A program made the translations under genes and the position numbers. The notes beneath the pieces were generated by a model, which did no database searches, was not told where the DNA came from, and saw only the letters and a list, made by a program, of their open reading frames with translations. DNA of 64,000 nucleotides from a virus, in the IMG/VR virus record IMGVR_UViG_3300028653_000016, positions 6,395 through 70,394 of that record; one strand, given 5' to 3'. Position 1 is the first letter of the stretch, and each line of letters starts with the position of its first letter. Shown piece after piece: positions 1-64,000 of this stretch.

Positions 1-109
1 CTACTTCTCCAGCCTCATTGGTAAGTCCTAGGATCACATACGGAAGAGATTCATTTTTAGGATAAATAGCTGTCTTCTCTGACCACTTCTGATATTCGTT
101 AGCTTGCAT
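1..109 (-). CDS. MazG-like nucleotide pyrophosphohydrolase, N-terminal part (runs off window)
   Basis: Manual translation MQANEYQKWSEKTAIYPKNESLPYVILGLTNEAGEV; the YQ..A..TA / LGL..EAGEV pattern is typical of MazG-like proteins. Confidence 0.7.
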   Translation of the reverse strand, partial: MQANEYQKWSEKTAIYPKNESLPYVILGLTNEAGEV

Positions 110-234
110 TATCTTGCCTTCTTAAATTTCTTACACTTACAAGTTACATTCCTGCATGTATAATCATATTCCCCATAATCCATCCAACTAAAATGAGAAT
201 TTTCTTTATGGCCGCATTTACATTTCTTTTCCAT
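109..234 (-). CDS. Cys/His microprotein (CxCGHxxxxH family, no DNL tail), 41 aa
   Basis: Not in ORF track; MEKKCKCGHKENSH...TCRNVTCKCKKF; GAGG RBS and promoter upstream. Confidence 0.7.
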   Translation of the reverse strand: MEKKCKCGHKENSHFSWMDYGEYDYTCRNVTCKCKKFKKAR

Positions 235-250
235 ATTTGTACCTCACTAA

Positions 251-279
251 AGTATAATACAAATCTCTCTAATTTGCAA
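251..279 (-). promoter_or_regulatory. sigma70-type promoter TTGCAA-N17-TATACT
   Basis: Overlaps the polymerase stop; matches the promoter consensus seen elsewhere in the window. Confidence 0.55.
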
Positions 280-2827
280 CCTGTTTTTGAGCATTGTTAA
301 CTACTTCAATCTTATGCATACGCCCCCAGCGAACCCCAATCTTGGCATCCACCGTTAGGGGTACTTGTATTCCTAAAATCCTACGAGTCATCTCCTCATG
401 CATGATCTGCAAAGTTTGCCGTATCTCTGTCTTGGGAACTTCTACATAGATAGCATCATGAACAAGATTTCTCAACTTACCATGTAGTCCTTCTTCTTGT
501 AACCGAAGAAATACTCTATTAGCTGCATTAGAAACATAGTCAGAGGCTGAACCCTGAATGGGAGCATTACAGGCTGCTTGCTCATCTTTGTAAGCAATCT
601 TATTATCAGGATTATTAATGGCCAACAAATGACGACGACGACCAAACCTACTCTGCACAAATAGATTCTTTCTAGCAAATTTCACAATCTCATATCGCCA
701 CTGTTTAGCTGTTGGGTATCGGGAGAAAAATGTATCTTTAATTGTCTGAGCATATTCTATAGTAACACCATGTTTCCTAGAAAGATCGTCTACGCCTTCT
801 CCGAACATGAGACCGAACACAATACTCTTAGCTTTCTTACGTTGTTCATCAGTAACTTGCTCTTGAGGAATTTTATTGGCCAATGATGCAATAAATCTGT
901 GAATATCTACCCCATCATTTAAGTCTCGAACAAGCTGAGGATCACCTGATAGAATTCCCCACCATCTGAACTCATTCTGCCCCTCATCTGCCTCAATCAG
1001 CACATTTCCTTTTTTGACTATGAACATGTTCTTAATAAGTTTCTCACTGCGAGGGAAGTTCTGAAAATTTGGGTCGGTACTAGAGAGCCTACCAGTGGTA
1101 GTCCCTGGTTGATGATACTTCGTATGCAAAATAGCATTACCATCAAGCCTCTCCTCAATACCAATAACATAAGTATTAAGCATCTTGGCAAGACCACGAT
1201 ACTCTACAATTTTCTGACAAATGGGATGCTTATCTGCTAACTGATTAAGTACATCCTCATCCGTAGAGGGTACTGGCTTAGTGACACTCTTAGTCATCTT
1301 GATAATGGGCAATTTTAAAGTTTCAAACAACAACTTTGACAATTGCTTAGGGGAATCCAGATTGATCTCTTCTGAGGTAACTTTAGCAATCTCTTCTTTA
1401 ATTCCCTTCTCCTCCTCAGTAAGTAGAGTCTGATAATGCTCTTTGGCTTTGCTCAATGCCTTTCTATCTATTTGGAATCCTTCAAATTCCATATGAGTAA
1501 GCGTATGATCAAGTGGCATTACAAGCTTTGATAGAAGATCAGCCATACCTTCTTGCTCAATCCTGGGGAGAAATACTTGCTTAAGCTCCAATGTCACATC
1601 GGCATCACAGGCTCCATAAGAGTAAAGAAGTGCTTCTGGCACCCTTGCATAATTTCGTTTCTCGTCATCTCCCATCTTGTTAGCTTTAAACCAATCATCC
1701 AATTCTTTCTTATGCTGCCCTCTACCTAAATACTGAAGAGACATATCCTCAAGATTATGTCCTCCCTTATCTGTCTCCCTGAGAAGGTAATGCATGAGTA
1801 ATGTATCGTACCCAGATTGTTTAACATTCCAGCCCATTTGTAAAAAGAACTTTTTATCGAACTTACCATTCTGATAAATAAACTTGATATTGCTTTCCAT
1901 GATCTGACGAAATTTCATCATGACGTACTGCTGATGCTCACCCCACCAAGGAGCATAAGTATCTTCCATCCATTTCTCTACCACTTCAACTTGTTTAATC
2001 TCCTCTTTACCTTTACGTCTTACTTTTTTGTCTTTAAGCACGATCTTCTCATGAGGAATACCAACCCATTTAGTCACAGGCAGAAGCACACCTGTACCAA
2101 CCTTCCAAGAGAAAGACGAGCAGATGATTTTATCCTTCTGCCAATCAAATCCAGTTGTTTCTAAGTCTACTGCTACTTCTTCTTGTTCCATAATGCGCTC
2201 AAAGAAACTTTCCAGCTTTTCTAGGGTATCAATTACAATATAATTGCCTTTATTAGCTTGAGTCATTTCAGGAACTTTAGATGATTCGATAGCTCGTCTA
2301 ATATCCTGGGATAGTACTTCTTCCTGATTAGGATTCCTCAATATGGCACCAACACTCAAAGTAGGCAATATCTTGCATTTAAACCTCTCAGACCACTGCT
2401 CAATACCCCTCAAATCCCCTACCTTTGGCTTTTTAAGGTCCAAAACTGCTGAAATAGCCTCTAACCCCATAGGTACTACAATATTAGGCTTAATCTCTTC
2501 TATTTCAGCTTTCAAATACTCGCTACAGGCTTGAATCTCCTCAAAATGGGCTGGCCTTACCCCTTCCACTGTACGAAGATTAGCCCTGCAGCGTGTTGCA
2601 TATGTATAGTATACCTGAGATCGATGAATTCCAAATTGAGCAAGCACTGAATCTAACTTCCTAGCTGCAGGACCTGAAAATGGTTTACCAGTGACATCAT
2701 CTTCAGCAGAGGGAGCATCAAAAACAAAGATGACCTTACTAGATAAATTTCCTTGTCCTGATAACGGAGGGCAATTTCTCAGCTCTGCCAAAGGACAATT
2801 TTTGCAGTCTTTATTACATTGATTCAC
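269..2827 (-). CDS. polA: Family A DNA polymerase with N-terminal family-4 uracil-DNA glycosylase-like domain and 3'-5' exonuclease
   Basis: CKNCPL...C Fe-S UDG start; exonuclease DLETTG and YGACDADVT; polymerase TTTGRLSS.DPNFQN, RKKAKSIVFGLMFG, VHDAI. Confidence 0.95.
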   Translation of the reverse strand: MNQCNKDCKNCPLAELRNCPPLSGQGNLSSKVIFVFDAPSAEDDVTGKPFSGPAARKLDSVLAQFGIHRSQVYYTYATRCRANLRTVEGVRPAHFEEIQACSEYLKAEIEEIKPNIVVPMGLEAISAVLDLKKPKVGDLRGIEQWSERFKCKILPTLSVGAILRNPNQEEVLSQDIRRAIESSKVPEMTQANKGNYIVIDTLEKLESFFERIMEQEEVAVDLETTGFDWQKDKIICSSFSWKVGTGVLLPVTKWVGIPHEKIVLKDKKVRRKGKEEIKQVEVVEKWMEDTYAPWWGEHQQYVMMKFRQIMESNIKFIYQNGKFDKKFFLQMGWNVKQSGYDTLLMHYLLRETDKGGHNLEDMSLQYLGRGQHKKELDDWFKANKMGDDEKRNYARVPEALLYSYGACDADVTLELKQVFLPRIEQEGMADLLSKLVMPLDHTLTHMEFEGFQIDRKALSKAKEHYQTLLTEEEKGIKEEIAKVTSEEINLDSPKQLSKLLFETLKLPIIKMTKSVTKPVPSTDEDVLNQLADKHPICQKIVEYRGLAKMLNTYVIGIEERLDGNAILHTKYHQPGTTTGRLSSTDPNFQNFPRSEKLIKNMFIVKKGNVLIEADEGQNEFRWWGILSGDPQLVRDLNDGVDIHRFIASLANKIPQEQVTDEQRKKAKSIVFGLMFGEGVDDLSRKHGVTIEYAQTIKDTFFSRYPTAKQWRYEIVKFARKNLFVQSRFGRRRHLLAINNPDNKIAYKDEQAACNAPIQGSASDYVSNAANRVFLRLQEEGLHGKLRNLVHDAIYVEVPKTEIRQTLQIMHEEMTRRILGIQVPLTVDAKIGVRWGRMHKIEVVNNAQKQVAN

Positions 2828-3038
2828 TTAACATCTCCAGATATTTTAAATTGTCTTTAGGAGCAAATTTAGTACAACCACATTCATTATGCCAAAAACT
2901 TAAACGCCAATTACAGCTACCCCAAAAGTTTACTTTAAAATAACCAAGCATTTCCCCATCTCTACCATAGGGTCCAATATGAGTATGAACAGAATGATTA
3001 CAAGTTCTACAAAAGTCTGCAATAGTATAAATAATCAC
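2814..3038 (-). CDS. Cys/His microprotein, DNLxYLE family
   Basis: CRTCNHSVHTH...CGCTKF..KDNLKYLE. Confidence 0.75.
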   Translation of the reverse strand: MIIYTIADFCRTCNHSVHTHIGPYGRDGEMLGYFKVNFWGSCNWRLSFWHNECGCTKFAPKDNLKYLEMLSESM

Positions 3039-3235
3039 TTGGAAGCCTTTTCATAACAGTATTCTAAATAATCCAAATTGCTATAAGCCTCAAATTGTTC
3101 ACAAGGGCATGTTTCATAGTCAGAATAATACCCACCATTATGACCACATTTATCTTTAATAGTATTCTCATCGAAATCATAATGATTATTATGAAAGCAA
3201 TTCCTGCAACGTAACCCTTCTTCTTTATAGCTCAC
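3035..3235 (-). CDS. Cys/His microprotein, DNLxYLE family
   Basis: CRNCFH...CPCEQF..YSNLDYLE; GTGA stop/start overlap. Confidence 0.75.
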   Translation of the reverse strand: MSYKEEGLRCRNCFHNNHYDFDENTIKDKCGHNGGYYSDYETCPCEQFEAYSNLDYLEYCYEKASK

Positions 3236-3405
3236 TTCTTATTCTCCAAACAATATTCCAAATACTTAAGATTATCCAACGGAACAAAATCTTTGCAACC
3301 ACATGACATACCATTATGCCTATACGTTAAACACATAGAATGGACACTATGCCAATGCCCACAAGTCCTGCAATCCCCTATGCATTCTTCATATCTATAA
3401 CTCAC
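3232..3405 (-). CDS. Cys/His microprotein, DNLxYLE family (57 aa, missed by ORF track)
   Basis: MSYRYEECIGDCRTCGHWHSVH...CGCKDFVPLDNLKYLEYCLENKK; GTGA overlaps at both ends. Confidence 0.75.
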   Translation of the reverse strand: MSYRYEECIGDCRTCGHWHSVHSMCLTYRHNGMSCGCKDFVPLDNLKYLEYCLENKK

Positions 3406-3788
3406 TTCTTTGCCTTTTTCTGTTTCGGGTACAGAATAGCCCCATTCGCATCCTGTAGGGAGAAATTGAAAGCTTTCAATACCTTAGCTACTTTCTTATC
3501 TTTAGACCATACAGTAGCAGCTAAGTACATAATCATTACCATAGAGGCTTGCCAAGGATCTGTAGGTACTTTAAGAGCGACATCATTAATTGCAATTGTA
3601 ATGAAGTTATTAGAAGGAACTTCAGGCTTTTGAGGCAAAGGACTAGCACTAGGAGTATTCTTAGCTAGAGCTTCAAGTATTCCTCCAAGGCCCTCCGTGT
3701 CCACTTTAGTACTTTGTAGCATACTTTGGACCAAATCAGCGGGTATGTGTGAAAGGGCCTTTGCCTTAAATGAGTTATTCTCTTCCAT
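3402..3788 (-). CDS. hypothetical protein
   Basis: 128 aa ORF in a tightly packed operon. Confidence 0.65.
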   Translation of the reverse strand: MEENNSFKAKALSHIPADLVQSMLQSTKVDTEGLGGILEALAKNTPSASPLPQKPEVPSNNFITIAINDVALKVPTDPWQASMVMIMYLAATVWSKDKKVAKVLKAFNFSLQDANGAILYPKQKKAKK

Positions 3789-3966
3789 TGCTAAGCTCCT
3801 CTAAATATCTAAGATTGTCTGCTATAAATTCTTTACAATTATCAGCCCAGGCCGTTCCGTTTATACCCCAGCCAATTCTCTTCCTACAAGCGGTAGATTT
3901 AACATTGCTATGTAATATATGATCATTATACATGTGACCACATGTACAAATAAAATCTCTTGTCAC
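3775..3966 (-). CDS. Cys/His microprotein, DNLxYLE family
   Basis: CTCGHMYNDH...CKEFIADNLRYLEE. Confidence 0.75.
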   Translation of the reverse strand: MTRDFICTCGHMYNDHILHSNVKSTACRKRIGWGINGTAWADNCKEFIADNLRYLEELSNGRE

Positions 3967-4211
3967 TTTATCTCCTCAAATCCAAAAATACATAGATCAG
4001 AGGGCAATCCCCACGTTCCTGCTTGAGTTATATAAGTAATCTTACCTAGAAAATTCCTACCTGTATACACTCCTAAAGTAGACTCATATTCATTTAACAA
4101 CACTTCATCATCAAGATGAAATACTCTATCTTTAACTGATCTCACTTCATATCTCTTTTTGCCAGATATGACCATTTCAAATGGTTCAGTCCAAATTTTT
4201 AGTTCTATCAT
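3963..4211 (-). CDS. DUF3850 / ASCH-like protein
   Basis: ELKIW.EPF..V.SGKK.YEVR..DR.F...D.V.L.EY pattern. Confidence 0.75.
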   Translation of the reverse strand: MIELKIWTEPFEMVISGKKRYEVRSVKDRVFHLDDEVLLNEYESTLGVYTGRNFLGKITYITQAGTWGLPSDLCIFGFEEIK

Positions 4212-4687
4212 GGCTTACCTAGCATAAGACAGTCGATGATTAGCGGGACTTTTGATATAAGCTGTTCCATCGTATTAATAGTTGGTGCAGTAAGTTTATC
4301 AATATCAGTTGCAACTTGGATAGCCGCCTCTCGTACATCAATCTGTTCATCTGCACTCGTACATACTGGGTCAACAAATACCCGTTGCACATTCCAGGCT
4401 TCATCCAATTTTTGAAGCTCTTCCCTCTTATAAAGAAAATATCCCTTCACACTGCTCGTTTCAACTACAGGAAGCTCTGGATAAATAGCATTCCCTGGAC
4501 ACTCAATAGAATAATAGTAATCTGTTCCGACCGCAACCATACTGTCGATTACGCCAATCGAATTAAGACTCTTAGGCAAAAATGCAGTATTACCAGAAGA
4601 GTTTATTTCAGCTGGTTTAATTTTACCCATTATTTTTTTGGCCAATTCTGGTGAAAGTCTATACATTAGTTTTTCCTGTATTTCCAA
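4208..4687 (-). CDS. hypothetical protein
   Basis: 159 aa ORF overlapping both neighbours. Confidence 0.6.
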   Translation of the reverse strand: MEIQEKLMYRLSPELAKKIMGKIKPAEINSSGNTAFLPKSLNSIGVIDSMVAVGTDYYYSIECPGNAIYPELPVVETSSVKGYFLYKREELQKLDEAWNVQRVFVDPVCTSADEQIDVREAAIQVATDIDKLTAPTINTMEQLISKVPLIIDCLMLGKP

Positions 4688-4917
4688 TATAATAGCATGA
4701 ATACTACCGATATAAGCATACCATATACACTACCTAAAATCAAGGGAAATTGATGGATCTGCAGCCCGAAGACCAAACCAAAGATATAGCCAACTATTTG
4801 AATATACCACATTCCTAAACTAACACCTCTTACATGCTTTACTCTATACGTCATTATCGGTTGAGGTAAAAGACAAAGCATGAATGCAATCTGGCTTATC
4901 ATTCCCCAAATATTCAT
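4666..4917 (-). CDS. PQ-loop / SemiSWEET-like 3-TM transporter
   Basis: LLPQ..TY..K...GVSL motif, three hydrophobic helices, 83 aa. Confidence 0.75.
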   Translation of the reverse strand: MNIWGMISQIAFMLCLLPQPIMTYRVKHVRGVSLGMWYIQIVGYIFGLVFGLQIHQFPLILGSVYGMLISVVFMLLYWKYRKN

Positions 4918-5468
4918 TAATCTTCCTTAAGCTTATTAATTATAACCTGCTTCAATTTTAAAGCTCGTTCTCTTGTAGAATCTGCTTTAGTCTTACTAAG
5001 GAACTTATTAACCCTTTTCTTAAGATCCTTTTCACCCTCTAACGTCCAGGTTCCTTTTAATTCTTCTTCAAGTTTATCTAGTAGTACTTTATCGTGGAGA
5101 GCATTTCTCCTTCTTCTCTCTTCAAGGGATTTTTTATCATGATCCTTTTTACAAATTCGTTGTAGATTGCTTGGGTCACAATCGATTCTTGCTATAAAAG
5201 TGTTCCAATCTTGGAAACCTTCTTCAACAGAAACTACCGGAATGATATGATCTACCCCTCCCATTAGCTTAGCGGGAACCCAGCTATGACAAACTTGGCA
5301 TTCAAATTCTACTCTATCTACCTTAGCTCTAGAGCCATCTTTGTTAAAATGAGGCACCTTTCTCTTACCTGCATTCATCACTTCAATTACCTTCGGTGAA
5401 CGGGCAAATGAACGTCTTATAGCTGACCTCACTACAGCATTCCAATTATAAGGAGGTTTGTTTTTCAT
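4917..5468 (-). CDS. HNH endonuclease
   Basis: CQVC...VDHIIPV...NLQRICKKDH. Confidence 0.8.
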   Translation of the reverse strand: MKNKPPYNWNAVVRSAIRRSFARSPKVIEVMNAGKRKVPHFNKDGSRAKVDRVEFECQVCHSWVPAKLMGGVDHIIPVVSVEEGFQDWNTFIARIDCDPSNLQRICKKDHDKKSLEERRRRNALHDKVLLDKLEEELKGTWTLEGEKDLKKRVNKFLSKTKADSTRERALKLKQVIINKLKED

Positions 5469-6237
5469 AGTTTTTTAAGTACTCCTCAGCTTTTTGTAAA
5501 ATCTCAATTGATTCTCTAGAATGACCTAACATCCAATTACAGGAAATACATAGTAATGACCTTAGAGCATTAGTTTTATGATTATGATCCACAACTAACC
5601 TTCTGCCATCTACTCTTTCATCAATACCACAAATGGCACATTTAAAATCTTGCTCTCCCAATAACTGGTCATGCATTTCCATAGTAATGCTATATTTGCG
5701 TCTAAAATTGTTTTCTCTTAATTCTATAGCTCTACACTTACCACATCTACTGCCATTTTCGATGCCAAATTTGGATCTTTCATGTCCATTTTTGCAGAAT
5801 TTTCCAGCTTTCCTCCCACGAGGTTGCGGATTTTCAACGAATCGACATGCTAGGCAAGCTCCTCTTTTGAGTCTCCCCATAATGGAAAGCTTGTGCCCAT
5901 GAACGCAAAATAATTTTTTCTTTCGTTTACTTACACATAATTTACAACGATTAGCCTTTCCCACTCGTCCTACAATATCCTTATCATGCCCTTTTTTGCA
6001 AAATCTAGGATCATATACACATTTTTTGCATCTACCACCTTTTTCATACCTGCCACAAATAAAAGTATCATGTCCATTAGGACAAAACTGTTTCCTTTGG
6101 CCACCTAATTTTAAAGGATGTGTTTCACGATAACATTTTCTGCAAACCCCATGCTTATCTCTGGCATTCAGAAGGAATGTATCATGCCCTCTTTTACAAA
6201 ATTGTTGTTTAGGTCTACCTACTTTTCGCTTTTTCAT
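5446..6237 (-). CDS. Endonuclease VII-family nuclease with 5 tandem C-x2-GH...C-x2-C zinc modules
   Basis: C-terminal KYSIT...CAIC...VDHNH.T...R.LLC..CN..LG; N-terminal FCxxGH repeats. Confidence 0.85.
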   Translation of the reverse strand: MKKRKVGRPKQQFCKRGHDTFLLNARDKHGVCRKCYRETHPLKLGGQRKQFCPNGHDTFICGRYEKGGRCKKCVYDPRFCKKGHDKDIVGRVGKANRCKLCVSKRKKKLFCVHGHKLSIMGRLKRGACLACRFVENPQPRGRKAGKFCKNGHERSKFGIENGSRCGKCRAIELRENNFRRKYSITMEMHDQLLGEQDFKCAICGIDERVDGRRLVVDHNHKTNALRSLLCISCNWMLGHSRESIEILQKAEEYLKNYEKQTSL

Positions 6238-6275
6238 ATATGGTTATCTCCTTGTTTGAGTACATTGTGTATGTT

Positions 6276-6308
6276 CATATACACAATTTTATTATACTTT
6301 TTACAAGG
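6276..6308 (-). promoter_or_regulatory. conserved motif CTTGTAAAAAGTATAATAAAATTGTGTATAT, copy 1 (probable phage promoter/operator)
   Basis: Near-identical copies at about 14835, 34546 and 60998. Confidence 0.6.
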
Positions 6309-6465
6309 ATTCTTTTGTAGGAAAATGCTCCTTAAGGAACTCTCTACGAACTTTATAATACTCTTGGTTACATTTCTTGCAATTACCACTCTTAGTACGA
6401 CCTACCTCAGCTATAATATGCCCTTTGGAACAAGTTTCTTTAGCTGGAAAACCATGTTTAGACAT
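6301..6465 (-). CDS. mini single-Zn-module protein, copy 1 (54 aa)
   Basis: MSKHGFPAKETCSKGHIIAEVGRTKSGNCKKCNQEYYKVRREFLKEHFPTKESL; two paralogs in the window. Confidence 0.8.
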   Translation of the reverse strand: MSKHGFPAKETCSKGHIIAEVGRTKSGNCKKCNQEYYKVRREFLKEHFPTKESL

Positions 6466-7084
6466 TATCTACCACCTTAGAAATTCCATTTTCTTTAATA
6501 ATTTCAAATGTTTTAGAAGCACTTCTAGTAATAGTCTCACTATGAGAAATTAAAATAAGCTGCAAATTGAGCTTCTCACAAAGAATTTTAATGAATTCAG
6601 CTACTTTCTCTTGATCCTTTACCGACACATGTTTAAATGCCTCATCAGCAATAATAACCTTGGATAACTGGGGTTGCCACTTTGTTAAAAGGGCCACCCG
6701 TAACACGAAAGAAACTGCATCAGCTACTCCACCACCCATACTGTTTAAAATATCAAAAGTTTGACCATTCTGAGCATCCAATATACCCATCTCAAGTGTC
6801 GGTTGGTTATTCTTATTTGTAAGTTGCATTTTAAACTCAAGGTTAGGATCTTTAATTGTTCTAAGTGCATCAGTCACAATTCCACTAATCTTATCTAGTA
6901 CTTGCAAACGAGTCTCATCCGAAAGTGACTGGAGGAACAAGGATGCCTTAGCTAAATGATCTTCATTAACTGTTAGCTCTATAACTTTTTGATCTAAAGA
7001 AGCCTTTCGCTCTTTTAGACTCTCAAGTTGGCCAACCTTACGGTTGAACTCTTGTTGAATCTGTTTAAATTGCTCGAATATCAC
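6458..7084 (-). CDS. SbcC/Rad50-like ATPase, C-terminal half
   Basis: Coiled coil, signature-like SMGGG, Walker B IIADE, H-loop LISHS; GTG 7084 is a likelier start than 7117. Confidence 0.8.
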   Translation of the reverse strand: MIFEQFKQIQQEFNRKVGQLESLKERKASLDQKVIELTVNEDHLAKASLFLQSLSDETRLQVLDKISGIVTDALRTIKDPNLEFKMQLTNKNNQPTLEMGILDAQNGQTFDILNSMGGGVADAVSFVLRVALLTKWQPQLSKVIIADEAFKHVSVKDQEKVAEFIKILCEKLNLQLILISHSETITRSASKTFEIIKENGISKVVDNV

Positions 7085-7319
7085 TGAGTACCTTATCCAA
7101 TTGTTCTTGCAATGCACTCACTTCAGCCTGGATAGCTGCTTCCTCATTTTTAAGTGTTTGCTCAATAGCTTCAGGTGCAATACCTAGCTCTTTAGCTTCT
7201 AACAGCAGCTTCTCTTTTTCTTGTTCAAGCCCTTGAAGCTTTGTTTGGTTAGCTACCCGTAAATTATTAAGCTGTTCACCTTTAGATTTTAAAGCTAGTA
7301 GATCATTTTCAATACTCAT
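7065..7319 (-). CDS. small coiled-coil protein of the SbcCD cluster
   Basis: 84 aa heptad-rich ORF between SbcD and the SbcC C-half. Confidence 0.7.
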   Translation of the reverse strand: MSIENDLLALKSKGEQLNNLRVANQTKLQGLEQEKEKLLLEAKELGIAPEAIEQTLKNEEAAIQAEVSALQEQLDKVLSDIRAI

Positions 7320-8236
7320 CGTAACTCCTCCTTAGCCTGTTCCACTTTCTCTAAACACAAATCCAATATCTCTTTAAGCATACCACTTTTCTTTCCCTCT
7401 GTCAAGACCACTTGAGATACATCCACGTTTTCAAAACTTGCACTCTCCAAGCTATCTACAAAGTTTTGGAGATTCATTTCTGTACTCTTTAACTCTGCAG
7501 CACTAGCTAAATCAAATATTTCGCTGGCTGGCAATGAACTCTTTAGCTGATGAGGAGTAATCATACCTGTCACTGTATCTAAAATGAACACTTGCGGTTG
7601 CCATTGTTCATTTATAGCCCATCGACTGATAGAGCCTGGATTAACAAATGCTGTAATTCCTTCAAAATGAGAAAAAGCCTTATGATAATGACCAAAAACA
7701 AGAACTTGAGCATTAGTCTTTATCTGAGATGGTAACACAGCATCAAATGGGACTTGATGGGGAATGCAAAAATTATGGCTGCACACAATCTTATAATAAT
7801 CCTTAAACTTATCGTCAAAGAAATAATCCCCCTGTTTTGGATCTAAATAGGCATGAATACCTCGGAGCACAATTTTCTCTTTCTCAAATACCAATTCATC
7901 TAATCGCTCAATAGCTTGCGATTCCATCAGTACACCTAGCCCATTATTCTTATCTGAGGTAACGTAGGCATTAATATCGTGGTTGCCGATCAGACTGAAC
8001 AATGAGCAAGGCAAAGTTTTACACCAAGCTACCACATCGTTAACAAGTTGGAATGAAACCCTAGTATTATCAAAGAAATCACCCAAACTCACCATCATAT
8101 CTACTTTGTTAGCTGCAGCAATATCTCGAATTTCCCCAAGCTCCTGAAATTGGCTCTCATAATGATTGTCCAGCCTCCACTTGGGACGATCAGACAAACT
8201 TCGAAGATGAAGATCACCTATTAGAAGAATTTTCAT
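7316..8236 (-). CDS. sbcD: SbcD/Mre11-like metallophosphoesterase nuclease
   Basis: GDLH, GDFFD, GNHD, GHYH and NPGS motifs. Confidence 0.88.
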   Translation of the reverse strand: MKILLIGDLHLRSLSDRPKWRLDNHYESQFQELGEIRDIAAANKVDMMVSLGDFFDNTRVSFQLVNDVVAWCKTLPCSLFSLIGNHDINAYVTSDKNNGLGVLMESQAIERLDELVFEKEKIVLRGIHAYLDPKQGDYFFDDKFKDYYKIVCSHNFCIPHQVPFDAVLPSQIKTNAQVLVFGHYHKAFSHFEGITAFVNPGSISRWAINEQWQPQVFILDTVTGMITPHQLKSSLPASEIFDLASAAELKSTEMNLQNFVDSLESASFENVDVSQVVLTEGKKSGMLKEILDLCLEKVEQAKEELR

Positions 8237-8421
8237 CTATACACCTTTTCACAAGAACATTCCTCATAATCATAAGCATTATATTCTAGAAGATTCTTAT
8301 GGCACCCACCACTATTTCTTTTGTCGCATATACTATAATGATACTGAGTTTTTTTAACTAAATCATCATAAGTCAGATGAAAAGTAAGCTCATGGCCACA
8401 TTTACAAAGTTTATTCATCAA
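8233..8421 (-). CDS. Cys/His microprotein (CxCGH family, no terminal DNL tail)
   Basis: CKCGHELTFH...C...CSCEK. Confidence 0.65.
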   Translation of the reverse strand: MMNKLCKCGHELTFHLTYDDLVKKTQYHYSICDKRNSGGCHKNLLEYNAYDYEECSCEKVYR

Positions 8422-8776
8422 CTTTCTCTTCCTTCTTCACCAAATGAACATATACTTTCAAATCTTTAGCATTAGCCTTATTCAACATATCCTTGCTTCC
8501 CTTACTCAAACCATCCCAAACTAAAATAAGTGCTTCTGCATCTGCAGCCATTAAACTGTTTCTTATAGGTCCAGCCTTCTTACCAAATGTGTCCCAATCA
8601 GGACAATAGAATCTAACAGGAATTCTATTCTTATTTGCCCAAGCTTCTCCTAATGAATCAGGTCCCATAGCTCCACCTGAAAAAACCTCTGTAATATCAA
8701 AGCCGCTAAGCTTAATAGCCTTCTCAAGCTCTAATGGATCTGTAATTGTTCTACTACCAGCAATGATTACACGCAT
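8411..8776 (-). CDS. DUF2493 / YspA-like SLOG protein
   Basis: RVIIAGSR...SGGAMGPD..GE.WA...GKKAGPIRN..MA...WDG.SKGS. Confidence 0.85.
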   Translation of the reverse strand: MRVIIAGSRTITDPLELEKAIKLSGFDITEVFSGGAMGPDSLGEAWANKNRIPVRFYCPDWDTFGKKAGPIRNSLMAADAEALILVWDGLSKGSKDMLNKANAKDLKVYVHLVKKEEKVDE

Positions 8777-8958
8777 AAATCTTCGAGGTACTTTAAATTG
8801 TCTCTTTTAAAATCATTACAAGAACACTTCTTAATTGAGTAAGTCCAATCTCCATAGCAAGCATTTAATAAAATATTACCTTCTTCATCGAGCCAACCAA
8901 TATCATGCTTTTCAGCTTCATGACCACATTTACAATAATCAATTACTTTTATGCACAT
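8767..8958 (-). CDS. Cys/His microprotein, DNLxYLE family
   Basis: CKCGHEAEKH...CSCNDFKRDNLKYLED. Confidence 0.75.
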   Translation of the reverse strand: MCIKVIDYCKCGHEAEKHDIGWLDEEGNILLNACYGDWTYSIKKCSCNDFKRDNLKYLEDLCV

Positions 8959-9139
8959 ATTGTTCCTCTAAATATTTTAAATTATCTGGTGTATATTTTT
9001 TACATTTATGATCTGTAGTATAATGTGTTTTTCTTAAATCTACTCGCAATCCTTCAAAGCATTCCCCGAGAGCCCAAAAACTATTATCACGGCTATGCAT
9101 TTCTTTTATATGCCCACAAACACAAGGATAACTATTCAT
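8939..9139 (-). CDS. Cys/His microprotein, DNLxYLE family
   Basis: CVCGHIKEMH...CKKYTPDNLKYLEE. Confidence 0.75.
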   Translation of the reverse strand: MNSYPCVCGHIKEMHSRDNSFWALGECFEGLRVDLRKTHYTTDHKCKKYTPDNLKYLEEQYVHKSN

Positions 9140-9297
9140 ACCCTACTCTCTAAATAAATAAGATTATCATTACTTTCCCAATTATTGCATCTACAATTGG
9201 TATGCTCACAGATTCTTTTCAAATCTTTAAGAATGAGAAAAGAAGTAACGTGCCAATGCTTGCAATTTCTACAACGCCATTTATTAAAGTCTACCAT
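9136..9297 (-). CDS. Cys/His microprotein, DNLxYLE family (53 aa, missed by ORF track)
   Basis: MVDFNKWRCRNCKHWH...CEHTNCRCNNWESNDNLIYLESRV; fills the gap exactly with stop/start overlaps. Confidence 0.7.
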   Translation of the reverse strand: MVDFNKWRCRNCKHWHVTSFLILKDLKRICEHTNCRCNNWESNDNLIYLESRV

Positions 9298-10547
9298 TAT
9301 AAATTAACCGTTTCCTGATTACAAACTGGGCATGTACCATTTAATCTAAGCATTTCACTATACTGTTCCTTAGCCTCTTGATACTGCTGCTCAACTCGTC
9401 CCAACTCTTCGGTTTTACCTAATAGTTCCTTTTGATTCTTACCTATCCTAACTGATAAATCCTTAATCTTCTTTAAGTCAGACGCTTTCTCAGCCAATAC
9501 AGGTATAACAGAAATATCAACAGGTGTCAATAGATTATTTATCCTGCTTTGTGCAGAGTACATTCCCTGCCAAGCATTGTACTTGTCATTTAACATAATC
9601 AGTTTCTTTACTCTATTCACCTTTGGCTCTAATTGGCTAATTGAATCAAGGTCTATTTGGGTTAAAAGAACTTGTAGTTTAGTTTGATGCTCAAACGTAT
9701 ACTGATGATTTACAAATTTGCTATGAAATGTTCTAATTTTTCCAATCTTATCCACTCTTTGGGCTAATTGATCTATATTACTAAGGTCAATATTGACTAG
9801 AAGGGCCTCCTTTTCTGTTTCAGCTACCCAGTTAGCCCTTAAGATAGATACACGCTCAAATAGGCTCTGGATTCGCTGCAATCGGGCTTCCTGAACACTC
9901 AAAGAACTCAAACGAGCCTCTATATCACTTATCTGGCTACTGAAAGTCTCAATTGGAGCTAATTTATCAATTTGACTATTTAAATCAACTACTTCTAACT
10001 CTTTAGAACCCTTTTCCGCTGTAGTTTGTCTTTTATCTTTATTAAGTTCTCTTATTGCATGATCCAGGAAAGTTGCACCTGAAAGCTTACCCAAAATACG
10101 AGCACGAAGACTGGGAACTGAGCTTAACAGGAACAGGTTGTCATGCTGCAGGGCTACATTGAGGTTTAGGGACTCTGCAGCATCAATCTGTACCTCATGA
10201 ATCTTTAAGGCTTGCTGAATCGCTTCAGGTACACTTGTTCCAAATGATTCAAAGACCTGTGGTTCTTGATTAGGGAGTATAAGGGTATATTTATTAACCT
10301 TATCTCCCTTTTCACGCAACACAGTTATACCTGTACTAGTCTCAAGAGTTATCTTACAATACTTAGCCCCAAATCGAACCCAACTTTTATCCCACGGCGA
10401 ACCCATTAAGATGAACTGAAGGGCTCGACTGATCGACGATTTTCCAGCGTTACTTAATCCAACAATTACGTTCAAACCTTTGTCAAGATTAAATACAGAT
10501 TTCTCGTGTGATTGGAAATCTTCTAGAGTTAAAGTTTTAAGAAACAT
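9297..10547 (-). CDS. SbcC/Rad50-like ATPase, N-terminal half ending at the Zn hook
   Basis: LEDFQSH, Walker A GLSNAGKS, Q-loop, coiled coil, terminal CPVC. Confidence 0.85.
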   Translation of the reverse strand: MFLKTLTLEDFQSHEKSVFNLDKGLNVIVGLSNAGKSSISRALQFILMGSPWDKSWVRFGAKYCKITLETSTGITVLREKGDKVNKYTLILPNQEPQVFESFGTSVPEAIQQALKIHEVQIDAAESLNLNVALQHDNLFLLSSVPSLRARILGKLSGATFLDHAIRELNKDKRQTTAEKGSKELEVVDLNSQIDKLAPIETFSSQISDIEARLSSLSVQEARLQRIQSLFERVSILRANWVAETEKEALLVNIDLSNIDQLAQRVDKIGKIRTFHSKFVNHQYTFEHQTKLQVLLTQIDLDSISQLEPKVNRVKKLIMLNDKYNAWQGMYSAQSRINNLLTPVDISVIPVLAEKASDLKKIKDLSVRIGKNQKELLGKTEELGRVEQQYQEAKEQYSEMLRLNGTCPVCNQETVNL

Positions 10548-10891
10548 TACAGTAAAGGTAAATCCTTTGTAAACCTATCAATCAACTCTGAAGAAGCTGG
10601 CCCTACCCCAAGACAGGTATAGGTTGATTCTCCATGAAACTCTGTCCTACCTGCATCCCTTACTAAGTACATAGGTAAACTAGCTAAAGCAACTTTATTA
10701 TTTAACTCTATCAAAGCAGCCTCATCGTCAACATAGACACAGATTTTTGTACAACCTTCCTGTTCCCATTGTTTAATGTCTTTAGATGAGGCTTCTTTTA
10801 ATGCCCCAATAGCAGCATGAGCACCCTGGGCAATCAATTTGCCCTTACGTACTTTTAAGTCATGCCGCATCACAAGAACTTGCTTAATCAT
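10547..10891 (-). CDS. pth2: peptidyl-tRNA hydrolase Pth2
   Basis: KQVLVMR.DL...KGKLIAQGAHA...KI...VRDAGRTE...T.TCLGVGP. Confidence 0.92.
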   Translation of the reverse strand: MIKQVLVMRHDLKVRKGKLIAQGAHAAIGALKEASSKDIKQWEQEGCTKICVYVDDEAALIELNNKVALASLPMYLVRDAGRTEFHGESTYTCLGVGPASSELIDRFTKDLPLL

Positions 10892-11310
10892 TACTTTGAT
10901 TCTAGAACTTTTGCGAAAAATACGTCAACTGTCTCCTTATGGAGTCCAACTTTATCCAAAATCTTAACGAAGTCTGTAAGATCTGGCTTGATCAACTTAT
11001 AGTCTTTCGTTTTTTCATTTAGATCCACTCTATACAGCTCCCGATAAAGTGTCAAAAGTCTCTCTGCTGGCTTATCCAATTCCCAACCCTGCTTCCACAG
11101 CTCAATGACTATTTTCTTTTTGGTCAACATGCGGTAAAAGCCGTTAAGAATTTTCGTCTTCGCTCCATATGAACATTTCGGACTATCACGTAGCACAATC
11201 AGTAAGTCGTTCCTCTGAATGTGAATGAATCTATCGGGGAAGGACGACATAATTTTCGTTACCATCTCTTCAACGCTTGCTCCTGCTGGCTCGTACTTGG
11301 TCTTGGCCAT
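10891..11310 (-). CDS. phage metallopeptidase-like protein, degenerate active site
   Basis: Overall pattern (YEPA...IE..K..W......LY.EL...L.KPDL.DF..I...G) resembles the phage metallopeptidase family; HExxH reads RELYR. Confidence 0.45.
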   Translation of the reverse strand: MAKTKYEPAGASVEEMVTKIMSSFPDRFIHIQRNDLLIVLRDSPKCSYGAKTKILNGFYRMLTKKKIVIELWKQGWELDKPAERLLTLYRELYRVDLNEKTKDYKLIKPDLTDFVKILDKVGLHKETVDVFFAKVLESK

Positions 11311-11330
11311 TGTCTTATATCTCCTTTTAA

Positions 11331-12737
11331 TTAGTCAAAATCAGAACCACAAATGTCATCCAACCGATTACTAATTGGTGACGATGCCCCAGTTGGATTG
11401 AATCCTGTCACCTTATTAAAGTCTTTACCTTCTACAGCCTTCATTGCCTTCCTAAAATGCTCTTCAGTTACAATAAGCTTCTCATTCTTATCATAGGACT
11501 TTTCATCCAATGCAAAAATAATTGACATATTAACCAATTCACGAACTTGTGCACCTGTCTTCTTAGAGAACTCTTTTGCAATAGATTCTAAATAAGGAAG
11601 AGACTCATCCAATAGCCCGTTACTAAACGTCTTGATCATCTGTAAACGTTCTTCCATATCAGGCAATGGGAAGTCAATGCAAATATCAAAACGACCTGGA
11701 CGATCTAGTAATGCCTTCTCCAACACCTCTTTATTATTTGTAGTGGCAATTGTAATAATGTCTGTATTGTCCTGAACCCCATCTAGACCATTCATCAATT
11801 CACCAAGCAACGCTGGATTATGGTTGCCAGATCGATCTCCTGCATAAAGATCCAAATCCTCTAGCAGCATAATTGTTGGAGAAAGTGCTTTACACAGATC
11901 AATAATAGCTGCGACATTCTTTGCTCTATCCAAATGCTTAGGCGTGACCCAAACGATTGTCCAAGGGATCTGATTACAAAGAATTTTAAAAAGCTGCGTC
12001 TTGCCCGTACCTGGGCTACCACTTAGGACAATTCCGCGCTTAATAGAAAGTCCATTCTTCTTATAAATCTCTCTTGAGTCAATAAGGTTCGTAATATTTC
12101 GACGAATCTTATTTTTAATCTTCTCAGGCAAAATAAGATCCTTCCAATCGTAAATTTTGTCAAATTTAACGAATGAGCAATTAGGATCAATCTTCTTACC
12201 CTTAAGGAAATTATGATCTTCTCCATACTTAATCATTTCTTCAGAAAGTTTATGCACATCAGGATTTACATCCTTCTTACCACCAATCTTAAAAAGAAAT
12301 GCGTCAGGATAGCAACTTTCCAAATGAACAATGTACTTCTGTTCTTTATTAGAAACGAAATAATCCCCAAAGTCCAATCTGCTCTCTTTTACATCAGGAG
12401 AAATCTCAATGGAACTAAAGGAAGCTGCATAATCCCCATCTGAATCAACAACAGCTATTTTGTCAATATTCAATCCTTTACTCTTAAAGAAATCAGGAAG
12501 AACATAGCGTAACACAAGGGCCATTGCAATAGAACACTTGTATTCAGAATATACAATATCATCAATGGTAACTGCCCCTAAATATTCCGTGTATACCTTA
12601 TTCTTATAGTCATTATTCCAACGGGATTCCTTTAGAATCTGAATATAATCTTTCTGAGTACAATTGGTCATCAACTGTGGAGGAAGAGAATCGAATTGTG
12701 AACTAATATGTCTATGACGACGAGGTTGATTTGACAT
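11331..12737 (-). CDS. AAA+ ATPase (classical AAA clade)
   Basis: GSPGTGKT, LLEDLD, ATTN...ALLDRPGRFD. Confidence 0.9.
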   Translation of the reverse strand: MSNQPRRHRHISSQFDSLPPQLMTNCTQKDYIQILKESRWNNDYKNKVYTEYLGAVTIDDIVYSEYKCSIAMALVLRYVLPDFFKSKGLNIDKIAVVDSDGDYAASFSSIEISPDVKESRLDFGDYFVSNKEQKYIVHLESCYPDAFLFKIGGKKDVNPDVHKLSEEMIKYGEDHNFLKGKKIDPNCSFVKFDKIYDWKDLILPEKIKNKIRRNITNLIDSREIYKKNGLSIKRGIVLSGSPGTGKTQLFKILCNQIPWTIVWVTPKHLDRAKNVAAIIDLCKALSPTIMLLEDLDLYAGDRSGNHNPALLGELMNGLDGVQDNTDIITIATTNNKEVLEKALLDRPGRFDICIDFPLPDMEERLQMIKTFSNGLLDESLPYLESIAKEFSKKTGAQVRELVNMSIIFALDEKSYDKNEKLIVTEEHFRKAMKAVEGKDFNKVTGFNPTGASSPISNRLDDICGSDFD

Positions 12738-12749
12738 AGGGCTCCTTAA

Positions 12750-14057
12750 TTAGCAAAGCTCGTGATTAAAAGGCTTGATGATCTTCTGATATTTCTTTTC
12801 TTTATCTGCTTCAGCGACGAAAAGCCAACGACTATCTCCTACGACGAATTTAGAATTTGTTTCCCACATAACCTGCACAGGATTATTACTCATAACTCCC
12901 ACACCCTGAGCATAACTATCTGTCCCGATCATGCTGCCATTAATAATAATCTGAATTCCTGAGTTAGTCTGAAAGTGGCAAGCCTGATGTACATGTCCAA
13001 AAACGAAAAGTTGAAACGGCTTTCTATGGTGGTTACGTTCCTCTTCGTTGACTCGGTGCGCCTGAATTTCAATTCGTTCTGTGTTAATACTCTTTCCAGG
13101 ATTACCTGTGATAAATACTCCATCCGAGTGAGTCATATATACTCGATGCTTTTGAACGCGCAATTCTGCATAAGGACTCTTAGGAACAATCACTTCTACT
13201 TTCGGATCTTTAGAAAAGTACTTAGCCAAAGAATAGAATATAATATTCTCAAAGGAGTCATACTTCTGTGAAAGAGCACGACCTTTATCAGATTTATGCA
13301 TCATGCGACCATGATTACCTGGCTGGCAAACAATACGAATCTTGGGAAAGAAATTCTTCACATATTCGAATCCTTGAATAAAATAACTTAATGCTCCATT
13401 GACTTGATGTGTAATCAAATCATAATCTGGACCTTCTTGATTATGGATAATTCCACCAATCAAATCTCCTCCAAGAAGAAACACCACTTCTTCATGCAGA
13501 GCACGTTGCTCCATCTTATAGGTAGCCAACTGATCCATAATAAACCCAAAACGACGAGCTGCTACTTCCCAATTGAACTCATTCTTACCACCCAATTCAT
13601 CTTTATCAATAAATGTACCAAAGTGAACATCAGTAAGAGCTACACAAAGAGAACGGGGTGATCCATCATGCAAATCCTTTGTGGCAACACCCTTAATGTA
13701 CTCCATAGTTGTCTTTTCATCAAGAGTAACTGGTTCTACCTTAATGTTTTTAAGAGTTTTAACTAAAGAGTCAGTTAAATTATCTGCGAACAACTGCCAA
13801 CTCCCAAAACGCTTTTCGAGGCTAGTCAAATAACCTTGTCTTGCTTTTAATAGCTGAATCTCTTTTAGATCTTTTTCATAAGGAAAATATGTAGAAACAA
13901 TTGTCTGGAATCCTCCAACAGAACGCAATTGCCATGGGGAAATTCCTGACAGTTCGATAAATTTTGCTTTCGATAATTCTGATGGATGATTTAATCCAAG
14001 ATTGCTTGAAATCTTTTCTATTTTGTTAACAATATCAGTAACTAGTTTATTTGCCAT
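12750..14057 (-). CDS. calcineurin-like metallophosphoesterase
   Basis: TDVHFG, GGDLI, PGNHGR, THSD, FGHVH, NGS..G.D.Y. Confidence 0.85.
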   Translation of the reverse strand: MANKLVTDIVNKIEKISSNLGLNHPSELSKAKFIELSGISPWQLRSVGGFQTIVSTYFPYEKDLKEIQLLKARQGYLTSLEKRFGSWQLFADNLTDSLVKTLKNIKVEPVTLDEKTTMEYIKGVATKDLHDGSPRSLCVALTDVHFGTFIDKDELGGKNEFNWEVAARRFGFIMDQLATYKMEQRALHEEVVFLLGGDLIGGIIHNQEGPDYDLITHQVNGALSYFIQGFEYVKNFFPKIRIVCQPGNHGRMMHKSDKGRALSQKYDSFENIIFYSLAKYFSKDPKVEVIVPKSPYAELRVQKHRVYMTHSDGVFITGNPGKSINTERIEIQAHRVNEEERNHHRKPFQLFVFGHVHQACHFQTNSGIQIIINGSMIGTDSYAQGVGVMSNNPVQVMWETNSKFVVGDSRWLFVAEADKEKKYQKIIKPFNHELC

Positions 14058-14796
14058 TTAAATTCTCCTTATTGTTTCTATCTATATAATTAGCCAATCG
14101 TCTTAAAATTTCAGGACTATCTAATAATTTTCCAATAGCTGTATTACAATCTTCACACAATAAACCCCTTATTCTACCTGTCTTATGATCATGATCTACA
14201 GCAAAAGCTCTTTTAAATTCAGATTGATCTCGTAAGCAACCAATACATTTACCCTCTTGACTAAAAAATATCTCATTATAATCATCTAATGTAATACCAT
14301 ATTGCCTTTTAAGCCTATCATTACGTCTTTCATTTAAATGCAATGCAGCATATTTTTTCTGATAATCACTAACACATTTTTTGCAGTTACCTCTTTTTGT
14401 TCGACCAAAAATAAAAATATCGTGCCCATGAGGACAAAATTGTTTAAGTCTAGAATCTTTCGTAGGATCTATACGACGTAATTCCTCACACTTTATACAT
14501 TTATCATATTTAGTTCTTCCACACTCAAAAGTATCATGATTTCTTGGACAGAATTGTTTAATTGAAGAATTTTTAGTTGGATCTATACGCCGATCTAAGG
14601 AACATCCTAAACAATTACCTCCATTATCTCTACCGACTATTGCTATTTCATGACCATGGATACAAAATTCTTTTCTCTGAAATTTATGAAAACATATTGA
14701 TGAGCAATATTTAGTTTTTTCTACCCTTGCTTTTGGAACATAAAATTCTATTCCACAAATCTCACAATTTATAATTTTTCCATCTCTTTTATTCAT
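14047..14796 (-). CDS. Endonuclease VII-family nuclease with a TRASH-like finger and 3 tandem C-x2-GH...C-x2-C modules
   Basis: RQYGIT...C.GC...AVDHDH.TGRIRGLLC..CN.AIG; start 14796 has a GGAG RBS. Confidence 0.85.
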   Translation of the reverse strand: MNKRDGKIINCEICGIEFYVPKARVEKTKYCSSICFHKFQRKEFCIHGHEIAIVGRDNGGNCLGCSLDRRIDPTKNSSIKQFCPRNHDTFECGRTKYDKCIKCEELRRIDPTKDSRLKQFCPHGHDIFIFGRTKRGNCKKCVSDYQKKYAALHLNERRNDRLKRQYGITLDDYNEIFFSQEGKCIGCLRDQSEFKRAFAVDHDHKTGRIRGLLCEDCNTAIGKLLDSPEILRRLANYIDRNNKENLNGK

Positions 14797-14832
14797 ATAA
14801 TTCTCTCCTTGTATAAGTCCATCGTGTATTAT

Positions 14833-14866
14833 CATATATACACAATTTTATTATACTTTTACAAGG
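14833..14866 (-). promoter_or_regulatory. conserved motif CTTGTAAAAGTATAATAAAATTGTGTATAT, copy 2
   Basis: Matches copies 1, 3 and 4. Confidence 0.6.
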
Positions 14867-15017
14867 ATTTAGGGAAGTTATCTTTAACAAACTGTCTCCT
14901 TACTTTATAATAATCACTTTTACACTGTTTGCAATTACCTGATTTGGTACGGCCTACTTCAGCAATAATATGTCCTTTAGAACATGTTTCTCTAGGTTGA
15001 AAGCCTCTTTTACCCAT
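14859..15017 (-). CDS. mini single-Zn-module protein, copy 2 (52 aa)
   Basis: MGKRGFQPRETCSKGHIIAEVGRTKSGNCKQCKSDYYKVRRQFVKDNFPKSL. Confidence 0.8.
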   Translation of the reverse strand: MGKRGFQPRETCSKGHIIAEVGRTKSGNCKQCKSDYYKVRRQFVKDNFPKSL

Positions 15018-15023
15018 TGTTAT

Positions 15024-16028
15024 CTACCTCTTATTCTCCTGAATAGCCTTCCAAAGAGCCTCTTGAAGTTTTTCATCAGCCCTAAAAGCCTCAACAATTT
15101 TATCCTTACCCTTATAAGAAACTCCAGCATACTTATATGAAGGACCTGCTTGTTCAATGAATGAAAGGGTAAGGCCAAGATTAACTACTTCTTCCACTCG
15201 ATCTACTCCTGTTTCAAATCTAAGAGTAAATGTAGCCTTCTTACCTGGAGCAGCAACCTTATTCTTTACAACTGTTGCTTCTACTACATGACCGATTGGT
15301 TCTCCTTCAGCCCCTTTAATCTCTGATCCACTTACCTTCTTAACTGATAGACGCAAGGAACTATAAAACTTTAGGGCATTACCTCCAGGTGTCACCTCTT
15401 TAGGTCCATAAGGATTAAGACCATCTCTTACCTGATTAATAAAGAGAAGAATGGTATTTGTATCGCTCACCACTGGAACTAAACGTCTAAGAGCCTGACT
15501 TAGAAGCCTTGCCTGTGCTGCCATATTTTGCTGACCCAATTCGCCGTCTAGTTCACTCTGAGGTGTCAATCCTGCAACACTATCAACAACAATCATGCTC
15601 ACTTGCTTTGTATTGGCAAGTTCTTCCACAATCTGCAAAGCTTGTTCTCCAGATTTAGGCTGAGTTAAAATTAAATCATCTGTATTAACCCCAAGCTTAG
15701 CTGCCCATTCCAAGTCCAAACTATGCTCAACATCAATAAAGGCAGCTGTACCTCCAGCTTTCTGAGCTTCAGCAATAGAGAGAAGACTAAGTGTAGTTTT
15801 GCCTCCCGATGGTTTACCATAAATTTCTGCTATGGTCCCTTTAGGGAAACCACCACGGCCAAGAGCATGGTCAATTGAGTAAGATCCCGAACTAACAACC
15901 TCAACCTCTTTCATATCCATGTTCTTGATCTGAGAAACCACCGTCTCATGAACCTTTGAGATACGTTCAAGAGCCTTCTTTAAACTTTCCTTACCTTCAT
16001 TCTCTTCACTCATGTTATTTCTCCTCAC
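15024..16028 (-). CDS. recA: RecA recombinase
   Basis: EIYGKPSGGKTT, AFIDVEH, VVDSVA, FINQVR, TPGGNALKFYSS.RL, VVKNKVAAP. Confidence 0.97.
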   Translation of the reverse strand: MRRNNMSEENEGKESLKKALERISKVHETVVSQIKNMDMKEVEVVSSGSYSIDHALGRGGFPKGTIAEIYGKPSGGKTTLSLLSIAEAQKAGGTAAFIDVEHSLDLEWAAKLGVNTDDLILTQPKSGEQALQIVEELANTKQVSMIVVDSVAGLTPQSELDGELGQQNMAAQARLLSQALRRLVPVVSDTNTILLFINQVRDGLNPYGPKEVTPGGNALKFYSSLRLSVKKVSGSEIKGAEGEPIGHVVEATVVKNKVAAPGKKATFTLRFETGVDRVEEVVNLGLTLSFIEQAGPSYKYAGVSYKGKDKIVEAFRADEKLQEALWKAIQENKR

Positions 16029-16221
16029 TTATCTGTTTAATAACTTTTGCTGTAGAATATGTAATAGATACATCATGATAAACTTCATAGGTCTTACCAC
16101 ATTCCCCACATTCAAATTCTCCATCATCTATCTCAAACGAATCACGTTCTTCATGTCCACACCATGGGCATGTAATCAAGTCTGTATATGATGTATCGAA
16201 TACTTTCATGTTACCTCTCAT
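16015..16221 (-). CDS. small zinc-ribbon protein
   Basis: CPWCG...CGECGK. Confidence 0.65.
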   Translation of the reverse strand: MRGNMKVFDTSYTDLITCPWCGHEERDSFEIDDGEFECGECGKTYEVYHDVSITYSTAKVIKQISEEK

Positions 16222-16429
16222 GTGAATTGTAAACTCGATCCACTAGTTTAATATTCTTAAGCATATGATACTTTATTAAATCATCTACTTTATCATACCC
16301 TTCTCCACCGTAAACAGAGAAATAATGAATCACCATTTCTCCATTCAGCCAATCAGTTACTCCATGTTCCCAACCATCACGTTTTCCTACTTTAACATGA
16401 AGTCCAATTCTCAGATCTCGCTTACGCAT
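16211..16429 (-). CDS. hypothetical protein
   Basis: 72 aa, GGAG RBS. Confidence 0.6.
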   Translation of the reverse strand: MRKRDLRIGLHVKVGKRDGWEHGVTDWLNGEMVIHYFSVYGGEGYDKVDDLIKYHMLKNIKLVDRVYNSHER

Positions 16430-16437
16430 ATAACTCC

Positions 16438-17103
16438 TTAGAACGGAAAGCTACTTGTTCTCTTAGGTGCCACAGGTGCTGGTGCAACTGGTGCTACCAC
16501 TGGCTGAGTTGCAATAGGCTGGACTGGTGCTGCCAGAGGTTGCATAGGACTAAATGCAAGATTGACTCCAGGAGCATTTGCAATAATTGGTGCAGGGACC
16601 ACTGGAGCTACAATAGCTGCAGGTGCCATATGAACAACAGGAGCACTTGCCTGTACAGCTACCTTAATAGGACCTGCTGGAGGAAGCTGCGCCAAGAATC
16701 CCTGAAGAACCTGGGTATCAACATCGTTCATCGGGAGCAAATCCGTGACCCCTTGCTTTGTCCCACCTGATTCCTTTTCCCATGTCTTCAATAGAATCTT
16801 AACGTAAGCTCCAACTAGCATATCTGTATCAAACTTAGTCTCATCTGCAAGCTGCTCTCTACTATAGCCCAAAACAGCCCCCCATGCAGTAATACGAGCT
16901 TTAGGTGTTGGAACTGTGCCTGTTGTTCCCCATACCCAAACCTTTTTACCTAAAAACGGAGGTTGGCAAATTTCAAATGTCCAATTAAATGTAATATTCT
17001 CCTCACTCCATTTCTTCAGTTCAATTTTCTTAATCTGAGCATAGTACAAATTGTCAGGTACTTCTACCTTTTCTCTTGGTTGGTAACTTCCTAGTTTTGC
17101 CAT
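16438..17103 (-). CDS. putative ssDNA-binding (OB-fold, DUF669-like) protein with Pro/Ala/Val tail
   Basis: VPD..Y.A.I..IE...W.FEI...GKKV pattern; low-complexity tail ending FPF; close to recA. Confidence 0.55.
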   Translation of the reverse strand: MAKLGSYQPREKVEVPDNLYYAQIKKIELKKWSEENITFNWTFEICQPPFLGKKVWVWGTTGTVPTPKARITAWGAVLGYSREQLADETKFDTDMLVGAYVKILLKTWEKESGGTKQGVTDLLPMNDVDTQVLQGFLAQLPPAGPIKVAVQASAPVVHMAPAAIVAPVVPAPIIANAPGVNLAFSPMQPLAAPVQPIATQPVVAPVAPAPVAPKRTSSFPF

Positions 17104-17126
17104 ATCTTATCTCCTTTAATGTTTTA

Positions 17127-17642
17127 TTAAAAAGTCTTTAGCGTACCACGTTGCAAATTACTACCACTATTTCCTTGCAAATTTTGATCGAGCTGTACGA
17201 CTGTGATCTGCCTAGACAAATTACTATTAGCAGACTCCAAATTAGAATGCACGAGCTGGATGCACTTCATAAACCACTGACCCTTAATTAAAGAAATGTC
17301 CCTATGATGCAGGTCTAATACTTTTTCAGGCATCTTGATACGGGCAGCTACATTTCTAGCATCAGCTGATTTAGCAGCTAGACAGGACTGCTCTGTGACC
17401 ATAAGAAGCTCAAGTTGCCTATCATGTTCATTCTGACAAATTTCTTTAAGGATCTCCAACTCGGCAACATTCTTCATTGCTTCTAGCAGTAAGGAAGTGA
17501 CACGATCCTTGGCCAGTTGCATTTCGGTTAGCTTCAAATTCAAACTAGCGAGCCCTTTGGTCGTCGGATCAGGATCAAGGATCACTTGGATCTTCTTTAC
17601 TTCTTCCAATCGTTCTGCCATCTGTTCTTCTGATAGAGCCAT
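17127..17642 (-). CDS. helical protein, possible UvsY-like recombination mediator
   Basis: Coiled-coil character and position beside SSB/RecA only. Confidence 0.35.
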   Translation of the reverse strand: MALSEEQMAERLEEVKKIQVILDPDPTTKGLASLNLKLTEMQLAKDRVTSLLLEAMKNVAELEILKEICQNEHDRQLELLMVTEQSCLAAKSADARNVAARIKMPEKVLDLHHRDISLIKGQWFMKCIQLVHSNLESANSNLSRQITVVQLDQNLQGNSGSNLQRGTLKTF

Positions 17643-17659
17643 ATTATTCTCCTTAATTA

Positions 17660-17857
17660 TTACTCATATTCCTCAGAATATATTTTTTCCAATAAGATCT
17701 CATTATCAGGATTAGGAATAGCCCTATACTTCTTACAATGACAACCAATAGTAAAACATTCGTAGGCCATCTCATCGTGTGCAATTCTTCCATGCAAGCA
17801 TCTGCATAAATGGATAAAAACAGCAAATTCGCCCATATTATTCTCCTTGAACTCCAA
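17660..17857 (-). CDS. Cys/His microprotein, variant tail (DNEILLE)
   Basis: CRCLHGRIAH...C...CHCKKY...PDNEILLE. Confidence 0.7.
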   Translation of the reverse strand: MEFKENNMGEFAVFIHLCRCLHGRIAHDEMAYECFTIGCHCKKYRAIPNPDNEILLEKIYSEEYE

Positions 17858-18041
17858 ATACTTTCTCTTGATCTCGTTCTACCAACCACTTAACCTGGGC
17901 GAATAACTTATCACTGGCTGCAATTATTTCCTCAGCAGATGGTCCACTAGGAATCTCATCACCTTCTATCTCAGTAGTGAAGCATTTTAAACTTCCATCA
18001 GCCATCTTCACACTATCAGTAAATCGTTTAGAAATTTTCAT
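17838..18041 (-). CDS. hypothetical protein
   Basis: 67 aa, GGAGG RBS. Confidence 0.6.
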   Translation of the reverse strand: MKISKRFTDSVKMADGSLKCFTTEIEGDEIPSGPSAEEIIAASDKLFAQVKWLVERDQEKVFGVQGE

Positions 18042-18378
18042 TTTTCACCTCTGGAGGTGGTACTTGTTCCTCTACCTGTTGTTCTTGTTGAGCAAAATAT
18101 TCGGCTTCTTGCTGTTGTTGGTATAGATACTCTTCCTCTTGTCTATGTTCTTCTAAATGCCTCTCATGAGCTCGTCTTTCAGCAGCCTCTTCTTCTCTAC
18201 GTTCTTCTTGCCTTCTCTCTTCATCTCTTTCTGCTGCTCGTTGTCCTTCAAAATAAGCCTCATCCTGATCAGAGTGTCTATCTCTATTCCCATCTCTATG
18301 ATGATCCTCTCTATCACGATATCCCTGATCAAAATCTTCTCTCTCATCACCATAATAATGATTACTAAAAATGCTCAT
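18028..18378 (-). CDS. highly charged low-complexity protein
   Basis: D/E/R/Q-rich 116 aa ORF with ATGA overlap. Confidence 0.6.
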   Translation of the reverse strand: MSIFSNHYYGDEREDFDQGYRDREDHHRDGNRDRHSDQDEAYFEGQRAAERDEERRQEERREEEAAERRAHERHLEEHRQEEEYLYQQQQEAEYFAQQEQQVEEQVPPPEVKNENF

Positions 18379-18737
18379 CGAAGGGCCTCTAATAAAGGAT
18401 CAAGATAACTTCTAGGACATTTAACCTTTGCTTCTTTCAATAGCTGCTTCACTTGCTTCTTATTTAGATCCCTCTTCAATTGCTTAATAGCACGAGGCAA
18501 CGAAATATGAGTATCAGCAAAAAAGGCAACCCTATCTCCAATTCCGCAATGATGACTAGGAATCCAATCAAACACATAGGTATCAATTCGACCTGGAACA
18601 CAATAACGACTTATAGAAGCTCCAGCATCAGTTATCCAGATACGGAAAAAATCCATTCCCCATTTTGTTCTGCCAACTTGAATATTGTCAGAGAATAATA
18701 CTTTATCATCGTTATTATAATCCAGTGTTAGACTCAT
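18375..18737 (-). CDS. hypothetical protein
   Basis: 120 aa ORF with overlaps. Confidence 0.6.
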   Translation of the reverse strand: MSLTLDYNNDDKVLFSDNIQVGRTKWGMDFFRIWITDAGASISRYCVPGRIDTYVFDWIPSHHCGIGDRVAFFADTHISLPRAIKQLKRDLNKKQVKQLLKEAKVKCPRSYLDPLLEALR

Positions 18738-19219
18738 TTCCCAATCTCCCGACTTTCTTTAATCTTCTGCTCCATTATAACATGAGAAACAGGATTTGTC
18801 AAGGTCTTATCTAAATCTTTTAAATAATTCATAACATTGTTAACTAGTTCGGGTTTACGATACATCAAATCTCTTACATATTTGGATACTGCAAAGTTAA
18901 GTTCATCTTTGAAATCTTTTTCATCTTTTACATCAATTCCGTCCAAGGTCATTGTTATCTCTTCAAGAACGTTTGTGTCACCATCCAAGGCTTCCTTGGC
19001 AACTCTGAAAGAACACCCTTTAAACTTACTGTAAAAGTTATAGATATCGCCTCCAACTGAACAGGGGAAACAAAAATAGCTGCTGGTGTGCTCGTAAATT
19101 ACTAAACTAGGCTTCTTATCCTCGTGCCAGGGACAGCAGATAGCTTTAAGCTCATTAGAGTATTGAACTGCCTTCTGCCCAGTTAGTTCCTCTATGACTT
19201 CAAGAATTGTTTTCTTCAT
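18734..19219 (-). CDS. stand-alone CHC2 (primase-type) zinc-finger protein
   Basis: CCPWHEDKKPSL...YFCFPC..GGD; no TOPRIM domain. Confidence 0.85.
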   Translation of the reverse strand: MKKTILEVIEELTGQKAVQYSNELKAICCPWHEDKKPSLVIYEHTSSYFCFPCSVGGDIYNFYSKFKGCSFRVAKEALDGDTNVLEEITMTLDGIDVKDEKDFKDELNFAVSKYVRDLMYRKPELVNNVMNYLKDLDKTLTNPVSHVIMEQKIKESREIGK

Positions 19220-20583
19220 ACTACAGGAGTGCTCGTTCCACCGATCTGAATCTCTTGTATTTGCATGTATTTGCCATTAATCTGCAAAGTAGCTGTTCCT
19301 GTTTCTGAATGCCTTGATAGCATTAATGCTAAACGTGCAAATCCCTTCTTCCCATTTCTATCAAATCCTTCTCTATCCTCAATTCTCCAGGAAAAAACAT
19401 AATCTACGTCCTTCAGGGGCTGGCCTGAACGCTCGATATCGTAGGCATCAAAATCCTTATTATCCTCTAGAGCATCTTTAGCACTCTGAGCTTTCACATG
19501 GGTAAGCAAAATAAAAGGAATACGTTCCTGCAAAGCCATGCTACAAATATTTTGAGCAATGATACCCTTCTTTTGCCAATCTTGCATAGCCTCTTTGGAG
19601 GTAGTAGTCATTCTTCCAAAGTGATCGACTACAACCAATCCAACCTTCTTACCATCCTCTTTAAGCTTTTTAATTCGTTCTCCAATTAACTCTGGAGTAC
19701 TGATAGCTGCAGGTACTTCATCAAAATAAATCTTATTCAGAATCTGATGCTTACCCTCTTTTACTGAAGTAATAAACTGAATCCAACGAGATTCTTCCAT
19801 AGCATCCATCTGATTAGAATAGATATGAGACAAGGGGATACAAAGCTCCATGGCAGCGTAACGCATGTAGAAAAGTTCAACAGTCCCTTCGTTAGCATGA
19901 TAATAGGAATACACGCCACGTTTAGCTGCTCTATAGCAAATATTCATAGCAAGAGCTGACTTAAATTCTTTCGGTGGAGCCATTATGATAGACACACTCG
20001 ATGGGGCAAGTCCACCAGTCAAAGAATCGATACCAGCATACCCAATCTTTAATCCTTCGTACTTCTGAGGATTTGCCTTCCTGTCCTCATATTCCCAATG
20101 AATGCGATCACCAAAAGTATCAAGCTGCCCTGATCGTACTATCTCAGTTCTAAATTTACTTTCAATCCTACCTAGTGAATTCTTAAGCTCCTCAATAGCC
20201 TGATCAGTCTTATTGCTAGAAAGATCCTCCACGCTTCTGCGTAACGCTTGCTCCACCAAATTACGTTTATGGTAGGATAACATGGTATCAATGAGAAATT
20301 CAATACTACTGTCATCTGGGGTCTCAACAGCAAGCTCATTCCACAACACAGACACACTGCTTGCCAAATCTTCCTGAATATTCTGTTGCTGAAGAACTGA
20401 AATCACTTCAGTTGCATTTGGAGAAGTACCATAAGTCCTTGCAGCCCAAACTAATACTCTATATAACGTTCGAGAGGTAGACCAGACAAAAGCATCATTA
20501 GGAAGTCTATCCCCAGCGATTTGAGCTTTTGCAGGATCTCTTATAATATGTCTAAGAAGATTTTTCTCTAATTGTTGATCCAT
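19216..20583 (-). CDS. DnaB-like replicative helicase
   Basis: GY.GID.LTGGL, APPKEFKS, LVVVDHF, RSG....DVD, SRH. Confidence 0.85.
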   Translation of the reverse strand: MDQQLEKNLLRHIIRDPAKAQIAGDRLPNDAFVWSTSRTLYRVLVWAARTYGTSPNATEVISVLQQQNIQEDLASSVSVLWNELAVETPDDSSIEFLIDTMLSYHKRNLVEQALRRSVEDLSSNKTDQAIEELKNSLGRIESKFRTEIVRSGQLDTFGDRIHWEYEDRKANPQKYEGLKIGYAGIDSLTGGLAPSSVSIIMAPPKEFKSALAMNICYRAAKRGVYSYYHANEGTVELFYMRYAAMELCIPLSHIYSNQMDAMEESRWIQFITSVKEGKHQILNKIYFDEVPAAISTPELIGERIKKLKEDGKKVGLVVVDHFGRMTTTSKEAMQDWQKKGIIAQNICSMALQERIPFILLTHVKAQSAKDALEDNKDFDAYDIERSGQPLKDVDYVFSWRIEDREGFDRNGKKGFARLALMLSRHSETGTATLQINGKYMQIQEIQIGGTSTPVV

Positions 20584-20587
20584 TATA

Positions 20588-20782
20588 TTACCTCAATTCA
20601 AATGACAAACAAGAGCATCTTCCAGCCCTGCACCAAACATCTGGTGCTAATTGACTATGGGGAGGACAATAATCTAAAAATTCTCTTGGTAAAGCTCTAA
20701 TAGCACAATGATACTTAAGCAAATGCCCACACACAGAACATTTTCGAGTCATAGCTATTCTTTCTAGCATCTCTCTATTCAT
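20588..20782 (-). CDS. Cys/His microprotein (CxxCGH family, no tail)
   Basis: CSVCGHLLKYH...C...CSCLSF; ATG 20782 overlaps the upstream stop. Confidence 0.65.
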   Translation of the reverse strand: MNREMLERIAMTRKCSVCGHLLKYHCAIRALPREFLDYCPPHSQLAPDVWCRAGRCSCLSFELR

Positions 20783-20982
20783 GCAATCTTCTCCATAGCC
20801 TTCATTTCCAACCATTCTAAATTAGACATAGGCTTATATATGCCACAACATTTCCAATTAGCTTTTTCGTCAGCATAACAACCCCAACAAGTATCTTCAA
20901 AATCCCAATTCTCAAATCTACTAAGAAACGTTCTTGTATGATGAGATGCCTTACTATGGCTGCAGATACAAGGGCGATCCAT
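20779..20982 (-). CDS. Cys/His microprotein, DNLxYLE family
   Basis: CICSHSKASHH...CWGC...SNLEWLE. Confidence 0.75.
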   Translation of the reverse strand: MDRPCICSHSKASHHTRTFLSRFENWDFEDTCWGCYADEKANWKCCGIYKPMSNLEWLEMKAMEKIA

Positions 20983-21260
20983 TATTCATCATCCTCTACA
21001 TCGCCATGATCATGAGATTCAACATCATAAAATTCTTCTACTTCCTCTGGTGTCATCTCAGTAATATAGTAGGTGCCTGAATAGAAAATTTTTGTCGTGA
21101 ATGGAACATCACTCCAGACCCTATCAGCCTCGACCACGCCTGAAGGAGAGATTTTCACATTTTTGACGACAAACATATCGTCATTTCTCTTTTGCAAATC
21201 GTCATTCAGTAAGGATACTCTGTAATGTCTTTCTGGAACTAAATTTTCTCCATCTTTCAT
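20982..21260 (-). CDS. hypothetical protein with acidic tail
   Basis: 92 aa, GGAG RBS. Confidence 0.6.
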   Translation of the reverse strand: MKDGENLVPERHYRVSLLNDDLQKRNDDMFVVKNVKISPSGVVEADRVWSDVPFTTKIFYSGTYYITEMTPEEVEEFYDVESHDHGDVEDDE

Positions 21261-21274
21261 ATTATCTCTCCTTT

Positions 21275-21433
21275 TTACTTAGAACTCAAGTGCCATCCCA
21301 TGCAGACAGTACAGTGATATGATCTCACTATCACTGCTTTATACTCATACAAATACATAGCTGTCTGCTCAGCTTCAGCTTGGCTATTGTATTTTTTCTT
21401 TGTTTGGCAGCTCGTAATAGCGTTAGGTTTCAT
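21275..21433 (-). CDS. small zinc-binding protein (52 aa, missed by ORF track)
   Basis: C..KKKY....EA...A......SYHCTVCMGWHLSS. Confidence 0.65.
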   Translation of the reverse strand: MKPNAITSCQTKKKYNSQAEAEQTAMYLYEYKAVIVRSYHCTVCMGWHLSSK

Positions 21434-21846
21434 TAATACCCTTCTTTACTCGGCCAAAAATAAGGTGTAGCAGGATCTTCAACCCATCCAAATTTTCCAT
21501 ACCATATAGGATCTTTTCTAAGAAGATTAGCTCTCATAGCGGAATGATATTTCTCATTACCTAGCCAAGGAGGAAGTTCTCTATATAGGAATGGACAAAA
21601 CTTTGTATGGATTGTACTATTAAATCCCCTATTGATCCATTCTACACACATGACCCATCCATAATAAGAAAGAGCACCTTCATAGCCTTTCCATTGCTGC
21701 ACAGCGGGATGATGAGCCCACCCTTTGGATTTACCCGTTAAGGTATTAAGAATCTGCAGAGCTTCCACTCTCTGTTTTCCGAGCCTCTTATTATCTAAGC
21801 ACTCAGCTGACTTTTTAAAGTCACTATAGGGTAAGAATGTTTGCAT
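21433..21846 (-). CDS. pyrimidine-dimer DNA glycosylase-like protein (MSMEG_6728 / endonuclease V family)
   Basis: MQTFLPY.DF..SA..LD.KRLGKQRVE...GW.HHPA...W.GY. Confidence 0.85.
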   Translation of the reverse strand: MQTFLPYSDFKKSAECLDNKRLGKQRVEALQILNTLTGKSKGWAHHPAVQQWKGYEGALSYYGWVMCVEWINRGFNSTIHTKFCPFLYRELPPWLGNEKYHSAMRANLLRKDPIWYGKFGWVEDPATPYFWPSKEGY

Positions 21847-21861
21847 TATATGCCTCGATAT

Positions 21862-21890
21862 AGTATATCACACTTGCTCGTTATTTGCAA
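21862..21890 (-). promoter_or_regulatory. sigma70-type promoter TTGCAA-N17-TATACT (extended TG)
   Basis: Consensus match upstream of the glycosylase RBS. Confidence 0.6.
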
Positions 21891-22173
21891 GCTCTCTTTT
21901 GGCTCTTTCTTCAGCCTCTTTTTTATATTTTGCCTCATACGCTTTTTGACAATAAGTACATTCATTTGAAAAAGGACAATGGTGAATAACTAATTGCTCT
22001 ATCTCTTCTGATTCCTGTTCTTCCTTCACCCACTTAGGTTTAGTCAAATAATAGGGAAACAGCTTGGCTATAGCTGTAGCTGCTTTCCAATCGGTAGCTT
22101 TGATAGCTTTAAGATATTTTTTTACTATCGTTGCGCTATCAAGAGTATCGGTTAGTTTGGTTGATTTATTCAT
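21868..22173 (-). CDS. hypothetical protein
   Basis: 101 aa ORF with HC...C..C. Confidence 0.55.
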   Translation of the reverse strand: MNKSTKLTDTLDSATIVKKYLKAIKATDWKAATAIAKLFPYYLTKPKWVKEEQESEEIEQLVIHHCPFSNECTYCQKAYEAKYKKEAEERAKRELANNEQV

Positions 22174-22185
22174 TGTTATTTAATT

Positions 22186-22335
22186 CTATTCTCTAAAAAT
22201 AAACATCTCACATTTTTTGTCACAAGGTATAGTTAGAGTTCCTAACCCACAACAGCTTCCATTTGATGAATTATGTGCTATTCTATTGTGAACACATGTT
22301 TGACAAGCATCATAATCTCTTTGATTATCACTCAT
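22186..22335 (-). CDS. Cys/His microprotein (49 aa, missed by ORF track)
   Basis: CQTCVHNRIAH...CC...C...CEMF; AAGGAG RBS. Confidence 0.6.
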   Translation of the reverse strand: MSDNQRDYDACQTCVHNRIAHNSSNGSCCGLGTLTIPCDKKCEMFIFRE

Positions 22336-22349
22336 TTTATTTCTCCTTA

Positions 22350-22694
22350 TTATAAATCAAAATAAGACCAATCTTTCTTATTAAAAAATCTAACTATTCT
22401 AAAACCAAACCAATTATATCTATTCTTAAGAATGGGCAAAAGAATAGCAGCTCTCCCTTTGTCATAAGCTCCACTACTAGAAGACTGAACAATATTATTT
22501 AATTGATTAATTATCCACTCAATTGTTTGTTTTTTCCATGGTTCCCAACCCCCGCTACTTTCATTAAATACATCGTCAAGAATATGTTGAAGATATCTTT
22601 TTTGATCTTCCCATTTAGTTATTGAAAACACAAATAACGTGACAATACTAACAACTAAACTGCTCAGGTCAACACAAACATGGAAAAATTTCAT
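22350..22694 (-). CDS. hypothetical membrane-anchored protein
   Basis: N-terminal hydrophobic helix. Confidence 0.5.
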   Translation of the reverse strand: MKFFHVCVDLSSLVVSIVTLFVFSITKWEDQKRYLQHILDDVFNESSGGWEPWKKQTIEWIINQLNNIVQSSSSGAYDKGRAAILLPILKNRYNWFGFRIVRFFNKKDWSYFDL

Positions 22695-25600
22695 AGTAAC
22701 CCATTCTCTTTCATAAATTTATCTCTGTATTCAATTGCTTCTTCTTTTGTTCTAAAATATTTTCTATGTGTTTTACCCTCAAGTGTAATGATAAAAGTAT
22801 AGCTGTCATCATTTTTTCTATGCCCTAAATGATGCAACGGACTTTTTTCAATAGAAATCTTTCGTTGAAGTTCTCTATTAAAGCAACCACAAGACTTAGT
22901 ATGCCCTCTAAGTAAAGATTGTTCATCAACTACTTTCTCAGTACCACAATCACATTTTACTCTATAAAGTATTGTATTATATTTGTTAAATCCCTCTCGA
23001 TTTAAAATAACAAGCTTTTCAAAACGTGTCCCAATCTCTAAACCATCAGATTTTCTAATACAACCACAAGATTGGGTGCCTCCACTCTCTAAAATGCTTC
23101 TACGAACTATTTTTGTATTGCCACAGTCACATTTACATACCCAGGTATATTGTCCTTTTTCATCTATATTATTAAGTTTCTCTACCGTTAATCTTCCAAA
23201 TACTTTCCCAATTAGATCTGTTTGTTTAAAAAATGTTTTGGTGGTAGGAAATTTTTGAAATGCTGAAAAAGAAGGATGCTTTCTAAAATTTAAAATCTGA
23301 TAAAAATGAGCCAAAAATCTCTCCTCAGAATTTGGGGAAATTTGACTTGGTAGATACTTATTAATTTCACAAAATTGTTCTAATTTCTTAAGATTAGAAT
23401 TAAATACAAAATCTCTTCGGGAAGGTATTTTACTAAAATATTCGAAATATTCTGGCTTTTCTGTACATATACTTTTTTGTAAAACAGCATGCATAAATTC
23501 TGCTATTTCTTTTTCATCCTTTTTTCTACTATAAGGTCTATATCCGACCTTGTCACAAAATTCCTTAGCTTGTAGAAATTTTTCATTAAGTTCTAGATCA
23601 ATAAGTCTTTTATAAGGAGCCATTTCCTGAGCAAAAATAGAGTCATATGATTTATTACTATCTGAATCAATTGTGTAATTAGTTAAAAGAACTGCTAATT
23701 GATATTCTTCTGTATCTTCAATATGTCTACTAGGTAGGTAATGCTGACCTTTATAAATATGCTTTGTGATCCAATCTCGTATACGTTGTTTATTACCATC
23801 TGAATTTTGGTATATACTTTCTCTCACCACAGTAAAAATCTTGTCTTCCATTGAAGGAATATAAGTTGAGATCTCCAAAATCTTCTCTTCCTTAGCCCCG
23901 CTTGATCCTCTGCTGTCAGGTGTAACCTTTCTCTTGCCATCTCCTGTCTTCAAAGCATTAATCTCAGCCATCAACACTTCATCCACATCCTGGAGAGCAT
24001 TCAGAATAGCTTTCACATCTTTGAATACACTCTCATCAATCTCAGACTCCATAGTAGCAGTATCTTTGAAATAAACTGGAAGAAGAATAACTGCTTGCTT
24101 ATCTGGATTATTTTTGTCAATCCTCATAGCTCTACCAGCAGCTTGGACGATATCAATCTTAGATTTCTTAGGATCACAGAACATTACCAAATCAATATTA
24201 GGCACATCAATGCCTTCTGTTAAGCAACGGGCATTAGTCATGATAGCATCTTGTGACGCTTTGAAGGTATTCATCGTCCCAAGACGTTCTGAAGCACTCT
24301 GCTCACCATTCACATGCACAACTTGCCCACCAAAGCCTGAAATAGCTGCATGATCTTTCTGAAAGGCTTTAGCATTACTGATAGTACTATGAAATGTGAT
24401 TGCATGTTTTGCATGATACTCAGCCATTACCTTATTCAAGGCAATGTGATTTGCAGCCGTTTCAAAATTCAATAAGCTACCATCTTTGGTATGCCCATAA
24501 GTCCTATCTTTAATAAGCTTCTGCAAATCTTCATCTGTGAGCCCAGTAATAACAATCTTATAGGGAGCTAACAATTTAAGATCAATTGCTTGTCGGAAAG
24601 ACATTTTATAGAAAGGCTTCCCATAAACCTTCTCATCTGCCATATCAAATACTTGAAAGCCTTTTAAAACTTGTGAAGTTTTCACTCCATCTTTATATAC
24701 TTTCGGGGTAGCCGTTTGAAACAGTCTCTTACCCAAATTTAATTTAATATCTAATGGAAGTGTAAAAGCTCGCTTACTTTCTCCTACGGTCTTATGTGCC
24801 TCATCAAAAACTGTCAATCCAAAAGGAAGAGCTTTCTTACCTTTAACCAATTTCTCAAGAACATGAAAGCTTTGATAGGTACTATAAACAATTGCCTTGG
24901 GATTATTCTTCAGAAAATCCTTCACTACTTTAACATCCGTAGTAACTCTGCTATCCACACTATGCAGCCGAATCTCAGCATCATCTTCAGATTTCTTATA
25001 AACCTTTGTACCATCCTCTGCCTCTTTGTCAATATCGTACTCAGAACAGATACACAGATAGGGAACTGATAAATCCTTACGATTAGCATTCCAAACATTC
25101 TTGGTCTGCTTCAAAAGACTCAAAGAAGGAACTAAAATTAAAGCCCTATCAAACTTACCTTCTTCATAGACCCACAAAGCCTCTAAACTCTTGCCCCAAC
25201 CACATGGAACCAAAAGCTGCCCCTTATCCCCTTCCCTAAACCCCGCTAGGATAGCATTTAAGGCTTCTAGCTGGTCTGGCCTTGGCTTTTTAGGGGCTCG
25301 AACGACTTCAGACACCTTTTCATCTAAAAGGGCTAAAATCTGCCCAAATACCTCAGTTTCAATTGTAGCTACAGTTTCAAAGCCTACAAACTCCCATTTA
25401 TCAAATTTCTCTGTATATTCAGATATCCCAGCAACATTTGTAAAGATAATCCGATAATCAGCCTTTTCTCCTTCAAGAAACAAATTACCAAGCTTATCCC
25501 CATTCCAATCTAGGGAACCTTGCTGATCCCTATGAAACTTACATTGAATAGCTGACAACTTCCCTTGAAAGTCTTCTAGGACTAAATCAATTCCATGATC

Positions 25601-25813
25601 CCCTTTATCCCATAAACCAAGCTGTACCCGAATCTCTTGAGGGATTTCCTTGCTAAGCCATACATTCTTATATTGCCCAAGCACCTTATAATAAGCTTGG
25701 CAAAATCTTTCAAATTCGTATCCATCCATTCCAGGAACATTTCCCTGTGGAAGTGTAGCTAAATAAGAATAGTACGAATCCCAAGTAGGTTCAATCTTAG
25801 TTAAATTTTCCAT
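22691..25813 (-). CDS. restriction endonuclease-SF2 helicase fusion (type ISP-like, no methyltransferase) with C-terminal NUMOD/AP2-like DNA-binding domains
   Basis: G..FE...D.GID...AIQCK; PCGWGKS, FDEAH, TATP, CLTEGIDVP, QAAGRAMR; C-terminal FGRL.V..C.CDCG..SCGC x2. Confidence 0.85.
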   Translation of the reverse strand: MENLTKIEPTWDSYYSYLATLPQGNVPGMDGYEFERFCQAYYKVLGQYKNVWLSKEIPQEIRVQLGLWDKGDHGIDLVLEDFQGKLSAIQCKFHRDQQGSLDWNGDKLGNLFLEGEKADYRIIFTNVAGISEYTEKFDKWEFVGFETVATIETEVFGQILALLDEKVSEVVRAPKKPRPDQLEALNAILAGFREGDKGQLLVPCGWGKSLEALWVYEEGKFDRALILVPSLSLLKQTKNVWNANRKDLSVPYLCICSEYDIDKEAEDGTKVYKKSEDDAEIRLHSVDSRVTTDVKVVKDFLKNNPKAIVYSTYQSFHVLEKLVKGKKALPFGLTVFDEAHKTVGESKRAFTLPLDIKLNLGKRLFQTATPKVYKDGVKTSQVLKGFQVFDMADEKVYGKPFYKMSFRQAIDLKLLAPYKIVITGLTDEDLQKLIKDRTYGHTKDGSLLNFETAANHIALNKVMAEYHAKHAITFHSTISNAKAFQKDHAAISGFGGQVVHVNGEQSASERLGTMNTFKASQDAIMTNARCLTEGIDVPNIDLVMFCDPKKSKIDIVQAAGRAMRIDKNNPDKQAVILLPVYFKDTATMESEIDESVFKDVKAILNALQDVDEVLMAEINALKTGDGKRKVTPDSRGSSGAKEEKILEISTYIPSMEDKIFTVVRESIYQNSDGNKQRIRDWITKHIYKGQHYLPSRHIEDTEEYQLAVLLTNYTIDSDSNKSYDSIFAQEMAPYKRLIDLELNEKFLQAKEFCDKVGYRPYSRKKDEKEIAEFMHAVLQKSICTEKPEYFEYFSKIPSRRDFVFNSNLKKLEQFCEINKYLPSQISPNSEERFLAHFYQILNFRKHPSFSAFQKFPTTKTFFKQTDLIGKVFGRLTVEKLNNIDEKGQYTWVCKCDCGNTKIVRRSILESGGTQSCGCIRKSDGLEIGTRFEKLVILNREGFNKYNTILYRVKCDCGTEKVVDEQSLLRGHTKSCGCFNRELQRKISIEKSPLHHLGHRKNDDSYTFIITLEGKTHRKYFRTKEEAIEYRDKFMKENGLL

Positions 25814-25818
25814 ACTTC

Positions 25819-25847
25819 AGTATAACATACTTATCTAGTCTTGTCAA
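25819..25847 (-). promoter_or_regulatory. sigma70 promoter TTGACA-N17-TATACT, leaderless
   Basis: Perfect -35, extended -10, ATG 5 nt downstream of the -10. Confidence 0.8.
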
Positions 25848-27013
25848 GGGATATTTTTCACCTCTAGGTAAGGAATAAAGGGTAGACACATCAATGTTGT
25901 CAAACCTGAAATAATAATCAACCCATTATACCCAAATAAAGCAAAACACTTTGCCCCTACTATATTTGAAAAGAAAGAAGCACAATTAACAAGTGAGCAT
26001 AACAAAGCATAAGTTGTTGCTTCCGTTTTTTCTGGGCAAGTCATGGCCATGAGATTTAGCATAGTTAAATGAACAAATTGCGTAGCGATCCCAAAAATAA
26101 TAGCATACCATAAAATCGTAGTAGGAGTTAAATACAAGTAAGCAAAAGTTCCAATTGCACTTATAAGTGTTCCATAGTATAACCAACGTTTCATATCAAT
26201 ATTTTTACTCACTTTAAAGTATACTATAGCCCCCACAATTCCACAAGCAGATCCAATAGTATCTAACCAACCGATATACACTTTCGACATGTGCAGACCA
26301 TTTAACATTTTATCTAGCAAAGGAGTTCCAAAAGAAGGACTAAACCAAAGGAAAAATAGAAATAAACTGCAAAGAAGAATCTGTTTATTTTTTAATTTTG
26401 CTAAAAAATCCTTAATTATAGGCCCAACTGCCTTTTTAGTCTTTTCAGATTTCACTTCAGGGTATCTAAGAGCCATTATAGCGATTAGAATAGGGAAAAT
26501 AGCGAGAATTATATAAGCAAGATGGTAAGAAGCCTTTTCTGCGATATAACCTCCAGAAACGCCTGTAAGAACGCTTCCAACGCCTAAAGCAGCCCATGTC
26601 ACAGATTGAAAGCGGCCAGTTGTACCATCTTTATTACCTGCTTCAATTCCCATGCCATTTACAGCTACATTTCCACCTGCTTCCCCAATAGATCCAACAA
26701 TCATTAAGCCAATTAAAACAGACAAGGAAATAAAAGGAGATACACCAATAACAAGAAATGCGAGAGTGCCTAAAATGGCAAATAAAACAACATAGCTTTT
26801 CCTACGGTAGCCAAAGATACTTATAGAATCACTAAGAATCCCCCACACTGGTTTTATCATCCAAGGTATATTGGCTAAAGCCCCAAGCATCATGATTTGG
26901 GATACCGAAATCCCAAGGGTCTCCCTTAAAAAACAAAAAAGAGGCAGAGAAGCAAGCCCTCCAATCCCCTGATTAAAAAATACGAGAATAGCTAAGACGT
27001 ATAGAAAATTCAT
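25844..27013 (-). CDS. MFS transporter, folate-biopterin (BT1/FBT) family-like
   Basis: PWMIKPVWGILSD...FGYRRKSY; CP...EAT.YALL.S..N; about 12 TM segments. Confidence 0.85.
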   Translation of the reverse strand: MNFLYVLAILVFFNQGIGGLASLPLFCFLRETLGISVSQIMMLGALANIPWMIKPVWGILSDSISIFGYRRKSYVVLFAILGTLAFLVIGVSPFISLSVLIGLMIVGSIGEAGGNVAVNGMGIEAGNKDGTTGRFQSVTWAALGVGSVLTGVSGGYIAEKASYHLAYIILAIFPILIAIMALRYPEVKSEKTKKAVGPIIKDFLAKLKNKQILLCSLFLFFLWFSPSFGTPLLDKMLNGLHMSKVYIGWLDTIGSACGIVGAIVYFKVSKNIDMKRWLYYGTLISAIGTFAYLYLTPTTILWYAIIFGIATQFVHLTMLNLMAMTCPEKTEATTYALLCSLVNCASFFSNIVGAKCFALFGYNGLIIISGLTTLMCLPFIPYLEVKNIP

Positions 27014-27201
27014 TTACTCATTTCTTCTAAATACTTTAAATTATCACCTTTAAAATTATGATAATTTGTTTCACGATCTCTATGAGTTTGCTCAAAACAT
27101 TCCTCACACCAAAAATCTACATTAAAATATCGCTTATGAATATTATCGTGATGCTTAGATAACAAATGACCGCAGAGACAAGGGTATTCTAAATTAGTCA
27201 T
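27010..27201 (-). CDS. Cys/His microprotein, DNLxYLE family
   Basis: CLCGHLLSKHH...CEEC...FKGDNLKYLEE. Confidence 0.75.
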   Translation of the reverse strand: MTNLEYPCLCGHLLSKHHDNIHKRYFNVDFWCEECFEQTHRDRETNYHNFKGDNLKYLEEMSK

Positions 27202-27407
27202 AAATTTGTTGGGGTTTTTAAAGAGACCCCTAAACTCTAGTCACCAGGACGGGCAACATCTGTCAGCCTCCGAAGGATCTTTTATGCTTTCTATAATATC
27301 TAACTGCAAAAATCAATCCCAATATAGCGTACCCAATCAAAAGATTTACCAATTTGACCTGAGCTGTCATATTGAACAAGCCATGAGAAACATGCACTTC
27401 TAAAAAA

Positions 27408-27575
27408 CTACTCTGCCTTTCTATTCTCATACTGTTCCCAGAATCCCTTTGCAAAATTCTCATCATAGATGACATCCGTTGGATCTGTCAATCTTGAGAT
27501 AAGAGCAGCAATATGGTCCTGAGTAGGAACCTTTTCCCGTTTATCGAGCAACACTTTCTTCAGTAGCTTCTTCAT
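27408..27575 (-). CDS. hypothetical protein (55 aa)
   Basis: Manual translation MKKLLKKVLLDKREKVPTQDH...; AAGGAG RBS. Confidence 0.5.
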   Translation of the reverse strand: MKKLLKKVLLDKREKVPTQDHIAALISRLTDPTDVIYDENFAKGFWEQYENRKAE

Positions 27576-27593
27576 TTGATGTCATCTCCTTTT

Positions 27594-27818
27594 TTATGGT
27601 GCCTCTGACTCTAACATGTAACCGCAATCTTCCAAAGTATCTCTTGACAAGGTACTCCCAATAATATGCCTAGATCCTATTGGTTTTGTCAAAGTATATA
27701 ATGCAAAATCTGGATAATTATTAATACCCACTTCCTGAATTCCCTCAAATATAACAAATTGATCCTGCTGATTCGGTACAATACTCTTAGCTAGAAATCG
27801 ATCTCCTCGATTTGGCAT
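27594..27818 (-). CDS. hypothetical protein
   Basis: 74 aa ORF. Confidence 0.6.
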   Translation of the reverse strand: MPNRGDRFLAKSIVPNQQDQFVIFEGIQEVGINNYPDFALYTLTKPIGSRHIIGSTLSRDTLEDCGYMLESEAP

Positions 27819-27972
27819 AATTATTCCCCCACCCCAGAATTACCTTCTGGATAGTAGCTTGCTGTGACACTATTCACATTTGCAACAAACACTTTAGCTA
27901 CAGATAAAGTGATTGCCACAAACCCTCCCACGACCACTGCCAAGAACAATACAAGCAATAATTTCTCTCTCA

Positions 27973-28308
27973 TTACACACTCCTTAGAACAACAATAGTA
28001 ACATCTACTATCCGTCGAATATCATAAGCCTCATCAGACAAAAATCCCCACCTTGAATTCAAAGGATGAATCCATAGAGCATCACTATGAGGATAGTACC
28101 CAACCAAAGTACCTTTTACAGATGTCCCATCTTTCAGAAACACTTCAATCGTTGTACCTGTAGGAATCTTCTCCACCTTAGCCTCTAGCAGCTGAATATA
28201 AACCATCGTAAATTCTCTCATGAGATGCTGGTAACTCTCTTCAGCATATAAAGGAGAGAGCAGCCCAATAAGAACTAATGAAAGAATTAATCGTCTCACT
28301 TTGTCCAT
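27973..28308 (-). CDS. exported protein with Sm/LSm-like fold
   Basis: Signal peptide ending LYA; IEVFLKDGTSVKGTLV...I..I..V. Confidence 0.55.
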   Translation of the reverse strand: MDKVRRLILSLVLIGLLSPLYAEESYQHLMREFTMVYIQLLEAKVEKIPTGTTIEVFLKDGTSVKGTLVGYYPHSDALWIHPLNSRWGFLSDEAYDIRRIVDVTIVVLRSV

Positions 28309-28476
28309 CCATTATCGATCAGATGCTCAGCCAGTTCCCAAATATAAGAAGGAGCACTATTAACATCCCATTCAGGAAGTCCTGTAAGGTCTGAAATTAA
28401 TTGCTCTTTCAAAGAATGTTTTGTAGCGACGGTCCCAAAATCCTCTTGAGTAAAATCTACTTTTGTTTTCTTCATC

Positions 28477-28713
28477 TTATTCTCCTCTCAATTCTTGACT
28501 TATTCGCAGATTAGCAACCGCTTTAGCAAACAATTCTGTATACATAGCATGAAACTTTTCTTCAGCTTTTTCAACTTTCTGTTCTAATGTTTCAAGAACT
28601 TCAACAGCAGGAACAATTTCATTTACTCCAAAGAAATGCTGCACTCCAAGCCTCGCTTCACCCTTTGCCACAATCCTAGCCTTCGCTGCTGCTGTATACG
28701 GTTGTCTTACCAT
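28477..28713 (-). CDS. hypothetical protein
   Basis: 78 aa, GGGAGG RBS. Confidence 0.6.
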   Translation of the reverse strand: MVRQPYTAAAKARIVAKGEARLGVQHFFGVNEIVPAVEVLETLEQKVEKAEEKFHAMYTELFAKAVANLRISQELRGE

Positions 28714-28735
28714 GTTATAACCCTCCCTTGAGCTA

Positions 28736-28921
28736 TTAATAGCCTCTAATTATCTGAAGATTGACATACTCACGACTTTCAATGTACCTAGCTTTATACT
28801 GCCAACAGTCACAAGCTTTCTGATTCAATTCACACCATAGAGGAGCAAATTTGTTATCATGAGCGTGATTGGCTCTTGGATGCCCACATTCACACGAATT
28901 ATCATTTATGAGAAAGCTCAT
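28736..28921 (-). CDS. Cys/His microprotein (CxCGH family, no tail)
   Basis: CECGHPRANH...C....CDCWQY. Confidence 0.7.
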   Translation of the reverse strand: MSFLINDNSCECGHPRANHAHDNKFAPLWCELNQKACDCWQYKARYIESREYVNLQIIRGY

Positions 28922-28942
28922 TGGTGAATCCTCCCTACAGCT

Positions 28943-28971
28943 AGTATAGCATACTTATCTAGTAAAGTCAA
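28943..28971 (-). promoter_or_regulatory. sigma70 promoter TTGACT-N17-TATACT
   Basis: Spacer ACTAGATAAGTATG is shared with the 25819 promoter. Confidence 0.75.
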
Positions 28972-29037
28972 GGGCTATTTTTGAGACCTTATCCCTATTC
29001 TCAGTGCTGCCCCGCTGAGAACAGAGGAAAGTCTCTT

Positions 29038-30423
29038 TTACTGATTAGCAATCTTATTTAAAACTCTCTCCAAGGCTTCAATCTGCTTCAATTGCTTCTC
29101 AAGTTGTGTTTCCTCGTAACTCTTGCCCAACTTGTATGTTAGACGCGCACCAAAGGCAAAGTTCCGATTATTAGACACGTCCCAAGTATCGAAGAAACCT
29201 ACTGAATACTTCTTTGCATCAAGAATACGAACATTCATATCAACCATAGCCTTAACCTGCTCCAATTTATCTACACGATTATCTAAATTAGCTACCTTAC
29301 TATTGGTAGCATTAACCTGATTCTGCAGCCCTGCTTCAGCACCTTGGGCTCGTACTGTTTCGTTATTCAGACCAGTATACAGATTCCCAATGTTTGCTGT
29401 GTTATTATTGACCTGGGTATTTGTCTGTGCAAGACCAACTGTATTTGCTTTAACTGCATTTGTAATGACACTATCATCTGTCATATTCTGAGTACCTGCA
29501 AGACTTGCATTCGTTGCTGTCAACCCTGTATTCAAAGTATTGATACTTTGTGTATTGGTATTGACCTGTGTATTAGTAGCTGCAAGACCAGTATTTAAAT
29601 CATTAATCTGTATTGTATGTTGATTAACAGTATTGCTTAATACACTTCCATCTGTTAAATTCTGAATACCCCTCTCCACACCTGTAGCTCTCACAGTTTC
29701 ATTTGTAATGGCAACAGCATTAGCCTGATCTCCTGCAATTCTAGCACCCGTTTCAGTATTTAAGTTAGTGCCAAGTGTTGCAATATTCGACGTATTGGTA
29801 TTCACTTGAGTATTGGTCTGAGTTAGATCATTAATCAAAGTTGTTTCAGCTCCTGTAGCTCGTAATGTTTCGTTTGTAATTGCTGTAGCATTATTTGTCA
29901 CATTTACATTCGTTGTAGCAAGGCCATTCTGTAAGGTACTGATATTACCTGTGTTTGTACCAATGTTTGTAGCATCTGTTGTCTCACGAGTATTCAATGA
30001 TTGATTCGATAAAGCATTATACTGTGAAGTTGGAACCCAAACTGTCTGGGCAGACCTGGGATCTCCTTCTAGACCCATTATAGTAATAGGAGTATAAGAT
30101 ACATTTGTCGGCAATGGCGTACCATAGGGATTACTTCCATTATCTGCTGAAAACTTCACAGGAGCATTTGGATTATAATCTAGGGCCTGGGTATACCCCA
30201 TCGTAGCCAAAAGATTCTTCTCAGCTAGTTCACCTATGAAATCATTGGTCCCTAAATTCTGAGTAGGTGTAATAAACTCAGAAATTGTGGACTTATCTCC
30301 TGTTGAATTAACAATGAGATCAGTTGATTGACTATATGTTTGGGAACCCCAATTATAATAATCAGCAAATCCATTCACCGATATCAAACTAACGACAGCA
30401 ACCAATGCAAGTAACTTTTTCAT
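29038..30423 (-). CDS. secreted coiled-coil surface protein, trimeric autotransporter (YadA)-like
   Basis: Sec signal peptide; N/T-rich heptad stalk with ET.RA.GAE repeats; C-terminal amphipathic beta-strands. Confidence 0.6.
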   Translation of the reverse strand: MKKLLALVAVVSLISVNGFADYYNWGSQTYSQSTDLIVNSTGDKSTISEFITPTQNLGTNDFIGELAEKNLLATMGYTQALDYNPNAPVKFSADNGSNPYGTPLPTNVSYTPITIMGLEGDPRSAQTVWVPTSQYNALSNQSLNTRETTDATNIGTNTGNISTLQNGLATTNVNVTNNATAITNETLRATGAETTLINDLTQTNTQVNTNTSNIATLGTNLNTETGARIAGDQANAVAITNETVRATGVERGIQNLTDGSVLSNTVNQHTIQINDLNTGLAATNTQVNTNTQSINTLNTGLTATNASLAGTQNMTDDSVITNAVKANTVGLAQTNTQVNNNTANIGNLYTGLNNETVRAQGAEAGLQNQVNATNSKVANLDNRVDKLEQVKAMVDMNVRILDAKKYSVGFFDTWDVSNNRNFAFGARLTYKLGKSYEETQLEKQLKQIEALERVLNKIANQ

Positions 30424-30437
30424 TTTATCATCTCCTA

Positions 30438-30460
30438 TTATTTATTTATTTATTTATTTA
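30438..30460. repeat. (TAAA)5-6 tetranucleotide tract in the 5' leader of the YadA-like gene
   Basis: ttatttatttatttatttattta. Confidence 0.8.
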
Positions 30461-30474
30461 GCATCTTCAAATTA

Positions 30475-30503
30475 AGTCTATCAGACAATTGCCATCTTGT
30501 CAA
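30475..30503 (-). promoter_or_regulatory. sigma70 promoter TTGACA-N17-TAGACT
   Basis: Consensus with extended TG. Confidence 0.75.
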
Positions 30504-30508
30504 GGACT

Positions 30509-31381
30509 TTATAGATCATTCTCGTTTCGGAATCCAATAAACACTGGAAACCTGGGAGCCTCTTTAGCTCCAGATGCCTGACTTTTATACTTGACCAGCA
30601 GCTTTGAATACTTATCTTTATTGTCCCAAATCTCCTGCCGCAAAGCATCGTCATAACCAGTTCCAATCTTAAACTCAACCTGGGTCTTTACATCCCTCAC
30701 CCTCAGCGCACCAAGCGTACCAGTCTTAACCATGTTCTCCTGGTGAGAGGATCGTTTCGTATGCCCCAACAGATCCGTAGTAGCTTCATTAGCGTTATGT
30801 TCTCGCTCTTCAAAGTCTATAATTGCTGCCTCGCTATCGGTAAAGCGTTTGATCTTCTGCAGATAACCCTCACGAGAAGTAGAGCGTCCACACTTGTAAG
30901 GGCTATTAGGAGTCCGAATCATCACACCTTCATAGCCTTCACCAACGCATTTGTTCTCATAGGCCAACAGGGTAGACAGATCGTTAATCACCTTTGGCAG
31001 CAGCTTCACGCAGAAAGAAGGGAGAGGCAGCTTATCTAATTCAGCCATCCGTTCATTATAAGGTTTGCCTAATTCATCTGAAACATAATCAAAGACGTAG
31101 TAGCGGAAATCAGGTTCTCCATCTCCACTCATCACAGCTGAGGATACTTCATTAAACTTTTTCCCTTCAAGGATAAGCTCACCATCCAGGCCATCGGGAA
31201 GAGGGTACATCTGCTCTCTAATATAGGAGTTTTGAATAGGCTTGAAGTTACGTGATACAGCTTGCCCATTTTGAATAAGGCAGCGTATGCCGTCCAGTTT
31301 AGGGGTAGCAAGCACAGGAAACACAATGGAATCCATTCCTTCAAGGGTACAGGCCAACATTGGTTTAGTGATTTTATTCAT
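30509..31381 (-). CDS. ATP-dependent DNA ligase
   Basis: KLDGIR, LDGEL, VFD, EGVMIR, KIK, FKIGTG, PRFPVF. Confidence 0.95.
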   Translation of the reverse strand: MNKITKPMLACTLEGMDSIVFPVLATPKLDGIRCLIQNGQAVSRNFKPIQNSYIREQMYPLPDGLDGELILEGKKFNEVSSAVMSGDGEPDFRYYVFDYVSDELGKPYNERMAELDKLPLPSFCVKLLPKVINDLSTLLAYENKCVGEGYEGVMIRTPNSPYKCGRSTSREGYLQKIKRFTDSEAAIIDFEEREHNANEATTDLLGHTKRSSHQENMVKTGTLGALRVRDVKTQVEFKIGTGYDDALRQEIWDNKDKYSKLLVKYKSQASGAKEAPRFPVFIGFRNENDL

Positions 31382-31386
31382 ATTTA

Positions 31387-31415
31387 AGTCTATCAGATAA
31401 ATAACAATCTGTCAA
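31387..31415 (-). promoter_or_regulatory. sigma70 promoter TTGACA-N17-TAGACT, leaderless
   Basis: ATG 5 nt after the -10; no SD. Confidence 0.78.
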
Positions 31416-31510
31416 GAGTTATTTTAAAATAACTACAATTGTATATAATTTCAGTCTAGATTATATGCTAAAGTATATAATCCTATCCTATTTTGATATG
31501 TTTTAGCATA

Positions 31511-31810
31511 TCATTTCTTAGGGAAATTTGGATCACTGCAGCAGCCATCACAACCGTGAATACCTCTGCTATGCCCTATATAATGAGGACAGGAATATTC
31601 AGGACCGTCTGACATTCTCTGGAAAGGCCAATTCCAAGGCTTATCTTTCTTCTTGGATTTCTTTATTAATCCCTTATCCTCAGCTTTTTCCTCAAGTAAA
31701 GACAAATTATCCGATTCAAACGTATGATTAGCATTCTCTTGGCAATACATGCAAATAGGCCATGCCCCAATTAAATGCTTACTCTTGTAATGGCCACATT
31801 TACAAATCAC
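31511..31810 (-). CDS. Cys/His microprotein with internal DNLSLLE and an extra C-terminal Cys/His domain
   Basis: CKCGHYKSKH...CMYC...DNLSLLEE...CPH.IGH...HGCDGCC. Confidence 0.7.
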   Translation of the reverse strand: MICKCGHYKSKHLIGAWPICMYCQENANHTFESDNLSLLEEKAEDKGLIKKSKKKDKPWNWPFQRMSDGPEYSCPHYIGHSRGIHGCDGCCSDPNFPKK

Positions 31811-32073
31811 TTTCTCTTCTCCTTAGCTTTCTCTTCCAAATATCTCAAATTGTCTCTCTTGAAAGATTCACAATTGCATTGGGTACATTTCCATTCTTCC
31901 TGTGTACCTTCCGAAAGGTACTTTTTCCAAAATTTCTCTCTATCTACCATGCTAGATTCTTTATACCCTTCAAGCTGCTTATCCAGCCTATCCCAAGCCT
32001 TTTTACCCATCTCAGTATGCTGAGTATTTGAATGGCCACAAATACAAAAAGATTTTTCAATCTCTGGATTCAC
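31807..32073 (-). CDS. Cys/His microprotein, DNLxYLE family
   Basis: CICGHSNTQH...CTQCNCESFKRDNLRYLEE. Confidence 0.75.
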   Translation of the reverse strand: MNPEIEKSFCICGHSNTQHTEMGKKAWDRLDKQLEGYKESSMVDREKFWKKYLSEGTQEEWKCTQCNCESFKRDNLRYLEEKAKEKRK

Positions 32074-32257
32074 TTAGTTGCTCCAAGTATTTAAGATTAT
32101 CTGGCACAAATTCATGGTACATGTAATCCACATTTATTAATTTAGGATGATCCTCCGTTGATAAAATATTCCAACATGAGGTACAATACATATCACTAGC
32201 ATTATCACACCTATGATATCTTCCTGTATGCCCACATATGCAAGGGAAATTATTCAA
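32057..32257 (-). CDS. Cys/His microprotein, DNLxYLE family
   Basis: CICGHTGRYH...CTSC...FVPDNLKYLEQ. Confidence 0.75.
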   Translation of the reverse strand: MNNFPCICGHTGRYHRCDNASDMYCTSCWNILSTEDHPKLINVDYMYHEFVPDNLKYLEQLSESRD

Positions 32258-33123
32258 AGGACACCTCTCCTTACACTTTTCTTAATATGATCTTTATACC
32301 AATAAGGACGATAATTAGTATAGTGAAAGCATTTAAGTCTATCTTCCTCTTTACTCAAATCAAAGTTATTACAACCAATAATATGATCAAATTGCCATTT
32401 ACCTTTTCCTTGTCCATGGTTATTCCAATTCATGCCTTCTGTGAATTGAGACTCTATATGTTTTATAAATTCTGGAATTGTGCATCCCAAATAAGGCTCT
32501 AATAATTTAGACCTAGAATTTCTGTTTACAGCTTTGCCCAAGTTAGCTATTAATCTCAATCTCCAGTACATGTGCTCTTCGTAATTCTCCGTTTTAGCTG
32601 AGGTTCTTCTATTTTGAGATTGCTTTTTTACAGTAGACCATTCACAATTGACAAGTGTATAATTACCATCATTGTCTATTCTGTTAATACTTGTATTCTT
32701 TTCTCCAAATTCTTTAGCATGTTTAAGATACAAGGCATACATATCATCTCTAAAATTTTCAAATTCCATCCATCTTTCACAAACAGTAATTCCTCTACCG
32801 CCATAATTATAATAGTCTTTATCTGAAATTGTTAGACAACGTTTCTTCATCATATGCCAAATTGTATAAAATCTCGTTGTACTCATGCCATGGGTTTTAT
32901 GTTTTTTACCATTTTTCGTGGATATTTCACTTCGTAAACAACCACAAGATCTTGTTATTCCTTGTTTTAAGCTACTAGCAGTAACATTCCGAACAGTTCC
33001 ACAAGTACATCTGCAAACCCACAAAATAATATTCCTTATACGACTATCTCCTTGTTTAAGAACAGTCCATCTACTAAAAGTTTGACCAGTAAGATCTTCA
33101 AAATTATATGAATGCCTACTCAT
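32254..33123 (-). CDS. free-standing HNH-type homing endonuclease (two nuclease-like domains)
   Basis: DLTG..F.RWTV..C.C.CG; YGGRGI.VCERW; RIDNDGNY; C-terminal GMNW.NHG...W.FDHI...CFHY.N. Confidence 0.8.
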   Translation of the reverse strand: MSRHSYNFEDLTGQTFSRWTVLKQGDSRIRNIILWVCRCTCGTVRNVTASSLKQGITRSCGCLRSEISTKNGKKHKTHGMSTTRFYTIWHMMKKRCLTISDKDYYNYGGRGITVCERWMEFENFRDDMYALYLKHAKEFGEKNTSINRIDNDGNYTLVNCEWSTVKKQSQNRRTSAKTENYEEHMYWRLRLIANLGKAVNRNSRSKLLEPYLGCTIPEFIKHIESQFTEGMNWNNHGQGKGKWQFDHIIGCNNFDLSKEEDRLKCFHYTNYRPYWYKDHIKKSVRRGVL

Positions 33124-34508
33124 AGCAGTATCTCCCCAATAGCTTTAACTGGAATAAGCTTATACAAAGGTTCTTTAGAATACACACTAATACGTGAACT
33201 AGTATGGCTTTCTAAATATTTAACACCACTATCACAAATGTCAACTACGACAGCCTTTGTTTTGCCTTTAGAAAGACGTAATGTTCTACCTAAAGCTTGA
33301 TATGCTGCCACTGTAGACGCTTCAGCTCTCGCGGTAATCAGAACATCTAATTTTACAATATCTACACCTTCTCCTAAAATATTAGAACTAATAATTAACT
33401 TCCTAGTTCCTGCTTTAAATTCTCGTAGCACTTTTAAACGTTTCTCAGGTTCAGTACTACCATGGATAAATACTGCTTCAGGATATACTTTCTCCAAAAT
33501 CTTTAAAAGATTTTCACCATGTTCAATATAATTAATCAAAATTAAAGTACTTTTATCAGCCTTCACTGCTTTCATAGCGATATCAATAACTAATTTATTT
33601 CTTTCATGGTTATTTGTAATCTCAGTGGAATAAATTTCTGAATAGGGCATTCCTTTTCTAGCCTTTCTCTCATGTTTAAAATCATAGAGAAAAATTTCTG
33701 GGGGAACTAGCCAACCATCCTGAATAAGTTTCGATGCATTAATATCTACAAATTTTTTAGCTGCAAATCCATCTAATAAAATTCCCATATTATCTTCTCG
33801 CCAATCGGTTCCTGTAAAAAGATACCTGTAATATGCTTTAGGACAAGCTTGAGCTACTTCCCAATAAGTTTCGGAAGGAGCATGGTGTCCCTCATCTCCG
33901 ATTAATACGTCAACTAAAGGAAAAAAATCTTTCAACTCATGTGAAGATTGCACCATAGCCACAGTAATATTTTGAATATCAACCACACCTGCTCCTACAC
34001 TCCCAATAGGTACTTGCAATATTCGTTCAAGAGTTTCTTTAATCTGCTGCATAATTTCTTGCCTATGAATTAAAATAAGAGTAGTGAGATTCAATTTACC
34101 AGTTAAAGCAGCAATGCAAGTAGTCTTCCCACCACCTGTAGAAATTCTTATAACTCCCCGTTCTCTTTTTATCGCTTCTTCTACACTTTGTTCCTGATAA
34201 GGTCTAAGAGTTACATTATGCAAAGGAAGAGAGGGCTGCTCTTTAGGTTTTACTCGCAAATCTATATGCTCATATTCAATATGATGTTTATCTAACACTT
34301 CTCTTACCATCCAAACCAGACCTGTAGCAAAAGACATTCCTTTTTTAGTGAAAAAATGCTTCTTTCCATCCCAATATGGATTTCGTTGCTGAGCATAATA
34401 ACTACCCACTACTTCTGCTGATAACTTATTATAGAGAGCAGAGATAATCTTAGGATCAAGATCCCCCACTAGTTTTGATTTAATGTTACTTACTTCAATT
34501 GTTATCAT
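33120..34508 (-). CDS. SF2 DNA helicase (UvsW/XPB-like)
   Basis: LRPYQ, STGGGKT, GDEGHH, TGT..RED, GEGVDI, QALGRTLR. Confidence 0.9.
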   Translation of the reverse strand: MITIEVSNIKSKLVGDLDPKIISALYNKLSAEVVGSYYAQQRNPYWDGKKHFFTKKGMSFATGLVWMVREVLDKHHIEYEHIDLRVKPKEQPSLPLHNVTLRPYQEQSVEEAIKRERGVIRISTGGGKTTCIAALTGKLNLTTLILIHRQEIMQQIKETLERILQVPIGSVGAGVVDIQNITVAMVQSSHELKDFFPLVDVLIGDEGHHAPSETYWEVAQACPKAYYRYLFTGTDWREDNMGILLDGFAAKKFVDINASKLIQDGWLVPPEIFLYDFKHERKARKGMPYSEIYSTEITNNHERNKLVIDIAMKAVKADKSTLILINYIEHGENLLKILEKVYPEAVFIHGSTEPEKRLKVLREFKAGTRKLIISSNILGEGVDIVKLDVLITARAEASTVAAYQALGRTLRLSKGKTKAVVVDICDSGVKYLESHTSSRISVYSKEPLYKLIPVKAIGEILL

Positions 34509-34545
34509 ATTATTTTCCTTATAATTAGCATAATCTATGGTATCT

Positions 34546-34579
34546 ATATATGCACAATTTTATTATACTTTTTACAAGG
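34546..34579 (-). promoter_or_regulatory. conserved motif CTTGTAAAAAGTATAATAAAATTGTGCATATAT, copy 3
   Basis: Matches copies 1, 2 and 4. Confidence 0.6.
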
Positions 34580-34733
34580 ATTCTTCCTTTGGAAAATGCT
34601 CCTTAATGAATTCTCTACGAACTTTATAATAATCACTTTGGCATTTCTTACAGTTACCAGATTCTGTATGTCCTACCTCTGCTATAACATGACCTTTTGC
34701 ACAAGTAGGTTTAACTTTAGGACCTGACTTCAT
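34572..34733 (-). CDS. mini single-Zn-module protein, copy 3 (53 aa)
   Basis: MKSGPKVKPTCAKGHVIAEVGHTESGNCKKCQSDYYKVRREFIKEHFPKEESL; GGAGG RBS. Confidence 0.8.
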   Translation of the reverse strand: MKSGPKVKPTCAKGHVIAEVGHTESGNCKKCQSDYYKVRREFIKEHFPKEESL

Positions 34734-34932
34734 TGTTATCTACCTCCTTATCATTAGCCTTCCATTCCAAATACTCCAAATTAGTCATAGAATTATACAC
34801 ACCATTACAATAGAAAAATGGTTCCCTACAATCCTCACAGAATTCAACAGTTTCCACCCCATGATCAGGATTAAAAACCCAATCATACCTATTATGCTTC
34901 TCGGCTTCATGCCCACAATAACAAGGTAACAT
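34717..34932 (-). CDS. Cys/His microprotein, DNLxYLE family
   Basis: MLPCYCGHEAEKH...CEDC...TNLEYLE; start moved to 34932 because the upstream sequence is a tRNA. Confidence 0.72.
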   Translation of the reverse strand: MLPCYCGHEAEKHNRYDWVFNPDHGVETVEFCEDCREPFFYCNGVYNSMTNLEYLEWKANDKEVDNNEVRS

Positions 34933-34944
34933 AAATAAATTCTC

Positions 34945-35017
34945 TGGACCCAGCAGGTCACGATCCTGCAACCTAACAATTATGAGTCGTTTGCTCTACC
35001 AGTTGAGCTATGGGTCC
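34945..35017 (-). tRNA. tRNA with CAT anticodon, most like tRNA-Ile2 (lysidine type); CCA not encoded
   Basis: GGACCCA-TAGCTCAACTGGTAGAGC-AAACGA-CTCATAA-TTGTT-AGGTT-GCAGG-ATCGTGA-CCTGC-TGGGTCC-A folds as a cloverleaf. Confidence 0.85.
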
Positions 35018-35146
35018 AAACAATCTACTATTTACCTGATACTTTGACCAACCAAAATGCCCACTTAAAGAATAAGACCATAGAAATTACAATCAAGGTA
35101 AATCCTACATCTCCTCGATTCAAGAAATTATAAATCCTATTCATAA

Positions 35147-35341
35147 TTACTCTCCCTTAACCTTAATACTCAGCAGCTTAGCATCATCACACTTATTATA
35201 AATCTTTCGAATATTCTTCCTGATCTGACCTGTATCTCCTACTCCCTCACCAATAGCAAGCTTAAAGAATTCAAGCATATCATGAGCCACTAATTGGTCA
35301 ATCAATACTTTGCGTTCTTCTGGAGTGAGGAGATTATTCAT
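35147..35341 (-). CDS. hypothetical protein
   Basis: 64 aa, GAGG RBS. Confidence 0.55.
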   Translation of the reverse strand: MNNLLTPEERKVLIDQLVAHDMLEFFKLAIGEGVGDTGQIRKNIRKIYNKCDDAKLLSIKVKGE

Positions 35342-35480
35342 TCTATCACCTCGTACTCATAGGCTTGAGCAAAGACTCCTTCAGTATCTTTAACAGCCTT
35401 TGTAGCTTTCTTTTTAGTAGCATAAACTTTATAAGAAGGTGTTCCACCTAAATTCACTTCAAATAGAATCCAAACCGTTT

Positions 35481-35696
35481 TCATGCTGTCACCTCAAATG
35501 TTACTATCCCAACTAGTTCACCTACACAGTTAAATTTAAATTTCAAATTTTTAACTGTGATAAAATAATCATCCCCATTTCGCTTCACCTTAGCTTCTCG
35601 TTTAAAATCAAAATTCTGTCTCTCTAAAGCATAAACAAGTTTATTGTATTGAGTTGCACCAACTCCCTTATTCACTTTACCTAATACTATTTTCAT
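35481..35696 (-). CDS. hypothetical protein
   Basis: 71 aa, GGAGG RBS. Confidence 0.55.
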   Translation of the reverse strand: MKIVLGKVNKGVGATQYNKLVYALERQNFDFKREAKVKRNGDDYFITVKNLKFKFNCVGELVGIVTFEVTA

Positions 35697-36325
35697 ATTG
35701 TAACCTCCTCTTCTTTAGCTGCACTTAGAGATTCAAGATACTGCAAAGTACCCCCAATCTGAGGGATCAAGTGTGTAAGAGAATTAATCTTCCTCTGGAT
35801 AGATTTAAGATCCTCGATCTTATCAATTTTCTGGAGCATCTTACGATAAACATCATACTTATGCCACACTTCATAATTATACCCACGCTGCTTAACAGCA
35901 GCAATAACATCACGATTCTTATAATTCAAGAAGGTAATTACATTCACCTTAATTCTATTTTTAGCTGCAGCCATACGCTTGATACGAGCCAAATAGTCCG
36001 AATTTCCATTTAATAAATCCTTCTCTACAACTTCTAACTTGCCCACAACTTTATCAAATACAACCAATCGATGGGTGCCATGATTCTCATTAGCACAAAC
36101 GCAGTCACATTTTGGGCCTACCGCCGAGGTGCAACGGAGGTCACACGCAGCCTTCACACCACCACGAACAATATTTGTCTTTCGTACTTGACCCATATAA
36201 CGAAGAGCCAACTCACCGCAAAGAGGACAAGCTTGTTTCAAAATAAAGCCTAGTTCTTCTCGTGACTCAACATTAACTGAAAGCGGTCTTTCACAGAATG
36301 TACACTTCAGAAATTCTCTAGTCAT
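35693..36325 (-). CDS. Cys-rich early protein
   Basis: CTFC..CPLC; CDLRC..A.GP.C.C.C...NHG; own promoter. Confidence 0.65.
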   Translation of the reverse strand: MTREFLKCTFCERPLSVNVESREELGFILKQACPLCGELALRYMGQVRKTNIVRGGVKAACDLRCTSAVGPKCDCVCANENHGTHRLVVFDKVVGKLEVVEKDLLNGNSDYLARIKRMAAAKNRIKVNVITFLNYKNRDVIAAVKQRGYNYEVWHKYDVYRKMLQKIDKIEDLKSIQRKINSLTHLIPQIGGTLQYLESLSAAKEEEVTI

Positions 36326-36352
36326 TGTAGTGCCTCCCTTTCTTACTTTCTA

Positions 36353-36381
36353 AGTATAACAGAACATTGTTATCTTGTCAA
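36353..36381 (-). promoter_or_regulatory. sigma70 promoter TTGACA-N17-TATACT
   Basis: Consensus with extended TG and AT-rich UP element. Confidence 0.8.
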
Positions 36382-36390
36382 GGGTTATTT

Positions 36391-37155
36391 TTAAAAAGTT
36401 TCGTTATAACGCTTTGTTAATACTGTAGGAGGTAGAGGAAAATGATTTACAACGAGGGTATGTTCCCAGTGACTAACAATCCCGCCATCTAGCATCCACG
36501 TATTCCACTCTTTTGGCTTATAATAGATAGCGGGATCTCCTGTGCAAAAAATTGGCTCAATACATAGCACTTGTCCAGCAACAATCAAAGCGTTCTTCTC
36601 TTTCACTACCACATTAGGAATGGAAGGACCTTCATGTATATTTCTCCCTATTCCATGCCCAGTAAATTCTTTAATTACTCCACATTTGCCCTTAGAAGCG
36701 TTAAATATAGCCTGACTGATATCTAAGACCGTTTTACCCTCTACAGCTTGTTCTATGCCATCTAGCATTGCTGTATAGGTCGTTTCTGCAAGCATTCTAA
36801 CCTCTGGTTTTACTGGGGGTATCAAAACAGTGATAGCTGAATCTGCTTTAAAACCATTGTAATCTACTACAAGATCTAGTTTTACTACATCCCCATCCAA
36901 AAATGGTTTATTTGTAGGTATATTATGAACAGCCCCAGAATTGATCGAAATACACATGGCAGCAGGAAATCCTTCAAAATTCTTACAAGCAGCCGTTCCT
37001 CCAAAAGAAATTATAAAATCTTCGGCCATTTTGTCAATCTGCAGCCCCGTAACCCCTGGTTTTACCTGTAACGACAAAAAGCTGAGACATTCACTTAGAA
37101 TGTTCCCAGCTTTCCTGATTTGCTCCATATCTGAATCTGATTTTAAAAATATCAT
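36391..37155 (-). CDS. map: methionine aminopeptidase type I
   Basis: FPAAMCISIN..AVH.IP, GDVVKLD...G..ADSA, GHGIG..IHEGP, IEP, HWEHT. Confidence 0.95.
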   Translation of the reverse strand: MIFLKSDSDMEQIRKAGNILSECLSFLSLQVKPGVTGLQIDKMAEDFIISFGGTAACKNFEGFPAAMCISINSGAVHNIPTNKPFLDGDVVKLDLVVDYNGFKADSAITVLIPPVKPEVRMLAETTYTAMLDGIEQAVEGKTVLDISQAIFNASKGKCGVIKEFTGHGIGRNIHEGPSIPNVVVKEKNALIVAGQVLCIEPIFCTGDPAIYYKPKEWNTWMLDGGIVSHWEHTLVVNHFPLPPTVLTKRYNETF

Positions 37156-37436
37156 TATTTCTTTCTAAATCTCTTATCCTTTTTCTTTGGCAACCATGCA
37201 TCTTTTCGGATCTCGTTGAACGATTTTATATCTTTATCTTGATTAGGTAATGCTTTTATTTCAGCATTATCAATAGCTAAAAAGTTAGGATGAATAATCC
37301 TCATACCCTCTTCCTGCAGATTCTCCCCCATTTTATAAATCTGGTTCACACAGGGGCAAGAACACTCTGCACTTAGGCAGCATGAGAATTTATGGGTAGC
37401 TTTTTTCGTTTCACAATTATAGCATTTACTTTCCAT
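37155..37436 (-). CDS. Cys-rich hypothetical protein
   Basis: 93 aa ORF. Confidence 0.55.
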   Translation of the reverse strand: MESKCYNCETKKATHKFSCCLSAECSCPCVNQIYKMGENLQEEGMRIIHPNFLAIDNAEIKALPNQDKDIKSFNEIRKDAWLPKKKDKRFRKK

Positions 37437-37860
37437 TTAGACCTCTAATCACATCTGAAGGTGTAACAGCTTTTTCAATAATAGATTTCAAATCCTTTTT
37501 CTCTGGAGTAGTTGAATCCTGATTAAAATGAGGATTAATATTTTCAGCATTTGGACTTGGAAGGTAATTCTCATATGGATCTATCTGCTTTTCGGATTGT
37601 TCTACTTGTTCTAAATATTCTCTTAATGGAGTTCTCTTCTCTGCTGCACGAATAATATCATACTCTTGTTCAGGTTCAAGACGAGTAGGCTCCACTACAA
37701 TCACCGCTTTACCTTCAAAATTCTCTAGCACTTCAATATAGTAAAGGGCTCTGCATACGTCACAGCAGACAAAAGGGCACTGCCCAGTACTGGAAAGAAG
37801 AAGTCCAGTTTCAAGGAGTTGGTTTCCACATGCATGACAGATGAAATTAAAAGCTTGCAC
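37426..37860 (-). CDS. zinc-ribbon hypothetical protein
   Basis: CHACG...CDVC; the track start lies inside the promoter -10, so GTG 37860 is preferred. Confidence 0.55.
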   Translation of the reverse strand: MQAFNFICHACGNQLLETGLLLSSTGQCPFVCCDVCRALYYIEVLENFEGKAVIVVEPTRLEPEQEYDIIRAAEKRTPLREYLEQVEQSEKQIDPYENYLPSPNAENINPHFNQDSTTPEKKDLKSIIEKAVTPSDVIRGLNGK

Positions 37861-37866
37861 AAGGAG

Positions 37867-37895
37867 AGTATACAACGAGTTTATTGATTTGTCAA
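37867..37895 (-). promoter_or_regulatory. sigma70 promoter TTGACA-N17-TATACT
   Basis: Consensus match at the late/early module boundary. Confidence 0.75.
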
Positions 37896-37916
37896 GGGTT
37901 ATTAAGGTAGGTAAGT

Positions 37917-38450
37917 TTATTCTGAGACGGTAATTCTGACTGGCTTCGACCAGTCGATTTGAGCCATAAATTTATTAAAAGTAGCTTTCGAATTATACAC
38001 AACATCAGTATCTTCTGAATCTCCAAGAGCAATACACCCTAAAAGGAAAGCATGGTGAGTTTTTGGGTCTAGAGCGTAGTTCGATGGGTGGATTTCTATG
38101 GAGCTACGACCTGGAACATCTTGCAAGAGAGGAACTTCAAATCCCCAATGTGGAGAGAGATATTTTTGTAAAAAATAAGTTCCTGTTGGAATACAAACAT
38201 TTGAACCATAAGCAGACACTTTAGGCAACTCAATGGTATAACAGAAAAAATTTCCATTGATATACATCTCACCTTCAGTAGAAAGTGTATCTGAAGTTTT
38301 TCGTACAAGTTTTAAATCTGTACCATCAAACTTAGGTTCAGCAGGAGATGGGACAGGAGGAGTATTTCCTGAAGGAGAAAACACGCTTATGATTTGATTA
38401 ATAATGTTTGACCAATCCATATTCATCCCCTCTAACGTCTTATTGTCCAA
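37917..38450 (-). CDS. DUF5675-family protein (candidate endolysin, L,D-peptidase-like)
   Basis: L.R......T.G.MYING.FFCYTIE.P...CIPTGTY...DVPGRS.I.IH..N...GCI.LG. Confidence 0.75.
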   Translation of the reverse strand: MDNKTLEGMNMDWSNIINQIISVFSPSGNTPPVPSPAEPKFDGTDLKLVRKTSDTLSTEGEMYINGNFFCYTIELPKVSAYGSNVCIPTGTYFLQKYLSPHWGFEVPLLQDVPGRSSIEIHPSNYALDPKTHHAFLLGCIALGDSEDTDVVYNSKATFNKFMAQIDWSKPVRITVSE

Positions 38451-39214
38451 AAATCCGAAGCAAGATTAGGATTCACCATGTACTGATAGGGCATCTTAAA
38501 ATAACCCTGCAATCCCCAATTTGATCCCCACGAATTTCTAACAATGAACATCTGCTCAGCATCATTATAGCCAACACAACAGACTGCATGGCCTCCAACA
38601 CATCCCTCGTTCCATCCAGGCATCTTTAATATGCCCGTTTGAGCTGTTTCCTCTGACTCGAATGAATCATAGACAGTAAAGCCAAAGACGAAAGGGAAAC
38701 CTTCACTTAGGCAGTGCTTCATATCGGAAATTGAAGAGAGACTTTGATAAGAAGTAATTTTATGATTAAGAGCTTCTTGATAAGCTACTTCTGAAGGTTT
38801 TACAAATACTTGAGATTCATTATATGGCCAAGTAATCTCGCTACATGCTCCTAATGAGGCTAAAGTCTTAATTCCATCTCGCAACTGCCCCCCTCCGTCT
38901 TCGTTTACATCACCTTCCATATCTCGTTCATTATAATAAATGAAAAGATGGGAAAAGCTGGAATAGAAATTGGGGGAGAGAATTTCAGGGGAAGCAGTTT
39001 TAGTTACAAGAGATTGCTCTTCTAGAAATTCAAGAGCACCTGCTAATGCAAAGGATGTGCAGCTTCCTAGTGTGTTCTGATTCTCCACAGGAGACATCTT
39101 AGGACGAAGATCCACAGAAGAAGGAAGCTCTTGAATACTGTATTTATGAACAGCTTTATAGATCAAATCCCTAAAGTCAGGCAAATCTGGATGCCATCCA
39201 TAGTTCTTTTTCAT
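38432..39214 (-). CDS. papain-family (C1A) cysteine protease
   Basis: YGW.PD.PD.RD, VDLR, NQ..LGSCTSFA, GGHAV..VGYND, VRNSWG..WG..GYF. Confidence 0.92.
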   Translation of the reverse strand: MKKNYGWHPDLPDFRDLIYKAVHKYSIQELPSSVDLRPKMSPVENQNTLGSCTSFALAGALEFLEEQSLVTKTASPEILSPNFYSSFSHLFIYYNERDMEGDVNEDGGGQLRDGIKTLASLGACSEITWPYNESQVFVKPSEVAYQEALNHKITSYQSLSSISDMKHCLSEGFPFVFGFTVYDSFESEETAQTGILKMPGWNEGCVGGHAVCCVGYNDAEQMFIVRNSWGSNWGLQGYFKMPYQYMVNPNLASDFWTIRR

Positions 39215-39224
39215 AATAAATTCC

Positions 39225-39482
39225 TTAAAGAATAACTTCCCCATTAAGATCAGTAATTATAGCAACTGTAGAACACCAAACCTTAATAGTGCTTGCTCGT
39301 TGACAAGCTACTTTTTTCACTTCAATTAAATCATTTGAATTAACTAAATCATAACCCATTACACGAACTGGATTATACATAGAAGGAACTGTTACCCCAC
39401 CAAATGAAAATGTAACATCATAAGAATATACAGACCCATCTAAATTTTTATATACTATACAATTTGTAATAGAATCAATCAT
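39225..39482 (-). CDS. hypothetical protein downstream of tail fibre
   Basis: 85 aa, GAGG RBS. Confidence 0.55.
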   Translation of the reverse strand: MIDSITNCIVYKNLDGSVYSYDVTFSFGGVTVPSMYNPVRVMGYDLVNSNDLIEVKKVACQRASTIKVWCSTVAIITDLNGEVIL

Positions 39483-39497
39483 GATATATTTTTCCTC

Positions 39498-41372
39498 TTA
39501 ATATTTGATAATATAATTAACACCTAATGAAGGTTGCACAATACTATGCGCTGCACCACCACCACCTACTGAAATACCTGTTGTTGCATTTGCTATGAAA
39601 CCTGAATTTCCAGCAGGTAAAAAGTTTCCAGCACCAGCTCCTGCGATAGTTGCAGTTCCATTACCTACAGTAGCTTTAGTACCTGTAGCTGAATCATTGT
39701 GATAATGTCCTGGATCATTAACTGTTAGACCTGCTGGAATTTCTGAAACAGTTAATGTATGAGTATCAGATCCTACTGGAGTTGGCGAGAATGTAGGAGC
39801 AATACTACCTCCTATACCAACAGGAACATTATTAACCATATTAGGAAGATTAAAGCTTGCCCCAGCTCCTCCATAATTATATCCAATGGTAGCAAACAAA
39901 CTTGGATAAGTAACCGTGGAAACGGATGCCCCATTAGCTAACAAAAATCCAAGGGGTGCCACTGATCCTGCAAAAGGCAACAATGAACCCGTTGGAACAG
40001 TACTATTGGAAGAAGCAGTAACAACCTGTTGCCATGCCGTTCCATCCCAGTATTCAAAGGTATTTAATGTAATATTAAAACCGAATTCTCCTACGATTGG
40101 ATTTACAGGTCTTGCCGTGGTAATCCAACGTTGTAATAAACTGTTTGTACCTCCAATGAGTCTACGATCTATTAAATCTGAAAGAGGATTATTATTTGAG
40201 ACAGGTGATCCAACATACGTATACGTAACAGTAGCAAGCCAAAGATACACAGGATTAGAAGAAATATCAGTTGTAGTAACTCCAAATGATCGTGTACTTG
40301 AATTCCAATATACATTATATACTCCTGTTGTATTTGGAAATGTCACTGTGACACTCAAAAGAGCCCCAAAAATATCACTAGCACTATAAGCTGCTCCATT
40401 TACAATGGCATACTCAGGAATACCTCCATACGATGAAAGAGCATAAATTGTAAGAGTATCACTTCCAAAAGGCAACACATAATTAATATAAGAAGCCATG
40501 GCAGAAGAAACAGGATTAGGATTTGTAGTGATAATAACATTATTATTACCTTCAATCTGACTACGCCCCACCACAGTATCCAATGTGGATATCCCTAAAT
40601 CAGCTAGAGACGTATTATGGGGATTAAAAGGACTAATCCCAGGACCAGTTCCGACTGCTTTGATATGATCTTCAAGTACCAGTCTCGTAGCAGGAGGGTA
40701 GGAAACGGTTCTATCAGACAAATTTGCTAGGGGGGTGATTATTGGAACAATTTTAGGCAGAATTGCATAATAAGTTCTACCTACTTGGGAAATATTGGAC
40801 GGAGCAACAGCACCTCCACCTATCATATCTATAGACGCTAAGAAAATAGAATTAGCATCTGGAGGAACATTTGTTGTAGTGACTCGAATATTATATCCAT
40901 CTATTTGTTTGAAGAAAATTTTTGCATCCGTAATTTCATTAGTAGTAAATGCTGACGTATCAATAGTAGGAAGATAATCGACCCAAAGATAATTTTGTGA
41001 AGTCTGAGTAAGAGGGATATTAACCACTCCAGTAGACTGTGGTGTAGGTAAGAAATTTCCGAGACCATCATTAGTTGTGCTTAAAGGATTTGAAGCATTA
41101 TATAGAGTAGTATCGGAAGGAGAAATATATATCCTATTCCCAACGGAATCATAAGCTATCCCTCCTAAAGTCACATTCACAGAAGGAGTTAAACTAGTAT
41201 TGTTATTTCCAGGAACAACAAGGAATCCTTCACCTGAAGTAGTGGCATTATCTATACCTGCACTAAAGGTATCGGTAATAAGATTACTAGTCTTTGTTTG
41301 GTCACTTGTTTGCAACCATTGAAAAATAGCCGAAATTATTCTTTGCCCATTACTAAAAATTACTGAACTCAT
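39498..41372 (-). CDS. tail fibre with phage tail collar domain
   Basis: PTGSLLPFAGS.AP.GFLLANGA.VS...YP.LF..IG..YG...FNLP; terminal H..VQPSL.VNYIIKY. Confidence 0.85.
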   Translation of the reverse strand: MSSVIFSNGQRIISAIFQWLQTSDQTKTSNLITDTFSAGIDNATTSGEGFLVVPGNNNTSLTPSVNVTLGGIAYDSVGNRIYISPSDTTLYNASNPLSTTNDGLGNFLPTPQSTGVVNIPLTQTSQNYLWVDYLPTIDTSAFTTNEITDAKIFFKQIDGYNIRVTTTNVPPDANSIFLASIDMIGGGAVAPSNISQVGRTYYAILPKIVPIITPLANLSDRTVSYPPATRLVLEDHIKAVGTGPGISPFNPHNTSLADLGISTLDTVVGRSQIEGNNNVIITTNPNPVSSAMASYINYVLPFGSDTLTIYALSSYGGIPEYAIVNGAAYSASDIFGALLSVTVTFPNTTGVYNVYWNSSTRSFGVTTTDISSNPVYLWLATVTYTYVGSPVSNNNPLSDLIDRRLIGGTNSLLQRWITTARPVNPIVGEFGFNITLNTFEYWDGTAWQQVVTASSNSTVPTGSLLPFAGSVAPLGFLLANGASVSTVTYPSLFATIGYNYGGAGASFNLPNMVNNVPVGIGGSIAPTFSPTPVGSDTHTLTVSEIPAGLTVNDPGHYHNDSATGTKATVGNGTATIAGAGAGNFLPAGNSGFIANATTGISVGGGGAAHSIVQPSLGVNYIIKY

Positions 41373-41383
41373 ATACGTCTCCT

Positions 41384-42526
41384 TTACTCAACTATTTTAA
41401 AATAAGTCTTAATATTTGCAGGGACCAACTGATTAACCAATTGTTCAACGACTGGAATTGTGACAGGTGCTAAATGGCTGCTTTGAATCGAAAATGAACC
41501 TGGCGTTGAATCAGATACAACCACACTATCTGATACTGATTGTGCTCGTGCTAATGACGTTGCATCAGAAAGTAAAACTGAGTCTACTAAAGTTATTTCA
41601 TCTTCTTTAGTGGTTACATCACTAGAAGAAATAGAATCTGTTAATAATAAAGACAAAAGACCTGATGTTATTACACCAATGTTATTACCAGCATTTTCAG
41701 TAAACCATAAATTCCCATCAGGACCTAAAGCAATATAAAGGGGTGTGCTATTAGGAGTGGGGACAGTATAATTAGTGGAAGTTCCAGATGTTGTAATTTT
41801 ACCAATATTATTCCCACTAAGTTCAGTAAACCACAAGTTACCATCAGGTCCTGCACAAATATCATATGGAGAAGAAGAGACAGCATAATCAATTATAGTA
41901 CCAGATGTTGTAATTTTACCAATTTTTCCTACTTGATTTTCAGTAAACCACAAGTTACCATCAGGTCCTGCACAGATACTAATAGGTAAGGTATTACCAG
42001 GAAGAATATTATATTCAGTTACACTACCCGATGTAGTCATTTTGGCAATATGATTTGCATTAGGTTCAGTAAACCATAAATTCCCATCAGGACCAGAACA
42101 GATGCCATATGGATGACTACCACTAGGAATAGGATATTCTGTAATAACACCTAATGGTGTAATTTTACCAATTTTATTACCCAAGTATTCAGTAAACCAT
42201 AAGTTACCATCAGGTCCTAGACAAATACCATATGGTTGACTATTGGGAGTAGGAATAGCGTATTCTGTAATAACACCTAATGGTGTAATTTTACCAATAT
42301 TATTCCCACTAAGTTCAGTAAACCATAAGTTACCATCAGGTCCTAGACAAATACCAACAGGAGCACTACTCATAAAAAGAGGGTATTCTGTAATAACACC
42401 AGCAGAGGTACATTTACCAATATTATTTGCATTTTCCTCTGTGAACCATAAGTTACCATCTGAACCTAGACAAATACCATATGGCCCAGCTCCCACTGTA
42501 GGAACAGGATATTCTGTAATAGACAT
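41384..42526 (-). CDS. virion protein with a 7-bladed Vgb-lyase-like beta-propeller
   Basis: Seven GPDGNLWFTE...IGKIT repeats. Confidence 0.85.
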   Translation of the reverse strand: MSITEYPVPTVGAGPYGICLGSDGNLWFTEENANNIGKCTSAGVITEYPLFMSSAPVGICLGPDGNLWFTELSGNNIGKITPLGVITEYAIPTPNSQPYGICLGPDGNLWFTEYLGNKIGKITPLGVITEYPIPSGSHPYGICSGPDGNLWFTEPNANHIAKMTTSGSVTEYNILPGNTLPISICAGPDGNLWFTENQVGKIGKITTSGTIIDYAVSSSPYDICAGPDGNLWFTELSGNNIGKITTSGTSTNYTVPTPNSTPLYIALGPDGNLWFTENAGNNIGVITSGLLSLLLTDSISSSDVTTKEDEITLVDSVLLSDATSLARAQSVSDSVVVSDSTPGSFSIQSSHLAPVTIPVVEQLVNQLVPANIKTYFKIVE

Positions 42527-42543
42527 AATTTTACCTTATATTT

Positions 42544-43017
42544 TTAATTAAAAGTTACTTGCCAAGTCAAAATAAAAGTATCTCCCGCACCTTTATTAAC
42601 AGCCCCAAATGTTTGACGAGCAAACATGGTTCCTGCTGGAGTAGGGAAAGTCCAATCTATAGAAAATAAACCAGCTTCAGTAATAGATCCAGTATTCACT
42701 CCAGGACCAAATGTAGCAACATTTTGCCAGATATTTACAGAACCTGGAGTAGAAAGAACCCCTTGAACACGAGTTGGAAGAGGTGTTTGTAAATCTGTAT
42801 TTCCAATAACGGGCGAAGTTGCACCAGTTCCCAATCCAATATAGGACATAAATTCCCCAGCCTGTGATGCAGCAGCAAGCCAAGCAGCTAGGTATTGTTT
42901 GCCAATTGTCACAACAAGATTAGAATCAGTATGATCATATTTTAGAGTACCGTCTTCTCCAAATAATTGTTTTCTCACTGATCCTGTAATTTTTAAACTA
43001 TCATTCATTTCTGTCAT
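42544..43017 (-). CDS. tail fibre base / baseplate attachment protein
   Basis: NLVVT.G..YLA..L...YIGLGTG....D L...ITEAGLF...MFAR..F..V.K...TW.VTF. Confidence 0.7.
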   Translation of the reverse strand: MTEMNDSLKITGSVRKQLFGEDGTLKYDHTDSNLVVTIGKQYLAAWLAAASQAGEFMSYIGLGTGATSPVIGNTDLQTPLPTRVQGVLSTPGSVNIWQNVATFGPGVNTGSITEAGLFSIDWTFPTPAGTMFARQTFGAVNKGAGDTFILTWQVTFN

Positions 43018-43036
43018 ATAAGTCTCCTAATTTTAC

Positions 43037-45457
43037 TCAGTATAAGGGAAAATTTCCTGGATTTACAATAGTGATAAGTACTCCAAAAGCTAACGTAGAA
43101 GCATCCCAAAGTACAGGGATAGGCAATTGAGTTTCAGTATACTGCAATCTATAAGCTGTTATTACTTCAGTTGGACCTGCCCATAGTGAGGCTAATGTAA
43201 GATGGGTATTATCTGCAATTAATTCTATTGTACCTAAATAAATTCCATTTGGATCTGTAATCTGATCTCCAACTGAAAGGGATAAAAAGGATGTTCCACT
43301 ACCTGTAACTGTAGCACTTCCATTTGTAAATGTTACAAATCCTGCTAAGGGTGTAGCCCCCTGTAAGGCATTGACTATCTTAATAGGACTACCTGTATCA
43401 AATATAGCTTGTAGGGTACTTGTTGTTGGAACAAGCATAGTCCAGTATCCTAATGCTCCATTTGTAGTATAGGTACTAGGTGGTACAAGAAGACCTGGAG
43501 TAATACCACCAGCAGGAACAACTACTGTTCCAGCACTAGGGAATGCAACAGTTGTGCCAGAAGGACCATAAGTTAATGCTCTACCATGAAGAACACTGTT
43601 AGAGGCAAAGGTAATGGATGTTCCAGCAAGAATTGTTCCATTAACAGTGTCATTAGCCCCAAAGGTAAATGTTGTACCAGTTACAAAGTAAACATTATCC
43701 GCTGTAGCACCACCTGTTAGAACTACGTTACAATTAGCTCCCATTGTAAGAGCAGTACCAAAGAGGAACACATACGTTCCTGCACCATTAAGAGTGAGAT
43801 TCCCTGTTGCTGTCCATGTTCCTGCTGCAATTGCACTATAAACACCTGGAGTTGCAACAAACCCATTTAAATCAGTAGAAGAAATATCTGTCCCAGGACC
43901 CATTGCTTGAAGAGCTATTGCTGCTGTGGTAGCATCTGTATGAGCTTGAGCTGCAGCTGAATCTCCACTATGCAATATACCTGTATATGTACCTGGAGGA
44001 AAACCAGTAATTGAAGTAGGAGCTACATTACCTAAATCTCCAGTTAAAATAGTAAACCCCGTATTTGCAACTCCAGTATCACCTAAGACGGCATAGGTAG
44101 CTGCTGTACCAAGGAGAGAAGGGGAAGCACTTGGAGTAATATTTTCTACGACTAAAGTATTATCAATAAAAGGAGAAGAAGTACGAAATACAGATTCTTC
44201 AATCGTATCTCCTGCATACATACCTGCTGTTGAAGAAACAATTAGATGAGTGCTATCTTCCACATCTGTAATAGTAAAAGGAATAGAAGTAGTTGTATCT
44301 AAGGCAGAACCAGGAACCCAACCATTTTCTACCCTAGTAACAGTAAAAGAAATAGGGACGGTTGTATCTAATGCATTACCAGTAATCCACCCAGCTGTAT
44401 TACCAACAACTAAATGAGTACCATCTATTACTGAAGCAATAGTTGTAGTATTAGATCCTTGTACAATAGTATCCCCAGGACTCATGCCTGTAGTAGAGGA
44501 AACAATTAAATGTGTTAAATCTACTGTAGAAGTTACTTCTAAATGAGTACCATCTATAACATTTATAATTGTAGTTGTATTAAGTGTTTGAGTTATTGGC
44601 CCATCTTGAGTTGTAGTTAAAACAAAATTATTTAAATCTCGTATATTTGTAATAACTGGGGGAACACCTGTAAAAGCTTGCACTGTTAAAATAACAGCTT
44701 CATTCGTTCCACCAACTAAAGAAGCCAAATACAAATTCATTAAAATCCAACGATAATCCACATACTGCATACTATTGGGCTTGGGGAAATTAAACATCAC
44801 ACCAAAATTTTGGGCTAAATTCTCATCCACGCACATATCAACATAATTATCTGTCTGAGTAAGAAAATTAGCATAAAATACTTGATCCAACTGATTACCA
44901 TACATATCCTCAACAAGCCATAAATTTGTATTACGTTGGGATACAGGTTTAAGAAGATCCCCCTTCCCATATACATGATAATCGGGCAAAGATTCCATTA
45001 AAGCTTCTGCTGAAGATTGCTGTACACTTTGGGGAATAGTCCAAGTCAATGTGGATGACCAATCTGATATAAAAGAACCTGTATGAGTTCTCACTCTTGC
45101 ATACCAAGTTTGAACTGTAGCATTAATACGAGCAGCAACAGGAACAGTGAGTCCTTTACGCACATTACCATTTTGAAAGGTAATTGGAGAAGGAAAACCG
45201 TATAGCCCAGATGAATTAAAAGTAACTAGATTTGGTGAATTGAATGTTGGAACAGTATCCAATTGTAAATCAAAATTTGCTGCAGCTAATGCAGGAGTAA
45301 TAAAAGCAGGATCAAAGCCAAACCAGAATGTGTAAACCCCATCCTGGGATGTTCTATAGAAACGTAAATCTATAGGAATACCCTGAGCAGCCGTTGTGGT
45401 TGCACCAATGTAAAAACTTCCTGATCCGTAGAAAATTCCTGATCCGTAAAAACTCAT
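43037..45457 (-). CDS. baseplate wedge (gpI-like) protein with inserted beta modules and a DUF3494 ice-binding-like domain
   Basis: L..NFG.MF...YR.IL......GGT.EAV...V.AFTG core; DUF3494 pattern at about 43515-44120. Confidence 0.7.
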   Translation of the reverse strand: MSFYGSGIFYGSGSFYIGATTTAAQGIPIDLRFYRTSQDGVYTFWFGFDPAFITPALAAANFDLQLDTVPTFNSPNLVTFNSSGLYGFPSPITFQNGNVRKGLTVPVAARINATVQTWYARVRTHTGSFISDWSSTLTWTIPQSVQQSSAEALMESLPDYHVYGKGDLLKPVSQRNTNLWLVEDMYGNQLDQVFYANFLTQTDNYVDMCVDENLAQNFGVMFNFPKPNSMQYVDYRWILMNLYLASLVGGTNEAVILTVQAFTGVPPVITNIRDLNNFVLTTTQDGPITQTLNTTTIINVIDGTHLEVTSTVDLTHLIVSSTTGMSPGDTIVQGSNTTTIASVIDGTHLVVGNTAGWITGNALDTTVPISFTVTRVENGWVPGSALDTTTSIPFTITDVEDSTHLIVSSTAGMYAGDTIEESVFRTSSPFIDNTLVVENITPSASPSLLGTAATYAVLGDTGVANTGFTILTGDLGNVAPTSITGFPPGTYTGILHSGDSAAAQAHTDATTAAIALQAMGPGTDISSTDLNGFVATPGVYSAIAAGTWTATGNLTLNGAGTYVFLFGTALTMGANCNVVLTGGATADNVYFVTGTTFTFGANDTVNGTILAGTSITFASNSVLHGRALTYGPSGTTVAFPSAGTVVVPAGGITPGLLVPPSTYTTNGALGYWTMLVPTTSTLQAIFDTGSPIKIVNALQGATPLAGFVTFTNGSATVTGSGTSFLSLSVGDQITDPNGIYLGTIELIADNTHLTLASLWAGPTEVITAYRLQYTETQLPIPVLWDASTLAFGVLITIVNPGNFPLY

Positions 45458-45470
45458 TGTTATTTACCTT

Positions 45471-47378
45471 TTATGATAACTTTTCAATTACAATATAAAT
45501 TGAATAAAATGATGTATTAAAAAATCCAGTGTTTGTAGTAGAATATCTAATTGGATTTCCTGAAGTCGATTCAATAACAAATGTTGAACTAGTAAAACCT
45601 AATACGGCTAAGGATAAGGCAGAAGTAGATGCGGTTTCCAATTGAGCATCATCAGTCCATTCCATATTTGCTGTTACAGTACCTGCTGTAACATCAGCTG
45701 TAGTAGTTGCTAAATAAACAGATGCTCTATATACTCCTGTTGAAGCAGGTGTAAAAAGTGTCACAGGACCTAAATCTGTATTTTGTCCAGGCAAAGAAAC
45801 ATGTGCTACAATGCTTGGTGAAACATTTCCATTAGATATAGCTGTAATCAGACCTTTACCATTAGTTGTTACAGTAGCATTTGTAAAAGTACCTACATCT
45901 GTATTTACAGTAGCTAATGTAGCAACTTCAACACCCCCAGAACCAGCAGGAACAATAATACCATTATCTGCTAAAGTTACAGAACCTGTAAGAGCAAGTA
46001 AACGACCAGTAACAGATGCCCCTGTATTAGCTGTAATACTTGCTGTAGCAATAATAGTTCCAACAAATGCTGTTGTGGTTCCTAATGTAGCTGAAGTTCC
46101 CATAAGCCAATAAACATTATTTGCACTTCCCCCATTTATAATAATAGCAGAGGAAGAACTAGCTGTAGTTAATGCACTACCAACTTGAAATACCCATTGA
46201 GCATTGGGATCTCCACCTGCATCTAAGGTAAGTGTCCCTGTTAATTGAGCAGTTGAAGTAAATTTATAAACTCCAGGAACTAGGGAGGGTACTACCCCTC
46301 CTGTACCCAAAACTTGACCTGTCAAATCCATTGTAAACGGAAGAGCAGCTAACGTTGTGTAAGCTGAAGAAGCATCCGTTTGCGCTTGAAGTGCAAAACT
46401 ATTTGCAATTTGTTCAGTACCTGAAAATGTACCAGGAGGAAATCCTACAATTGAAGTACCTGGATTTAAACCGAGATCTCCAGTCAATACTGAAGAACCT
46501 GTATTCGTTACTGTAGTGGCACCTAAAACTGCATATGTAGCTGATGTTAAAAGAACAGGATTAGAAGAACTAGTTGTCACGTCACCAGTTAAAGCAGTAA
46601 TACCTGTTCCACCTCCAGCAGCATTAATTGTAATAGCTTGACCAACTTGATTTAAAGTAATATTTGTACCAGAAACAAGTTGTACATTTGCTGTTAGATC
46701 AGGACTACTATCTGCATGAAGTGACTTTACAGCAGCTGTAGATGACACTGTAGCAATAGCAGAACCAGGACCTGTTGCTGTTACCTCACCTGTTAAAGCA
46801 GTTATACCAGATCCAGTAATACTATTTATCTGAGTTTGAATATCTGATGTAACTCCATGTACATACCCTAATTCCGTTACAGTAGTAGCTGAGGAAATCA
46901 AATACCCAGATGCATCAGTTACTGGAACAATAGAAGTATTCAATGGTTGAAGATTTGTTCTAGGAAGAATTACAGAACCATTAATACTAGAAGTGGTAAC
47001 AATACCAGAAGATAAAGAACCATCAGCATTTAAAGCAATCCCAACGGGAATTTGAAGTTCATTAATATCCTCTGCTGCAATTTCAGAACCTAGTCCAGTA
47101 TAAGATACTGAGACAACATTTCCATTTTGAGAAGCATCAAATGTAATGACCCCAGTAGCATAATCAACAAAGAATTGAACCCCTGTTGGAGAAGGAGTTA
47201 TAATTTCATTATAACCAGGAATAGTAACAGCGGGAGCTGGGCCTTGAGGAACTTCAACTAACCGAATTACATTTGGGGCAACTGTAAATACCCCTACGAT
47301 TCCTATAGTATGGCTTTCTCCAGAAATTGGAGATCCGATAAGTCTTTCATTTACTTTTGATTTATATGCTATGCTCAT
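45471..47378 (-). CDS. fibre/decoration protein with a DUF3494 ice-binding-like domain
   Basis: GITALTG.VT repeats; YAVLG.TTVTNTG.S..TGDLG...PGVYKF.S.A.LTGTLTLD.GGDPNAQWVFQ. Confidence 0.75.
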   Translation of the reverse strand: MSIAYKSKVNERLIGSPISGESHTIGIVGVFTVAPNVIRLVEVPQGPAPAVTIPGYNEIITPSPTGVQFFVDYATGVITFDASQNGNVVSVSYTGLGSEIAAEDINELQIPVGIALNADGSLSSGIVTTSSINGSVILPRTNLQPLNTSIVPVTDASGYLISSATTVTELGYVHGVTSDIQTQINSITGSGITALTGEVTATGPGSAIATVSSTAAVKSLHADSSPDLTANVQLVSGTNITLNQVGQAITINAAGGGTGITALTGDVTTSSSNPVLLTSATYAVLGATTVTNTGSSVLTGDLGLNPGTSIVGFPPGTFSGTEQIANSFALQAQTDASSAYTTLAALPFTMDLTGQVLGTGGVVPSLVPGVYKFTSTAQLTGTLTLDAGGDPNAQWVFQVGSALTTASSSSAIIINGGSANNVYWLMGTSATLGTTTAFVGTIIATASITANTGASVTGRLLALTGSVTLADNGIIVPAGSGGVEVATLATVNTDVGTFTNATVTTNGKGLITAISNGNVSPSIVAHVSLPGQNTDLGPVTLFTPASTGVYRASVYLATTTADVTAGTVTANMEWTDDAQLETASTSALSLAVLGFTSSTFVIESTSGNPIRYSTTNTGFFNTSFYSIYIVIEKLS

Positions 47379-47382
47379 ATTA

Positions 47383-49053
47383 TTATCCTTCTACTGTTAT
47401 AATGGGGGGATTTGCAATGGGATATGCTTCATTTCCAACAGAAATCTGTTGCCCAGGTGGGATTGTAGTTGTTACAACCCCTTCTGTACTCTGTAAAAGC
47501 AAACTACTCAAATCAACTTCTGAAACTCCAGGCACGTCTTGGGCAATGGCAACCAATTCACTTAGAACAAGATTTGCTCCAAGACCAAGAGAATTTATAT
47601 AAGTAGAAAGTGCTGTCTGCACATTTGTTACAACCGTAGCTGGCACATAACCTGGGACTATAAAAATACCCATACTTACTGAAATAAAGGCTTCAATAGC
47701 TTCCACCACAAGAATATCTGACCCTACAATATGATTTGAATTATTATCTAAAAGAGCTTGCAGAGTAGCAATCAAACTATCATAAGTATAATTAACTGTA
47801 ACCACTGTATTATTATCTGGTTTAAATCCAGAAAATGTTGCACTTCCTGCGCCAAAACCCGCTGTATTACCAACAACAATATGTGTGCTATCAATCACAG
47901 TAGTAATAGTAGTTGAGAAAGTTCCTTGTATGATTGCATTCCCAGGATTCATGCCACTTGTAGTATTCACAACCAAATGAGTACCATCAGTAACAAGTGT
48001 AATATTAAAATAGGTAGAAACATTGAAATTAATATAACTAGCTGCCTCAGTACTACCTGCAAACAGGAGATTCGGATTTAATACAAATTGATAATCTGTT
48101 CCAGCTACAAATGTGTAAGGAACCCCTCCAACAATACCTGTAACAGAGCCTACTGATAGAGCTGGCTGATTCAATAGAACATATTGCTGACTTCCAGTTG
48201 CTGAATAAGTAAAAGTTTCTGCTGTAATAGTGACAGGGAATTGACCACGAATATAAACATTAGTACTTCCACCATATTGATTACGTAATGGAGGATTAGG
48301 ATCATTAGGGCCAACGATGAGAGCTTGAATAACATTTGGATTTGTTTCCATAAGGGAAATAATTCCATTAGGAGTGCCAACATTATTACCTTCAAGCTTA
48401 ATCTGAATACGAGCAGCAAATTGAACGTTAGATTCAATATTCGTTCCACCACTGGTTACAGTTTGATTTGTTACAGCATCAATGCCAAGACCAGGGCCAA
48501 CAAGAGAGACAATAGTATTTGCTCCAACATTACCAACCGTTCCAATTGTTTGACTTATAATTCCTACAGTTTGCTCATAAAAGCCACTTACTGGATTGTA
48601 ATAAGCAGGAGCATTTGAAGGAGTAAAAGTTACTGTAGCTGTTGTCGCAAAGGAAACTGCAGGTGCTGCTGAGGTAGACAAAGTAGAAACAGTTGTACCT
48701 GAAGGAACAGTAATAATAGGAGAGGAAGTTGTATAATTACGAATTCTTAAAGTGATAAATCCGATTGACTGAGTACCTGGATTTCTTGTCATGCCATAGT
48801 TATTAGCAATGGCATCCATATCTGCTGGAAGAATAGTGGCAGCATTTGTAACAAAGGCTTGAAGATTTTGCGTATATTGAAGAGACGAATATACAGAAGG
48901 ATCTGTGCCATTCTGTGCCGATAATTGGTTAGCAACAGTTGATACAACTACATCCGAAACAACTGTTCCTGGAGTAGTTGCGATATCGGGCCTTGATATC
49001 TGCAAGAATGACAGCATTGATTGGACGATTTGTGAAAATGTTGGAAGAGCCAT
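47383..49053 (-). CDS. baseplate J/gp47-like protein
   Basis: G..GNVGANTI...VTN....SGG.N.ES..F..R; V..ALS.YINSLGLG..L.LSEL....DVPGV. Confidence 0.85.
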   Translation of the reverse strand: MALPTFSQIVQSMLSFLQISRPDIATTPGTVVSDVVVSTVANQLSAQNGTDPSVYSSLQYTQNLQAFVTNAATILPADMDAIANNYGMTRNPGTQSIGFITLRIRNYTTSSPIITVPSGTTVSTLSTSAAPAVSFATTATVTFTPSNAPAYYNPVSGFYEQTVGIISQTIGTVGNVGANTIVSLVGPGLGIDAVTNQTVTSGGTNIESNVQFAARIQIKLEGNNVGTPNGIISLMETNPNVIQALIVGPNDPNPPLRNQYGGSTNVYIRGQFPVTITAETFTYSATGSQQYVLLNQPALSVGSVTGIVGGVPYTFVAGTDYQFVLNPNLLFAGSTEAASYINFNVSTYFNITLVTDGTHLVVNTTSGMNPGNAIIQGTFSTTITTVIDSTHIVVGNTAGFGAGSATFSGFKPDNNTVVTVNYTYDSLIATLQALLDNNSNHIVGSDILVVEAIEAFISVSMGIFIVPGYVPATVVTNVQTALSTYINSLGLGANLVLSELVAIAQDVPGVSEVDLSSLLLQSTEGVVTTTIPPGQQISVGNEAYPIANPPIITVEG

Positions 49054-49063
49054 AATGATATCC

Positions 49064-49540
49064 TTAGATGTTACCGATTTGAACGCCTGTCGTAATTTCT
49101 TGCCCACTAGCTGCAATAACTGTGAGAAGGGCTGCTATATTTGTTTCACTCTGAAGTGATACATTTAACGAATAGAGTGTTTGTACAATCTCTGCTGGAT
49201 TAGATCTATTTTGTGTAAGTAAATATAAAATTTGCAATGCCTGAGTAATTTGCTGTTGCACAGTTCCTGAAATTGTTGCTGGATTCATTCTGTTACCAAT
49301 TAATGACTGAAGTGTAGTACCATAGAGAGGGAACAATGTAATAGGCGTTCCTTGTTCAGTTAACAGAATCTTCTGAACATCTTGAACTGTCTCTTGTAAT
49401 CCAGATACCAGAACAAAATCATTATTCGAACCAATAACTAAGTCATTAGTCTGCTCTCCAAAAAACGGACCAGCAACCTGCTGAGGTGGATACTCAGGTT
49501 GACCTGGGACTGGAATTGTTATTAATTGCAAATCGCTCAT
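49064..49540 (-). CDS. gp25-like baseplate/sheath initiator
   Basis: DL...DF.LVSG.....Q.....LLTE.G.....P.YG..L..LIG. Confidence 0.75.
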   Translation of the reverse strand: MSDLQLITIPVPGQPEYPPQQVAGPFFGEQTNDLVIGSNNDFVLVSGLQETVQDVQKILLTEQGTPITLFPLYGTTLQSLIGNRMNPATISGTVQQQITQALQILYLLTQNRSNPAEIVQTLYSLNVSLQSETNIAALLTVIAASGQEITTGVQIGNI

Positions 49541-49552
49541 TTTATATTACCT

Positions 49553-50041
49553 TTAACCACAAATTTGATCAATTAAATTTAAAAAGGTCTGTGCTTGATT
49601 AACAAAGTTCTGCAAACTTTTTACTTTATTTGAAATGGCAGTGGCAACATAGGCACGTCTGTTGTAAGTGTATATTAGATTTTGAAGTCCTGCCAATGCT
49701 TTGAGAGTAGCACCACTTTCAGCCTGTGTTAAAAAGTTGCTAATCACTGGACAAGTTGAAGCTCCAACCATCGGTCCAAGAACTACATTCAGGTCTGCCT
49801 GTATCTTATTCTGTACTGCAGCTAAAGTATTAATTTCCAATTGGGCAAAGGAATTCAAAATATCAAGTCTAACAATCTGAGCACCAAGTATTGCAATCTC
49901 TGCGTTAGCTGCCAATATCTGACTATTCAAAAAAGTCTTGAATGTAGCCTTAAGAACAGCATTCCCACAGAGCACTTGCACAATAAAATTATAAACACAA
50001 GTACCTAATGTTGTTAAAGCAGATGTAGGAGGATTAGGCAT
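49553..50041 (-). CDS. helical baseplate-region protein
   Basis: Position in the baseplate cluster. Confidence 0.5.
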   Translation of the reverse strand: MPNPPTSALTTLGTCVYNFIVQVLCGNAVLKATFKTFLNSQILAANAEIAILGAQIVRLDILNSFAQLEINTLAAVQNKIQADLNVVLGPMVGASTCPVISNFLTQAESGATLKALAGLQNLIYTYNRRAYVATAISNKVKSLQNFVNQAQTFLNLIDQICG

Positions 50042-50042
50042 C

Positions 50043-51089
50043 TTAATTACCCGCCGTTACAGTAAGAGAAGCTGTAGATATCTTGCTTGTCAAAGAAGGT
50101 GGGGCAATTGGTGACTGTGCTAAAAAGGCTGCTCCTAATGCTCCAAGTTGTGATTGTATTACAGGACTTCCACCTTGAAATCCAGAGAGTGCTGTAAAAA
50201 ACGATTGAATGGCATTTATAAATAACCAATAAATCGGGTCCGTAGATGTATTTGAAATTGTTAAATCATTCAATCGAGCTACACCTTGGCCAACTCCACC
50301 ATTTAAAGAAATTGTAGTCCCAGTTAAAGAAATATCTCCAAGGGGGTCCATCTTTAAAGAAGCCAAACTTACCCCAGTCCCAAAAGTAGTATTATTAAGA
50401 GATATATTTCCAATTGTATCCATTGTTAACTGACAAATAGGAGTTTCTACAGTTGTAGCCCCAGTGGGAACAGATAATTGTGTAGCTACTTGGAGCCCTT
50501 CCGTAAGACCTGTTATAGAATTTGTTGTAAAATTGAAAGTACTTTGTATATTGTCAGTTCCTGTGTTTGACTCGAAGTAACCATTATCTGCTGAAAGAAG
50601 TACCTCATGATCATCATCGGAACCTGTGCCACCTACTACCAAACGCTCACCAGTGGACCCAGATTCAATTTGAGCAGTCCCATTGTTGCCAAGGTATAGG
50701 TGAGCCCCAAAACCTGGAATCCCCTGCCCTGTAGGTGAAGTAGGGCCTGTTGCTTCCATATAGATTTCACCATCTTGAATAGGATTGGCATGATTATGAA
50801 TATCTTGAGCAGCATTTCCTACTGATGGAATAAAACCTCTATACTGATCATTTGTAGATAAAAAGGTGTATGGTTCTCTTAGCACCATTAAAATATAAGA
50901 TCGATAAGCATCCAATTGCAACACTAAAACAAGACTACCTAGCAATGGAGCACTTTGATCCTTTAAGGCATTCCCAAGCTGCACCCCAACCAATTTTTGT
51001 CCATTAGGAATCTCAACCACTGAGTACTGCCTAGGGGTTACTGGATCTTTGGCTAAAATTTGAGCTTGAAAAATTCTATATTCTGACAT
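50043..51089 (-). CDS. baseplate central spike (gpV/gp5-like)
   Basis: N-terminal OB-like region, beta-helix-like C-terminus, VARLND motif; synteny. Confidence 0.6.
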   Translation of the reverse strand: MSEYRIFQAQILAKDPVTPRQYSVVEIPNGQKLVGVQLGNALKDQSAPLLGSLVLVLQLDAYRSYILMVLREPYTFLSTNDQYRGFIPSVGNAAQDIHNHANPIQDGEIYMEATGPTSPTGQGIPGFGAHLYLGNNGTAQIESGSTGERLVVGGTGSDDDHEVLLSADNGYFESNTGTDNIQSTFNFTTNSITGLTEGLQVATQLSVPTGATTVETPICQLTMDTIGNISLNNTTFGTGVSLASLKMDPLGDISLTGTTISLNGGVGQGVARLNDLTISNTSTDPIYWLFINAIQSFFTALSGFQGGSPVIQSQLGALGAAFLAQSPIAPPSLTSKISTASLTVTAGN

Positions 51090-51090
51090 G

Positions 51091-53472
51091 TTAAGATCCT
51101 GATGCAAACGAATTTTCAATATCAGTTAGAACTGGAAGCAAGTCAACATTAATACCTGTAATTGCATTGGTATTAGAATAAGTAGGAACTGCATCTCTAA
51201 CATATGATAGATTAAGAGACATTGTGGCTGTGCCTGTTACAGAAACGTGCTTACTAAGTCCTACAACATACCCAAACTTATAATGTGCCTCATCAATGAA
51301 CGTTTGTCCAACTTGAATTGTGTTATCCAAATCGCAAGTAATTGCACCTGTCTTAAGTTTAGCATTAGATAATTCCATCAAATATTCAGCATATCCAAAT
51401 ATGCCAGTTGTTTTACTATTATTAGTTGAAGTGTTAGACACAGAAGCCGTTGCAGTATTCGGATTTGCTGCTGTATTCATCTCCAAAAGACCATTTTGAA
51501 TTAAAAGCTTACCATCACAATAACCAAACTGTTGCAAAACTGAAATGGGTGTTATATTAGGAGAATATCCAGCAAATAATTTTGTCACCAAATTCTCAAC
51601 TGTTTCTCCATAATTAGAAGAAAGAATATTTAAATTAGTGCTACGAATCATGGCTATGTCAGAGCGACCCGTAACTGAAGCAGCCATATTATTATACTGT
51701 GGAGATCTTACTATGAACTGACCATTAGGCTGTTCAAAAATTTCAACAAAGGCAATAGTTCTAATTTGATCCAAAATTTCATAAGGTGTTTGCAATTGAG
51801 GGCTAAAAGCCTGAAAAACTTCTGTTAAAAATTGAAAGTAAGCTGTTAAATTCTGTACTTGTGGTTCAACATAAACAGGACTAGTACTCTTATAGTTTAT
51901 TACCTGTTCACTAGGACTATAATTCTGAATAGCTTGTTGAAATGTAAGTGGAGGAACTTGAACTGCAAAATCATTAGTCTCTACATTTGTTTGAGCAACA
52001 GCAAACTGAGAACCCGTTAAACTATTAGCTGTCATTTGTGCTGCACTTGCAATAGCCCCTTCAATAAAGCTTTCAGAAGCAGGGACAACTAAAGGTTCAA
52101 TATAAGCAAAAGGTCTAAGCTTCATTACTGTTGAAAGCAAATATGGGGGCAAATTAAACAAATTTGCTGGGTAAGCATTAGCCACAATTAAAGATGTAAT
52201 ATTATAAAAACTATTCTCCAATATCAGCTGTGGAGTTGTAGTTGTTGAAGCTATTGATGAAGTCGTAAGAGAAAGACTTGTATTACCCAAAGGGCTTGCA
52301 AAAAATTCTGATTGAATCTGTGTTGAGCTAAACAAATTGGTTGAATTATTTGGATTCAACACAACAGGAGCAGGTGTAGCTGAATTTACCAAAGTATTTG
52401 TATACGTTTGAAAATCAATCTTGTATACCAAATCAAATAAATCACGTATAATATTAGAAATAGGTTGACCAGCATAAATAGTTTCAAAAGCGGATACATC
52501 CTGCAATCCAAGTACTTGACCTGTCTGATATAGAGAATTCTGAAATAAAGAAGGTTTTACAGCGCGGCGAGTTGATCCAAATAATCTACTCCATCCATTT
52601 CCACTCATTATAACTCTATCAACCTGATTAATAGCACTTGCTAAATTCTTCTTCATTACAAAGCCATTAAATTCATTTGAGAAAAGTGTTTGACCATTTG
52701 GCATCTTAGTCAAGAGAACTGATTCATACTGAAGATAGGGATCTGTAGGACTTTGTAATCCAACAGGAGGAACATCCGTAGTAGTGGTGTATTGAAAAAT
52801 AACTAATGGATTATTCGCAGGAGTAGAAGGAGCAGGTATAAATGACCCATAAATATTCGATAGAGGAGTCTGATTCTTATAAAGGAATAAAGAAATGAAA
52901 TCATACTCTTGAATTAGATCACTAAGTCTTAAACCAGGAGTTGTTGAAAGCACAGTCGTAAGATTAGTATTCTGAACGGTCAAAGGTCCAGGTGTTGCTC
53001 CGCGCTTCTGTTTAGCTGCTTTAATAGGGTTAATCGTATTTAAACTATTAGAGCTTCCTGCTGTATCGTCATTGTTGTTCTCAATGTTATTAGCATTTGT
53101 TTCATACTCTGCTAACAAAAGAGCTGAATCAGTCGAATTGGAGAAAGAAAGTCCTCCTTTAAGGGAACTTCCTGACGGAGGTTTAACTTTCAATTTGCTA
53201 TTAATAGTACCATAACTCAAGGCTAGATCCTGCAACTCTACAGACCAAGAATAGGTTGTTTCGTCAATATTTTGTTCAAAGGAATATGAAGTAACAAAGG
53301 ACGAAATATCATACTTTGTAAAATACTTTGTATCATCTAAATCAATGGAATAAGGTGTAAAAGTGGACAACGAGGAGGTTACTCCAGCTTGGGGATTAAA
53401 CTCTGGAGTATATTTATACAAGAAACACTTAATATATAAATATTCTTGACTTACCTGATCGTTTTGTGCCAT
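51091..53472 (-). CDS. baseplate hub / tail-tip protein
   Basis: Synteny; DISSFV.S..F, F.GFV, EIFE.P.G.F.VR.P, GY V..SK pattern. Confidence 0.6.
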   Translation of the reverse strand: MAQNDQVSQEYLYIKCFLYKYTPEFNPQAGVTSSLSTFTPYSIDLDDTKYFTKYDISSFVTSYSFEQNIDETTYSWSVELQDLALSYGTINSKLKVKPPSGSSLKGGLSFSNSTDSALLLAEYETNANNIENNNDDTAGSSNSLNTINPIKAAKQKRGATPGPLTVQNTNLTTVLSTTPGLRLSDLIQEYDFISLFLYKNQTPLSNIYGSFIPAPSTPANNPLVIFQYTTTTDVPPVGLQSPTDPYLQYESVLLTKMPNGQTLFSNEFNGFVMKKNLASAINQVDRVIMSGNGWSRLFGSTRRAVKPSLFQNSLYQTGQVLGLQDVSAFETIYAGQPISNIIRDLFDLVYKIDFQTYTNTLVNSATPAPVVLNPNNSTNLFSSTQIQSEFFASPLGNTSLSLTTSSIASTTTTPQLILENSFYNITSLIVANAYPANLFNLPPYLLSTVMKLRPFAYIEPLVVPASESFIEGAIASAAQMTANSLTGSQFAVAQTNVETNDFAVQVPPLTFQQAIQNYSPSEQVINYKSTSPVYVEPQVQNLTAYFQFLTEVFQAFSPQLQTPYEILDQIRTIAFVEIFEQPNGQFIVRSPQYNNMAASVTGRSDIAMIRSTNLNILSSNYGETVENLVTKLFAGYSPNITPISVLQQFGYCDGKLLIQNGLLEMNTAANPNTATASVSNTSTNNSKTTGIFGYAEYLMELSNAKLKTGAITCDLDNTIQVGQTFIDEAHYKFGYVVGLSKHVSVTGTATMSLNLSYVRDAVPTYSNTNAITGINVDLLPVLTDIENSFASGS

Positions 53473-53489
53473 TAGATATCCTGTTCTTA

Positions 53490-53987
53490 TTAGAACTTCT
53501 GTAATAGATTCGTAATATTTGCACTAGCTTTATTTAGTGGAATATTCAAAATATTCTGTAATCGACCAATTGCTCCTTCAATAACTCCATTATTCGTAGT
53601 AGAAATTGAAAAATCTTCAATGGCGAATTGCTGTCCAAATAGCAACTGAAAATTTATAGTATAAGTAAACTCATTTAAATGACTCGTAGATGCTTCAACA
53701 TCTAGAAGGGTGAGAAATCCTTGATAGAGTTGAGTTTTATAAAAGAGAGTACTCAATTTATTATTACTCTCAAACTGTTGCTTTAAGAACAAAAGTTCTT
53801 GATACGCTGTTTGACCTGCAGAAGCTCCAGTCATCACAAGCATCTCTGGAGAGTTGTACCAAATCTGGTACTGCACTCCTCCCTGTGTTGGGAGTGTTCC
53901 ATAACTGACTGCCTTCGTGATATGCATCTGACGAGGATTCACATAGAAGTTAAGATTATTAAGACGAACAGGATAAATATTAGCCAT
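53490..53987 (-). CDS. tail tube initiator-like protein
   Basis: FYVNP..M.I.K......T.GG...W; YQGF....F.Y.I.F; lies downstream of TMP. Confidence 0.6.
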   Translation of the reverse strand: MANIYPVRLNNLNFYVNPRQMHITKAVSYGTLPTQGGVQYQIWYNSPEMLVMTGASAGQTAYQELLFLKQQFESNNKLSTLFYKTQLYQGFLTLLDVEASTSHLNEFTYTINFQLLFGQQFAIEDFSISTTNNGVIEGAIGRLQNILNIPLNKASANITNLLQKF

Positions 53988-54000
53988 TATTAATTACCTT

Positions 54001-55755
54001 TTACCAAGAACCACTACTTCCATTAGTAGGGTGTGACCCATTGGGTTTATGCATAATATTCTTATCTACCCATTTTGGAATTCCTTTAAATACATTGAGA
54101 GGATTTGCTTTTCCCAAGGATTCAAATATTTTATTTATCTTATCATCTACCATTGTCCAGAAATTAGTAAATACATTTTCAAGACGTTTAATTGGATCAA
54201 CAATCTGAACCAATGTGTTAATACCTTCAGCCATGGCAACTTGAGGAGTCTTGCCTTCTAAAGCTTGAAATCTATTACCAAACTCTTTATTAGAAATACT
54301 CCCATTCATCATCTGTTGGGTAAGCTCAAAAAACTTGGGTGTATCTTGTAAACGAAGTCCAGGTAAAAATTGTGTTTGTAATTGATTAGCTGCAAACATG
54401 CGCTGTGTAGGATCTTTAAATTGGCTTCCAACTTTAGTTAAGAAACTACCCATTAAACCAAAAACTCCACTACCCTTATTGCCTAGCATACCACCTTCAC
54501 CGAACAAATCACCAGGACCAGGAATCTTACCACCATGAGTAAAAGCAAACATACCTGCAATTTGAGGAAGAGAAAGATTAGCTCCAGCTTGAACAACAGC
54601 ACCACCAATGCGTAATTTTTCAGCTTCATTATTTCCAGCAATTGCATTCAAATACCCTGAGATATTATAAAGTGTATTTGAAGCTACTGCTCCATCATTT
54701 GTAATGTTACGTAGGGCCTTAGCCATGTCCATCTGAGCCTTAATAGCATCAAGCTGTGTTACCTTTAGGCGTTCTGCATTTACACGAGAGGAAACGAACG
54801 TATCAGTTATATCTTTCTGAGACATTCCTAAATTTTTAGTAGCGTCAGTAAAAAGCTCCATTTCCTTAGAGGCATCTGGAAGAATATTAGCAAAGAGTCC
54901 TAAATTGCCACGAATAGCCCCAAATCCACCTGCAGCTTGTGACTGATCTATCATCGTTCTAGATCCAGCCATCTGTCCTATAATAGCCCGTTGTTGCTCA
55001 GCCGAAAGTGCTTGCCCAAGACTACCAAAAGGACCAAGAGCACTTCCCCCATTAAAAAGATTTGTTGCAAAATTAAGTCCTGCTCCAGCCCCTGATCCAA
55101 GTCGAAGCCCAGCACCAGCCAGTTGCGCTCCTGTAGCAGTAAAAGCTGCTTTGGTATTCAACATCTCCATTGCAGCACCAATAATAGCTGCTGGAATAGC
55201 AACTGCAGGATTGGCTAAAAGAGTACCGACACCTGCTACAGTGCTTCCTACAGGTCCTCCTACATTAACTAGGGCATCTCTGGCACCTCTTACTAAACCA
55301 CCAAACCCTGTAGCTTGCTTTTCTTTACGTGCAGTTTCTTCTGTAATTCTCTGTGAATTTCTTGCTGAATCTGTTATAATTTTAGTCTTGGCTTTTTCAA
55401 ATTCCTCCGTAGCCATCCTTTTTTCTTTTAAAGCGGCTATGCTGGCATCCCTTTCAGCTTCAATACCCTTTATGGCTTCAGAACTATATCGTTTTAAGGC
55501 TACTTCATTCTCTTTATGCTTATCCCCCATGTAACGCCAAAATCGTTCTTGGGCCGCCATTCCATCATGGGAAGCTTTCTCCCAATTCACTCCAAAGTTC
55601 TTCATTAACCCATCTAGAACCTTCTGCAAATCAGCAAAAGCTCGTTCAGCAGGTTGAGTATTAACAGAAACATTAGCACTCACATTTTGAGACTGTGACT
55701 GTGTAAAAGGGTTAGGTGGCAAAGGTTGCCCAGAAGGGCCTAATAGATCTGGCAA
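54001..55755 (-). CDS. tape measure protein
   Basis: Ala/Gly-rich helical protein downstream of the tail chaperones. Confidence 0.75.
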   Translation of the reverse strand: MPDLLGPSGQPLPPNPFTQSQSQNVSANVSVNTQPAERAFADLQKVLDGLMKNFGVNWEKASHDGMAAQERFWRYMGDKHKENEVALKRYSSEAIKGIEAERDASIAALKEKRMATEEFEKAKTKIITDSARNSQRITEETARKEKQATGFGGLVRGARDALVNVGGPVGSTVAGVGTLLANPAVAIPAAIIGAAMEMLNTKAAFTATGAQLAGAGLRLGSGAGAGLNFATNLFNGGSALGPFGSLGQALSAEQQRAIIGQMAGSRTMIDQSQAAGGFGAIRGNLGLFANILPDASKEMELFTDATKNLGMSQKDITDTFVSSRVNAERLKVTQLDAIKAQMDMAKALRNITNDGAVASNTLYNISGYLNAIAGNNEAEKLRIGGAVVQAGANLSLPQIAGMFAFTHGGKIPGPGDLFGEGGMLGNKGSGVFGLMGSFLTKVGSQFKDPTQRMFAANQLQTQFLPGLRLQDTPKFFELTQQMMNGSISNKEFGNRFQALEGKTPQVAMAEGINTLVQIVDPIKRLENVFTNFWTMVDDKINKIFESLGKANPLNVFKGIPKWVDKNIMHKPNGSHPTNGSSGSW

Positions 55756-55793
55756 TGAATTATACCTCAGAATTGAACTACATTAGGTTGGAA

Positions 55794-56174
55794 CTACACT
55801 ATCAAATTGTGATTATTTTTAAGTCTTTCTCTTGTACTCTCAAAAGAATTATGCCGAATCTCTTTTCTCAAATTTTCGATATCCTGGCAAACCTTATTCA
55901 AATCAAGATCTATAAGAATTCTATCATACAAAGCAGAACGAGAATCACTAGTTAAATTATCCCGCATTTTATGCAATTCTGTTTCAAGCTTCTGTAAAAA
56001 TACCATGTCTGTAGAGCCGTTTTTATAATAGTATTTCTTACTATAACCGATATGACTCAATGCTTTCTCAAAGGTAGTCTTGAAAAAACCAAACTTTTTG
56101 AGAACCCAATCAATCAGGTTAAGCACTTGGAAGCCTATGGCCGCTACGAAGAAGAGTACAATTAAGATTTCCAT
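55794..56174 (-). CDS. membrane-anchored moron-like protein
   Basis: N-terminal TM helix; own sigma70 promoter inside the tail operon. Confidence 0.65.
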   Translation of the reverse strand: MEILIVLFFVAAIGFQVLNLIDWVLKKFGFFKTTFEKALSHIGYSKKYYYKNGSTDMVFLQKLETELHKMRDNLTSDSRSALYDRILIDLDLNKVCQDIENLRKEIRHNSFESTRERLKNNHNLIV

Positions 56175-56179
56175 ACTAC

Positions 56180-56208
56180 AGTATAACAGGAGAAGATAAC
56201 AATGTCAA
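56180..56208 (-). promoter_or_regulatory. sigma70 promoter TTGACA-N17-TATACT, leaderless
   Basis: ATG 5 nt after the -10. Confidence 0.8.
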
Positions 56209-56396
56209 GGGCTATTTTGGATGTTAAGGAATGTTAATTTCTTCGCTCATGCACCTGTTGTTGACACTCACCAGTTCTACATCCAAAACAATTAGAATTA
56301 AAACCACATTTTGGATTTGTGCATTCCCAAACATCCTCAAGTACCCATTCAAAGGTATGTCGTTTACATGCAGGACATTGCTTTATAACCATATTA

Positions 56397-56753
56397 TCAA
56401 GCTTTCTCAATTCTTGTCATATTTTCCCATCGTTTAGGATCATCCATCATAGCCTGAAGCTCTTCAGGAGTATATTTCCCTTTTAGATCACGAGCCATAT
56501 TTTCAAACATCGTATCTTTTGTACTCTCAGTCTTTTCAACTTTCTTACCATCAAATATTGTCTCAGCAGCAGCAGGATTTAAGAAGCGACATAATAATTT
56601 TGTACTCTCAAAATCTTCCTCTTGATCCTTAAAGTGATTAGTTAAAATCCATGTATACTGTGCAGGTGATAGGTTAGAAATTTCTTGGGAGAAGGGAGAT
56701 ACATGGAGGGATTTTGCAACTACCCAAAGATCACGGAAGGGGATTAACTCGGC
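56397..56753 (-). CDS. tail assembly chaperone, -1 frameshift extension (gpGT-like)
   Basis: 119-codon open -1 frame (AELIPFRDLWVVAK...RIEKA*) with no start of its own, entered at A AAA AAG. Confidence 0.8.
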   Translation of the reverse strand, partial: AELIPFRDLWVVAKSLHVSPFSQEISNLSPAQYTWILTNHFKDQEEDFESTKLLCRFLNPAAAETIFDGKKVEKTESTKDTMFENMARDLKGKYTPEELQAMMDDPKRWENMTRIEKA

Positions 56754-57097
56754 TTTTTTTTTAACTCAATCAGGGTCGAATCTTGAGTTTGTGCCATTAT
56801 ATCATAACAATTATAAATCTCATTGAAAATAGGAGCCTGAAGATTTTGAATGAACTTAGTAGCATCTTCAAGACTAATTTTCTCACCATTAACAGAATCT
56901 AATGCATAGATTAATAGTGCCTGTTGAAGAACAACTGCACGAAGGGCTGGATCTTGACCCAATGGAGAAGTAGGCAACTGGCTCAATGCACTCTGTTGCT
57001 GAAGTACACTTAAAGTATGCATCTTTACTTTCAAACCATTTACTACTTCAAATTCTTTTTCAACTCGATTCAAACTACTAAAGCTTGTCAAATCCAT
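56744..57097 (-). CDS. tail assembly chaperone (gpG-like)
   Basis: Between tube and TMP; ends ELKKKPS on an A9 slippery run. Confidence 0.8.
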   Translation of the reverse strand: MDLTSFSSLNRVEKEFEVVNGLKVKMHTLSVLQQQSALSQLPTSPLGQDPALRAVVLQQALLIYALDSVNGEKISLEDATKFIQNLQAPIFNEIYNCYDIMAQTQDSTLIELKKKPS

Positions 57098-57114
57098 GTT
57101 ATGACTCCTTGTAC

Positions 57115-58008
57115 TTATCTTTTATAATTGTTATCTTGCCACCAGAGTGGCTGCAAGTTCTTATAATTAAAGCATTCTAAACGATCTTTTTCTTTACTTA
57201 AATCAAAATGATGCTTTGCTTTACAATGATCTATTTGCCATACTTTTTTCTTCTTATTACATCTTCCACGATTACCCCAATTCATATCTGGAAGCCATAA
57301 AGACTCAATATACTTTTTAAACTCGTCAGAAGTTAACCCAACATAATGAAGAAAAAAAGGAGTAGTTTTATTTTTTATGATAGCTTGATACAAATCTGCT
57401 TCAAATTTATGTCTATAATACTCATGTTGTTTATAATTTTCAGAGGTTACAGAACTTTTTGTATTTTGGGCTTGCTCTCTATAGGTTGCCCATCTAACAT
57501 TTCCAGGTTCATAGTTACCTGTCTGATTAGGAAATCTATCTAAAGTTGTCTCTTTTACACCAAATTCAATTACATGTTTATTATATGATTCACCAACATC
57601 TTTGTAGAATCCTTCAAATGTTTGCCACTCAGGACATACAGTTATATCAGAACCTCCATAATCTTCATATCTTGAATTATTAGGATTAAGGCAACGCTGC
57701 ATCATATGTTGCCAAATACCATTTAATCTGGTATGAGACATGCCATGAGTTCTGGTCAAATCCCCTAATCTATTTATTGAGGCACATCCACAATTTTTCG
57801 AGGAGCCATCTAGCAAATGAAAGGCATTAACTAAACGAATTGTTCCATCTTTAGCACATTTACATGTCCAATAATCGGTCTTATTATTTTCATGCCCTGC
57901 ATAATCAATAATTTCCCAATCTCCAAATTTAGAAATGTTTCCAAATCTTTTCAAAATTGAAAAATTTTCACGCTTAACTAAAACTCTATCTGTCTTTAAT
58001 TTTCTCAT
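57115..58008 (-). CDS. free-standing HNH-type homing endonuclease, paralog of 32254-33123
   Basis: THGMS.TR...IW..M.QRC...YGG..I.VC.EW; LDR.....GNYEPGN.RWAT; W.IDH...FDL...CFNY.NLQP; upstream TTGTAA-N17-TATACT at 58027-58055. Confidence 0.82.
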   Translation of the reverse strand: MRKLKTDRVLVKRENFSILKRFGNISKFGDWEIIDYAGHENNKTDYWTCKCAKDGTIRLVNAFHLLDGSSKNCGCASINRLGDLTRTHGMSHTRLNGIWQHMMQRCLNPNNSRYEDYGGSDITVCPEWQTFEGFYKDVGESYNKHVIEFGVKETTLDRFPNQTGNYEPGNVRWATYREQAQNTKSSVTSENYKQHEYYRHKFEADLYQAIIKNKTTPFFLHYVGLTSDEFKKYIESLWLPDMNWGNRGRCNKKKKVWQIDHCKAKHHFDLSKEKDRLECFNYKNLQPLWWQDNNYKR

Positions 58009-58063
58009 AGTATACCTTCAACTATAAGTATATCATATATTAAGCTATTTTACAATGCTTATT

Positions 58064-58594
58064 TTATGCGGGTACACCAACAACAGTAGAAGAAGTGTAA
58101 CCAAAATCTACCCCTTCTAAAATTCTGAGATCCCCACCATTTATATTATAACTAGCTGATACAGAGTGGCACCAAACTCCTGTGAAGATTGTAGATTTTG
58201 TAGGCACACCAGAACCTGTGGGCGAAATTTCGACCTTCAAAATCCCAAAACTAGCATTATTATTCACGATGTCATCACCAGAAATTCCAAGAATTTCTAA
58301 AGCATCCGAAACATACAGCATAACTCGATCTGCATGAAGAGAATACTCATCAACAGTTCTTGGTAAACGCTCAACAGGTTTCCCCTGTTGATCAGAATCA
58401 AGCTCAAATCGAAAGTCTGTGTTTCGACGCTGAGTTTGCGTAAAAGATTGAACAGCCCCAATCTTGGCTGACTGCTGAGCCAATGAAAGAAGAGCTGCAG
58501 GATTACTAAGTGTAGTTGCATCCAAATTTTTTGGAAGTAGGAATAGTGAAACACTAGTTGACAGCCTTGCATTAGTATTACCGAGTTCAGCCAT
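58064..58594 (-). CDS. tail tube protein
   Basis: Immediately downstream of sheath; IGAVQSF...FEL...VE..P pattern. Confidence 0.75.
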   Translation of the reverse strand: MAELGNTNARLSTSVSLFLLPKNLDATTLSNPAALLSLAQQSAKIGAVQSFTQTQRRNTDFRFELDSDQQGKPVERLPRTVDEYSLHADRVMLYVSDALEILGISGDDIVNNNASFGILKVEISPTGSGVPTKSTIFTGVWCHSVSASYNINGGDLRILEGVDFGYTSSTVVGVPA

Positions 58595-58637
58595 TGTGAT
58601 TCTCCTTAAGGTTCTTTAAAATCTTTTCTTTATCAAA

Positions 58638-60902
58638 TTACTGAAGGTTAAGCCCAAGTGTTATGAAAATTATATCTGCCTCTAAGACTGGCACGATACC
58701 TACTGAAACGTCCAGCCTCGTCGCATCATTAGCATCAACAGTTACAACAGGCTGTGTAAATGAAACAATAATATTGCTCTGTTGAATAGTTGAAAGAATC
58801 GCAGAAACTACTGTAGCTACCTGACTTGGCGTATTTGCTAAAAGTTTCTGACCGATGAAAATTGGGTCAAGAAGTCCACGCAATGTTTGAGTGGTGTAAT
58901 CAGCAATCTGAGTCACCTGGAACAACTGCGAAAGTACTGTAGAAGGATCTGTTGTAGTCCCAAACAAAACTTTAGGAACAGACTGAAGTGTGTCAATCAC
59001 ACAAACACCCTCATTAATAAGCAGGGATTTTTCTGCCTGTGTTAAAGTATTTGTAATTGAGGCAAATCCAGAAATAACTTCACGAGTCATTGGCTGTGCC
59101 ACATCATAAGCTGGATTACAGCGAACACCAGCCAAGGCTGCTGCAACAAATTGACTGCCAACCGCTGTTGCAGTTGTTGCCTGTCCAATAAACATTGTAT
59201 TCTTAACAGTTGAAGAATTCAAAAGAACAATACGATTGTCAGCTACTGCTGCAGCATATTGAGTCATATCTGAATCTGAATAAGAGGCAACCGTTTCATC
59301 AAAACCAACAATGGCTGTTCTTTCTAGTTTATTAATAGTAGAACTTGCAGTATCTACATGCTGCTTAATTGCTGACAGAAGCTGTGCATTCGAAGCTCCT
59401 TCCAAGGAAACTACAATACTAATATTCTGTGTAGAAAGAAGCTTATTCAAAGCAGCTTGAACTTTAGCAATAGGTGATCCACCGTCAAATGGACTTTCCT
59501 GGCACACACAAACTTCTGGGGCACCATTTTGGAATGCCAAACTTGCTCCAAGTGAAATAGAATTAGAAACGCTAACTGGACCATAATCAGTTACAACTGC
59601 TGCTAATGTAAAATAAAACTTAGGTGTATAATCGGCTGCAACTTTAGCATACTCATAAGTTACATAATAAGTAACACCTGCAAGAGGGGCTTGAGGAGTT
59701 TCTACAAATGAACCTGCAGTAAAACCAAGAATTGCATTAGCTGTTCCTGTGCCAATGTAAAGTGAGGAATCTGAAACATCAGTCGTAGAAATTATCAAAG
59801 AACCAGGAGTAGAAGATCCTGCAACAACAGTTACCGTATTTGTATCTAGTGTCACAGCGGCTGTAAGAGCAAACACTCGCCCACTAACAGTTGCACCTGT
59901 AGTTAAAGTTGCACTTGCTTGGGCAAGAATAGTTCCCTTAAAAGATGAGCCAGTTCCTAATGTAGCAGAACTTCCAACTTGCCAATAAACGTTACCTGCA
60001 TTTCCACTGTTAATCATAACGACTGAAGAGGCAGCAGCGGTTACTAGGGTAGAACCAATCTGGAATACCCATTGAGCATTGGGATTGCCCTGACCATCTA
60101 ATGTAAGAGTACCCGTAAGAGCTGCTGAAGAAGAGAATTTATAAACTCCTGCAGTGAGAGTACGTCCACCTAAATCGCCTGTTAGAACTGTTGCACCAGT
60201 AAGAGCTGCAAAAGCAGTGTATGCAGCATTAGCGTCAGCTAAAGCTGTTGCAGCAGCTGCATCACCATTATGTGTAGTGCCAACAACGGTTGGTGTTCCT
60301 GTAATAGAACCTGCTGGGCTGAGAGCAACATTTCCTGTAAGAGTTGTGCTTCCTGTATTTGTAATTGTGCTACTTGCAATAACAGCATATGTAGAAGCTG
60401 AAGCAAGAGCAGGTACAGTAACCTCAGTGGCAGAAGCCACTGCAGCAATTGAATGCCCTGTAAAATAAGCATTCATTGTGGCAGCAACTTCAGCAGCTGT
60501 GGTTTCAGTTGTAAATGGAATTGTTTGCACTGCACCATTTTTAATGGCTAATTGGAAATTTAATCCGTTAAGACTTGCATAAGGATCAAAGGTTGTACCA
60601 GTAAGTTGAGCAGCAAGGGAAAGCCATTCTACATTACCACTATTCAATGTAAAGTCAACACCATTGTAATAGACAATAAAATTTGAATCCTGGATATTTC
60701 CATCGATAGAAACTGCAGCAGGAGATAATGTATCTGTAGATCCGCTACCACGAAGAATTGCAACGTTAGATGCAGTATTCGTTAGCTTTCCTGTTCCTAT
60801 CAGAGCAGGTATGCGTACACCCTGGCCGCTTGTAGGCTCAGCGTTAGCCTGAACAGTTGTGAACACACCTGGGGTTACAAATTGGCCATTAACTTGAGGC
60901 AT
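58638..60902 (-). CDS. contractile tail sheath with an inserted DUF3494 ice-binding-like domain
   Basis: TPGVF..., LAFQNGA, ER.AIVG, FIGQK, V.I.PV...I.I.L; DUF3494 at about 59825-60415. Confidence 0.88.
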   Translation of the reverse strand: MPQVNGQFVTPGVFTTVQANAEPTSGQGVRIPALIGTGKLTNTASNVAILRGSGSTDTLSPAAVSIDGNIQDSNFIVYYNGVDFTLNSGNVEWLSLAAQLTGTTFDPYASLNGLNFQLAIKNGAVQTIPFTTETTAAEVAATMNAYFTGHSIAAVASATEVTVPALASASTYAVIASSTITNTGSTTLTGNVALSPAGSITGTPTVVGTTHNGDAAAATALADANAAYTAFAALTGATVLTGDLGGRTLTAGVYKFSSSAALTGTLTLDGQGNPNAQWVFQIGSTLVTAAASSVVMINSGNAGNVYWQVGSSATLGTGSSFKGTILAQASATLTTGATVSGRVFALTAAVTLDTNTVTVVAGSSTPGSLIISTTDVSDSSLYIGTGTANAILGFTAGSFVETPQAPLAGVTYYVTYEYAKVAADYTPKFYFTLAAVVTDYGPVSVSNSISLGASLAFQNGAPEVCVCQESPFDGGSPIAKVQAALNKLLSTQNISIVVSLEGASNAQLLSAIKQHVDTASSTINKLERTAIVGFDETVASYSDSDMTQYAAAVADNRIVLLNSSTVKNTMFIGQATTATAVGSQFVAAALAGVRCNPAYDVAQPMTREVISGFASITNTLTQAEKSLLINEGVCVIDTLQSVPKVLFGTTTDPSTVLSQLFQVTQIADYTTQTLRGLLDPIFIGQKLLANTPSQVATVVSAILSTIQQSNIIVSFTQPVVTVDANDATRLDVSVGIVPVLEADIIFITLGLNLQ

Positions 60903-60995
60903 AGGAATCTCCTTATAACTACTAAGTTTTAAATCTATTTTTTCTTACAAAAATTTGTTTATAAATAGCAACATCCTACGACTAGCGTAGTATCT

Positions 60996-61027
60996 CTATA
61001 TATACTCATTTTTATTATACTTTTTAT
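60996..61027 (-). promoter_or_regulatory. conserved motif AAAAAGTATAATAAAAATGAGTATATAT, copy 4, upstream of sheath
   Basis: Matches the core of copies 1-3 but has no mini-gene. Confidence 0.55.
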
Positions 61028-61054
61028 CTCTTAAATGAATCTTATCTACTTAAA

Positions 61055-62092
61055 TTATGGAATACTAATTGCGAGACTCAAATTACCTGTTCCATTAGCA
61101 TTTATAGCCCCTAAAGTGACATAGAAAGTACCAGAAACTAAGGGAACACCGCTTATAAGCCCTGTAGAGCCGTTCAGACTCAATCCTGCAGGTAATGCAG
61201 AAGCACTATAAGAAATTGGACTATTTGTAGCTACAATCTGGTAATTAAAATGTACAAGGGTATTGTTATCTACTGCTGCTCCTACTACCCATCCAGCTGC
61301 ATTTCCTACAACCAAATGAGTACCATCTACCACTGTTGTAATTGTAGTTGTATGAGTTCCTTGAATAACTGTATCTCCTGCGGTCATTCCAGTTGTACTA
61401 TTTATAATTAAATTGGTACTATTTGTTACCGTTGTAACATTAAAAGGCAATCCAGACCATTGATACAATGTTGGACTTATAATTATGGGAACTGGACCTG
61501 ACAAGGGAACACTTACACCAATCCCACTTATATTTACAATTGGAAGAGGGGTATCCACCCATTCCGAGTAAATATCAATTACAATTCTATTTGTAATCCA
61601 CCATCTATTATCCTGCATTACTCTACTTTCAGAAGGCATATGGGATTTTACAATTTCAATTCCATTTATTGCTAATTGGTGGGTCAAATCTTTAAAATGA
61701 TCATAAATTGTATCAATAATTTCATCTCTAGCAATTGTGTCATCAATTATATAAATATTAATTGTAACTGTTGAGGTAATACTGGCAAAATGATTATCTT
61801 CTGTCACTACATTAAAGGAATTTTTTATTTGATTTTGATCTTCTGGACCGAGATATCGGGTCTCATTACCTGAATAAGTGTCAACGACGAGTGCAGGAAA
61901 TGCTGCATTATCCTGTGGGATAATATCCCCAATAAAAATTTTGCTAGTGTCGAACGACCACATTCCATTTGCATCTTCTATATAAGGATATTTCCATCCA
62001 GCTGGATTATTAGAAGGAGAAAAGATATCTCTTAATGCTAGAATAAAAGAGTCTCTTATCTTTTTTTGGATCTGGAAGGGATTTGTTGACAT
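61055..62092 (-). CDS. tail terminator/completion protein with C-terminal beta module and Ig-like (He_PIG-type) domain
   Basis: Position before sheath; FP.LVV...T.TI.I...RD.I.D; YQI.ATN.P.SYSA..LP.GLSLN..TGLISG.P. Confidence 0.65.
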   Translation of the reverse strand: MSTNPFQIQKKIRDSFILALRDIFSPSNNPAGWKYPYIEDANGMWSFDTSKIFIGDIIPQDNAAFPALVVDTYSGNETRYLGPEDQNQIKNSFNVVTEDNHFASITSTVTINIYIIDDTIARDEIIDTIYDHFKDLTHQLAINGIEIVKSHMPSESRVMQDNRWWITNRIVIDIYSEWVDTPLPIVNISGIGVSVPLSGPVPIIISPTLYQWSGLPFNVTTVTNSTNLIINSTTGMTAGDTVIQGTHTTTITTVVDGTHLVVGNAAGWVVGAAVDNNTLVHFNYQIVATNSPISYSASALPAGLSLNGSTGLISGVPLVSGTFYVTLGAINANGTGNLSLAISIP

Positions 62093-62093
62093 T

Positions 62094-62822
62094 TTATAAT
62101 CCTGATGGAATTAAATATATAGGATGGTTACGTTCTACTTCAGCTGTATCGAAATTTTGGTGTAAGACATAATGTTTAAAACGCGAAGCAGTCACTTTTT
62201 GTATCCAGAGCCTTTCATTATTGCGTCTAACTAAAAAATCGCCTTCTGTAATTAGTGGTTCCCATAGGGTCCAAGATCTTGGTGTGTAAGTTCGCTTACG
62301 TCCAAACTCTGATACTTCAACTTGTTCAGGACCACTAGATAATAAGCTGACCCAAATTTCGATTGGGGCAAAGTAGCCACTACTAGTGAATCCATTTGCA
62401 TTACCAATAACTAGATTAGTAGTATCAGTAATAGAAGTAACTGTAGTAGTATAAGATCCTTGCTGAATTGTATCCCCTGGATTAATTCCTGTGGTACTAG
62501 ATACAGCAATATGAGTATTATCTGAAATATTAGAGACAGTAAAATTTACTGCAGTTGTAATATCTTGAATATTTAATGCCCCGACTATATACCCTGTTCC
62601 TTGACAGATATTATCCTGCCCATGTTGTTGGGATGTGTGTCTAACTTTATTAAAAAGAGGACATATAAAATTAGAAGAAAAAATTCGTTTATACAAAAGT
62701 ACACGCTCTCCACCTTGCTGCAAGATCCATTTGTCCTTCTCTCGAATTGAGAGGAAATACCATTCCCTTGAATCGGGTCCGAACTGCTCTTGTGTAGGAA
62801 GTATCTGGTACGAATCGCCCAC
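62094..62822 (-). CDS. neck / head-closure protein with inserted beta module
   Basis: GGERV.LYKR...C...C.GTGY; WT..EP.I..GDF.V; position. Confidence 0.6.
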   Translation of the reverse strand: MGDSYQILPTQEQFGPDSREWYFLSIREKDKWILQQGGERVLLYKRIFSSNFICPLFNKVRHTSQQHGQDNICQGTGYIVGALNIQDITTAVNFTVSNISDNTHIAVSSTTGINPGDTIQQGSYTTTVTSITDTTNLVIGNANGFTSSGYFAPIEIWVSLLSSGPEQVEVSEFGRKRTYTPRSWTLWEPLITEGDFLVRRNNERLWIQKVTASRFKHYVLHQNFDTAEVERNHPIYLIPSGL

Positions 62823-62823
62823 T

Positions 62824-63420
62824 TTAATTCTCCATTTTTTTGACTTTTGCCCAACGTTTGAAAGAAGCTTCTTTACCTGTTTGTCGCATAATATCTGATG
62901 GTGGATTTTCTATCCAATATTTTTCTAATATTTCACTTTGCTTTTTCTTCTGTTCGTCTGTCCATACACGACCACAATGTTTACGTTGTTCTTCTGTTCT
63001 AATTTTTCCTCTATGGGATTCAGCAGCATTTTTAATATGTTCAGGAGACTGTTTTTTACCTAAATGGGCTAAGGACATTAATTTCTTAGTTTCTTCAGTA
63101 TGCTTTCTACCTAACATTGGAGAGGTAACTATTTGAACTATATTATAACCTTTTTCTTTATTAGAAGAATCATAATAGTCAAGCCAATATTGTTCCCTTT
63201 CCATAAGTTGATTTCTATTTAATACCAATTCAACAATTTCAAATTCAAAAGCTTCTGCACCGTATTTATTCCAAGCATTTTGTAAACGAGGTGAATGATG
63301 GATATTGTCTCTTAACTCCTGCCTATGCTGCCACCATCGTCTAGTAAAATTAATAGCAGAACCAATATAAAGCATCCCATTAACTATATTTCTAATCCTA
63401 TAAATACCTGATTGTTTCAT
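62824..63420 (-). CDS. GIY-YIG homing endonuclease with NUMOD3 motifs
   Basis: SGIYRI.N..NG..YIGSA....RR..QH...LQNAWNKYG...EQYW...GYN; GRKHTEETKKLMS. Confidence 0.92.
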   Translation of the reverse strand: MKQSGIYRIRNIVNGMLYIGSAINFTRRWWQHRQELRDNIHHSPRLQNAWNKYGAEAFEFEIVELVLNRNQLMEREQYWLDYYDSSNKEKGYNIVQIVTSPMLGRKHTEETKKLMSLAHLGKKQSPEHIKNAAESHRGKIRTEEQRKHCGRVWTDEQKKKQSEILEKYWIENPPSDIMRQTGKEASFKRWAKVKKMEN

Positions 63421-63460
63421 ATACCTAAGTTTAACACATCTTTACATTATCTGCTATCTC

Positions 63461-63622
63461 TTAAATTTTTGGTTGCAATGCCACAATAGCTGCTTGATAT
63501 GTTGCTTCATCAATAAATGTTATATCTGTTGCCCCAAGTTCTACAAGTAATCTTGTAACTGTAGCTTGATCCATCCCTTCTGTTTGTTGATAGCCTCTTG
63601 ACGATTTAATATAGAATTTCAT
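63461..63622 (-). CDS. hypothetical protein (53 aa)
   Basis: Manual translation MKFYIKSSRGYQQTEG...; TAATG overlap. Confidence 0.55.
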   Translation of the reverse strand: MKFYIKSSRGYQQTEGMDQATVTRLLVELGATDITFIDEATYQAAIVALQPKI

Positions 63623-64000
63623 TATCTCATTCTCCTAGCTGAAACACGACCATATGCCGACGGAGTAGTTCCCGCTGAAAAAGTCGCAAATACTTTAATA
63701 TAGACAGTAACGGCTGAAGCGGCTGAAACCCTCCATGCTGGAACTGACGTGCTAGAAATCGTTGATGACGCTGTTAAAGGATAACAGAACTCTGCAGTAT
63801 TGTCTCCGTAAGCTAAATCTGTATAGGTACTACCTGAATAAAGGGAAAGACCTAGGAGGATATTTCCTGTATAGACGGGACCGAAATTAACGCTCCCTAA
63901 TCCTGTCACCTCCCAGTCTCCAGCTGATAAGGCTATACTTGTGAAATTTGTCCATACTCCAGTTACGAGTGTAATAGGACTTCCCCCGCTGACAACAGAA
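63622..64000 (-). CDS. C-terminal part of a virion fibre/decoration protein (starts beyond window)
   Basis: Frame is open to the window edge; SIALSAGDWEV.G...Y.K..ATF..G...AYG..SARR.R. Confidence 0.55.
   Translation of the reverse strand, partial: SVVSGGSPITLVTGVWTNFTSIALSAGDWEVTGLGSVNFGPVYTGNILLGLSLYSGSTYTDLAYGDNTAEFCYPLTASSTISSTSVPAWRVSAASAVTVYIKVFATFSAGTTPSAYGRVSARRMR

Follow-up and report, generated by a model that had tools for sequence, protein, structure and literature searches.

Expansion of a family of small Cys/His-rich proteins with a shared C-terminal peptide in a clade of large uncultured phages

The 64,000-nt stretch of DNA analysed here, referred to as the window, comes from a 70-kb fragment of a phage genome of about 190 kb. 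The initial annotation had listed 19 small ORFs as members of one family, and all of these are present on the minus strand, with stop/start overlaps of 1-20 nt with their neighbours as it had claimed. A profile made from 136 family sequences, none of them from this genome, was searched against the 546 ORFs of the record and recovers 17 of the 19 at E<=1e-3. The assignment to one family thus stands for these 17, while the ORF at 17660-17857 is borderline (E 0.015) and the one at 22186-22335 is unsupported, its E-value of 0.19 being at the noise level (best wrong-strand ORF, 0.16). In the six-frame translation of the window the head expression C.{1,2}C.H.{3,5}H has 17 matches, all on the minus strand between 193 and 34923, with none on the plus strand and none beyond 35 kb. 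The tail expression has 14 matches, of which 13 are in small minus-strand ORFs between 2835 and 34785 and the remaining one is a chance occurrence inside an 808-aa ORF; with the variant DNEILLE of the borderline ORF, the fourteen tails described earlier are accounted for. An extra member is situated upstream of the window (G000 571-795). Genes for Endonuclease VII and HNH-type proteins are found in the same region as the members.

The member at 109..234 (41 aa, E 1.1e-5 with the above profile, as for all E-values in this paragraph) is tail-less and has no counterpart in the close relatives L047 and L048; at this locus of L047 a MazG-like gene directly adjoins the polymerase. It is followed by 2814..3038 (74 aa, tail DNLKYLE, E 2.3e-12), which overlaps the start of polA by 14 nt, and by 3035..3235 (66 aa, tail SNLDYLE, E 2.6e-7) and 3232..3405 (57 aa, tail DNLKYLE, E 2.2e-8), both absent in L047, the latter coinciding with a joint 3240->3633 in X15. 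Another X15 joint (3826->3963) falls on 3775..3966 (63 aa, tail DNLRYLE, E 2.7e-17), the slot of the head swap described below. Further along are the tail-less 8233..8421 (62 aa, E 5.3e-5); 8767..8958 (63 aa, tail DNLKYLE, E 1.7e-15), which has been modelled and is covered by RNA-library contigs; 8939..9139 (66 aa, tail DNLKYLE, E 1.6e-17); and 9136..9297 (53 aa, tail DNLIYLE, E 1.7e-5), which has a CRNCKHWH head, has best matches of 46% (G001) and 44% (G002) identity and lies within 9107-9312, spanned by the RNA-library contig X9 with 0 mismatches. The borderline ORF at 17660..17857 (65 aa) has a CRCLH head. The pair 20588..20815 (75 aa, tail-less, E 6e-4) and 20779..20982 (67 aa, tail SNLEWLE, E 1.8e-11) is followed by the doubtful 22186..22335 (49 aa), which matches the head expression and has the Cys/His pattern only, with no tail. 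The second ligand block of 27010..27201 (63 aa, tail DNLKYLE, E 2.9e-14) reads CxxC...YH, and 28736..28921 (61 aa, E 4.6e-7) has a degenerate tail, ARYIE. The remaining members are 31511..31810 (99 aa, E 2.3e-8), whose tail DNLSLLE is followed by a Cys/His-rich extension; 31807..32073 (88 aa, tail DNLRYLE, E 1.1e-12), the only one whose orthologue in G001 is clear (G001 29306, 64% identical over 84 aa); 32057..32257 (66 aa, tail DNLKYLE, E 2.7e-18); and 34717..34971 (84 aa, or 71 aa when an internal start is used; tail TNLEYLE, E 1.5e-10).

The consensus of the family is FPCxCGHx4H...C...CxCxx[FY]xPDNLxYLE. The scaffold is a pattern of 7-8 Cys and His residues (CxCGHx4H...C...CxC), and most members have 7-8 of these in the core; two Cys and a His are invariant, and a His and two Cys are kept at >=90%. 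From this conservation the scaffold is read as a probable zinc-binding pattern. It frames a segment of 22-80 residues that is almost wholly different between paralogues, which share 29-47% identity accounted for essentially by the scaffold residues, in agreement with the earlier remark that the sequence between the ligands is unrelated. The net charge ranges from -19 to +12 with a median of 0 (n=254), 81 of the 254 members being acidic. This spread suggests diverse targets rather than a single nucleic-acid ligand.

Known families do not account for these proteins. Ten members of the window have no Pfam-A match above the cut-off, and none among 143 members reaches it, the best-supported family, FAM221, matching 4 of the 143; the same Pfam search gave no nuclease or recombinase motif in the members. 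PHROG gives no consistent match (phrog_2078 in 5 of 143, best E 1e-5; other families in at most 2 members), and one member used as the query has no match in 50,697 GenBank phages. The family is therefore unannotated, in line with the initial annotation, which recognised no described family. SWIM zinc fingers have the motif CxCxnCxH; they are absent among the best 25 of the 44 Pfam families listed for the 143 members, the last of these 25 matching a single member each, and the ligand order is different here (CxC.H...H...C...CxC). A bL31-type CxC zinc knuckle, the sole PDB sequence match, was also rejected (E 0.9-1.4 over 30 residues).

A search of metagenomes with a family profile, as the initial annotation had proposed, identifies 1425 clusters at E<=1e-3, 1.84 billion representatives being covered; in the best 150 of these clusters the tail is present in 147 and the head in 148. 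At the ORF level there are 17 profile matches in G000, 46 in G001, 68 in G002 and 57 in G003, a complete 192-kb genome, all on one strand. The earlier figure of about 19 copies, correct as a listing for the window, is hence too low as the scale of the expansion, since related genomes hold 46-68. Family genes number 50 of 332 in G003 and 60 of 245 in G002; they make up 28-41% of the ORFs of <=100 aa (G001-G003 and G000) and take 5-13% of the genome in every relative examined. The coding strand carries all the copies, which are situated in the non-structural parts (replication genes and small ORFs), and the 44 genes in the 90-140 kb bins of G003, which are the structural-gene bins, include no member. 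Among motif-bearing loci, 12 of 21 viral ones hold members (2-13 each) and 0 of 74 in prokaryote genomes do, which marks the family as phage-specific. There has been an expansion to about 50-70 copies per genome of about 190 kb in one clade of uncultured phages.

The tail is found in 80-85% of the members. Across 156 tails from four genomes every position uses several synonymous codons (all six for Leu, both for Asp, Asn, Tyr and Glu), which bears out the codon spread noted earlier and indicates, at the level of sequence, that selection maintains the peptide itself. The tail-less members are conserved orthologues (45% identity). Fifteen proteins of 58-212 aa that do not belong to the family also bear the motif, 7-20 residues from the C-terminus, compared to 1 match among 2443 wrong-strand ORFs. 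In one of them the tail comes after a phrog_3972 domain that spans residues 9-112 (E 3.3e-31). A conserved 210-aa protein of the window that is not a member (35693..36325, minus strand) has the variant GTLQYLE 12 residues from its end, and its orthologues end in NNLEYLE (G001) and DTLQYLE (G003). In the tandem fusions P0001 and P0005 the tail is mid-chain. Since the tail is helical in the models described below, missing from conserved tail-less members and present on about 15 unrelated proteins, it behaves as a portable module, and its sharing by unrelated proteins points to a common interaction tag.

The core proteins of the related genomes are syntenic and 27-82% identical, and the members are 29-47% identical to those of related genomes, with one exception at 64%. 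The members at 109, 3035 and 3232 are absent from relatives whose polA is 95-96% identical. The absence of 8233..8421 is exact, contig X9 joining 8236 to 8426 with 189 nt skipped and 5 other letters in between. At 3775..3966 the flanks, the start and the tail are near-identical in L047, and the head is unalignable and of a different length. The repertoire thus turns over quickly, through gain and loss of gene-sized pieces and through substitution of the head between CxCGH and the tail. These observations uphold the earlier description of a variable head and a constant tail, and the two are separable, as seen from the tail-less orthologues, the head-less bearers and the head swapped with its tail kept. 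A diversity-generating retroelement was considered as the source of the variation and rejected, as the reverse transcriptase PF00078 does not occur in G000-G003, of which G003 is complete, with control genomes positive, and as the swapped head also changes in length. The orthologue of 2814..3038 in L047 is 88% identical with a dN/dS of 0.29, compared to 0.08 for polA; the members appear on this one pair of 73 codons to be under purifying selection. Three members are covered by RNA-library contigs with 0-4 mismatches, a weak hint of expression from two runs of one study whose contigs are possibly DNA-derived.

Two AlphaFold2 models were obtained with middling confidence (pLDDT 69.5 for 8767..8958 and 72.0 for the other). 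In both of them the tail is a helix (residues 54-62 in 8767..8958), the best-predicted element, beginning about 6 residues after the last CxC knuckle. Being contiguous with the putative zinc module in the models, the helix may also pack on it. Foldseek gave no match at E<=1e-3. VIA-align returned almost only RING/U-box chains (9 of 9 rows for one model, 23 of 24 for the other) with Z of 2.0-2.8, which is below the level that indicates a shared fold.

In the explanation that we favour, the listed ORFs are genuine genes that encode 55-85-aa proteins of an unannotated, phage-specific family. The head would be a small protein-binding scaffold with two zincs, its variable loops directed at different targets, and the tail an amphipathic interaction helix linking all its bearers to one common partner. 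This partner could be another tail, in which case the proteins would form homo- or hetero-oligomers, or a phage or host protein acting as a hub. The whole set may then serve as an accessory repertoire for host takeover or counter-defence, expressed with the replication genes. Taken together, the family, its turnover, the portable tail and the role as a binder repertoire have in our estimate an even chance of being correct. A more far-reaching form, which we consider possible yet rather doubtful, has 50-70 RING-like two-zinc heads and a number of unrelated domains bearing one helix tag, PDNLxYLE, for a single hub. The hub would consist of tail-to-tail assemblies or of, for example, the phage's own Cdc48-like unfoldase, and new specificities would arise from head swaps by recombination between the segments coding for CxCGH and for the tail. 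This would be a modular interaction system with no precedent in bacterial viruses, run by a clade of ~190-kb phages and comparable to the adaptor libraries that large eukaryotic viruses have.

The tail could instead be the last helix of a compact zinc fold, the family being transcription factors or structural DNA- or RNA-binding proteins. The closeness of this well-predicted helix to the last knuckle, its presence in most members, conserved hydrophobic residues (FP, F/Y, L..YL) that could make one mini-core, Lys-rich ends in some subfamilies and the zinc ribbons of phage G (PMC7824862) are in its favour. We regard it as unlikely on balance, however, as the tail-less members are conserved, about 15 proteins that lack a zinc head end in the same motif, the tandem fusions place it mid-chain and the charge of the members varies widely, many being acidic. 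The rapid gain and loss would be expected of selfish or dispensable genes no less than of an arms race. The members could be selfish or near-neutral mini-genes of little function to the phage, which recombination spreads and removes in plastic regions, perhaps aided by the neighbouring homing-type nucleases (Endonuclease VII, HNH-type). The exact presence or absence of whole genes between near-identical phages and the scarcity of orthologues between related genomes agree with this. The conservation of ligands and tail as peptide across the 1425 clusters, the dN/dS value, the share of the genome retained in every relative and the lack of nuclease or recombinase motifs in the members make it decidedly unlikely.

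Encapsulin cargo-loading peptides and the targeting sequence of T4 internal proteins are examples of tags that direct proteins into a shell, and the tail might similarly be an address for the procapsid, from which many small proteins would be injected together with the DNA. The architecture, in which diverse heads and unrelated domains share a C-terminal motif with an invariant Glu, is all that speaks for such a role, and the occurrence of the members in replication and small-ORF regions and never in the structural module renders it very improbable. Lastly, it may be the DNA of the tail rather than the peptide that is conserved, serving the downstream gene that overlaps it as a ribosome-binding site or acting as a linker in recombination. 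Several downstream genes start in or just past the tail, YLE(E) is often encoded as TTAGAGGA, GAG accounts for 42% of the Glu codons in the tail against a background of 32%, and the breakpoint of the head swap is exactly at the tail. The synonymous codons at every position and the retention of the motif where there is no overlapping gene, and on unrelated proteins, leave this the least probable of the explanations considered.

The expansion of about 35 zinc-ribbon copies reported in 2021 for Bacillus phage G (PMC7824862), proposed by its authors to be specific transcription factors or structural DNA-binding proteins, is the nearest precedent, as there too a large phage encodes small zinc-type proteins in dozens of paralogues; a portable tail is not among the features given in the available part of that report. 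It is nevertheless a different family as judged by sequence comparison. The 117-aa gp32 of phage G is a CxxC...CxxC ribbon with neither the CxCGH head nor the DNLxYLE tail, and membership of the phage G ribbons is excluded by a hhalign probability of 0.26% with gp32 and by 0 matches at E<=1 of the family profile in the 497-kb record NC_023719. The gene share also differs, 50 of 332 in G003 against about 35 of 694 annotated features in phage G.

RING/U-box domains, especially the TRIM RINGs with dimerising helices, are alike in that 7-8 Cys/His ligands are packed into about 50 residues, with a helix after them, but their spacing is Cx2C...CxH and not CxC.H, and the Pfam RING family zf-C3HC4_2 matches 1 of 143 members (E 0.016). 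To our knowledge, a ubiquitin system is not expected in a bacterial host. Diverse heads with one C-terminal docking motif for a single hub are also known in the poxvirus ankyrin-PRANC/F-box proteins, the encapsulin cargo peptides and the MIT-MIM system of Vps4, which are analogies for how the family might work and have no relation to it in sequence or structure. T4-like phages have hyperplastic regions of small early ORFs, which are likewise accessory genes between replication genes with rapid gain and loss; these are unrelated ORFans, whereas here 28-41% of the small ORFs belong to one family.

If the favoured explanation is true, one unannotated family makes up about 15-24% of the genes across a clade of large soil and peat phages and explains a large part of the dark matter of the clade. 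A tiny metal scaffold with replaceable loops and a portable tag would constitute a natural binder library, able to address many host targets at once, defence systems included, and would offer a compact scaffold for protein engineering. As the second case after a single earlier report of zinc ribbons in a jumbo phage, it suggests that such expansions are a recurrent strategy and not an oddity. The question thereby made testable is the binding partner of the tag. The AAA+ ATPase encoded at 11331..12737 on the minus strand (Pfam AAA, E 8.7e-20), which resembles Cdc48 and the D2 domain of VAT, is a candidate for the docking partner; its best PDB matches are VAT/Cdc48/p97 (E 1e-37), and it carries an uncharacterised N-domain of about 195 aa.

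The 19 small ORFs listed in the window by the initial annotation as a dispersed family of Cys/His proteins are present as described on inspection of the ORFs. The head pattern C.{1,2}C.H.{3,5}H is matched by 17 small ORFs, all encoded on the minus strand between 193 and 34923, and no further match occurs in the six frames of the window outside these 17. The tail pattern is found in 13 small ORFs and at one chance site inside an ORF of 808 residues. The record's 546 ORFs have been searched with a profile of 136 family sequences, none of them from the genome of the window. Membership holds for 17 of the 19 at E<=1e-3; the ORF at 17660-17857 is borderline (E 0.015), and that at 22186-22335 falls to noise level (E 0.19, vs 0.16 for the best wrong-strand ORF). 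An extra member is encoded just upstream of the window, at 571-795 of the full record. The ORF at 16015-16221 (E 0.007) has been rejected as a member, being an ordinary CxxC...CxxC ribbon. Members take up 5.0% of the DNA of this IMG/VR record, which has 70,394 bases, with the window at 6395-70394, and is 37% complete according to CheckV, and hence derives from a phage of roughly 190 kb. Every gene in the first 42 kb of the window is on the minus strand.

With a profile built from the 19 ORFs of the window, 1425 proteins are matched at E<=1e-3 among 1.84 billion cluster representatives. Among the best 150 of these matches, most are 55–85 residues long, the tail is present in 147 and the head in 148. 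The family consensus is FPCxCGHxxxxH...C...CxCxxFxPDNLKYLExxY. In it C, C, H, L and E never vary, and conservation is at least 90% for H, C, C, D, N, Y and L. At most 4 of 143 members are matched by any one Pfam family, and at most 5 of 143 by any one PHROG family. The canonical member P0007 gives nothing at E<=0.1 in tblastn against 50,697 GenBank phage records, the ESM Atlas returns unnamed viral clusters only, and all ten clusters looked up are metagenomic, with their proteins termed hypothetical or left nameless. The PDB sequence search yields bL31 alone, at an E-value of about 1, and no mention of the DNLKYLE or CxCGH motifs was found among 8.1 million published papers and 0.36 million preprints. 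As judged from these sequence searches, the family is without any existing annotation. No longer fused relatives of 159–2000 residues were found at E<=1e-3, which is weak evidence by the search's own rating. A 423-residue protein (P0084) from a metagenome contig of 40.5 kb comprises five tandem head-like CxCGH...H modules with no DNLxYLE tail and represents an array form of the head.

The back-translated PDNLKYLE pattern occurs at 21 IMG/VR loci, 12 of which hold 2–13 members each. Eight of the nine member-free loci are internal motif matches in unrelated proteins; in the ninth (L001) the motif lies 8 residues from the C-terminus. Members are encoded at 12 of the 21 viral loci but, in a profile screen, at none of the 74 loci with this pattern in prokaryotes (one genome per species), and the family therefore looks virus-specific.

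Three long related phage records (G001, G002 and G003) are syntenic with the window, with proteins 27–82% identical and polA 57–70%. An ORF-level scan finds 46 members in G001 (180 kb, 94% complete; 5.7% of the DNA), 68 in the 120-kb fragment G002 (12.6%) and 57 in G003 (192 kb with terminal repeats, 100% complete; 6.6%), so that the expansion proposed from the window alone proves to be bigger than had been claimed. All are on the coding strand without exception. When genes are chosen greedily without overlap, G003 has 50 members in 332 genes and G002 has 60 in 245, and members account for 28–41% of the ORFs of up to 100 residues. The bins at 90–140 kb of G003, which is the site of the structural genes, contain no members among 44 genes. 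One subfamily, FPCxCGHSKxxH..G..IGDEWCNG...CxCExYVPDNLKYLEQC..KKGKGK, is kept in all three records and has Lys-rich ends; examples are L016 2702-2956, L017 179-418, L010 2871-3092 and L014 124-321. In L014, L016 and L017, where both are seen, it adjoins an overlapping second member. By their sequences, these proteins are stable orthologues within an otherwise fluid family.

The fluidity is evident from comparison of the four genomes, in which the best cross-genome matches of the window members reach 29–47% identity and thus share the scaffold only, the exceptions being m31807 (members being named by their start in the window), with 64% identity to a G001 protein, and m9136, with 44–46%. Recent turnover is also seen against L047 and L048, short contigs from very close relatives, whose polA is 95% and 96% identical as protein and 88–90% as DNA. 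The member m109 is missing from both, and m3035 and m3232 are missing from L047. In L047 the slot of m3775 has a near-identical upstream flank and start codon and an identical tail and start of the downstream gene, with about 140 nt from the CxCGH codons to the tail that are unalignable and differ in length. RNA-library runs cover parts of window 2700-9400. In public runs aligned with this stretch the m3775 head replacement recurs (X15, joint 3826 to 3963), and an X9 contig joins 8236 to 8426, an exact removal of the 189-nt gene m8233. The four records contain no reverse transcriptase (the control was positive), which excludes a diversity-generating retroelement. The one clean orthologue pair, that of m2814, has a dN/dS of 0.29 (polA 0.08, two neighbours 0.13), which indicates purifying selection on this one member, weaker than for core genes.

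Some further rearrangements have been observed. A 128-residue gene at window 3402-3788 (minus strand) is mosaic relative to L047, with more than 90% DNA identity in its N-terminal half and strong divergence in its C-terminal half, and the breakpoint adjoins the m3232/m3035 indel. In L048 a gene for a 210-residue protein is inserted directly downstream of polA (1768-2483). A stretch of 68 nt that is single in the record of the window (6636-6703) occurs twice in L048, on either side of this insert, which may be a mobile gene.

The tail is under selection as a peptide. In 156 tails from the four genomes several synonymous codons are used at every position (six for Leu, and both for Asp, Asn, Tyr and Glu), which bears out on a larger sample what had been proposed from the window. 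The modest excess of GAG among the tail Glu codons (42% vs 32%) leaves room for a secondary role in ribosome binding and none for an explanation at the level of DNA.

The modular interpretation, a head plus a tag, has gained independent support. That tail and zinc head can be separated is shown on three grounds. Tail-less members are conserved and stop directly after CxCxxF, as exemplified by L048 3976-4191 and L049 9719-9943, which are 45% identical to each other and come from contigs with polA 96% and 66% identical to that of the window. In the natural tandem fusions P0001 and P0005 the tail is in mid-chain. The tail motif also occurs in 17 non-family ORFs on the coding strand of the four genomes, as compared with 1 among 2443 wrong-strand ORFs. 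One of the 17 is m9136 and one is probably a chance match; the remaining 15 are head-less proteins of 58–212 residues, belonging to at least four orthologous groups, with the motif 7–20 residues from the C-terminus. One of them has a phrog_3972 domain (E 3.3e-31, residues 9–112) with the tail added at 118–124. A conserved 210-residue protein in the window (35693-36325) has the C-terminal end ...GTLQYLESLSAAKEEEVTI.

Most members have 7–8 core Cys/His residues, three in CxC.H with 4–5 more in 195 of 254 members, a number that would suit two predicted metal sites. Of the 254, 102 are basic, 81 acidic and 71 near-neutral, and the span of net charge from -19 to +12 (median 0) argues against one shared nucleic-acid ligand. 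AlphaFold2 models of two different members have pLDDT of 69.5 and 72.0, and the sole clear secondary structure in both is the C-terminal tail helix (residues 54–62 and 47–58). Foldseek finds nothing at E<=1e-3 in PDB, nor in BFVD, where the best match has an E-value of 0.31. A wide search with VIA-align gives Z of only 2.0–2.8 for both models, and the rows are nearly all RING/U-box chains (9 of 9 for one model and 23 of 24 for the other). A RING-like cross-brace is taken as a lead for the fold of the head rather than as a finding.

We propose that the head would serve as a small metal-stabilised binding scaffold, with loops that would provide each paralogue with a target of its own. For the tail we propose an amphipathic helix, with an L-x-x-L-x-x-x-Y face spaced like a coiled-coil heptad and with the N, L, L and E of the motif invariant; it may link every protein that bears it with a single common partner, which would be a second tail or a hub protein. 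Taken together, the set could constitute an accessory repertoire for host takeover or counter-defence. Poxvirus ANK-PRANC proteins, encapsulin cargo peptides and MIT-MIM docking are analogous in design to such a head-plus-tag arrangement. Co-folding of the N-domain of the phage AAA+ ATPase (residues 1–200, 4-row alignment) with m8767 (143-row alignment) gave a best score of 0.25, the mark being 0.32.

The closest described case, and the sole relevant precedent found in the literature, is the zinc-ribbon expansion of roughly 35 copies in Bacillus phage G, termed unprecedented in the accessible text of Iyer et al. 2021 (PMC7824862). The family profile has no match in phage G and hhalign of the family against the phage G zinc ribbon gives a probability of 0.26%, so the two represent an analogous phenomenon in unrelated families. 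The present expansion differs in taking a larger share of the genes and in its portable tail, none being mentioned for phage G in that text (PMC7824862). Expansions of small zinc paralogues are already known from large phages, and there is a fair chance that the present family is something more.

The members are set in the part of the genome devoted to replication and accessory functions. They are interleaved with polA, genes labelled SbcCD-type in the initial annotation, a YspA/SLOG protein, a DUF3850 protein, a Cdc48/VAT-like AAA+ ATPase, an exonuclease, endonuclease VII/HNH genes, RecA, DnaB, a helicase-nuclease, a BT1/MFS transporter, a ligase and a second helicase. The homing-type nucleases, all on the minus strand as are the other genes located here, include endonuclease VII (14047-14835, E 1e-25) and an HNH protein of phrog_374 (32254-33123, E 2e-56); grouped with them is an ORF at 5446-6237 with repeated FCxxGH...CxxC modules, read by eye only, which differ from the microprotein head. 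A single tRNA-Met gene (34944-35018) is directly upstream of the member at 34717-34971. Unusual auxiliary genes encode a protein of the M24 methionine-aminopeptidase type (36391-37155, E 2e-35) and the transporter, of the folate-biopterin type (25844-27013, E 4e-38). The AAA+ ATPase (11331-12737) has a single ring similar to VAT D2 and an uncharacterised N-domain of about 195 residues. Its orthologue in G001 (36198-38669) has 823 residues as against about 467, a difference pointing to a large insertion, for instance an intein.

Follow-up and report, generated by a model that had tools for sequence, protein, structure and literature searches.

The seg and mob genes of T4-like phages are free-standing homing endonuclease genes, and T4 endonuclease VII (gp49), a small resolvase of Holliday junctions, has no zinc-module arrays. 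In T4 I-TevI, I-TevII as well as I-TevIII, T4 segB and Aeh1 mobE a late promoter lies inside a hairpin that sequesters the ribosome-binding site (RBS), and I-TevI is an autorepressor acting at an operator which overlaps its own late promoter (PMC2988022, in the sections available to us). Promoter-early stem-loop (PeSL) cassettes of T4-type phages, as the available sections of PMC2839356 and PMC4122927 present them, combine sigma-70 consensus early -35/-10 promoters with G/C-rich terminator stem-loops and flank ORFans.

The window, i.e., the whole 64,000-nucleotide stretch of viral DNA analysed here, contains three copies of a small zinc-finger gene (mini), each standing in front of a larger gene. 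We consider it reasonably probable that these copies represent a portable regulatory leader in the style of T4, which belongs to cassettes of free-standing homing endonucleases and occurs in a clade of large phages from soil and peat. All genes of the three-copy region are on the minus strand:

4917..5468, minus strand: HNH-motif protein, 183 aa, directly behind nuclease 1
5446..6237, minus strand: nuclease 1 (endoVII-1), 263 aa, CxxGH zinc-module array and C-terminal Endonuclease_7 (E 5.8e-21)
6301..6465, minus strand: mini gene 1, encoding a CHCC zinc-finger protein of 54 aa that is basic
14047..14796, minus strand: nuclease 2 (endoVII-2), 249 aa from the start supported by a Shine-Dalgarno sequence (SD), zinc-module array and Endonuclease_7 (E 1.3e-25)
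14859..15017, minus strand: mini gene 2, 52 aa
32254..33123, minus strand: HNH endonuclease-like gene, 289 aa (PHROG HNH endonuclease, E 2e-56)
33120..34508, minus strand: superfamily-2 DNA helicase, 462 aa (ResIII/Helicase_C), served by module 3
34572..34733, minus strand: mini gene 3, 53 aa

The three paralogs of 52-54 aa reported in the preliminary description are real: all of them terminate in TCCTTGTAA, followed by AA(A)GTATAATAAAATTGTG, share 72-73% pairwise identity and have invariant C12, H16, C29 and C32. Their upstream neighbours are an SMC-like C-terminal ORF (6458-7117, its stop overlapped by the start of mini gene 1), RecA (E 1.1e-87, its stop 6 nt ahead of the mini gene 2 start) and an 84-aa Cys-rich ORF, the end of which is overlapped by mini gene 3. 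The same description correctly placed copies 1 and 2 ahead of endonuclease VII genes and copy 3 ahead of a helicase, and the kinship it saw between mini and the nuclease arrays holds, the N-terminal arrays matching mini at E 1.3e-7 to 0.68.

For nuclease 2, an SD supports the start at 14796 and not the one at 14835, which would give the longer ORF. The two nucleases are only 31% identical. Nuclease 1 can be read as a free-standing homing-endonuclease-like gene. In a relative (L041) that lacks nuclease 1 between orthologous neighbours, the SMC-like C-terminal ORF is immediately succeeded by the ortholog of the HNH-motif gene, which makes this gene the site's resident neighbour on the downstream side. 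The HNH endonuclease-like gene at 32254..33123 overlaps the helicase stop, is also homing-endonuclease-like and has no module of its own. The PHROG class of the cargo genes in the window and its relatives is endonuclease VII or HNH, and L047 has a GIY-YIG domain; these predicted nuclease domains belong to families used by homing endonucleases.

The minis are real genes and evolve under purifying selection: dN/dS over their core lies at 0.04-0.20, 210/210 mini pairs show pN lower than pS, and pS between the window paralogs is 0.49-0.90. Forty-one small homologs were found in metagenomes, none of them assigned to a Pfam or PHROG family; searches with mini against Foldseek, PDB sequences, Atlas, Pfam and PHROG gave no match. 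In the AF2 model (pLDDT 85.6) a CxxxH knuckle is combined with a CxxC that opens helix 30-47, as would be expected of a treble-clef zinc finger, with two ligands in a knuckle and two in the first helix turn. Foldseek returned no match at E <= 0.001 for this model; its best hit, the ClpX zinc-binding domain (TM 0.45-0.52), lies above that threshold. All 42 aligned minis have a pI of 9.1-10.5, and the N-terminal arm is AT-hook-like. Mini is a basic protein, probably one that binds nucleic acid, and is akin to the DNA-binding modules of the nucleases next to it. It looks like a single binding module without the nuclease, together with its linker helix.

Each mini is part of a module of about 240 bp which consists of an RBS, the mini ORF, a TATAAT-type motif, a stem-loop and the SD that serves the following gene; the motif's upstream portion runs over the final codons of mini and its stop. 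The elements of the window are:

6249..6309, minus strand: regulatory element 1 (fold -18.7 kcal/mol, z -4.76): anti-SD made of the last mini codons and stop (6303-6309), TATAAT hexamer (6291-6296), inner 9-bp stem-loop, 3' arm with the endoVII-1 SD (6249-6255)
14806..14867, minus strand: regulatory element 2 (fold -20.5 kcal/mol, z -4.68): anti-SD, TATAAT motif (16-mer at 14841-14856), stem-loop, endoVII-2 SD
34516..34580, minus strand: regulatory element 3 (fold -17.7 kcal/mol, z -3.07): anti-SD, TATAAT motif (16-mer at 34553-34568), stem-loop, helicase SD
34509..34748, minus strand: whole solo module 3 (RBS, mini 3, motif, hairpin, SD), 240 bp that are inserted in comparison with L037

The search for related loci returned 27, with a free mini in 23. 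Together with the three window copies, the order of stop, TATAAT, hairpin, SD and ATG is kept in 26/26 cases, within a gap of 62-84 nt. In the predicted RNA, at least four of the six SD bases pair 5' of the hexamer in all 21 distinct loci, as compared with just 3 of the 11 motif copies that have no mini. The leader that the preliminary description saw in copies 1 and 2 is indeed shared, and can now be described as the 3' arm of this hairpin. The folding z-score has a median of -3.4, with single loci ranging from -0.75 to -5.4. The two arms co-vary: cognate arms fold at -18.9 and non-cognate ones at -14.5 kcal/mol, and none of 10000 permutations was as good, in a chimera test that ignores relatedness. 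Covariation is based on this test, as RNAalifold gave no consensus structure on the MAFFT alignment. When 61 window genes were ranked by SD occlusion, with endoVII-2 left out because of its ORF-start issue, the helicase came first and endoVII-1 only tenth. The anti-SD is an RNA/DNA element: its sequence persists in the DNA of four loci where the mini ORF ends early (L014, L018, L022, L028), and 35 bp do not vary among the window paralogs, although their synonymous sites are nearly saturated. A terminator search at 6240-6310 called none; the stems are AT-rich and have no T-run.

The hexamer lies 3' of the anti-SD, so an RNA started by the predicted promoter would lose the 5' arm. The median probability of the SD being unpaired is 0.18 in the long RNA vs 0.69 in the promoter-initiated one. 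We propose that on transcripts reading through from promoters further upstream the last part of the mini ORF would pair with the nuclease SD and the nuclease would therefore stay untranslated, while RNA from the internal promoter, free of the 5' arm, would be translatable. Ribosomes completing the mini ORF may also melt the 5' arm and allow limited translational coupling.

The motif itself is not confined to the cassettes. The 16-mer GTATAATAAAATTGTG has three exact occurrences in the window, each right behind a mini. With up to 3 mismatches, five matches are found vs 2.1 expected (6 of 100 shuffles reach five), and a 28-mer that includes the end of the mini ORF gives two matches vs none in 100 shuffles, a search that misses copy 2, which has one A fewer. 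One of the inexact copies has no mini and precedes a structural gene:

61005..61020, minus strand: fourth motif copy, 2 mismatches, 103 nt upstream of the tail-sheath gene
58638-60902: tail-sheath/Ice-binding-like gene, 754 aa, downstream of the fourth motif copy

Orthologs of this copy exist in G002 and G005, and five related genomes (G000, G002, G003, G004, G005) have the motif upstream of their tail-sheath/Ice-binding gene. Copies are oriented (8 forward and 1 reverse in G003, 8 and 0 in G004), and a reversed-pattern control gave 0-1 in these two genomes. Thus the 30-bp motif is a clade-wide promoter-like element and not a cassette-specific one. It is probably of late class, since the same motif stands ahead of the tail-sheath gene, i.e., of one structural gene family. 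Its promoter status rests on position, orientation and conservation. A sigma-70 scanner did not call the motif, which lacks a -35; sigma-70-like TTGACA-N17-TATACT promoters are present at other places in the window. Metatranscriptome contigs from two runs, which cannot reveal transcript starts, covered parts of RecA and a 435-aa gene, with none on mini 2 or nuclease 2.

Comparison with relatives shows that the modules are located at gene starts within the replication and recombination cluster and that the cassette is not fixed, since each of the three window sites has syntenic relatives without it. The cargo behind the module is a homing-endonuclease-like gene in 19 of the 21 distinct loci and the helicase in the other 2; the nucleases are of endoVII, at least two HNH and PD-(D/E)xK-like types. 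The helicase site occurs in three states: empty (L037, L038), with the module alone (the window, L015) and with module plus nuclease (L012, where a 247-aa Zn-array/HNH gene lies between module and helicase). Site 1 is empty in L041, as noted above, and site 2 holds a different gene of 150-170 aa in L031-L035. Conversely, four or more sites that are occupied elsewhere (L013, L020, L005/L007, L004) are empty in the window. Between L005 and L007 the module is 81% identical in DNA up to the nuclease ATG, with different nucleases beyond, so the nuclease ORF alone can be exchanged behind the module. These presence/absence patterns support the mobility proposed in the preliminary description; the two-gene element proposed there is no obligate pair of mini and endoVII, given the L005/L007 swap and the solo minis before the helicase in two divergent phages.

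The modules lie precisely at start codons; at the helicase site, a 6-bp ATGATA repeat containing the ATG of the helicase is found on either side of solo module 3.

What does the mini protein do? It does not serve any single nuclease as a dedicated partner, and the promoter does not require it. Most likely it is an accessory protein, predicted to bind nucleic acid, that benefits the module or cassette, e.g., by dampening the promoter or shielding DNA.

A rival and less likely reading is that mini acts as a non-essential transcriptional autoregulator which binds the adjacent promoter and palindrome and reduces late transcription of whatever gene comes behind. The motif is joined to the mini gene in all 26 cases, the protein is basic with a zinc knuckle, a helix and an AT-hook-like arm, an inverted repeat (perfect over 9 bp in copy 1) directly follows the hexamer, and autorepression by I-TevI provides a precedent (PMC2988022, as far as its available sections go). 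However, the inverted repeat is not mini-specific, since it is also present in motif copies without a mini, and a trans-acting factor hardly explains three diverged paralogs in one genome. The motif also persists without mini: G003 and G004 have two minis each, with 6 of the 8 motif copies in each lacking one, and G002 (100% complete) and G005 (61% complete) have the motif and no free mini. This last observation, together with the motif before the tail-sheath gene, means that mini cannot be an essential factor for that promoter.

It is rather unlikely that the promoter and stem-loop are mainly a homology patch through which phage recombination swaps, adds or removes the gene behind, with or without the help of a nuclease, in the manner of PeSL shuffling and with mini as a passenger. 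Swap and insertion breakpoints do fall exactly at the module 3' end, the ATG (L005/L007, window/L012), and the motif occurs about 8 times per genome. Moreover, 35 bp are invariant among the window paralogs, whose synonymous sites are near saturation, a pattern that local gene conversion could produce as well. On the other hand, left breakpoints lie at gene ends and not at a second motif copy, the -35, G/C-rich stem and T-run of a PeSL are missing, and purifying selection on mini is left unexplained. The cargo is nearly all nucleases, which points to nuclease-driven spread.

Alternatively, the 240-bp unit could itself be the mobile element. It would insert at start codons, its zinc finger would mark or shield the site or gate the promoter, and the unit would serve as a landing pad where unrelated homing endonucleases are taken up, swapped and lost again. 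We regard this as doubtful; if it were true, selfish nucleases would have a small adaptor element that codes for a protein, a previously undescribed kind.

Still less probable is a two-gene unit in which the free finger controls, neutralises or guides its cognate nuclease. This would agree with a nuclease-like gene immediately behind mini in 19 of the 21 distinct loci, with the CxxGH zinc module that 12 of these 19 nucleases have in common with mini, and with a gene order that would yield mini before or alongside the nuclease. Yet at one site unrelated nucleases, an endoVII in L005 and one of HNH type in L007, stand behind minis that share about 84% identity (by eye), and mini 1 is closer to the modules of nuclease 2 (53%, E 1.3e-7) than to those of its own nuclease 1 (34%, E 1.4e-3). 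Helicase-site minis remain under purifying selection (dN/dS of 0.044 for the window vs L012 and 0.108 vs L015), solo copies among them. Zn-array nuclease genes of the relatives mostly have no mini: in G001 about ten array genes give 23 module matches, next to a single free mini, and the nucleases of L043, L047 and L048 have the motif without mini. The antitoxin-like role suggested in the preliminary description is therefore at odds with the solo minis, the mini-less nucleases and the single mini lineage found with different nucleases.

As a candidate class, toxin-antitoxin or controller pairs were rejected: pairing is neither obligate nor specific, with both solo minis and mini-less nucleases existing.

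That the mini ORF is a mere leader ORF, the translation of which opens the hairpin while the peptide has no function, is very improbable: all 21 loci do have the mini stop within the 5' arm or no more than about 17 nt ahead of it, so a terminating ribosome would melt the arm, but the strong selection on amino acids, the invariant residues C, H, C, C, G, Y and R, the confident AF2 fold and retention of the family across phages with core genes only 50% identical all argue against it.

The reading we prefer, a portable T4-style leader of homing-endonuclease cassettes, is best judged against the described systems. With gp49 (PF02945) the window nucleases share the catalytic domain, as both Endonuclease_7 matches listed above indicate, but they differ in having a homing-endonuclease build and a variable distribution. 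With the PeSLs, as described in the available sections of the two papers, the modules share a repeated composite of promoter and stem-loop, associated with variable genes and indel or replacement breakpoints; in contrast, the element here has no -35, its AT-rich stem pairs with the SD, and it includes a protein-coding gene and has nuclease cargo. PeSL membership was considered and rejected, as neither a sigma-70 consensus promoter (no -35) nor a G/C-rich terminator stem-loop (AT-rich, no T-run) is present.

Like T4 seg and mob genes, the cassettes lie between conserved core genes, are present or absent among close relatives, have HNH-superfamily or GIY-YIG nuclease domains, and the insert rebuilds the start of the downstream gene. 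They differ in that CxxGH zinc-module arrays or LTGQ-type repeats are the presumed DNA-binding parts, in that the catalytic domain of the window nucleases is Endonuclease_7, and in that many nucleases are preceded by a separate small zinc-finger gene; our literature search found no description of such a gene before homing endonucleases. As with the I-TevI autorepressor, the part of a homing endonuclease that binds DNA could act on its own cassette's promoter, although there it is the full nuclease that acts and here the candidate is a separate gene.

The closest resemblance is to the hairpins of I-TevI, segB and mobE as they appear in the available sections of the source. In both cases the nuclease gene lies within a longer transcription unit with its SD paired in read-through RNA (by prediction here), and a -10-only promoter (putative here) is placed so that its own transcript would lose the 5' arm. 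In our case a conserved zinc-finger gene supplies the 5' arm with its 3' end, and the module is reused at at least 10 genomic sites, with several nuclease families and also with a helicase. That phages restrain such nucleases by a promoter within a hairpin is known; what is new is a small zinc-finger gene joined to that front end.

The three copies of the short CHCC zinc-finger gene, here called mini, lie at the following positions:

6301-6465, minus strand: mini 1, 54 aa
14859-15017, minus strand: mini 2, 52 aa
34572-34733, minus strand: mini 3, 53 aa

All three ORFs claimed in the preliminary description are present in the window, together with their common ending TCCTTGTAA and the AA(A)GTATAATAAAATTGTG sequence that comes straight after it. 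The products are 72-73% identical in pairwise comparisons. A profile search has found 41 small homologues (42-79 aa) in metagenomes, none of them with a Pfam domain or an informative name, while an all-against-all search of representatives included 65 proteins: small free-standing forms and longer ones with 2-7 repeated mini matches, the latter being nuclease arrays of CxxGH zinc modules. C12, H16, G22, C29, C32, Y36 and R40 are invariant in the alignment of 42 mini sequences, and all 42 minis are basic (pI 9.1-10.5). Over a 36-codon core, pN is lower than pS in 210 of 210 mini pairs. The pS of 0.49-0.90 and dN/dS of 0.07-0.20 among the window paralogues mark them as old copies, maintained by purifying selection, and not as recent duplicates. 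Judged by their sequences, the mini ORFs are real genes.

The AlphaFold2 model of mini (pLDDT 85.6) has a knuckle followed by a helix (residues 30-47) with CxxC in its first turn, a predicted layout that resembles a treble clef. Nothing above threshold was found in Pfam and PHROGs (the weak matches were HNH_5, E 0.06, and DUF4762, E 0.058), PDB sequences gave 0 matches at E ≤ 1, a Foldseek comparison of the model with the PDB gave no match at E ≤ 0.001, and a search of the ESM Atlas returned unnamed clusters only. Minis define a new small-protein family that has no Pfam or PHROG entry. The GGTAGATAACAATG sequence recurring 5' of mini starts was rejected as a separate element, being the usual SD-spacer-ATG context in these phages.

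The source viral record comprises 70,394 bases, 64 kb of which are in the window, and its completeness is estimated by CheckV at 37%. The minus strand of the window is densely packed with genes, among them those for a DnaB-like helicase, RecA, SbcCD-like proteins, baseplate J, tail-collar and a tail-sheath-like protein. A megablast search of a phage collection with 10.7 kb of the window gave zero matches; viral contigs include syntenic relatives of 118-192 kb. Searching bacterial and archaeal genome contigs with mini gave a single weak partial match, restricted to residues 28-48. The family-A DNA polymerase (269-2827, minus strand) is fused to an N-terminal uracil-DNA-glycosylase-superfamily domain (Pfam UDG, E 6.7e-22). 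The SbcC/Rad50-like ATPase gene (6458-10547, minus strand) is split into an N-terminal ORF (9297-10547) and a C-terminal one (6458-7117), separated by several small ORFs, by genes for a 121-aa product and a Metallophos SbcD-like protein (7316-8236), and by an 84-aa coiled-coil ORF; since L031-L035 and L041, loci on related contigs, show the same gene order, this layout is conserved and is not an assembly error. A 1040-aa helicase (ResIII/Helicase_C; 22691-25813, minus strand) bears an N-terminal Mrr_cat_2 restriction-endonuclease-like domain, and the LTGQ-repeat nucleases of L018 and L020 are similar to part of it.

A second small Cys/His-rich family (about 55-90 aa, with C.CGH... near the start and ...F.LDNL.Y[IL]E... 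at the C-terminus) is scattered across the replication region:

34717-34971, minus strand: second-family gene
31807-32073, minus strand: second-family gene
32057-32257, minus strand: second-family gene
27010-27201, minus strand: second-family gene
8939-9139, minus strand: second-family gene

L005, L007 and L041 contain many copies, and such a gene is often located directly upstream of mini (window copy 3, L012, L015, L004). The 84-aa Cys-rich member has no Pfam or PHROG match. The sole Rfam match is a tRNA, a tRNA-Met (CAT anticodon) located between a 64-aa ORF and this 84-aa ORF (34944-35018, minus strand), and a tRNA-like sequence occupies the same position in L037-L039. Because the tRNA overlaps the TTG start chosen by the ORF finder, the true start of the 84-aa ORF is probably further in (MLPCYCGH...).

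Among paralogues close to synonymous saturation, 35 bp around the mini stop codon are invariant save one A. The motif 16-mer has exactly three exact copies in 64 kb, only at the window minis, and the 28-mer that reaches from the ORF end into the motif had 0 matches in 100 shuffles. In the predicted RNA folds of all three window copies, the 3' end of the mini ORF including its stop codon (UCCUUGUAA) is base-paired to the SD of the gene behind it, and the paired arms enclose the TATAAT motif along with a short inner stem-loop. Fold energies are -18.7, -20.5 and -17.7 kcal/mol for copies 1, 2 and 3 (z-scores -4.8, -4.7 and -3.1). A ranking by SD occlusion of the 61 window genes that have an SD puts the helicase behind mini 3 first and endoVII-1 behind mini 1 only tenth. 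The stem-loop was rejected as an intrinsic terminator, having no T-run and not being called as one.

Scans of viral and metagenome contigs have yielded 27 loci, of which four were left out: L008 is the N-terminal part of an array nuclease, L009 and L010 contain a high-GC protein of 128 aa whose module is C-terminal, and L029 has a broken frame. Stop, TATAAT, hairpin, SD and ATG are present in all 23 kept loci and the three window copies, with 62-84 nt from stop to start; as these gaps are not consistently multiples of three, a mini-nuclease fusion via readthrough or frameshift was rejected. Together these represent 21 distinct loci, and in every one of them at least 4 of 6 SD bases pair 5' of the hexamer in the minimum-energy fold. 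The median of the mean SD-unpaired probability is 0.18 in RNA containing the mini end and 0.69 in a shorter RNA that begins 12 nt past the first base of the hexamer. The mean energy is -18.9 kcal/mol with cognate arms and -14.5 kcal/mol after 3' arms are swapped between loci; 0 of 10000 permutations, uncorrected for kinship, equalled the cognate energy sum. RNAalifold predicted 0 pairs on a MAFFT alignment of the 21 elements, because the register of the anti-SD (the pairing arm 5' of the hexamer) shifts by 2-3 nt between sequence groups; single-sequence folds and the arm-swap permutation test were therefore used instead. In L014, L018, L022 and L028 the ORF stops early, yet the anti-SD is kept in the DNA, which makes it a nucleic-acid element and not a coding constraint.

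Domain searches bore out the neighbours claimed for the three minis: behind copies 1 and 2 lie genes for Endonuclease_7 proteins, only 31% identical to one another, that carry CxxGH arrays at the N-terminus, and behind copy 3 lies one for a superfamily-2 helicase. CxxGH-array proteins, whose catalytic ends are Endonuclease_7, HNH-like "DHI.PL..FDL" or HNH "DHVIPL", are the cargo at 12 of the 21 distinct loci. Other nuclease-like genes (LTGQ-repeat/HNH, endoVII with other zinc motifs, PD-(D/E)xK-like endonuclease) follow at seven and a helicase at two. T4 uvsW is a late gene and as such would offer a functional parallel for the helicase copy.

Comparison with relatives, suggested in the preliminary description as a way to find cassette-free sites, did reveal them at the helicase site (L037, L038) and at site 1, the insertion place of nuclease 1 (L041). 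The L037 and L038 helicases are 86% and 82% identical to that of the window; there, an 84-aa gene overlaps the helicase start, with neither mini nor motif, and the window has a 240-bp insertion (34509-34748) with ATGATA on both flanks. L015 has the module alone before a 50% identical, intein-containing helicase, and in L012 the order is module, a 247-aa array/HNH gene, helicase. The intein in this helicase of a distant relative (L015 926-2722; Pfam Intein_splicing, E 9.8e-11) includes an HNH-like segment and adds a third type of mobile element to those found at the helicase gene. At site 1, L041 has the orthologue of the 183-aa HNH gene immediately behind the SMC-like C-terminal ORF, mini and endoVII both being absent; DNA similarity to the window is too low here for exact breakpoints. 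At site 2, the place of nuclease 2, L031-L035 carry a 150-170-aa gene, by eye macro-domain-like, between RecA and a 435-aa exonuclease-like gene. Contigs from sequencing runs X19 (RNA) and X4 (DNA) match the 3' end of RecA (90% or more) and continue into unrelated sequence right past the RecA stop; there is a weak hint, suggestive at most, that at window 15029 (the left end of cassette 2) co-occurring relatives have another gene in the slot. RNA contigs of X18 and X19 cover portions of RecA and of the 435-aa gene, with mini 2 and nuclease 2 left uncovered; in X3 and X4, no contig was seen to join the two sides of the cassette directly. Contigs of this kind show neither transcript starts nor absence.

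Several sites empty in the window are occupied elsewhere: before the SMC-like N-terminal gene (L020), between orthologues of 17127-17642 and 16438-17103 (L005, L007) and before the DNA polymerase (L004). In L013, mini and a nuclease separate DnaB from the gene that follows, in a stretch of about 1.1 kb where the window has 25 bp. L005 and L007 share 81% DNA identity across the upstream gene, mini, motif and hairpin to the nuclease ATG, and are wholly different from there to about 20 nt before the nuclease stop. The exchange between them is confined to the nuclease ORF.

The TATAAT motif also occurs outside the cassettes:

61005-61020: fourth motif copy, two mismatches, without a mini

It is located upstream of a 754-aa gene (58638-60902, minus strand) whose product has a beta-helix domain like that of Pfam Ice_binding (E 3.5e-56) and resembles tail sheath in its C-terminal part (PHROG E 5.7e-37). 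The motif is present at the orthologous gene in the related genomes G002 (100% complete, no free mini) and G005, both of which hold several paralogous Ice-binding-like genes. G003 and G004 contain 8 forward and 0-1 reverse motif copies each (0-1 in the reversed-pattern control) and only 2 minis each. Other copies sit before Ice-binding-like genes, a GIY-YIG gene, two HTH-plus-zinc-array nuclease genes and unknown genes, and the consensus AAAaccCTTAAAAnTATAATAAAAT.tGGTATtAtTAGg is common to copies with and without mini. Lacking a -35, the motif is passed over by a sigma-70 scanner; typical TTGACA-N17-TATACT promoters are present elsewhere in the window. The sigma-70-like form cccTTGACA-N17-TATACT recurs intergenically near 36391, 37917, 31511, 30509, 29038 and 56234 (minus strand); these are probably early promoters, distinct from the TATAAT-only motif. 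The latter is probably a phage-specific promoter of the late class and provides a likely late-promoter consensus for these phages. The SD pairs with the pre-hexamer segment in 3 of 11 mini-less copies, two of the three belonging to zinc-array nucleases, so SD occlusion is a property of nuclease/mini contexts and not a by-product of the promoter sequence.

As for the role of mini, we would regard it as an accessory protein that binds nucleic acid and brings a benefit linked to its module. It may act on the promoter next to it as an autoregulator, for which I-TevI provides a precedent; it could also shield insertion-site DNA or bind the RNA hairpin. Recombination of the kind outlined for promoter-early stem-loops (PeSLs) in PMC2839356 may contribute to cargo exchange at the conserved motif, but the module lacks the features that define PeSLs. 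The boldest reading, in which the 240-bp module would itself be mobile and, with its protein-coding gene, act as a landing pad for nucleases, seems rather unlikely to us. As for the transcription factor-promoter unit proposed earlier, motif copies persist in relatives without mini, including G002, and mini was rejected as a factor required by the promoter. The data exclude a dedicated partner of one nuclease, such as a cognate antitoxin, as L005 and L007 share a module with different nucleases and solo modules exist; a meaningless leader peptide is likewise excluded.

Homing endonucleases shape phage genomes and are also a source of genome-editing enzymes. To our knowledge, their containment and route to new sites are known for a few T4-type cases only. 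The empty, module-only, module-plus-nuclease and swapped-nuclease alleles constitute ready-made constructs for probing the role of the small protein, and the same natural series could show whether a regulatory "front end" makes it easier for nucleases to colonise genomes.

The full texts searched describe no small zinc-finger gene at the head of homing-endonuclease cassettes and no such CxxGH arrays. The anatomy of the module matches the regulation described in PMC2988022 for T4 I-TevI, I-TevII, I-TevIII and segB and Aeh1 mobE: early and middle read-through transcripts keep the RBS sequestered, and the position of a late promoter prevents its own transcript from forming the hairpin. Unlike in those cases, the 5' arm here comes from the last part of a zinc-finger gene that is conserved, the module as a whole recurs at at least 10 sites before several nuclease families, and it can stand alone, in which form it would supply the helicase with a new promoter and SD. 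The T4 solution, a promoter within an RBS-occluding hairpin, thus seems to appear in an unrelated, uncultured phage clade as a reusable module that includes a conserved zinc-finger gene; what is new relative to the T4 scheme is the packaging.

What the first reader, a model, noticed from the sequence alone, without database searches (positions are those of the whole stretch)
43515..60415. Ice-binding-like (DUF3494) domains inserted into three virion proteins, including the tail sheath
Seen: complete ~200 aa domains (YAV.....TNTG...TG......A..DA..AY...L..GVY.F.S.A.LTGTLTLD.G.PNAQWVFQ.GS.L.TA..S.V...G.A.NVYW..G.SATLGT...F.GTI.A..S.T..TGA.V.GR..A.T..VTL..N) at about 59825-60415 (sheath), 45950-46555 (fibre) and, more diverged, 43515-44120 (baseplate wedge). 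Established: DUF3494 beta-solenoids are the most widespread microbial ice-binding proteins, and sheaths are built from many subunits. Inference: the virion would display a dense array of these domains along the tail, giving an ice-adsorbing or freeze-protected particle, or reusing the flat Thr/Ser/Ala face to bind mineral or glycan surfaces. I am not aware of this being described for a phage sheath.
Basis: partly seen in the sequence, partly recalled or inferred. Interest (0 to 1): 0.86.

Follow-up and report, generated by a model that had tools for sequence, protein, structure and literature searches.

The report
Ice-binding-like domains on a phage tail
A large soil phage carries complete ice-binding-type protein domains spliced into its contractile tail sheath and two other tail proteins, so the virus particle probably wears a dense coat of a surface-sticking module whose target (ice or something else) is still untested.

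Summary
Three minus-strand ORFs each hold one complete Pfam PF11999 (DUF3494, ice-binding-like) domain far above the curated cut-off: the tail sheath (58638-60902), a fibre-like protein (45471-47378) and a second distal tail protein (43037-45457).

The sheath identity rests on PHROG, a PDB profile hit and a Pfam-typed homologue.

The domain is an optional cassette:
- 14 of 73 sheath homologues carry it and 35 are minimal.
- It sits at a length-variable site.
- It lies in a recombinant block, 73-95% nucleotide identity against about 41-71% in the flanks.
- It is under purifying selection, dN/dS 0.13-0.33.
- It is shuffled among sheath, tail and head-proximal proteins of related ~190-kb phages.

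Ice binding itself is untested. PF11999 is also abundant in soils generally. I put about 0.4 on ice and 0.37 on another surface ligand.

No held paper describes an ice-binding-like domain in a sheath. It is a new variant of virion decoration.

The parts
58638..60902 (-). Tail sheath gene (754 aa). Layout: conserved N-terminal part (about residues 1-95), small domain (about 96-165), PF11999 domain, conserved sheath core (about 380-754).
   Evidence: phrog_2839, E 5.7e-37. Alignment A1. Family profile hits PDB 5li2 sheath, E 3.2e-7. Homologue P0157 carries PF04984+PF16075+PF17482.
59829..60383 (-). Complete ice-binding-like (PF11999/DUF3494) domain inserted in the sheath, residues 174-358.
   Evidence: Pfam 190.6 bits, profile 1-208 of 208. 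PDB phmmer best hits 6eio (E 3e-39), 5uyt, 7bwx, all named antifreeze or ice-binding proteins. dN/dS 0.13-0.33 against 8 orthologous sheath domains. T+S+A+G 58.5%, charged residues 4.6%.
59913..60632 (-). Recombinant block (sheath residues about 91-330) shared at high nucleotide identity with sheaths whose core is only about 52% identical.
   Evidence: 30-codon bins against L020: 46-55% nt identity for residues 1-90, 73-95% for 91-330, 41-71% afterwards. Protein level: core 52% against IBP 89% identical to P0005.
45471..47378 (-). Fibre-like tail protein (635 aa) directly downstream of baseplate J. It has two near-identical short 'ITALTG-x-VT' repeats before the domain and a C-terminal domain of about 160 aa after it.
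   Evidence: Translation. Its family has the precomputed architecture PF26696-[PF11999]-PF27067; of the 37 rows that carry PF26696 or PF27067, among the 40 best rows (the query's own row included), 13 carry PF11999 and 24 do not.
45957..46529 (-). PF11999 domain of the fibre-like protein, residues 284-474 (type A, same clade as the sheath copy).
   Evidence: Pfam 179.7 bits. 50% identical over 233 aa to the sheath copy, E 7e-43. Tree.
43037..45457 (-). Second distal tail protein (806 aa): N-terminal part of about 290 aa, several copies of a small ~55-65 aa module, a PF11999 domain, and a C-terminal part resembling minor tail proteins.
   Evidence: Translation. phrog_9922 'minor tail protein' at residues 706-772, E 6e-8. 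tblastn to annotated minor tail or tail fibre genes of 9 enterobacterial phage records. ESM Atlas lead to Tail_P2_I at 0.84, a lead only.
43571..44089 (-). PF11999 domain of the 806-aa protein, residues 457-629 (type B, profile 1-195).
   Evidence: Pfam 110.5 bits. It lies in a phage-only clade of 22 rows (support 99*) that mixes domains from tail, head-proximal and sheath proteins.
44147..44566 (-). Repeats of a second mobile ~55-65 aa module (contains a D-G-T-H-L motif). It has no Pfam match.
   Evidence: blastp all-against-all. No Pfam hit at E<=1. The same module hits 21 of 73 sheath homologues.
47383..49116 (-). Baseplate J-like wedge protein (577 aa). It carries one copy of the small module at residues about 362-443 (window 47788-48033).
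   Evidence: PF04865, 64.1 bits, and phrog_6, E 4e-31. Module match.
49064..49540 (-). gp25-like baseplate wedge / sheath initiator.
   Evidence: phrog_120, E 8.5e-11. PF10934 at 30.6 bits, below its cut-off of 32.9.
61055..62092 (-). Protein upstream of the sheath (345 aa) with the small module (residues 214-284, window 61241-61453) and a C-terminal He_PIG Ig-like domain.
   Evidence: PF05345, 34.3 bits. Module match.
62094..62822 (-). 242-aa protein with one copy of the small module (residues 87-145, window 62388-62564).
   Evidence: No PHROG or significant Pfam family.
39498..42526 (-). Two further distal tail genes: a tail-collar fibre protein (39498-41372) and a beta-propeller protein (41384-42526). 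They show that the virion carries several kinds of binding-type modules.
   Evidence: PF07484, 54.3 bits; PF24684 Vgb_lyase family, E 1.4e-103. Tail-fibre PHROGs.

Best explanation
The window is the replication and tail part of a roughly 190-kb contractile-tailed phage of peat-type soils. Its sheath subunit has a complete DUF3494 beta-solenoid domain spliced into the length-variable site between the N-terminal part and the conserved core. That site most likely forms the outer surface of the tail (inferred). The same kind of domain sits in two baseplate-distal tail proteins, and in relatives also in a protein encoded next to the major head protein.

Every sheath subunit carries one copy, so the assembled tail would display the domain many times over, giving strong avidity for a flat, repetitive surface. 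I commit to ice as the single most likely ligand. On that reading the particle adsorbs to ice faces in freezing peat or permafrost, and/or inhibits local ice recrystallisation. This would protect the long contractile tail through freeze-thaw cycles and keep virions at the ice-water interfaces where cells are concentrated.

Shown: domain identity, sheath identity, cassette behaviour, purifying selection, all-or-none occurrence per genome, and occurrence in peat and permafrost assemblies.

Inferred: outward display, copy number, ligand and benefit.
For: 1. Domain identity. PF11999 is at 110-191 bits against a 28.7-bit cut-off in three virion proteins. All 25 PDB sequences matched at E<=0.01 are antifreeze, ice-binding or DUF3494 chains; the best is 6eio at E 3e-39, covering chain residues 19-227 of 237, that is the whole fold including the helix.

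2. Variable site. Among 73 sheath-core homologues, 35 are minimal (<=575 aa, no insert), 14 carry the domain, and 21 carry a different ~60-aa module (7 of these also carry the IBP domain). All inserts fall between the same conserved flanks. Such tolerance fits a surface site that is not in lattice contact.

3. Selection and mobility. dN/dS is 0.13-0.33. There is a recombinant block of 73-95% nt identity inside a gene that is otherwise 41-71% identical. The sheath-core tree needs at least 4 changes of state, and the window's clade of 4 is nested among 12 domain-less rows. More distant sheaths, P0082 (PF17482 41.1 bits) and P0105, carry the domain at other positions.

4. Particle-level trait. 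15 of 24 related virus records have PF11999, always in the sheath. All 9 of those that are >=25 kb have 2-5 matches in several ORFs. 0 of 3 records >=25 kb without a sheath copy have any match. A domain on the sheath side and near the head is poorly placed for recognising one specific receptor.

5. Habitat. Contigs >=99% identical to this sheath gene were laid from two peat runs and one permafrost run of three studies.

6. Composition. The domain is 58.5% T+S+A+G and 4.6% charged, against 39.9% and 10.7% in the rest of the sheath. The family as a whole shares this character.
Against: - No ice assay and no structural model were possible; structure prediction is off.
- The solved DUF3494 structures come almost only from cold organisms, so the PDB hit list is biased.
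- The NCBIfam equivalog for ice-binding protein (NF045625, cut-off 400 bits) is not met: 84.6, 64.1 and 32.4 bits.
- PF11999 is reported among abundant Pfams over 1,512 soil metagenomes worldwide (PMC11237643, passage). DUF3494 is described as also 'substrate-binding' (PMC12337378, passages).
- The possible source runs and one further holder are rhizosphere metagenomes.
- The same phages carry lectin-like, Ig-like and beta-propeller modules on neighbouring virion proteins, which fits general glycan adhesion equally well.
- At least 221 stretches of IMG/VR viral contigs encode relatives of the domain. Their habitats were not examined.
- The all-or-none pattern rests on few independent lineages.
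Confidence: 0.4

Rival explanations
1. Non-ice surface adhesion. The beta-solenoid is used as a general adsorption module for polysaccharide (host capsule or EPS, plant or Sphagnum polymers), humic or mineral surfaces. It would keep virions in the matrix where hosts live, in the way Ig-like Hoc domains are proposed to hold T4 in mucus (recalled).
For: - DUF3494 is described as occurring in substrate-binding as well as ice-binding proteins (PMC12337378). PF11999 is abundant across soils in general (PMC11237643).
- Co-resident binding-type modules: tail collar, He_PIG Ig and beta-propeller in the window; TIG + Laminin_G_3 lectin-like protein next to the head-proximal PF11999 protein in the complete relative G019.
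- One unrelated viral ORF joins PF11999 to a chitobiase C-terminal domain, and another joins it to fn3.
- Rhizosphere runs hold the gene.
Against: - No carbohydrate-binding family matches the domain itself.
- The domain is poor in the aromatic and charged residues usual in sugar-binding faces: 5.6% F+W+Y and 4.6% charged.
- All characterised relatives found bind ice.
- Peat and permafrost occurrence.
Confidence: 0.37
2. Specific receptor-binding domain. The domain evolved in fibres as a host-recognition module, and the sheath copy is a by-product of cassette shuffling with little function of its own.
For: - In two proteins the domain sits in baseplate-distal tail proteins.
- In another phage (L129) a PF11999 ORF directly follows baseplate J.
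- Domains are exchanged between fibre-type and sheath proteins.
Against: - The sheath copy is under purifying selection, dN/dS 0.13-0.33.
- It is kept in 14 of 73 cluster representatives in two core clades.
- It was itself the unit of a recombination event.
- Both tail proteins keep a separate C-terminal domain after the PF11999 domain.
Confidence: 0.1
3. Purely structural decoration. The solenoid contacts neighbouring subunits and stiffens or stabilises the extended sheath, without an external ligand.
For: Extra sheath domains are common in large myoviruses. The 1,204-aa sheath of Tunturiibacter phage Tunturi_5 and the 917-1,244-aa homologues P0158-P0163 have long inserts; of the four scanned (Tunturi_5, P0158-P0160), none has a Pfam family in the insert.
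Against: It does not explain why the same domain is placed on fibre, baseplate and head-proximal proteins of the same genomes and on none of them in others. Nor does it explain why a ~60-aa unrelated module can take the same site.
Confidence: 0.08
4. Artefact: a chimeric assembly, or a tailocin or contractile injection system of a cell rather than a phage.
For: The record is a linear fragment, 37% complete by CheckV.
Against: - The same architecture occurs in 13 other cluster representatives and in 15 IMG/VR records.
- An independent peat contig bridges both junctions.
- A 192,085-base relative with terminal repeats encodes a major head protein and a head protease upstream of the sheath.
- The window holds DNA polymerase A, a DnaB-like helicase and RecA.
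Confidence: 0.01

Closest known systems
Microbial DUF3494 ice-binding proteins with solved structures (PDB 6eio, 5uyt, 7bwx, 6bg8; organism names recalled, not from a call)
   Same: Same Pfam family over the whole domain. phmmer E 3e-39 to 2.8e-25, alignment over nearly the full chain including the long helix. Thr/Ser/Ala/Gly-rich and poor in charge. Bacterial relatives often have 2-4 tandem domains, and related phage tail proteins have two.
   Different: Those are secreted or cell-anchored proteins. Here the domain is an internal insert in structural virion proteins without a signal peptide context. The phage domains form two clades with no cellular sequence among the 31 cellular representatives sampled. 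Activity is unknown.
Tail sheath proteins with surface-exposed insertion domains (T4 gp18, phi812-type sheath 5li2)
   Same: The conserved C-terminal core matches 5li2 and phrog_2839. Extra domains are nested in the N-terminal third, as I recall for gp18 domains I and II (recalled, not tested).
   Different: The inserted domain belongs to a family known for binding ice. It is an exchangeable cassette shared with fibre and baseplate proteins. No sheath among the 227 matching GenBank phage records aligns over this part.
Virion decoration by adhesion domains (T4 Hoc Ig-like domains, 'adherence to mucus' model; recalled)
   Same: Many copies of a non-essential binding module on the outside of the particle, variable between relatives, and proposed to concentrate virions where hosts are.
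   Different: Different fold (beta-solenoid, not Ig). Different carrier (sheath, fibres and baseplate rather than capsid). The proposed ligand is ice or another soil surface.
PF11999 genes reported as viral 'auxiliary metabolic genes' in Arctic surface waters (PMC11515562; abstract and passages read)
   Same: PF11999 on viral contigs. Three such genes were reported there.
   Different: They were read as host cryoprotection genes. Nothing in the passages read places them in virion proteins. Here the domain is part of the sheath and tail proteins themselves.
Bacterial ice adhesins (DUF3494 plus Ig-like tether domains; described in PMC9957290 and PMC11645318, passages read)
   Same: An ice-binding-type domain held on a large surface structure so that the whole body sticks to ice. 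Multi-domain architectures are generated by domain shuffling.
   Different: The 'body' here is a virus particle, and the tether is the tail lattice.

Membership tests
Pfam PF11999 / DUF3494 ice-binding-like domain | Match to the family HMM above the curated gathering score | tested here: met
   190.6, 179.7 and 110.5 bits against a cut-off of 28.7. Confirmed on the six-frame scan of the record.
Pfam PF11999 / DUF3494 ice-binding-like domain | Complete domain (all coils plus the long helix), not a fragment | tested here: met
   Profile positions 1-208 and 1-207 of 208 for the sheath and fibre copies; 1-195 for the third. Alignment to 6eio residues 19-227 of 237.
Pfam PF11999 / DUF3494 ice-binding-like domain | Beta-solenoid with flanking alpha-helix in three dimensions | not testable with these tools
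Functional ice-binding proteins | Thermal hysteresis, ice-recrystallisation inhibition or ice shaping | not testable with these tools
   Needs bench assays.
NCBIfam NF045625 IBP_CFB (equivalog 'ice-binding protein') | Whole-protein score at or above 400 bits | tested here: not met
   84.6 (sheath), 64.1 and 32.4 bits. These proteins are not members of that narrow equivalog.
Phage tail sheath | Sheath C-terminal domain PF17482 above its cut-off | tested here: not met
   18.3 bits against a cut-off of 26.9 in this protein. It is met in the more distant domain-bearing sheath P0082 (41.1 bits). Homologue P0157 carries it precomputed.
Phage tail sheath | Homology to annotated or solved sheaths over the conserved core | tested here: met
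   phrog_2839, E 5.7e-37. 227 phage records matched by tblastn; the rows listed are annotated tail sheath except one unannotated record and one named only gp178. Family profile against PDB 5li2, E 3.2e-7.
Phage tail sheath | Position in a contractile-tail gene module | tested here: met
   Downstream on the same strand: gp25-like protein, baseplate J, fibre-type proteins. In the complete relative, the major head protein and protease lie upstream. The presumed tube gene (58064-58594) has no family match.
Outward-displayed virion decoration (Hoc-like logic) | Domain lies on the particle surface and is dispensable for assembly | tested here: inconclusive
   Dispensability is supported: 35 of 73 homologues lack any insert, and close relatives (69-78% core identity) lack the domain. 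Surface location is inferred only.

The most novel reading that the evidence does not exclude
The virion is itself an ice-binding particle, the first virus whose structural proteins carry antifreeze-type domains. Many copies on the sheath, plus copies on fibres, baseplate and (in relatives) a head-proximal protein, give it high-avidity adsorption to ice. That would let it survive freeze-thaw and hunt hosts on the two-dimensional ice-water interface in frozen peat and permafrost. The trait spreads between phages as a recombining cassette.
Probability: 0.4. Interest if true: 0.85.

Novelty: new variant of a known kind. Interest (0 to 1): 0.7.

Why it matters
If the domain binds ice, this would be a structural cold adaptation of a virus particle. 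That differs from a host-helping gene, which is how viral PF11999 genes have been read so far (PMC11515562).

It would bear on three things:
- How phages persist and stay infective in seasonally frozen and permafrost soils.
- A natural model of multivalent ice-binding display.
- A ready scaffold for ice-affinity purification or cryoprotective particles.

If the ligand is something else, the finding still shows two things. The outer site of a contractile sheath is an exchange slot for the same binding cassettes that fibres use. And DUF3494 has a non-ice role in soil. Both outcomes can be tested directly with one recombinant domain.

Tried and rejected
**Structure.** There is therefore no model, no fold search and no mapping of the flat face or of outward display. 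I did not try another route to a fold.

**Cultured phages.**
- tblastn against 50,697 phage records gave no match for the sheath domain alone or for the 635-aa protein.
- For the 806-aa protein, 9 records matched, all over its C-terminal 8-11% only.
- For the whole sheath, 227 records matched, all over the core only.
- BLAST's low-complexity filter is on and the domain is Thr/Ser/Ala-rich, so weak relatives may have been masked.
- The Arctic-tundra phage Tunturi_5, the best sheath hit, has no PF11999 in its 308,711 bases. That search's control rang nowhere.

**Family names.** The precomputed families PF26696 and PF27067 are not in the local Pfam, so I cannot say what they are.

**Unnamed proteins.** The small ~60-aa module and the ORFs 58064-58594, 56744-57097, 55794-56174, 54001-55755, 53490-53987, 51091-53472 and 50043-51119 gave no family. 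Tube and tape measure are therefore not identified, and I give no tail length or exact sheath copy number.

**Ice-binding residues.** I looked for a paper giving them for the closest solved relative (listing only). I did not pursue it, because without a model the mapping would be guesswork.

**Sequencing runs.** X11, an RNA library (share 0.19), holds two 100%-identical pieces of the sheath gene (58981-59248 and 60546-60744). DNA can be present in such a library, so this does not show transcription. Stretches without cover in single runs (table 2) mean nothing.

**Neighbours of other viral PF11999 ORFs.** Of the 10 neighbouring ORFs tested beside PF11999 ORFs in 6 other viral contigs, 1 is a clear baseplate J, 1 is a weak 'tail protein', 2 matched PHROGs of unknown function and 6 had no PHROG. 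I do not claim that those genes are all structural.

**Rows dropped.**
- Core tree: 36 of the 38 sheath rows were used. P0033 and P0035, partial proteins, were left out.
- Domain tree: 31 of 174 cellular or other domains were kept after greedy clustering at 60% identity.

**Supplements.** Supplementary files of papers are closed. The lists of viral PF11999 genes in PMC11515562 may bear on whether any of them is a tail gene.

Full report
**What is there**

All long ORFs of the window lie on the minus strand. The left 39 kb holds replication genes: DNA polymerase A fused to a uracil-DNA-glycosylase domain, a DnaB-like helicase, RecA and other helicases. From 64000 down to about 39500 lies a contractile-tail module, in this order:
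- two small structural proteins (62094-62822 and 61055-62092)
- the sheath (58638-60902)
- a 176-aa ORF with no family match
- an HNH endonuclease
- several unnamed ORFs
- a gp25-like protein (49064-49540)
- baseplate J (47383-49116)
- a 635-aa fibre-like protein (45471-47378)
- an 806-aa tail protein (43037-45457)
- a 157-aa ORF (42544-43017)
- a beta-propeller protein
- a tail-collar fibre

The window is bases 6395-70394 of a linear IMG/VR virus record of 70,394 bases that CheckV rates 37% complete. Relatives reach 175-192 kb, one of them with terminal repeats and rated 100% complete.

**Check of the observation**

Pfam PF11999 (Ice_binding, DUF3494) matches three proteins far above its 28.7-bit cut-off:

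| Protein | Residues | Profile | Bits |
|---|---|---|---|
| Sheath | 174-358 | 1-208 of 208 | 190.6 |
| 635-aa protein | 284-474 | 1-207 | 179.7 |
| 806-aa protein | 457-629 | 1-195 | 110.5 |

The six-frame scan of the whole record finds these three and no more, with 0 of 14 control genomes ringing. The sheath and fibre copies are 50% identical. The third is 36-41% identical to them.

Against the Protein Data Bank, the sheath matches 25 distinct sequences at E<=0.01. All are antifreeze, ice-binding or DUF3494 chains. The best is 6eio at E 3e-39, over residues 19-227 of 237.

The carrier of the first domain is a sheath:
- phrog_2839, E 5.7e-37.
- 227 phage records matched by tblastn over the C-terminal half only.
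- A profile of insert-less relatives matches the solved sheath 5li2 at E 3.2e-7.
- Homologue P0157 carries PF04984, PF16075 and PF17482.
- PF17482 is below its cut-off in this protein itself: 18.3 against 26.9 bits.

**The domain is an optional, mobile cassette**

A search with the sheath core alone (residues 380-754) returned 73 cluster representatives.
- 14 carry the domain.
- 35 are minimal (<=575 aa, no insert).
- 21 carry a different module of about 55-65 aa; 7 of these also carry the ice-binding-like domain.

In alignment A1, all inserts fall between the same conserved flanks.

Relatives whose core is 69-78% identical to the window's sheath have no such domain. Sheaths whose core is only 50-54% identical have a domain 66-89% identical.

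On a tree of 36 sheath cores, the presence of the domain needs at least four changes. The window's clade of four is nested among 12 domain-less rows (quick search, SH-aLRT support).

Codon-aligned comparison with a clade-II sheath (L020) shows a mosaic. Nucleotide identity is 46-55% over residues 1-90, 73-95% over residues 91-330, and 41-71% afterwards. In the domain tree, the window's sheath domain groups (97*) with those of clade-II sheaths. The cassette, together with part of the preceding small domain, was therefore exchanged between divergent sheath genes.

Since then it has evolved under purifying selection. dN/dS is 0.13-0.33 in eight pairwise comparisons.

Two more distant sheaths carry the domain at other positions: P0082 (PF17482 41.1 bits) and P0105. 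I read this as independent insertions.

**The cassette moves among virion proteins and comes all-or-none**

In 24 related IMG/VR records found with the insert-less sheath profile, 15 have PF11999, in every case in the sheath.
- All nine of those that are at least 25 kb long have two to five matches in several ORFs.
- None of the three records of at least 25 kb without a sheath copy has any match. These include one rated 94% complete and one rated 79%.

In the complete 192,085-base relative, the four matches lie in the sheath, two tail proteins and a 309-aa protein. That protein's gene follows the major head protein and a TIG plus lectin-like (Laminin_G_3) protein. The window's contig ends about 3 kb upstream of the sheath, so a fourth copy may exist in this phage too.

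The domain tree has 72 rows: 41 phage domains and 31 of 174 other domains, kept after clustering. It shows two clades with no cellular sequence inside.
- 'Type B' has 22 rows (99*). It mixes domains from tail (13), head-proximal (6) and sheath (2) proteins, plus one 'other' row (P0109), a tail protein on the same 178,899-base contig as sheath P0028.
- 'Type A' has 21 rows plus P0082 (support 85, not starred). It holds sheath and fibre-type domains.

The fibre-like protein's family has the precomputed architecture PF26696-[PF11999]-PF27067. Of the 37 rows that carry one of the flanking families, among the 40 best rows, 13 have the domain and 24 lack it.

A second small module, with no Pfam match, is shared by the 806-aa protein, baseplate J and the two proteins upstream of the sheath. 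It also occurs in 21 of 73 sheath homologues. The outer slot of this sheath therefore draws on the same pool of modules as the fibres and baseplate.

**Where the phage occurs**

Words of the sheath gene are held by 20 runs of 20 studies. Two rhizosphere runs may be the source and are left out.

Among the others, a peat run (share 0.85), a permafrost run (0.81) and a second peat run (0.80) were laid. They gave pieces at least 99% identical. One 1,024-base contig covers 59513-60536, which is the whole domain and both junctions.

**Beyond this lineage**

With two peptide patterns, 221 stretches of IMG/VR contigs encode relatives of the domain. The best 79 loci were kept.
- 13 of the 79 are sheaths, all of this lineage.
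- 6 are other proteins of the lineage.
- 60 lie on other contigs, in ORFs of 228 to more than 2,500 aa.
- 10 of 10 ORFs sampled from those other contigs pass the Pfam cut-off.
- One directly follows a baseplate J gene.

PF11999 on viral contigs is therefore not rare. The sheath insertion, as far as this biased sample goes, is confined to one lineage plus the two distant sheaths.

**Literature**

| Search terms | Papers | Relevance |
|---|---|---|
| 'DUF3494' + 'phage' | 1 | unrelated to virions |
| 'ice-binding' + 'tail sheath' | 0 | none |
| 'ice-binding protein' + 'bacteriophage' | 31 | see below |
| 'DUF3494' | 43 | see below |
| 'PF11999' | 27 | see below |

- PMC11515562 reports three PF11999 genes on Arctic viral contigs and reads them as host-cryoprotection genes (abstract and passages read).
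- PMC11237643 lists PF11999 among abundant Pfams of 1,512 soil metagenomes (passage).
- PMC8286594 lists it as an adhesive domain that binds ice (passage).
- None of the passages read mentions a sheath or another virion protein.

**How it most likely works**

Shown:
- A complete, selected ice-binding-type domain in the sheath and two tail proteins.
- Cassette exchange.
- Particle-wide, all-or-none deployment.
- Occurrence in peat and permafrost assemblies.

Inferred:
- The variable site is the outer face of the sheath. This follows from its tolerance of inserts of 0 to more than 400 residues, and from what I recall of T4 gp18, where the nested N-terminal domains are external.
- The tail would then show one domain per subunit. 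Hexameric rings are assumed, with 138 subunits in T4 (recalled). The number here is unknown because the tape measure was not identified.

A domain on the flank of the tail and near the head cannot aim at one receptor. It suits adsorption of the whole particle to an extended surface.

I put 0.40 on ice. On that reading the domain gives freeze-thaw protection by local recrystallisation inhibition, and retention at ice-water interfaces. I put 0.37 on another surface (polysaccharide, humic or mineral), 0.10 on specific receptor binding, 0.08 on a purely structural role and 0.01 on artefact.

For ice:
- the homology to proven ice binders
- the habitats
- the low-charge, Thr/Ser/Ala/Gly-rich make-up

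Against:
- no assay and no model
- the failed NCBIfam equivalog
- the general abundance of the family in soils
- the rhizosphere holders
- the company of lectin-like, Ig-like and propeller modules

**Novelty and verdict**

The parts are known: the DUF3494 domain, sheaths with outer inserts, and decorated virions. The combination was not found in the held literature or in GenBank phages. That combination is an ice-binding-type domain as a recombining insert of the contractile sheath, shared with the fibre, baseplate and head-proximal proteins of the same particle. I rate it a new variant of a known kind, with interest 0.70.

Noticed in passing
window 44147-44566, 47788-48033, 61241-61453, 62388-62564: A second mobile module of about 55-65 aa (with a D-G-T-H-L motif and no Pfam match) is shared by four virion proteins of this phage. 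It is also inserted in 21 of 73 sheath homologues, sometimes next to the ice-binding-like domain. Its fold and ligand are unknown.
   Followed up: partly
L028 (G019:C1:88000-107000), ORFs 6330-8072 and 8238-9167: In the complete 192-kb relative, a 580-aa TIG + Laminin_G_3 (lectin-like) protein and a 309-aa PF11999 protein are encoded just downstream of the major head protein. They are possibly head or neck decoration. The corresponding region of the window's phage lies beyond the contig end.
   Followed up: partly
window 57115-58008 and 62824-63420: Two homing-type endonuclease genes sit inside the structural module: an HNH (phrog_374, E 3e-41) between the sheath-proximal genes and the unnamed tail ORFs, and a GIY-YIG/NUMOD3 upstream of the sheath. 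Such elements could help the cassette exchange seen in the sheath.
   Followed up: no
window 25844-27013: A phage-encoded membrane transporter of the BT1 (folate-biopterin transporter) / MFS family, PF03092 E 4e-38. This is unusual cargo for a phage.
   Followed up: no
window 41384-42526: A 380-aa beta-propeller protein matches the virginiamycin B lyase family at E 1.4e-103. It is encoded between the tail proteins and the tail-collar fibre. It may be a tail-associated binding or enzymatic module.
   Followed up: no
window 269-2827: DNA polymerase A is fused to an N-terminal uracil-DNA-glycosylase-superfamily domain and a 3'-5' exonuclease.
   Followed up: no
L105, L115, L117, L123, L135, L136 (other IMG/VR contigs): Very large ORFs (2,288 to more than 2,500 aa, several cut by contig ends) carry one to three PF11999-like domains. 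Only L105 was scanned against Pfam, and it showed no other family. What these giant proteins are was not examined.
   Followed up: no
L069 (Tunturiibacter phage Tunturi_5, record positions 269610-273224): The closest sheath among cultured phages is 1,204 aa long, about twice the minimal size. It has no Pfam family in its insert and no PF11999 anywhere in the genome. Large unexplained sheath inserts seem common in soil jumbo phages.
   Followed up: partly
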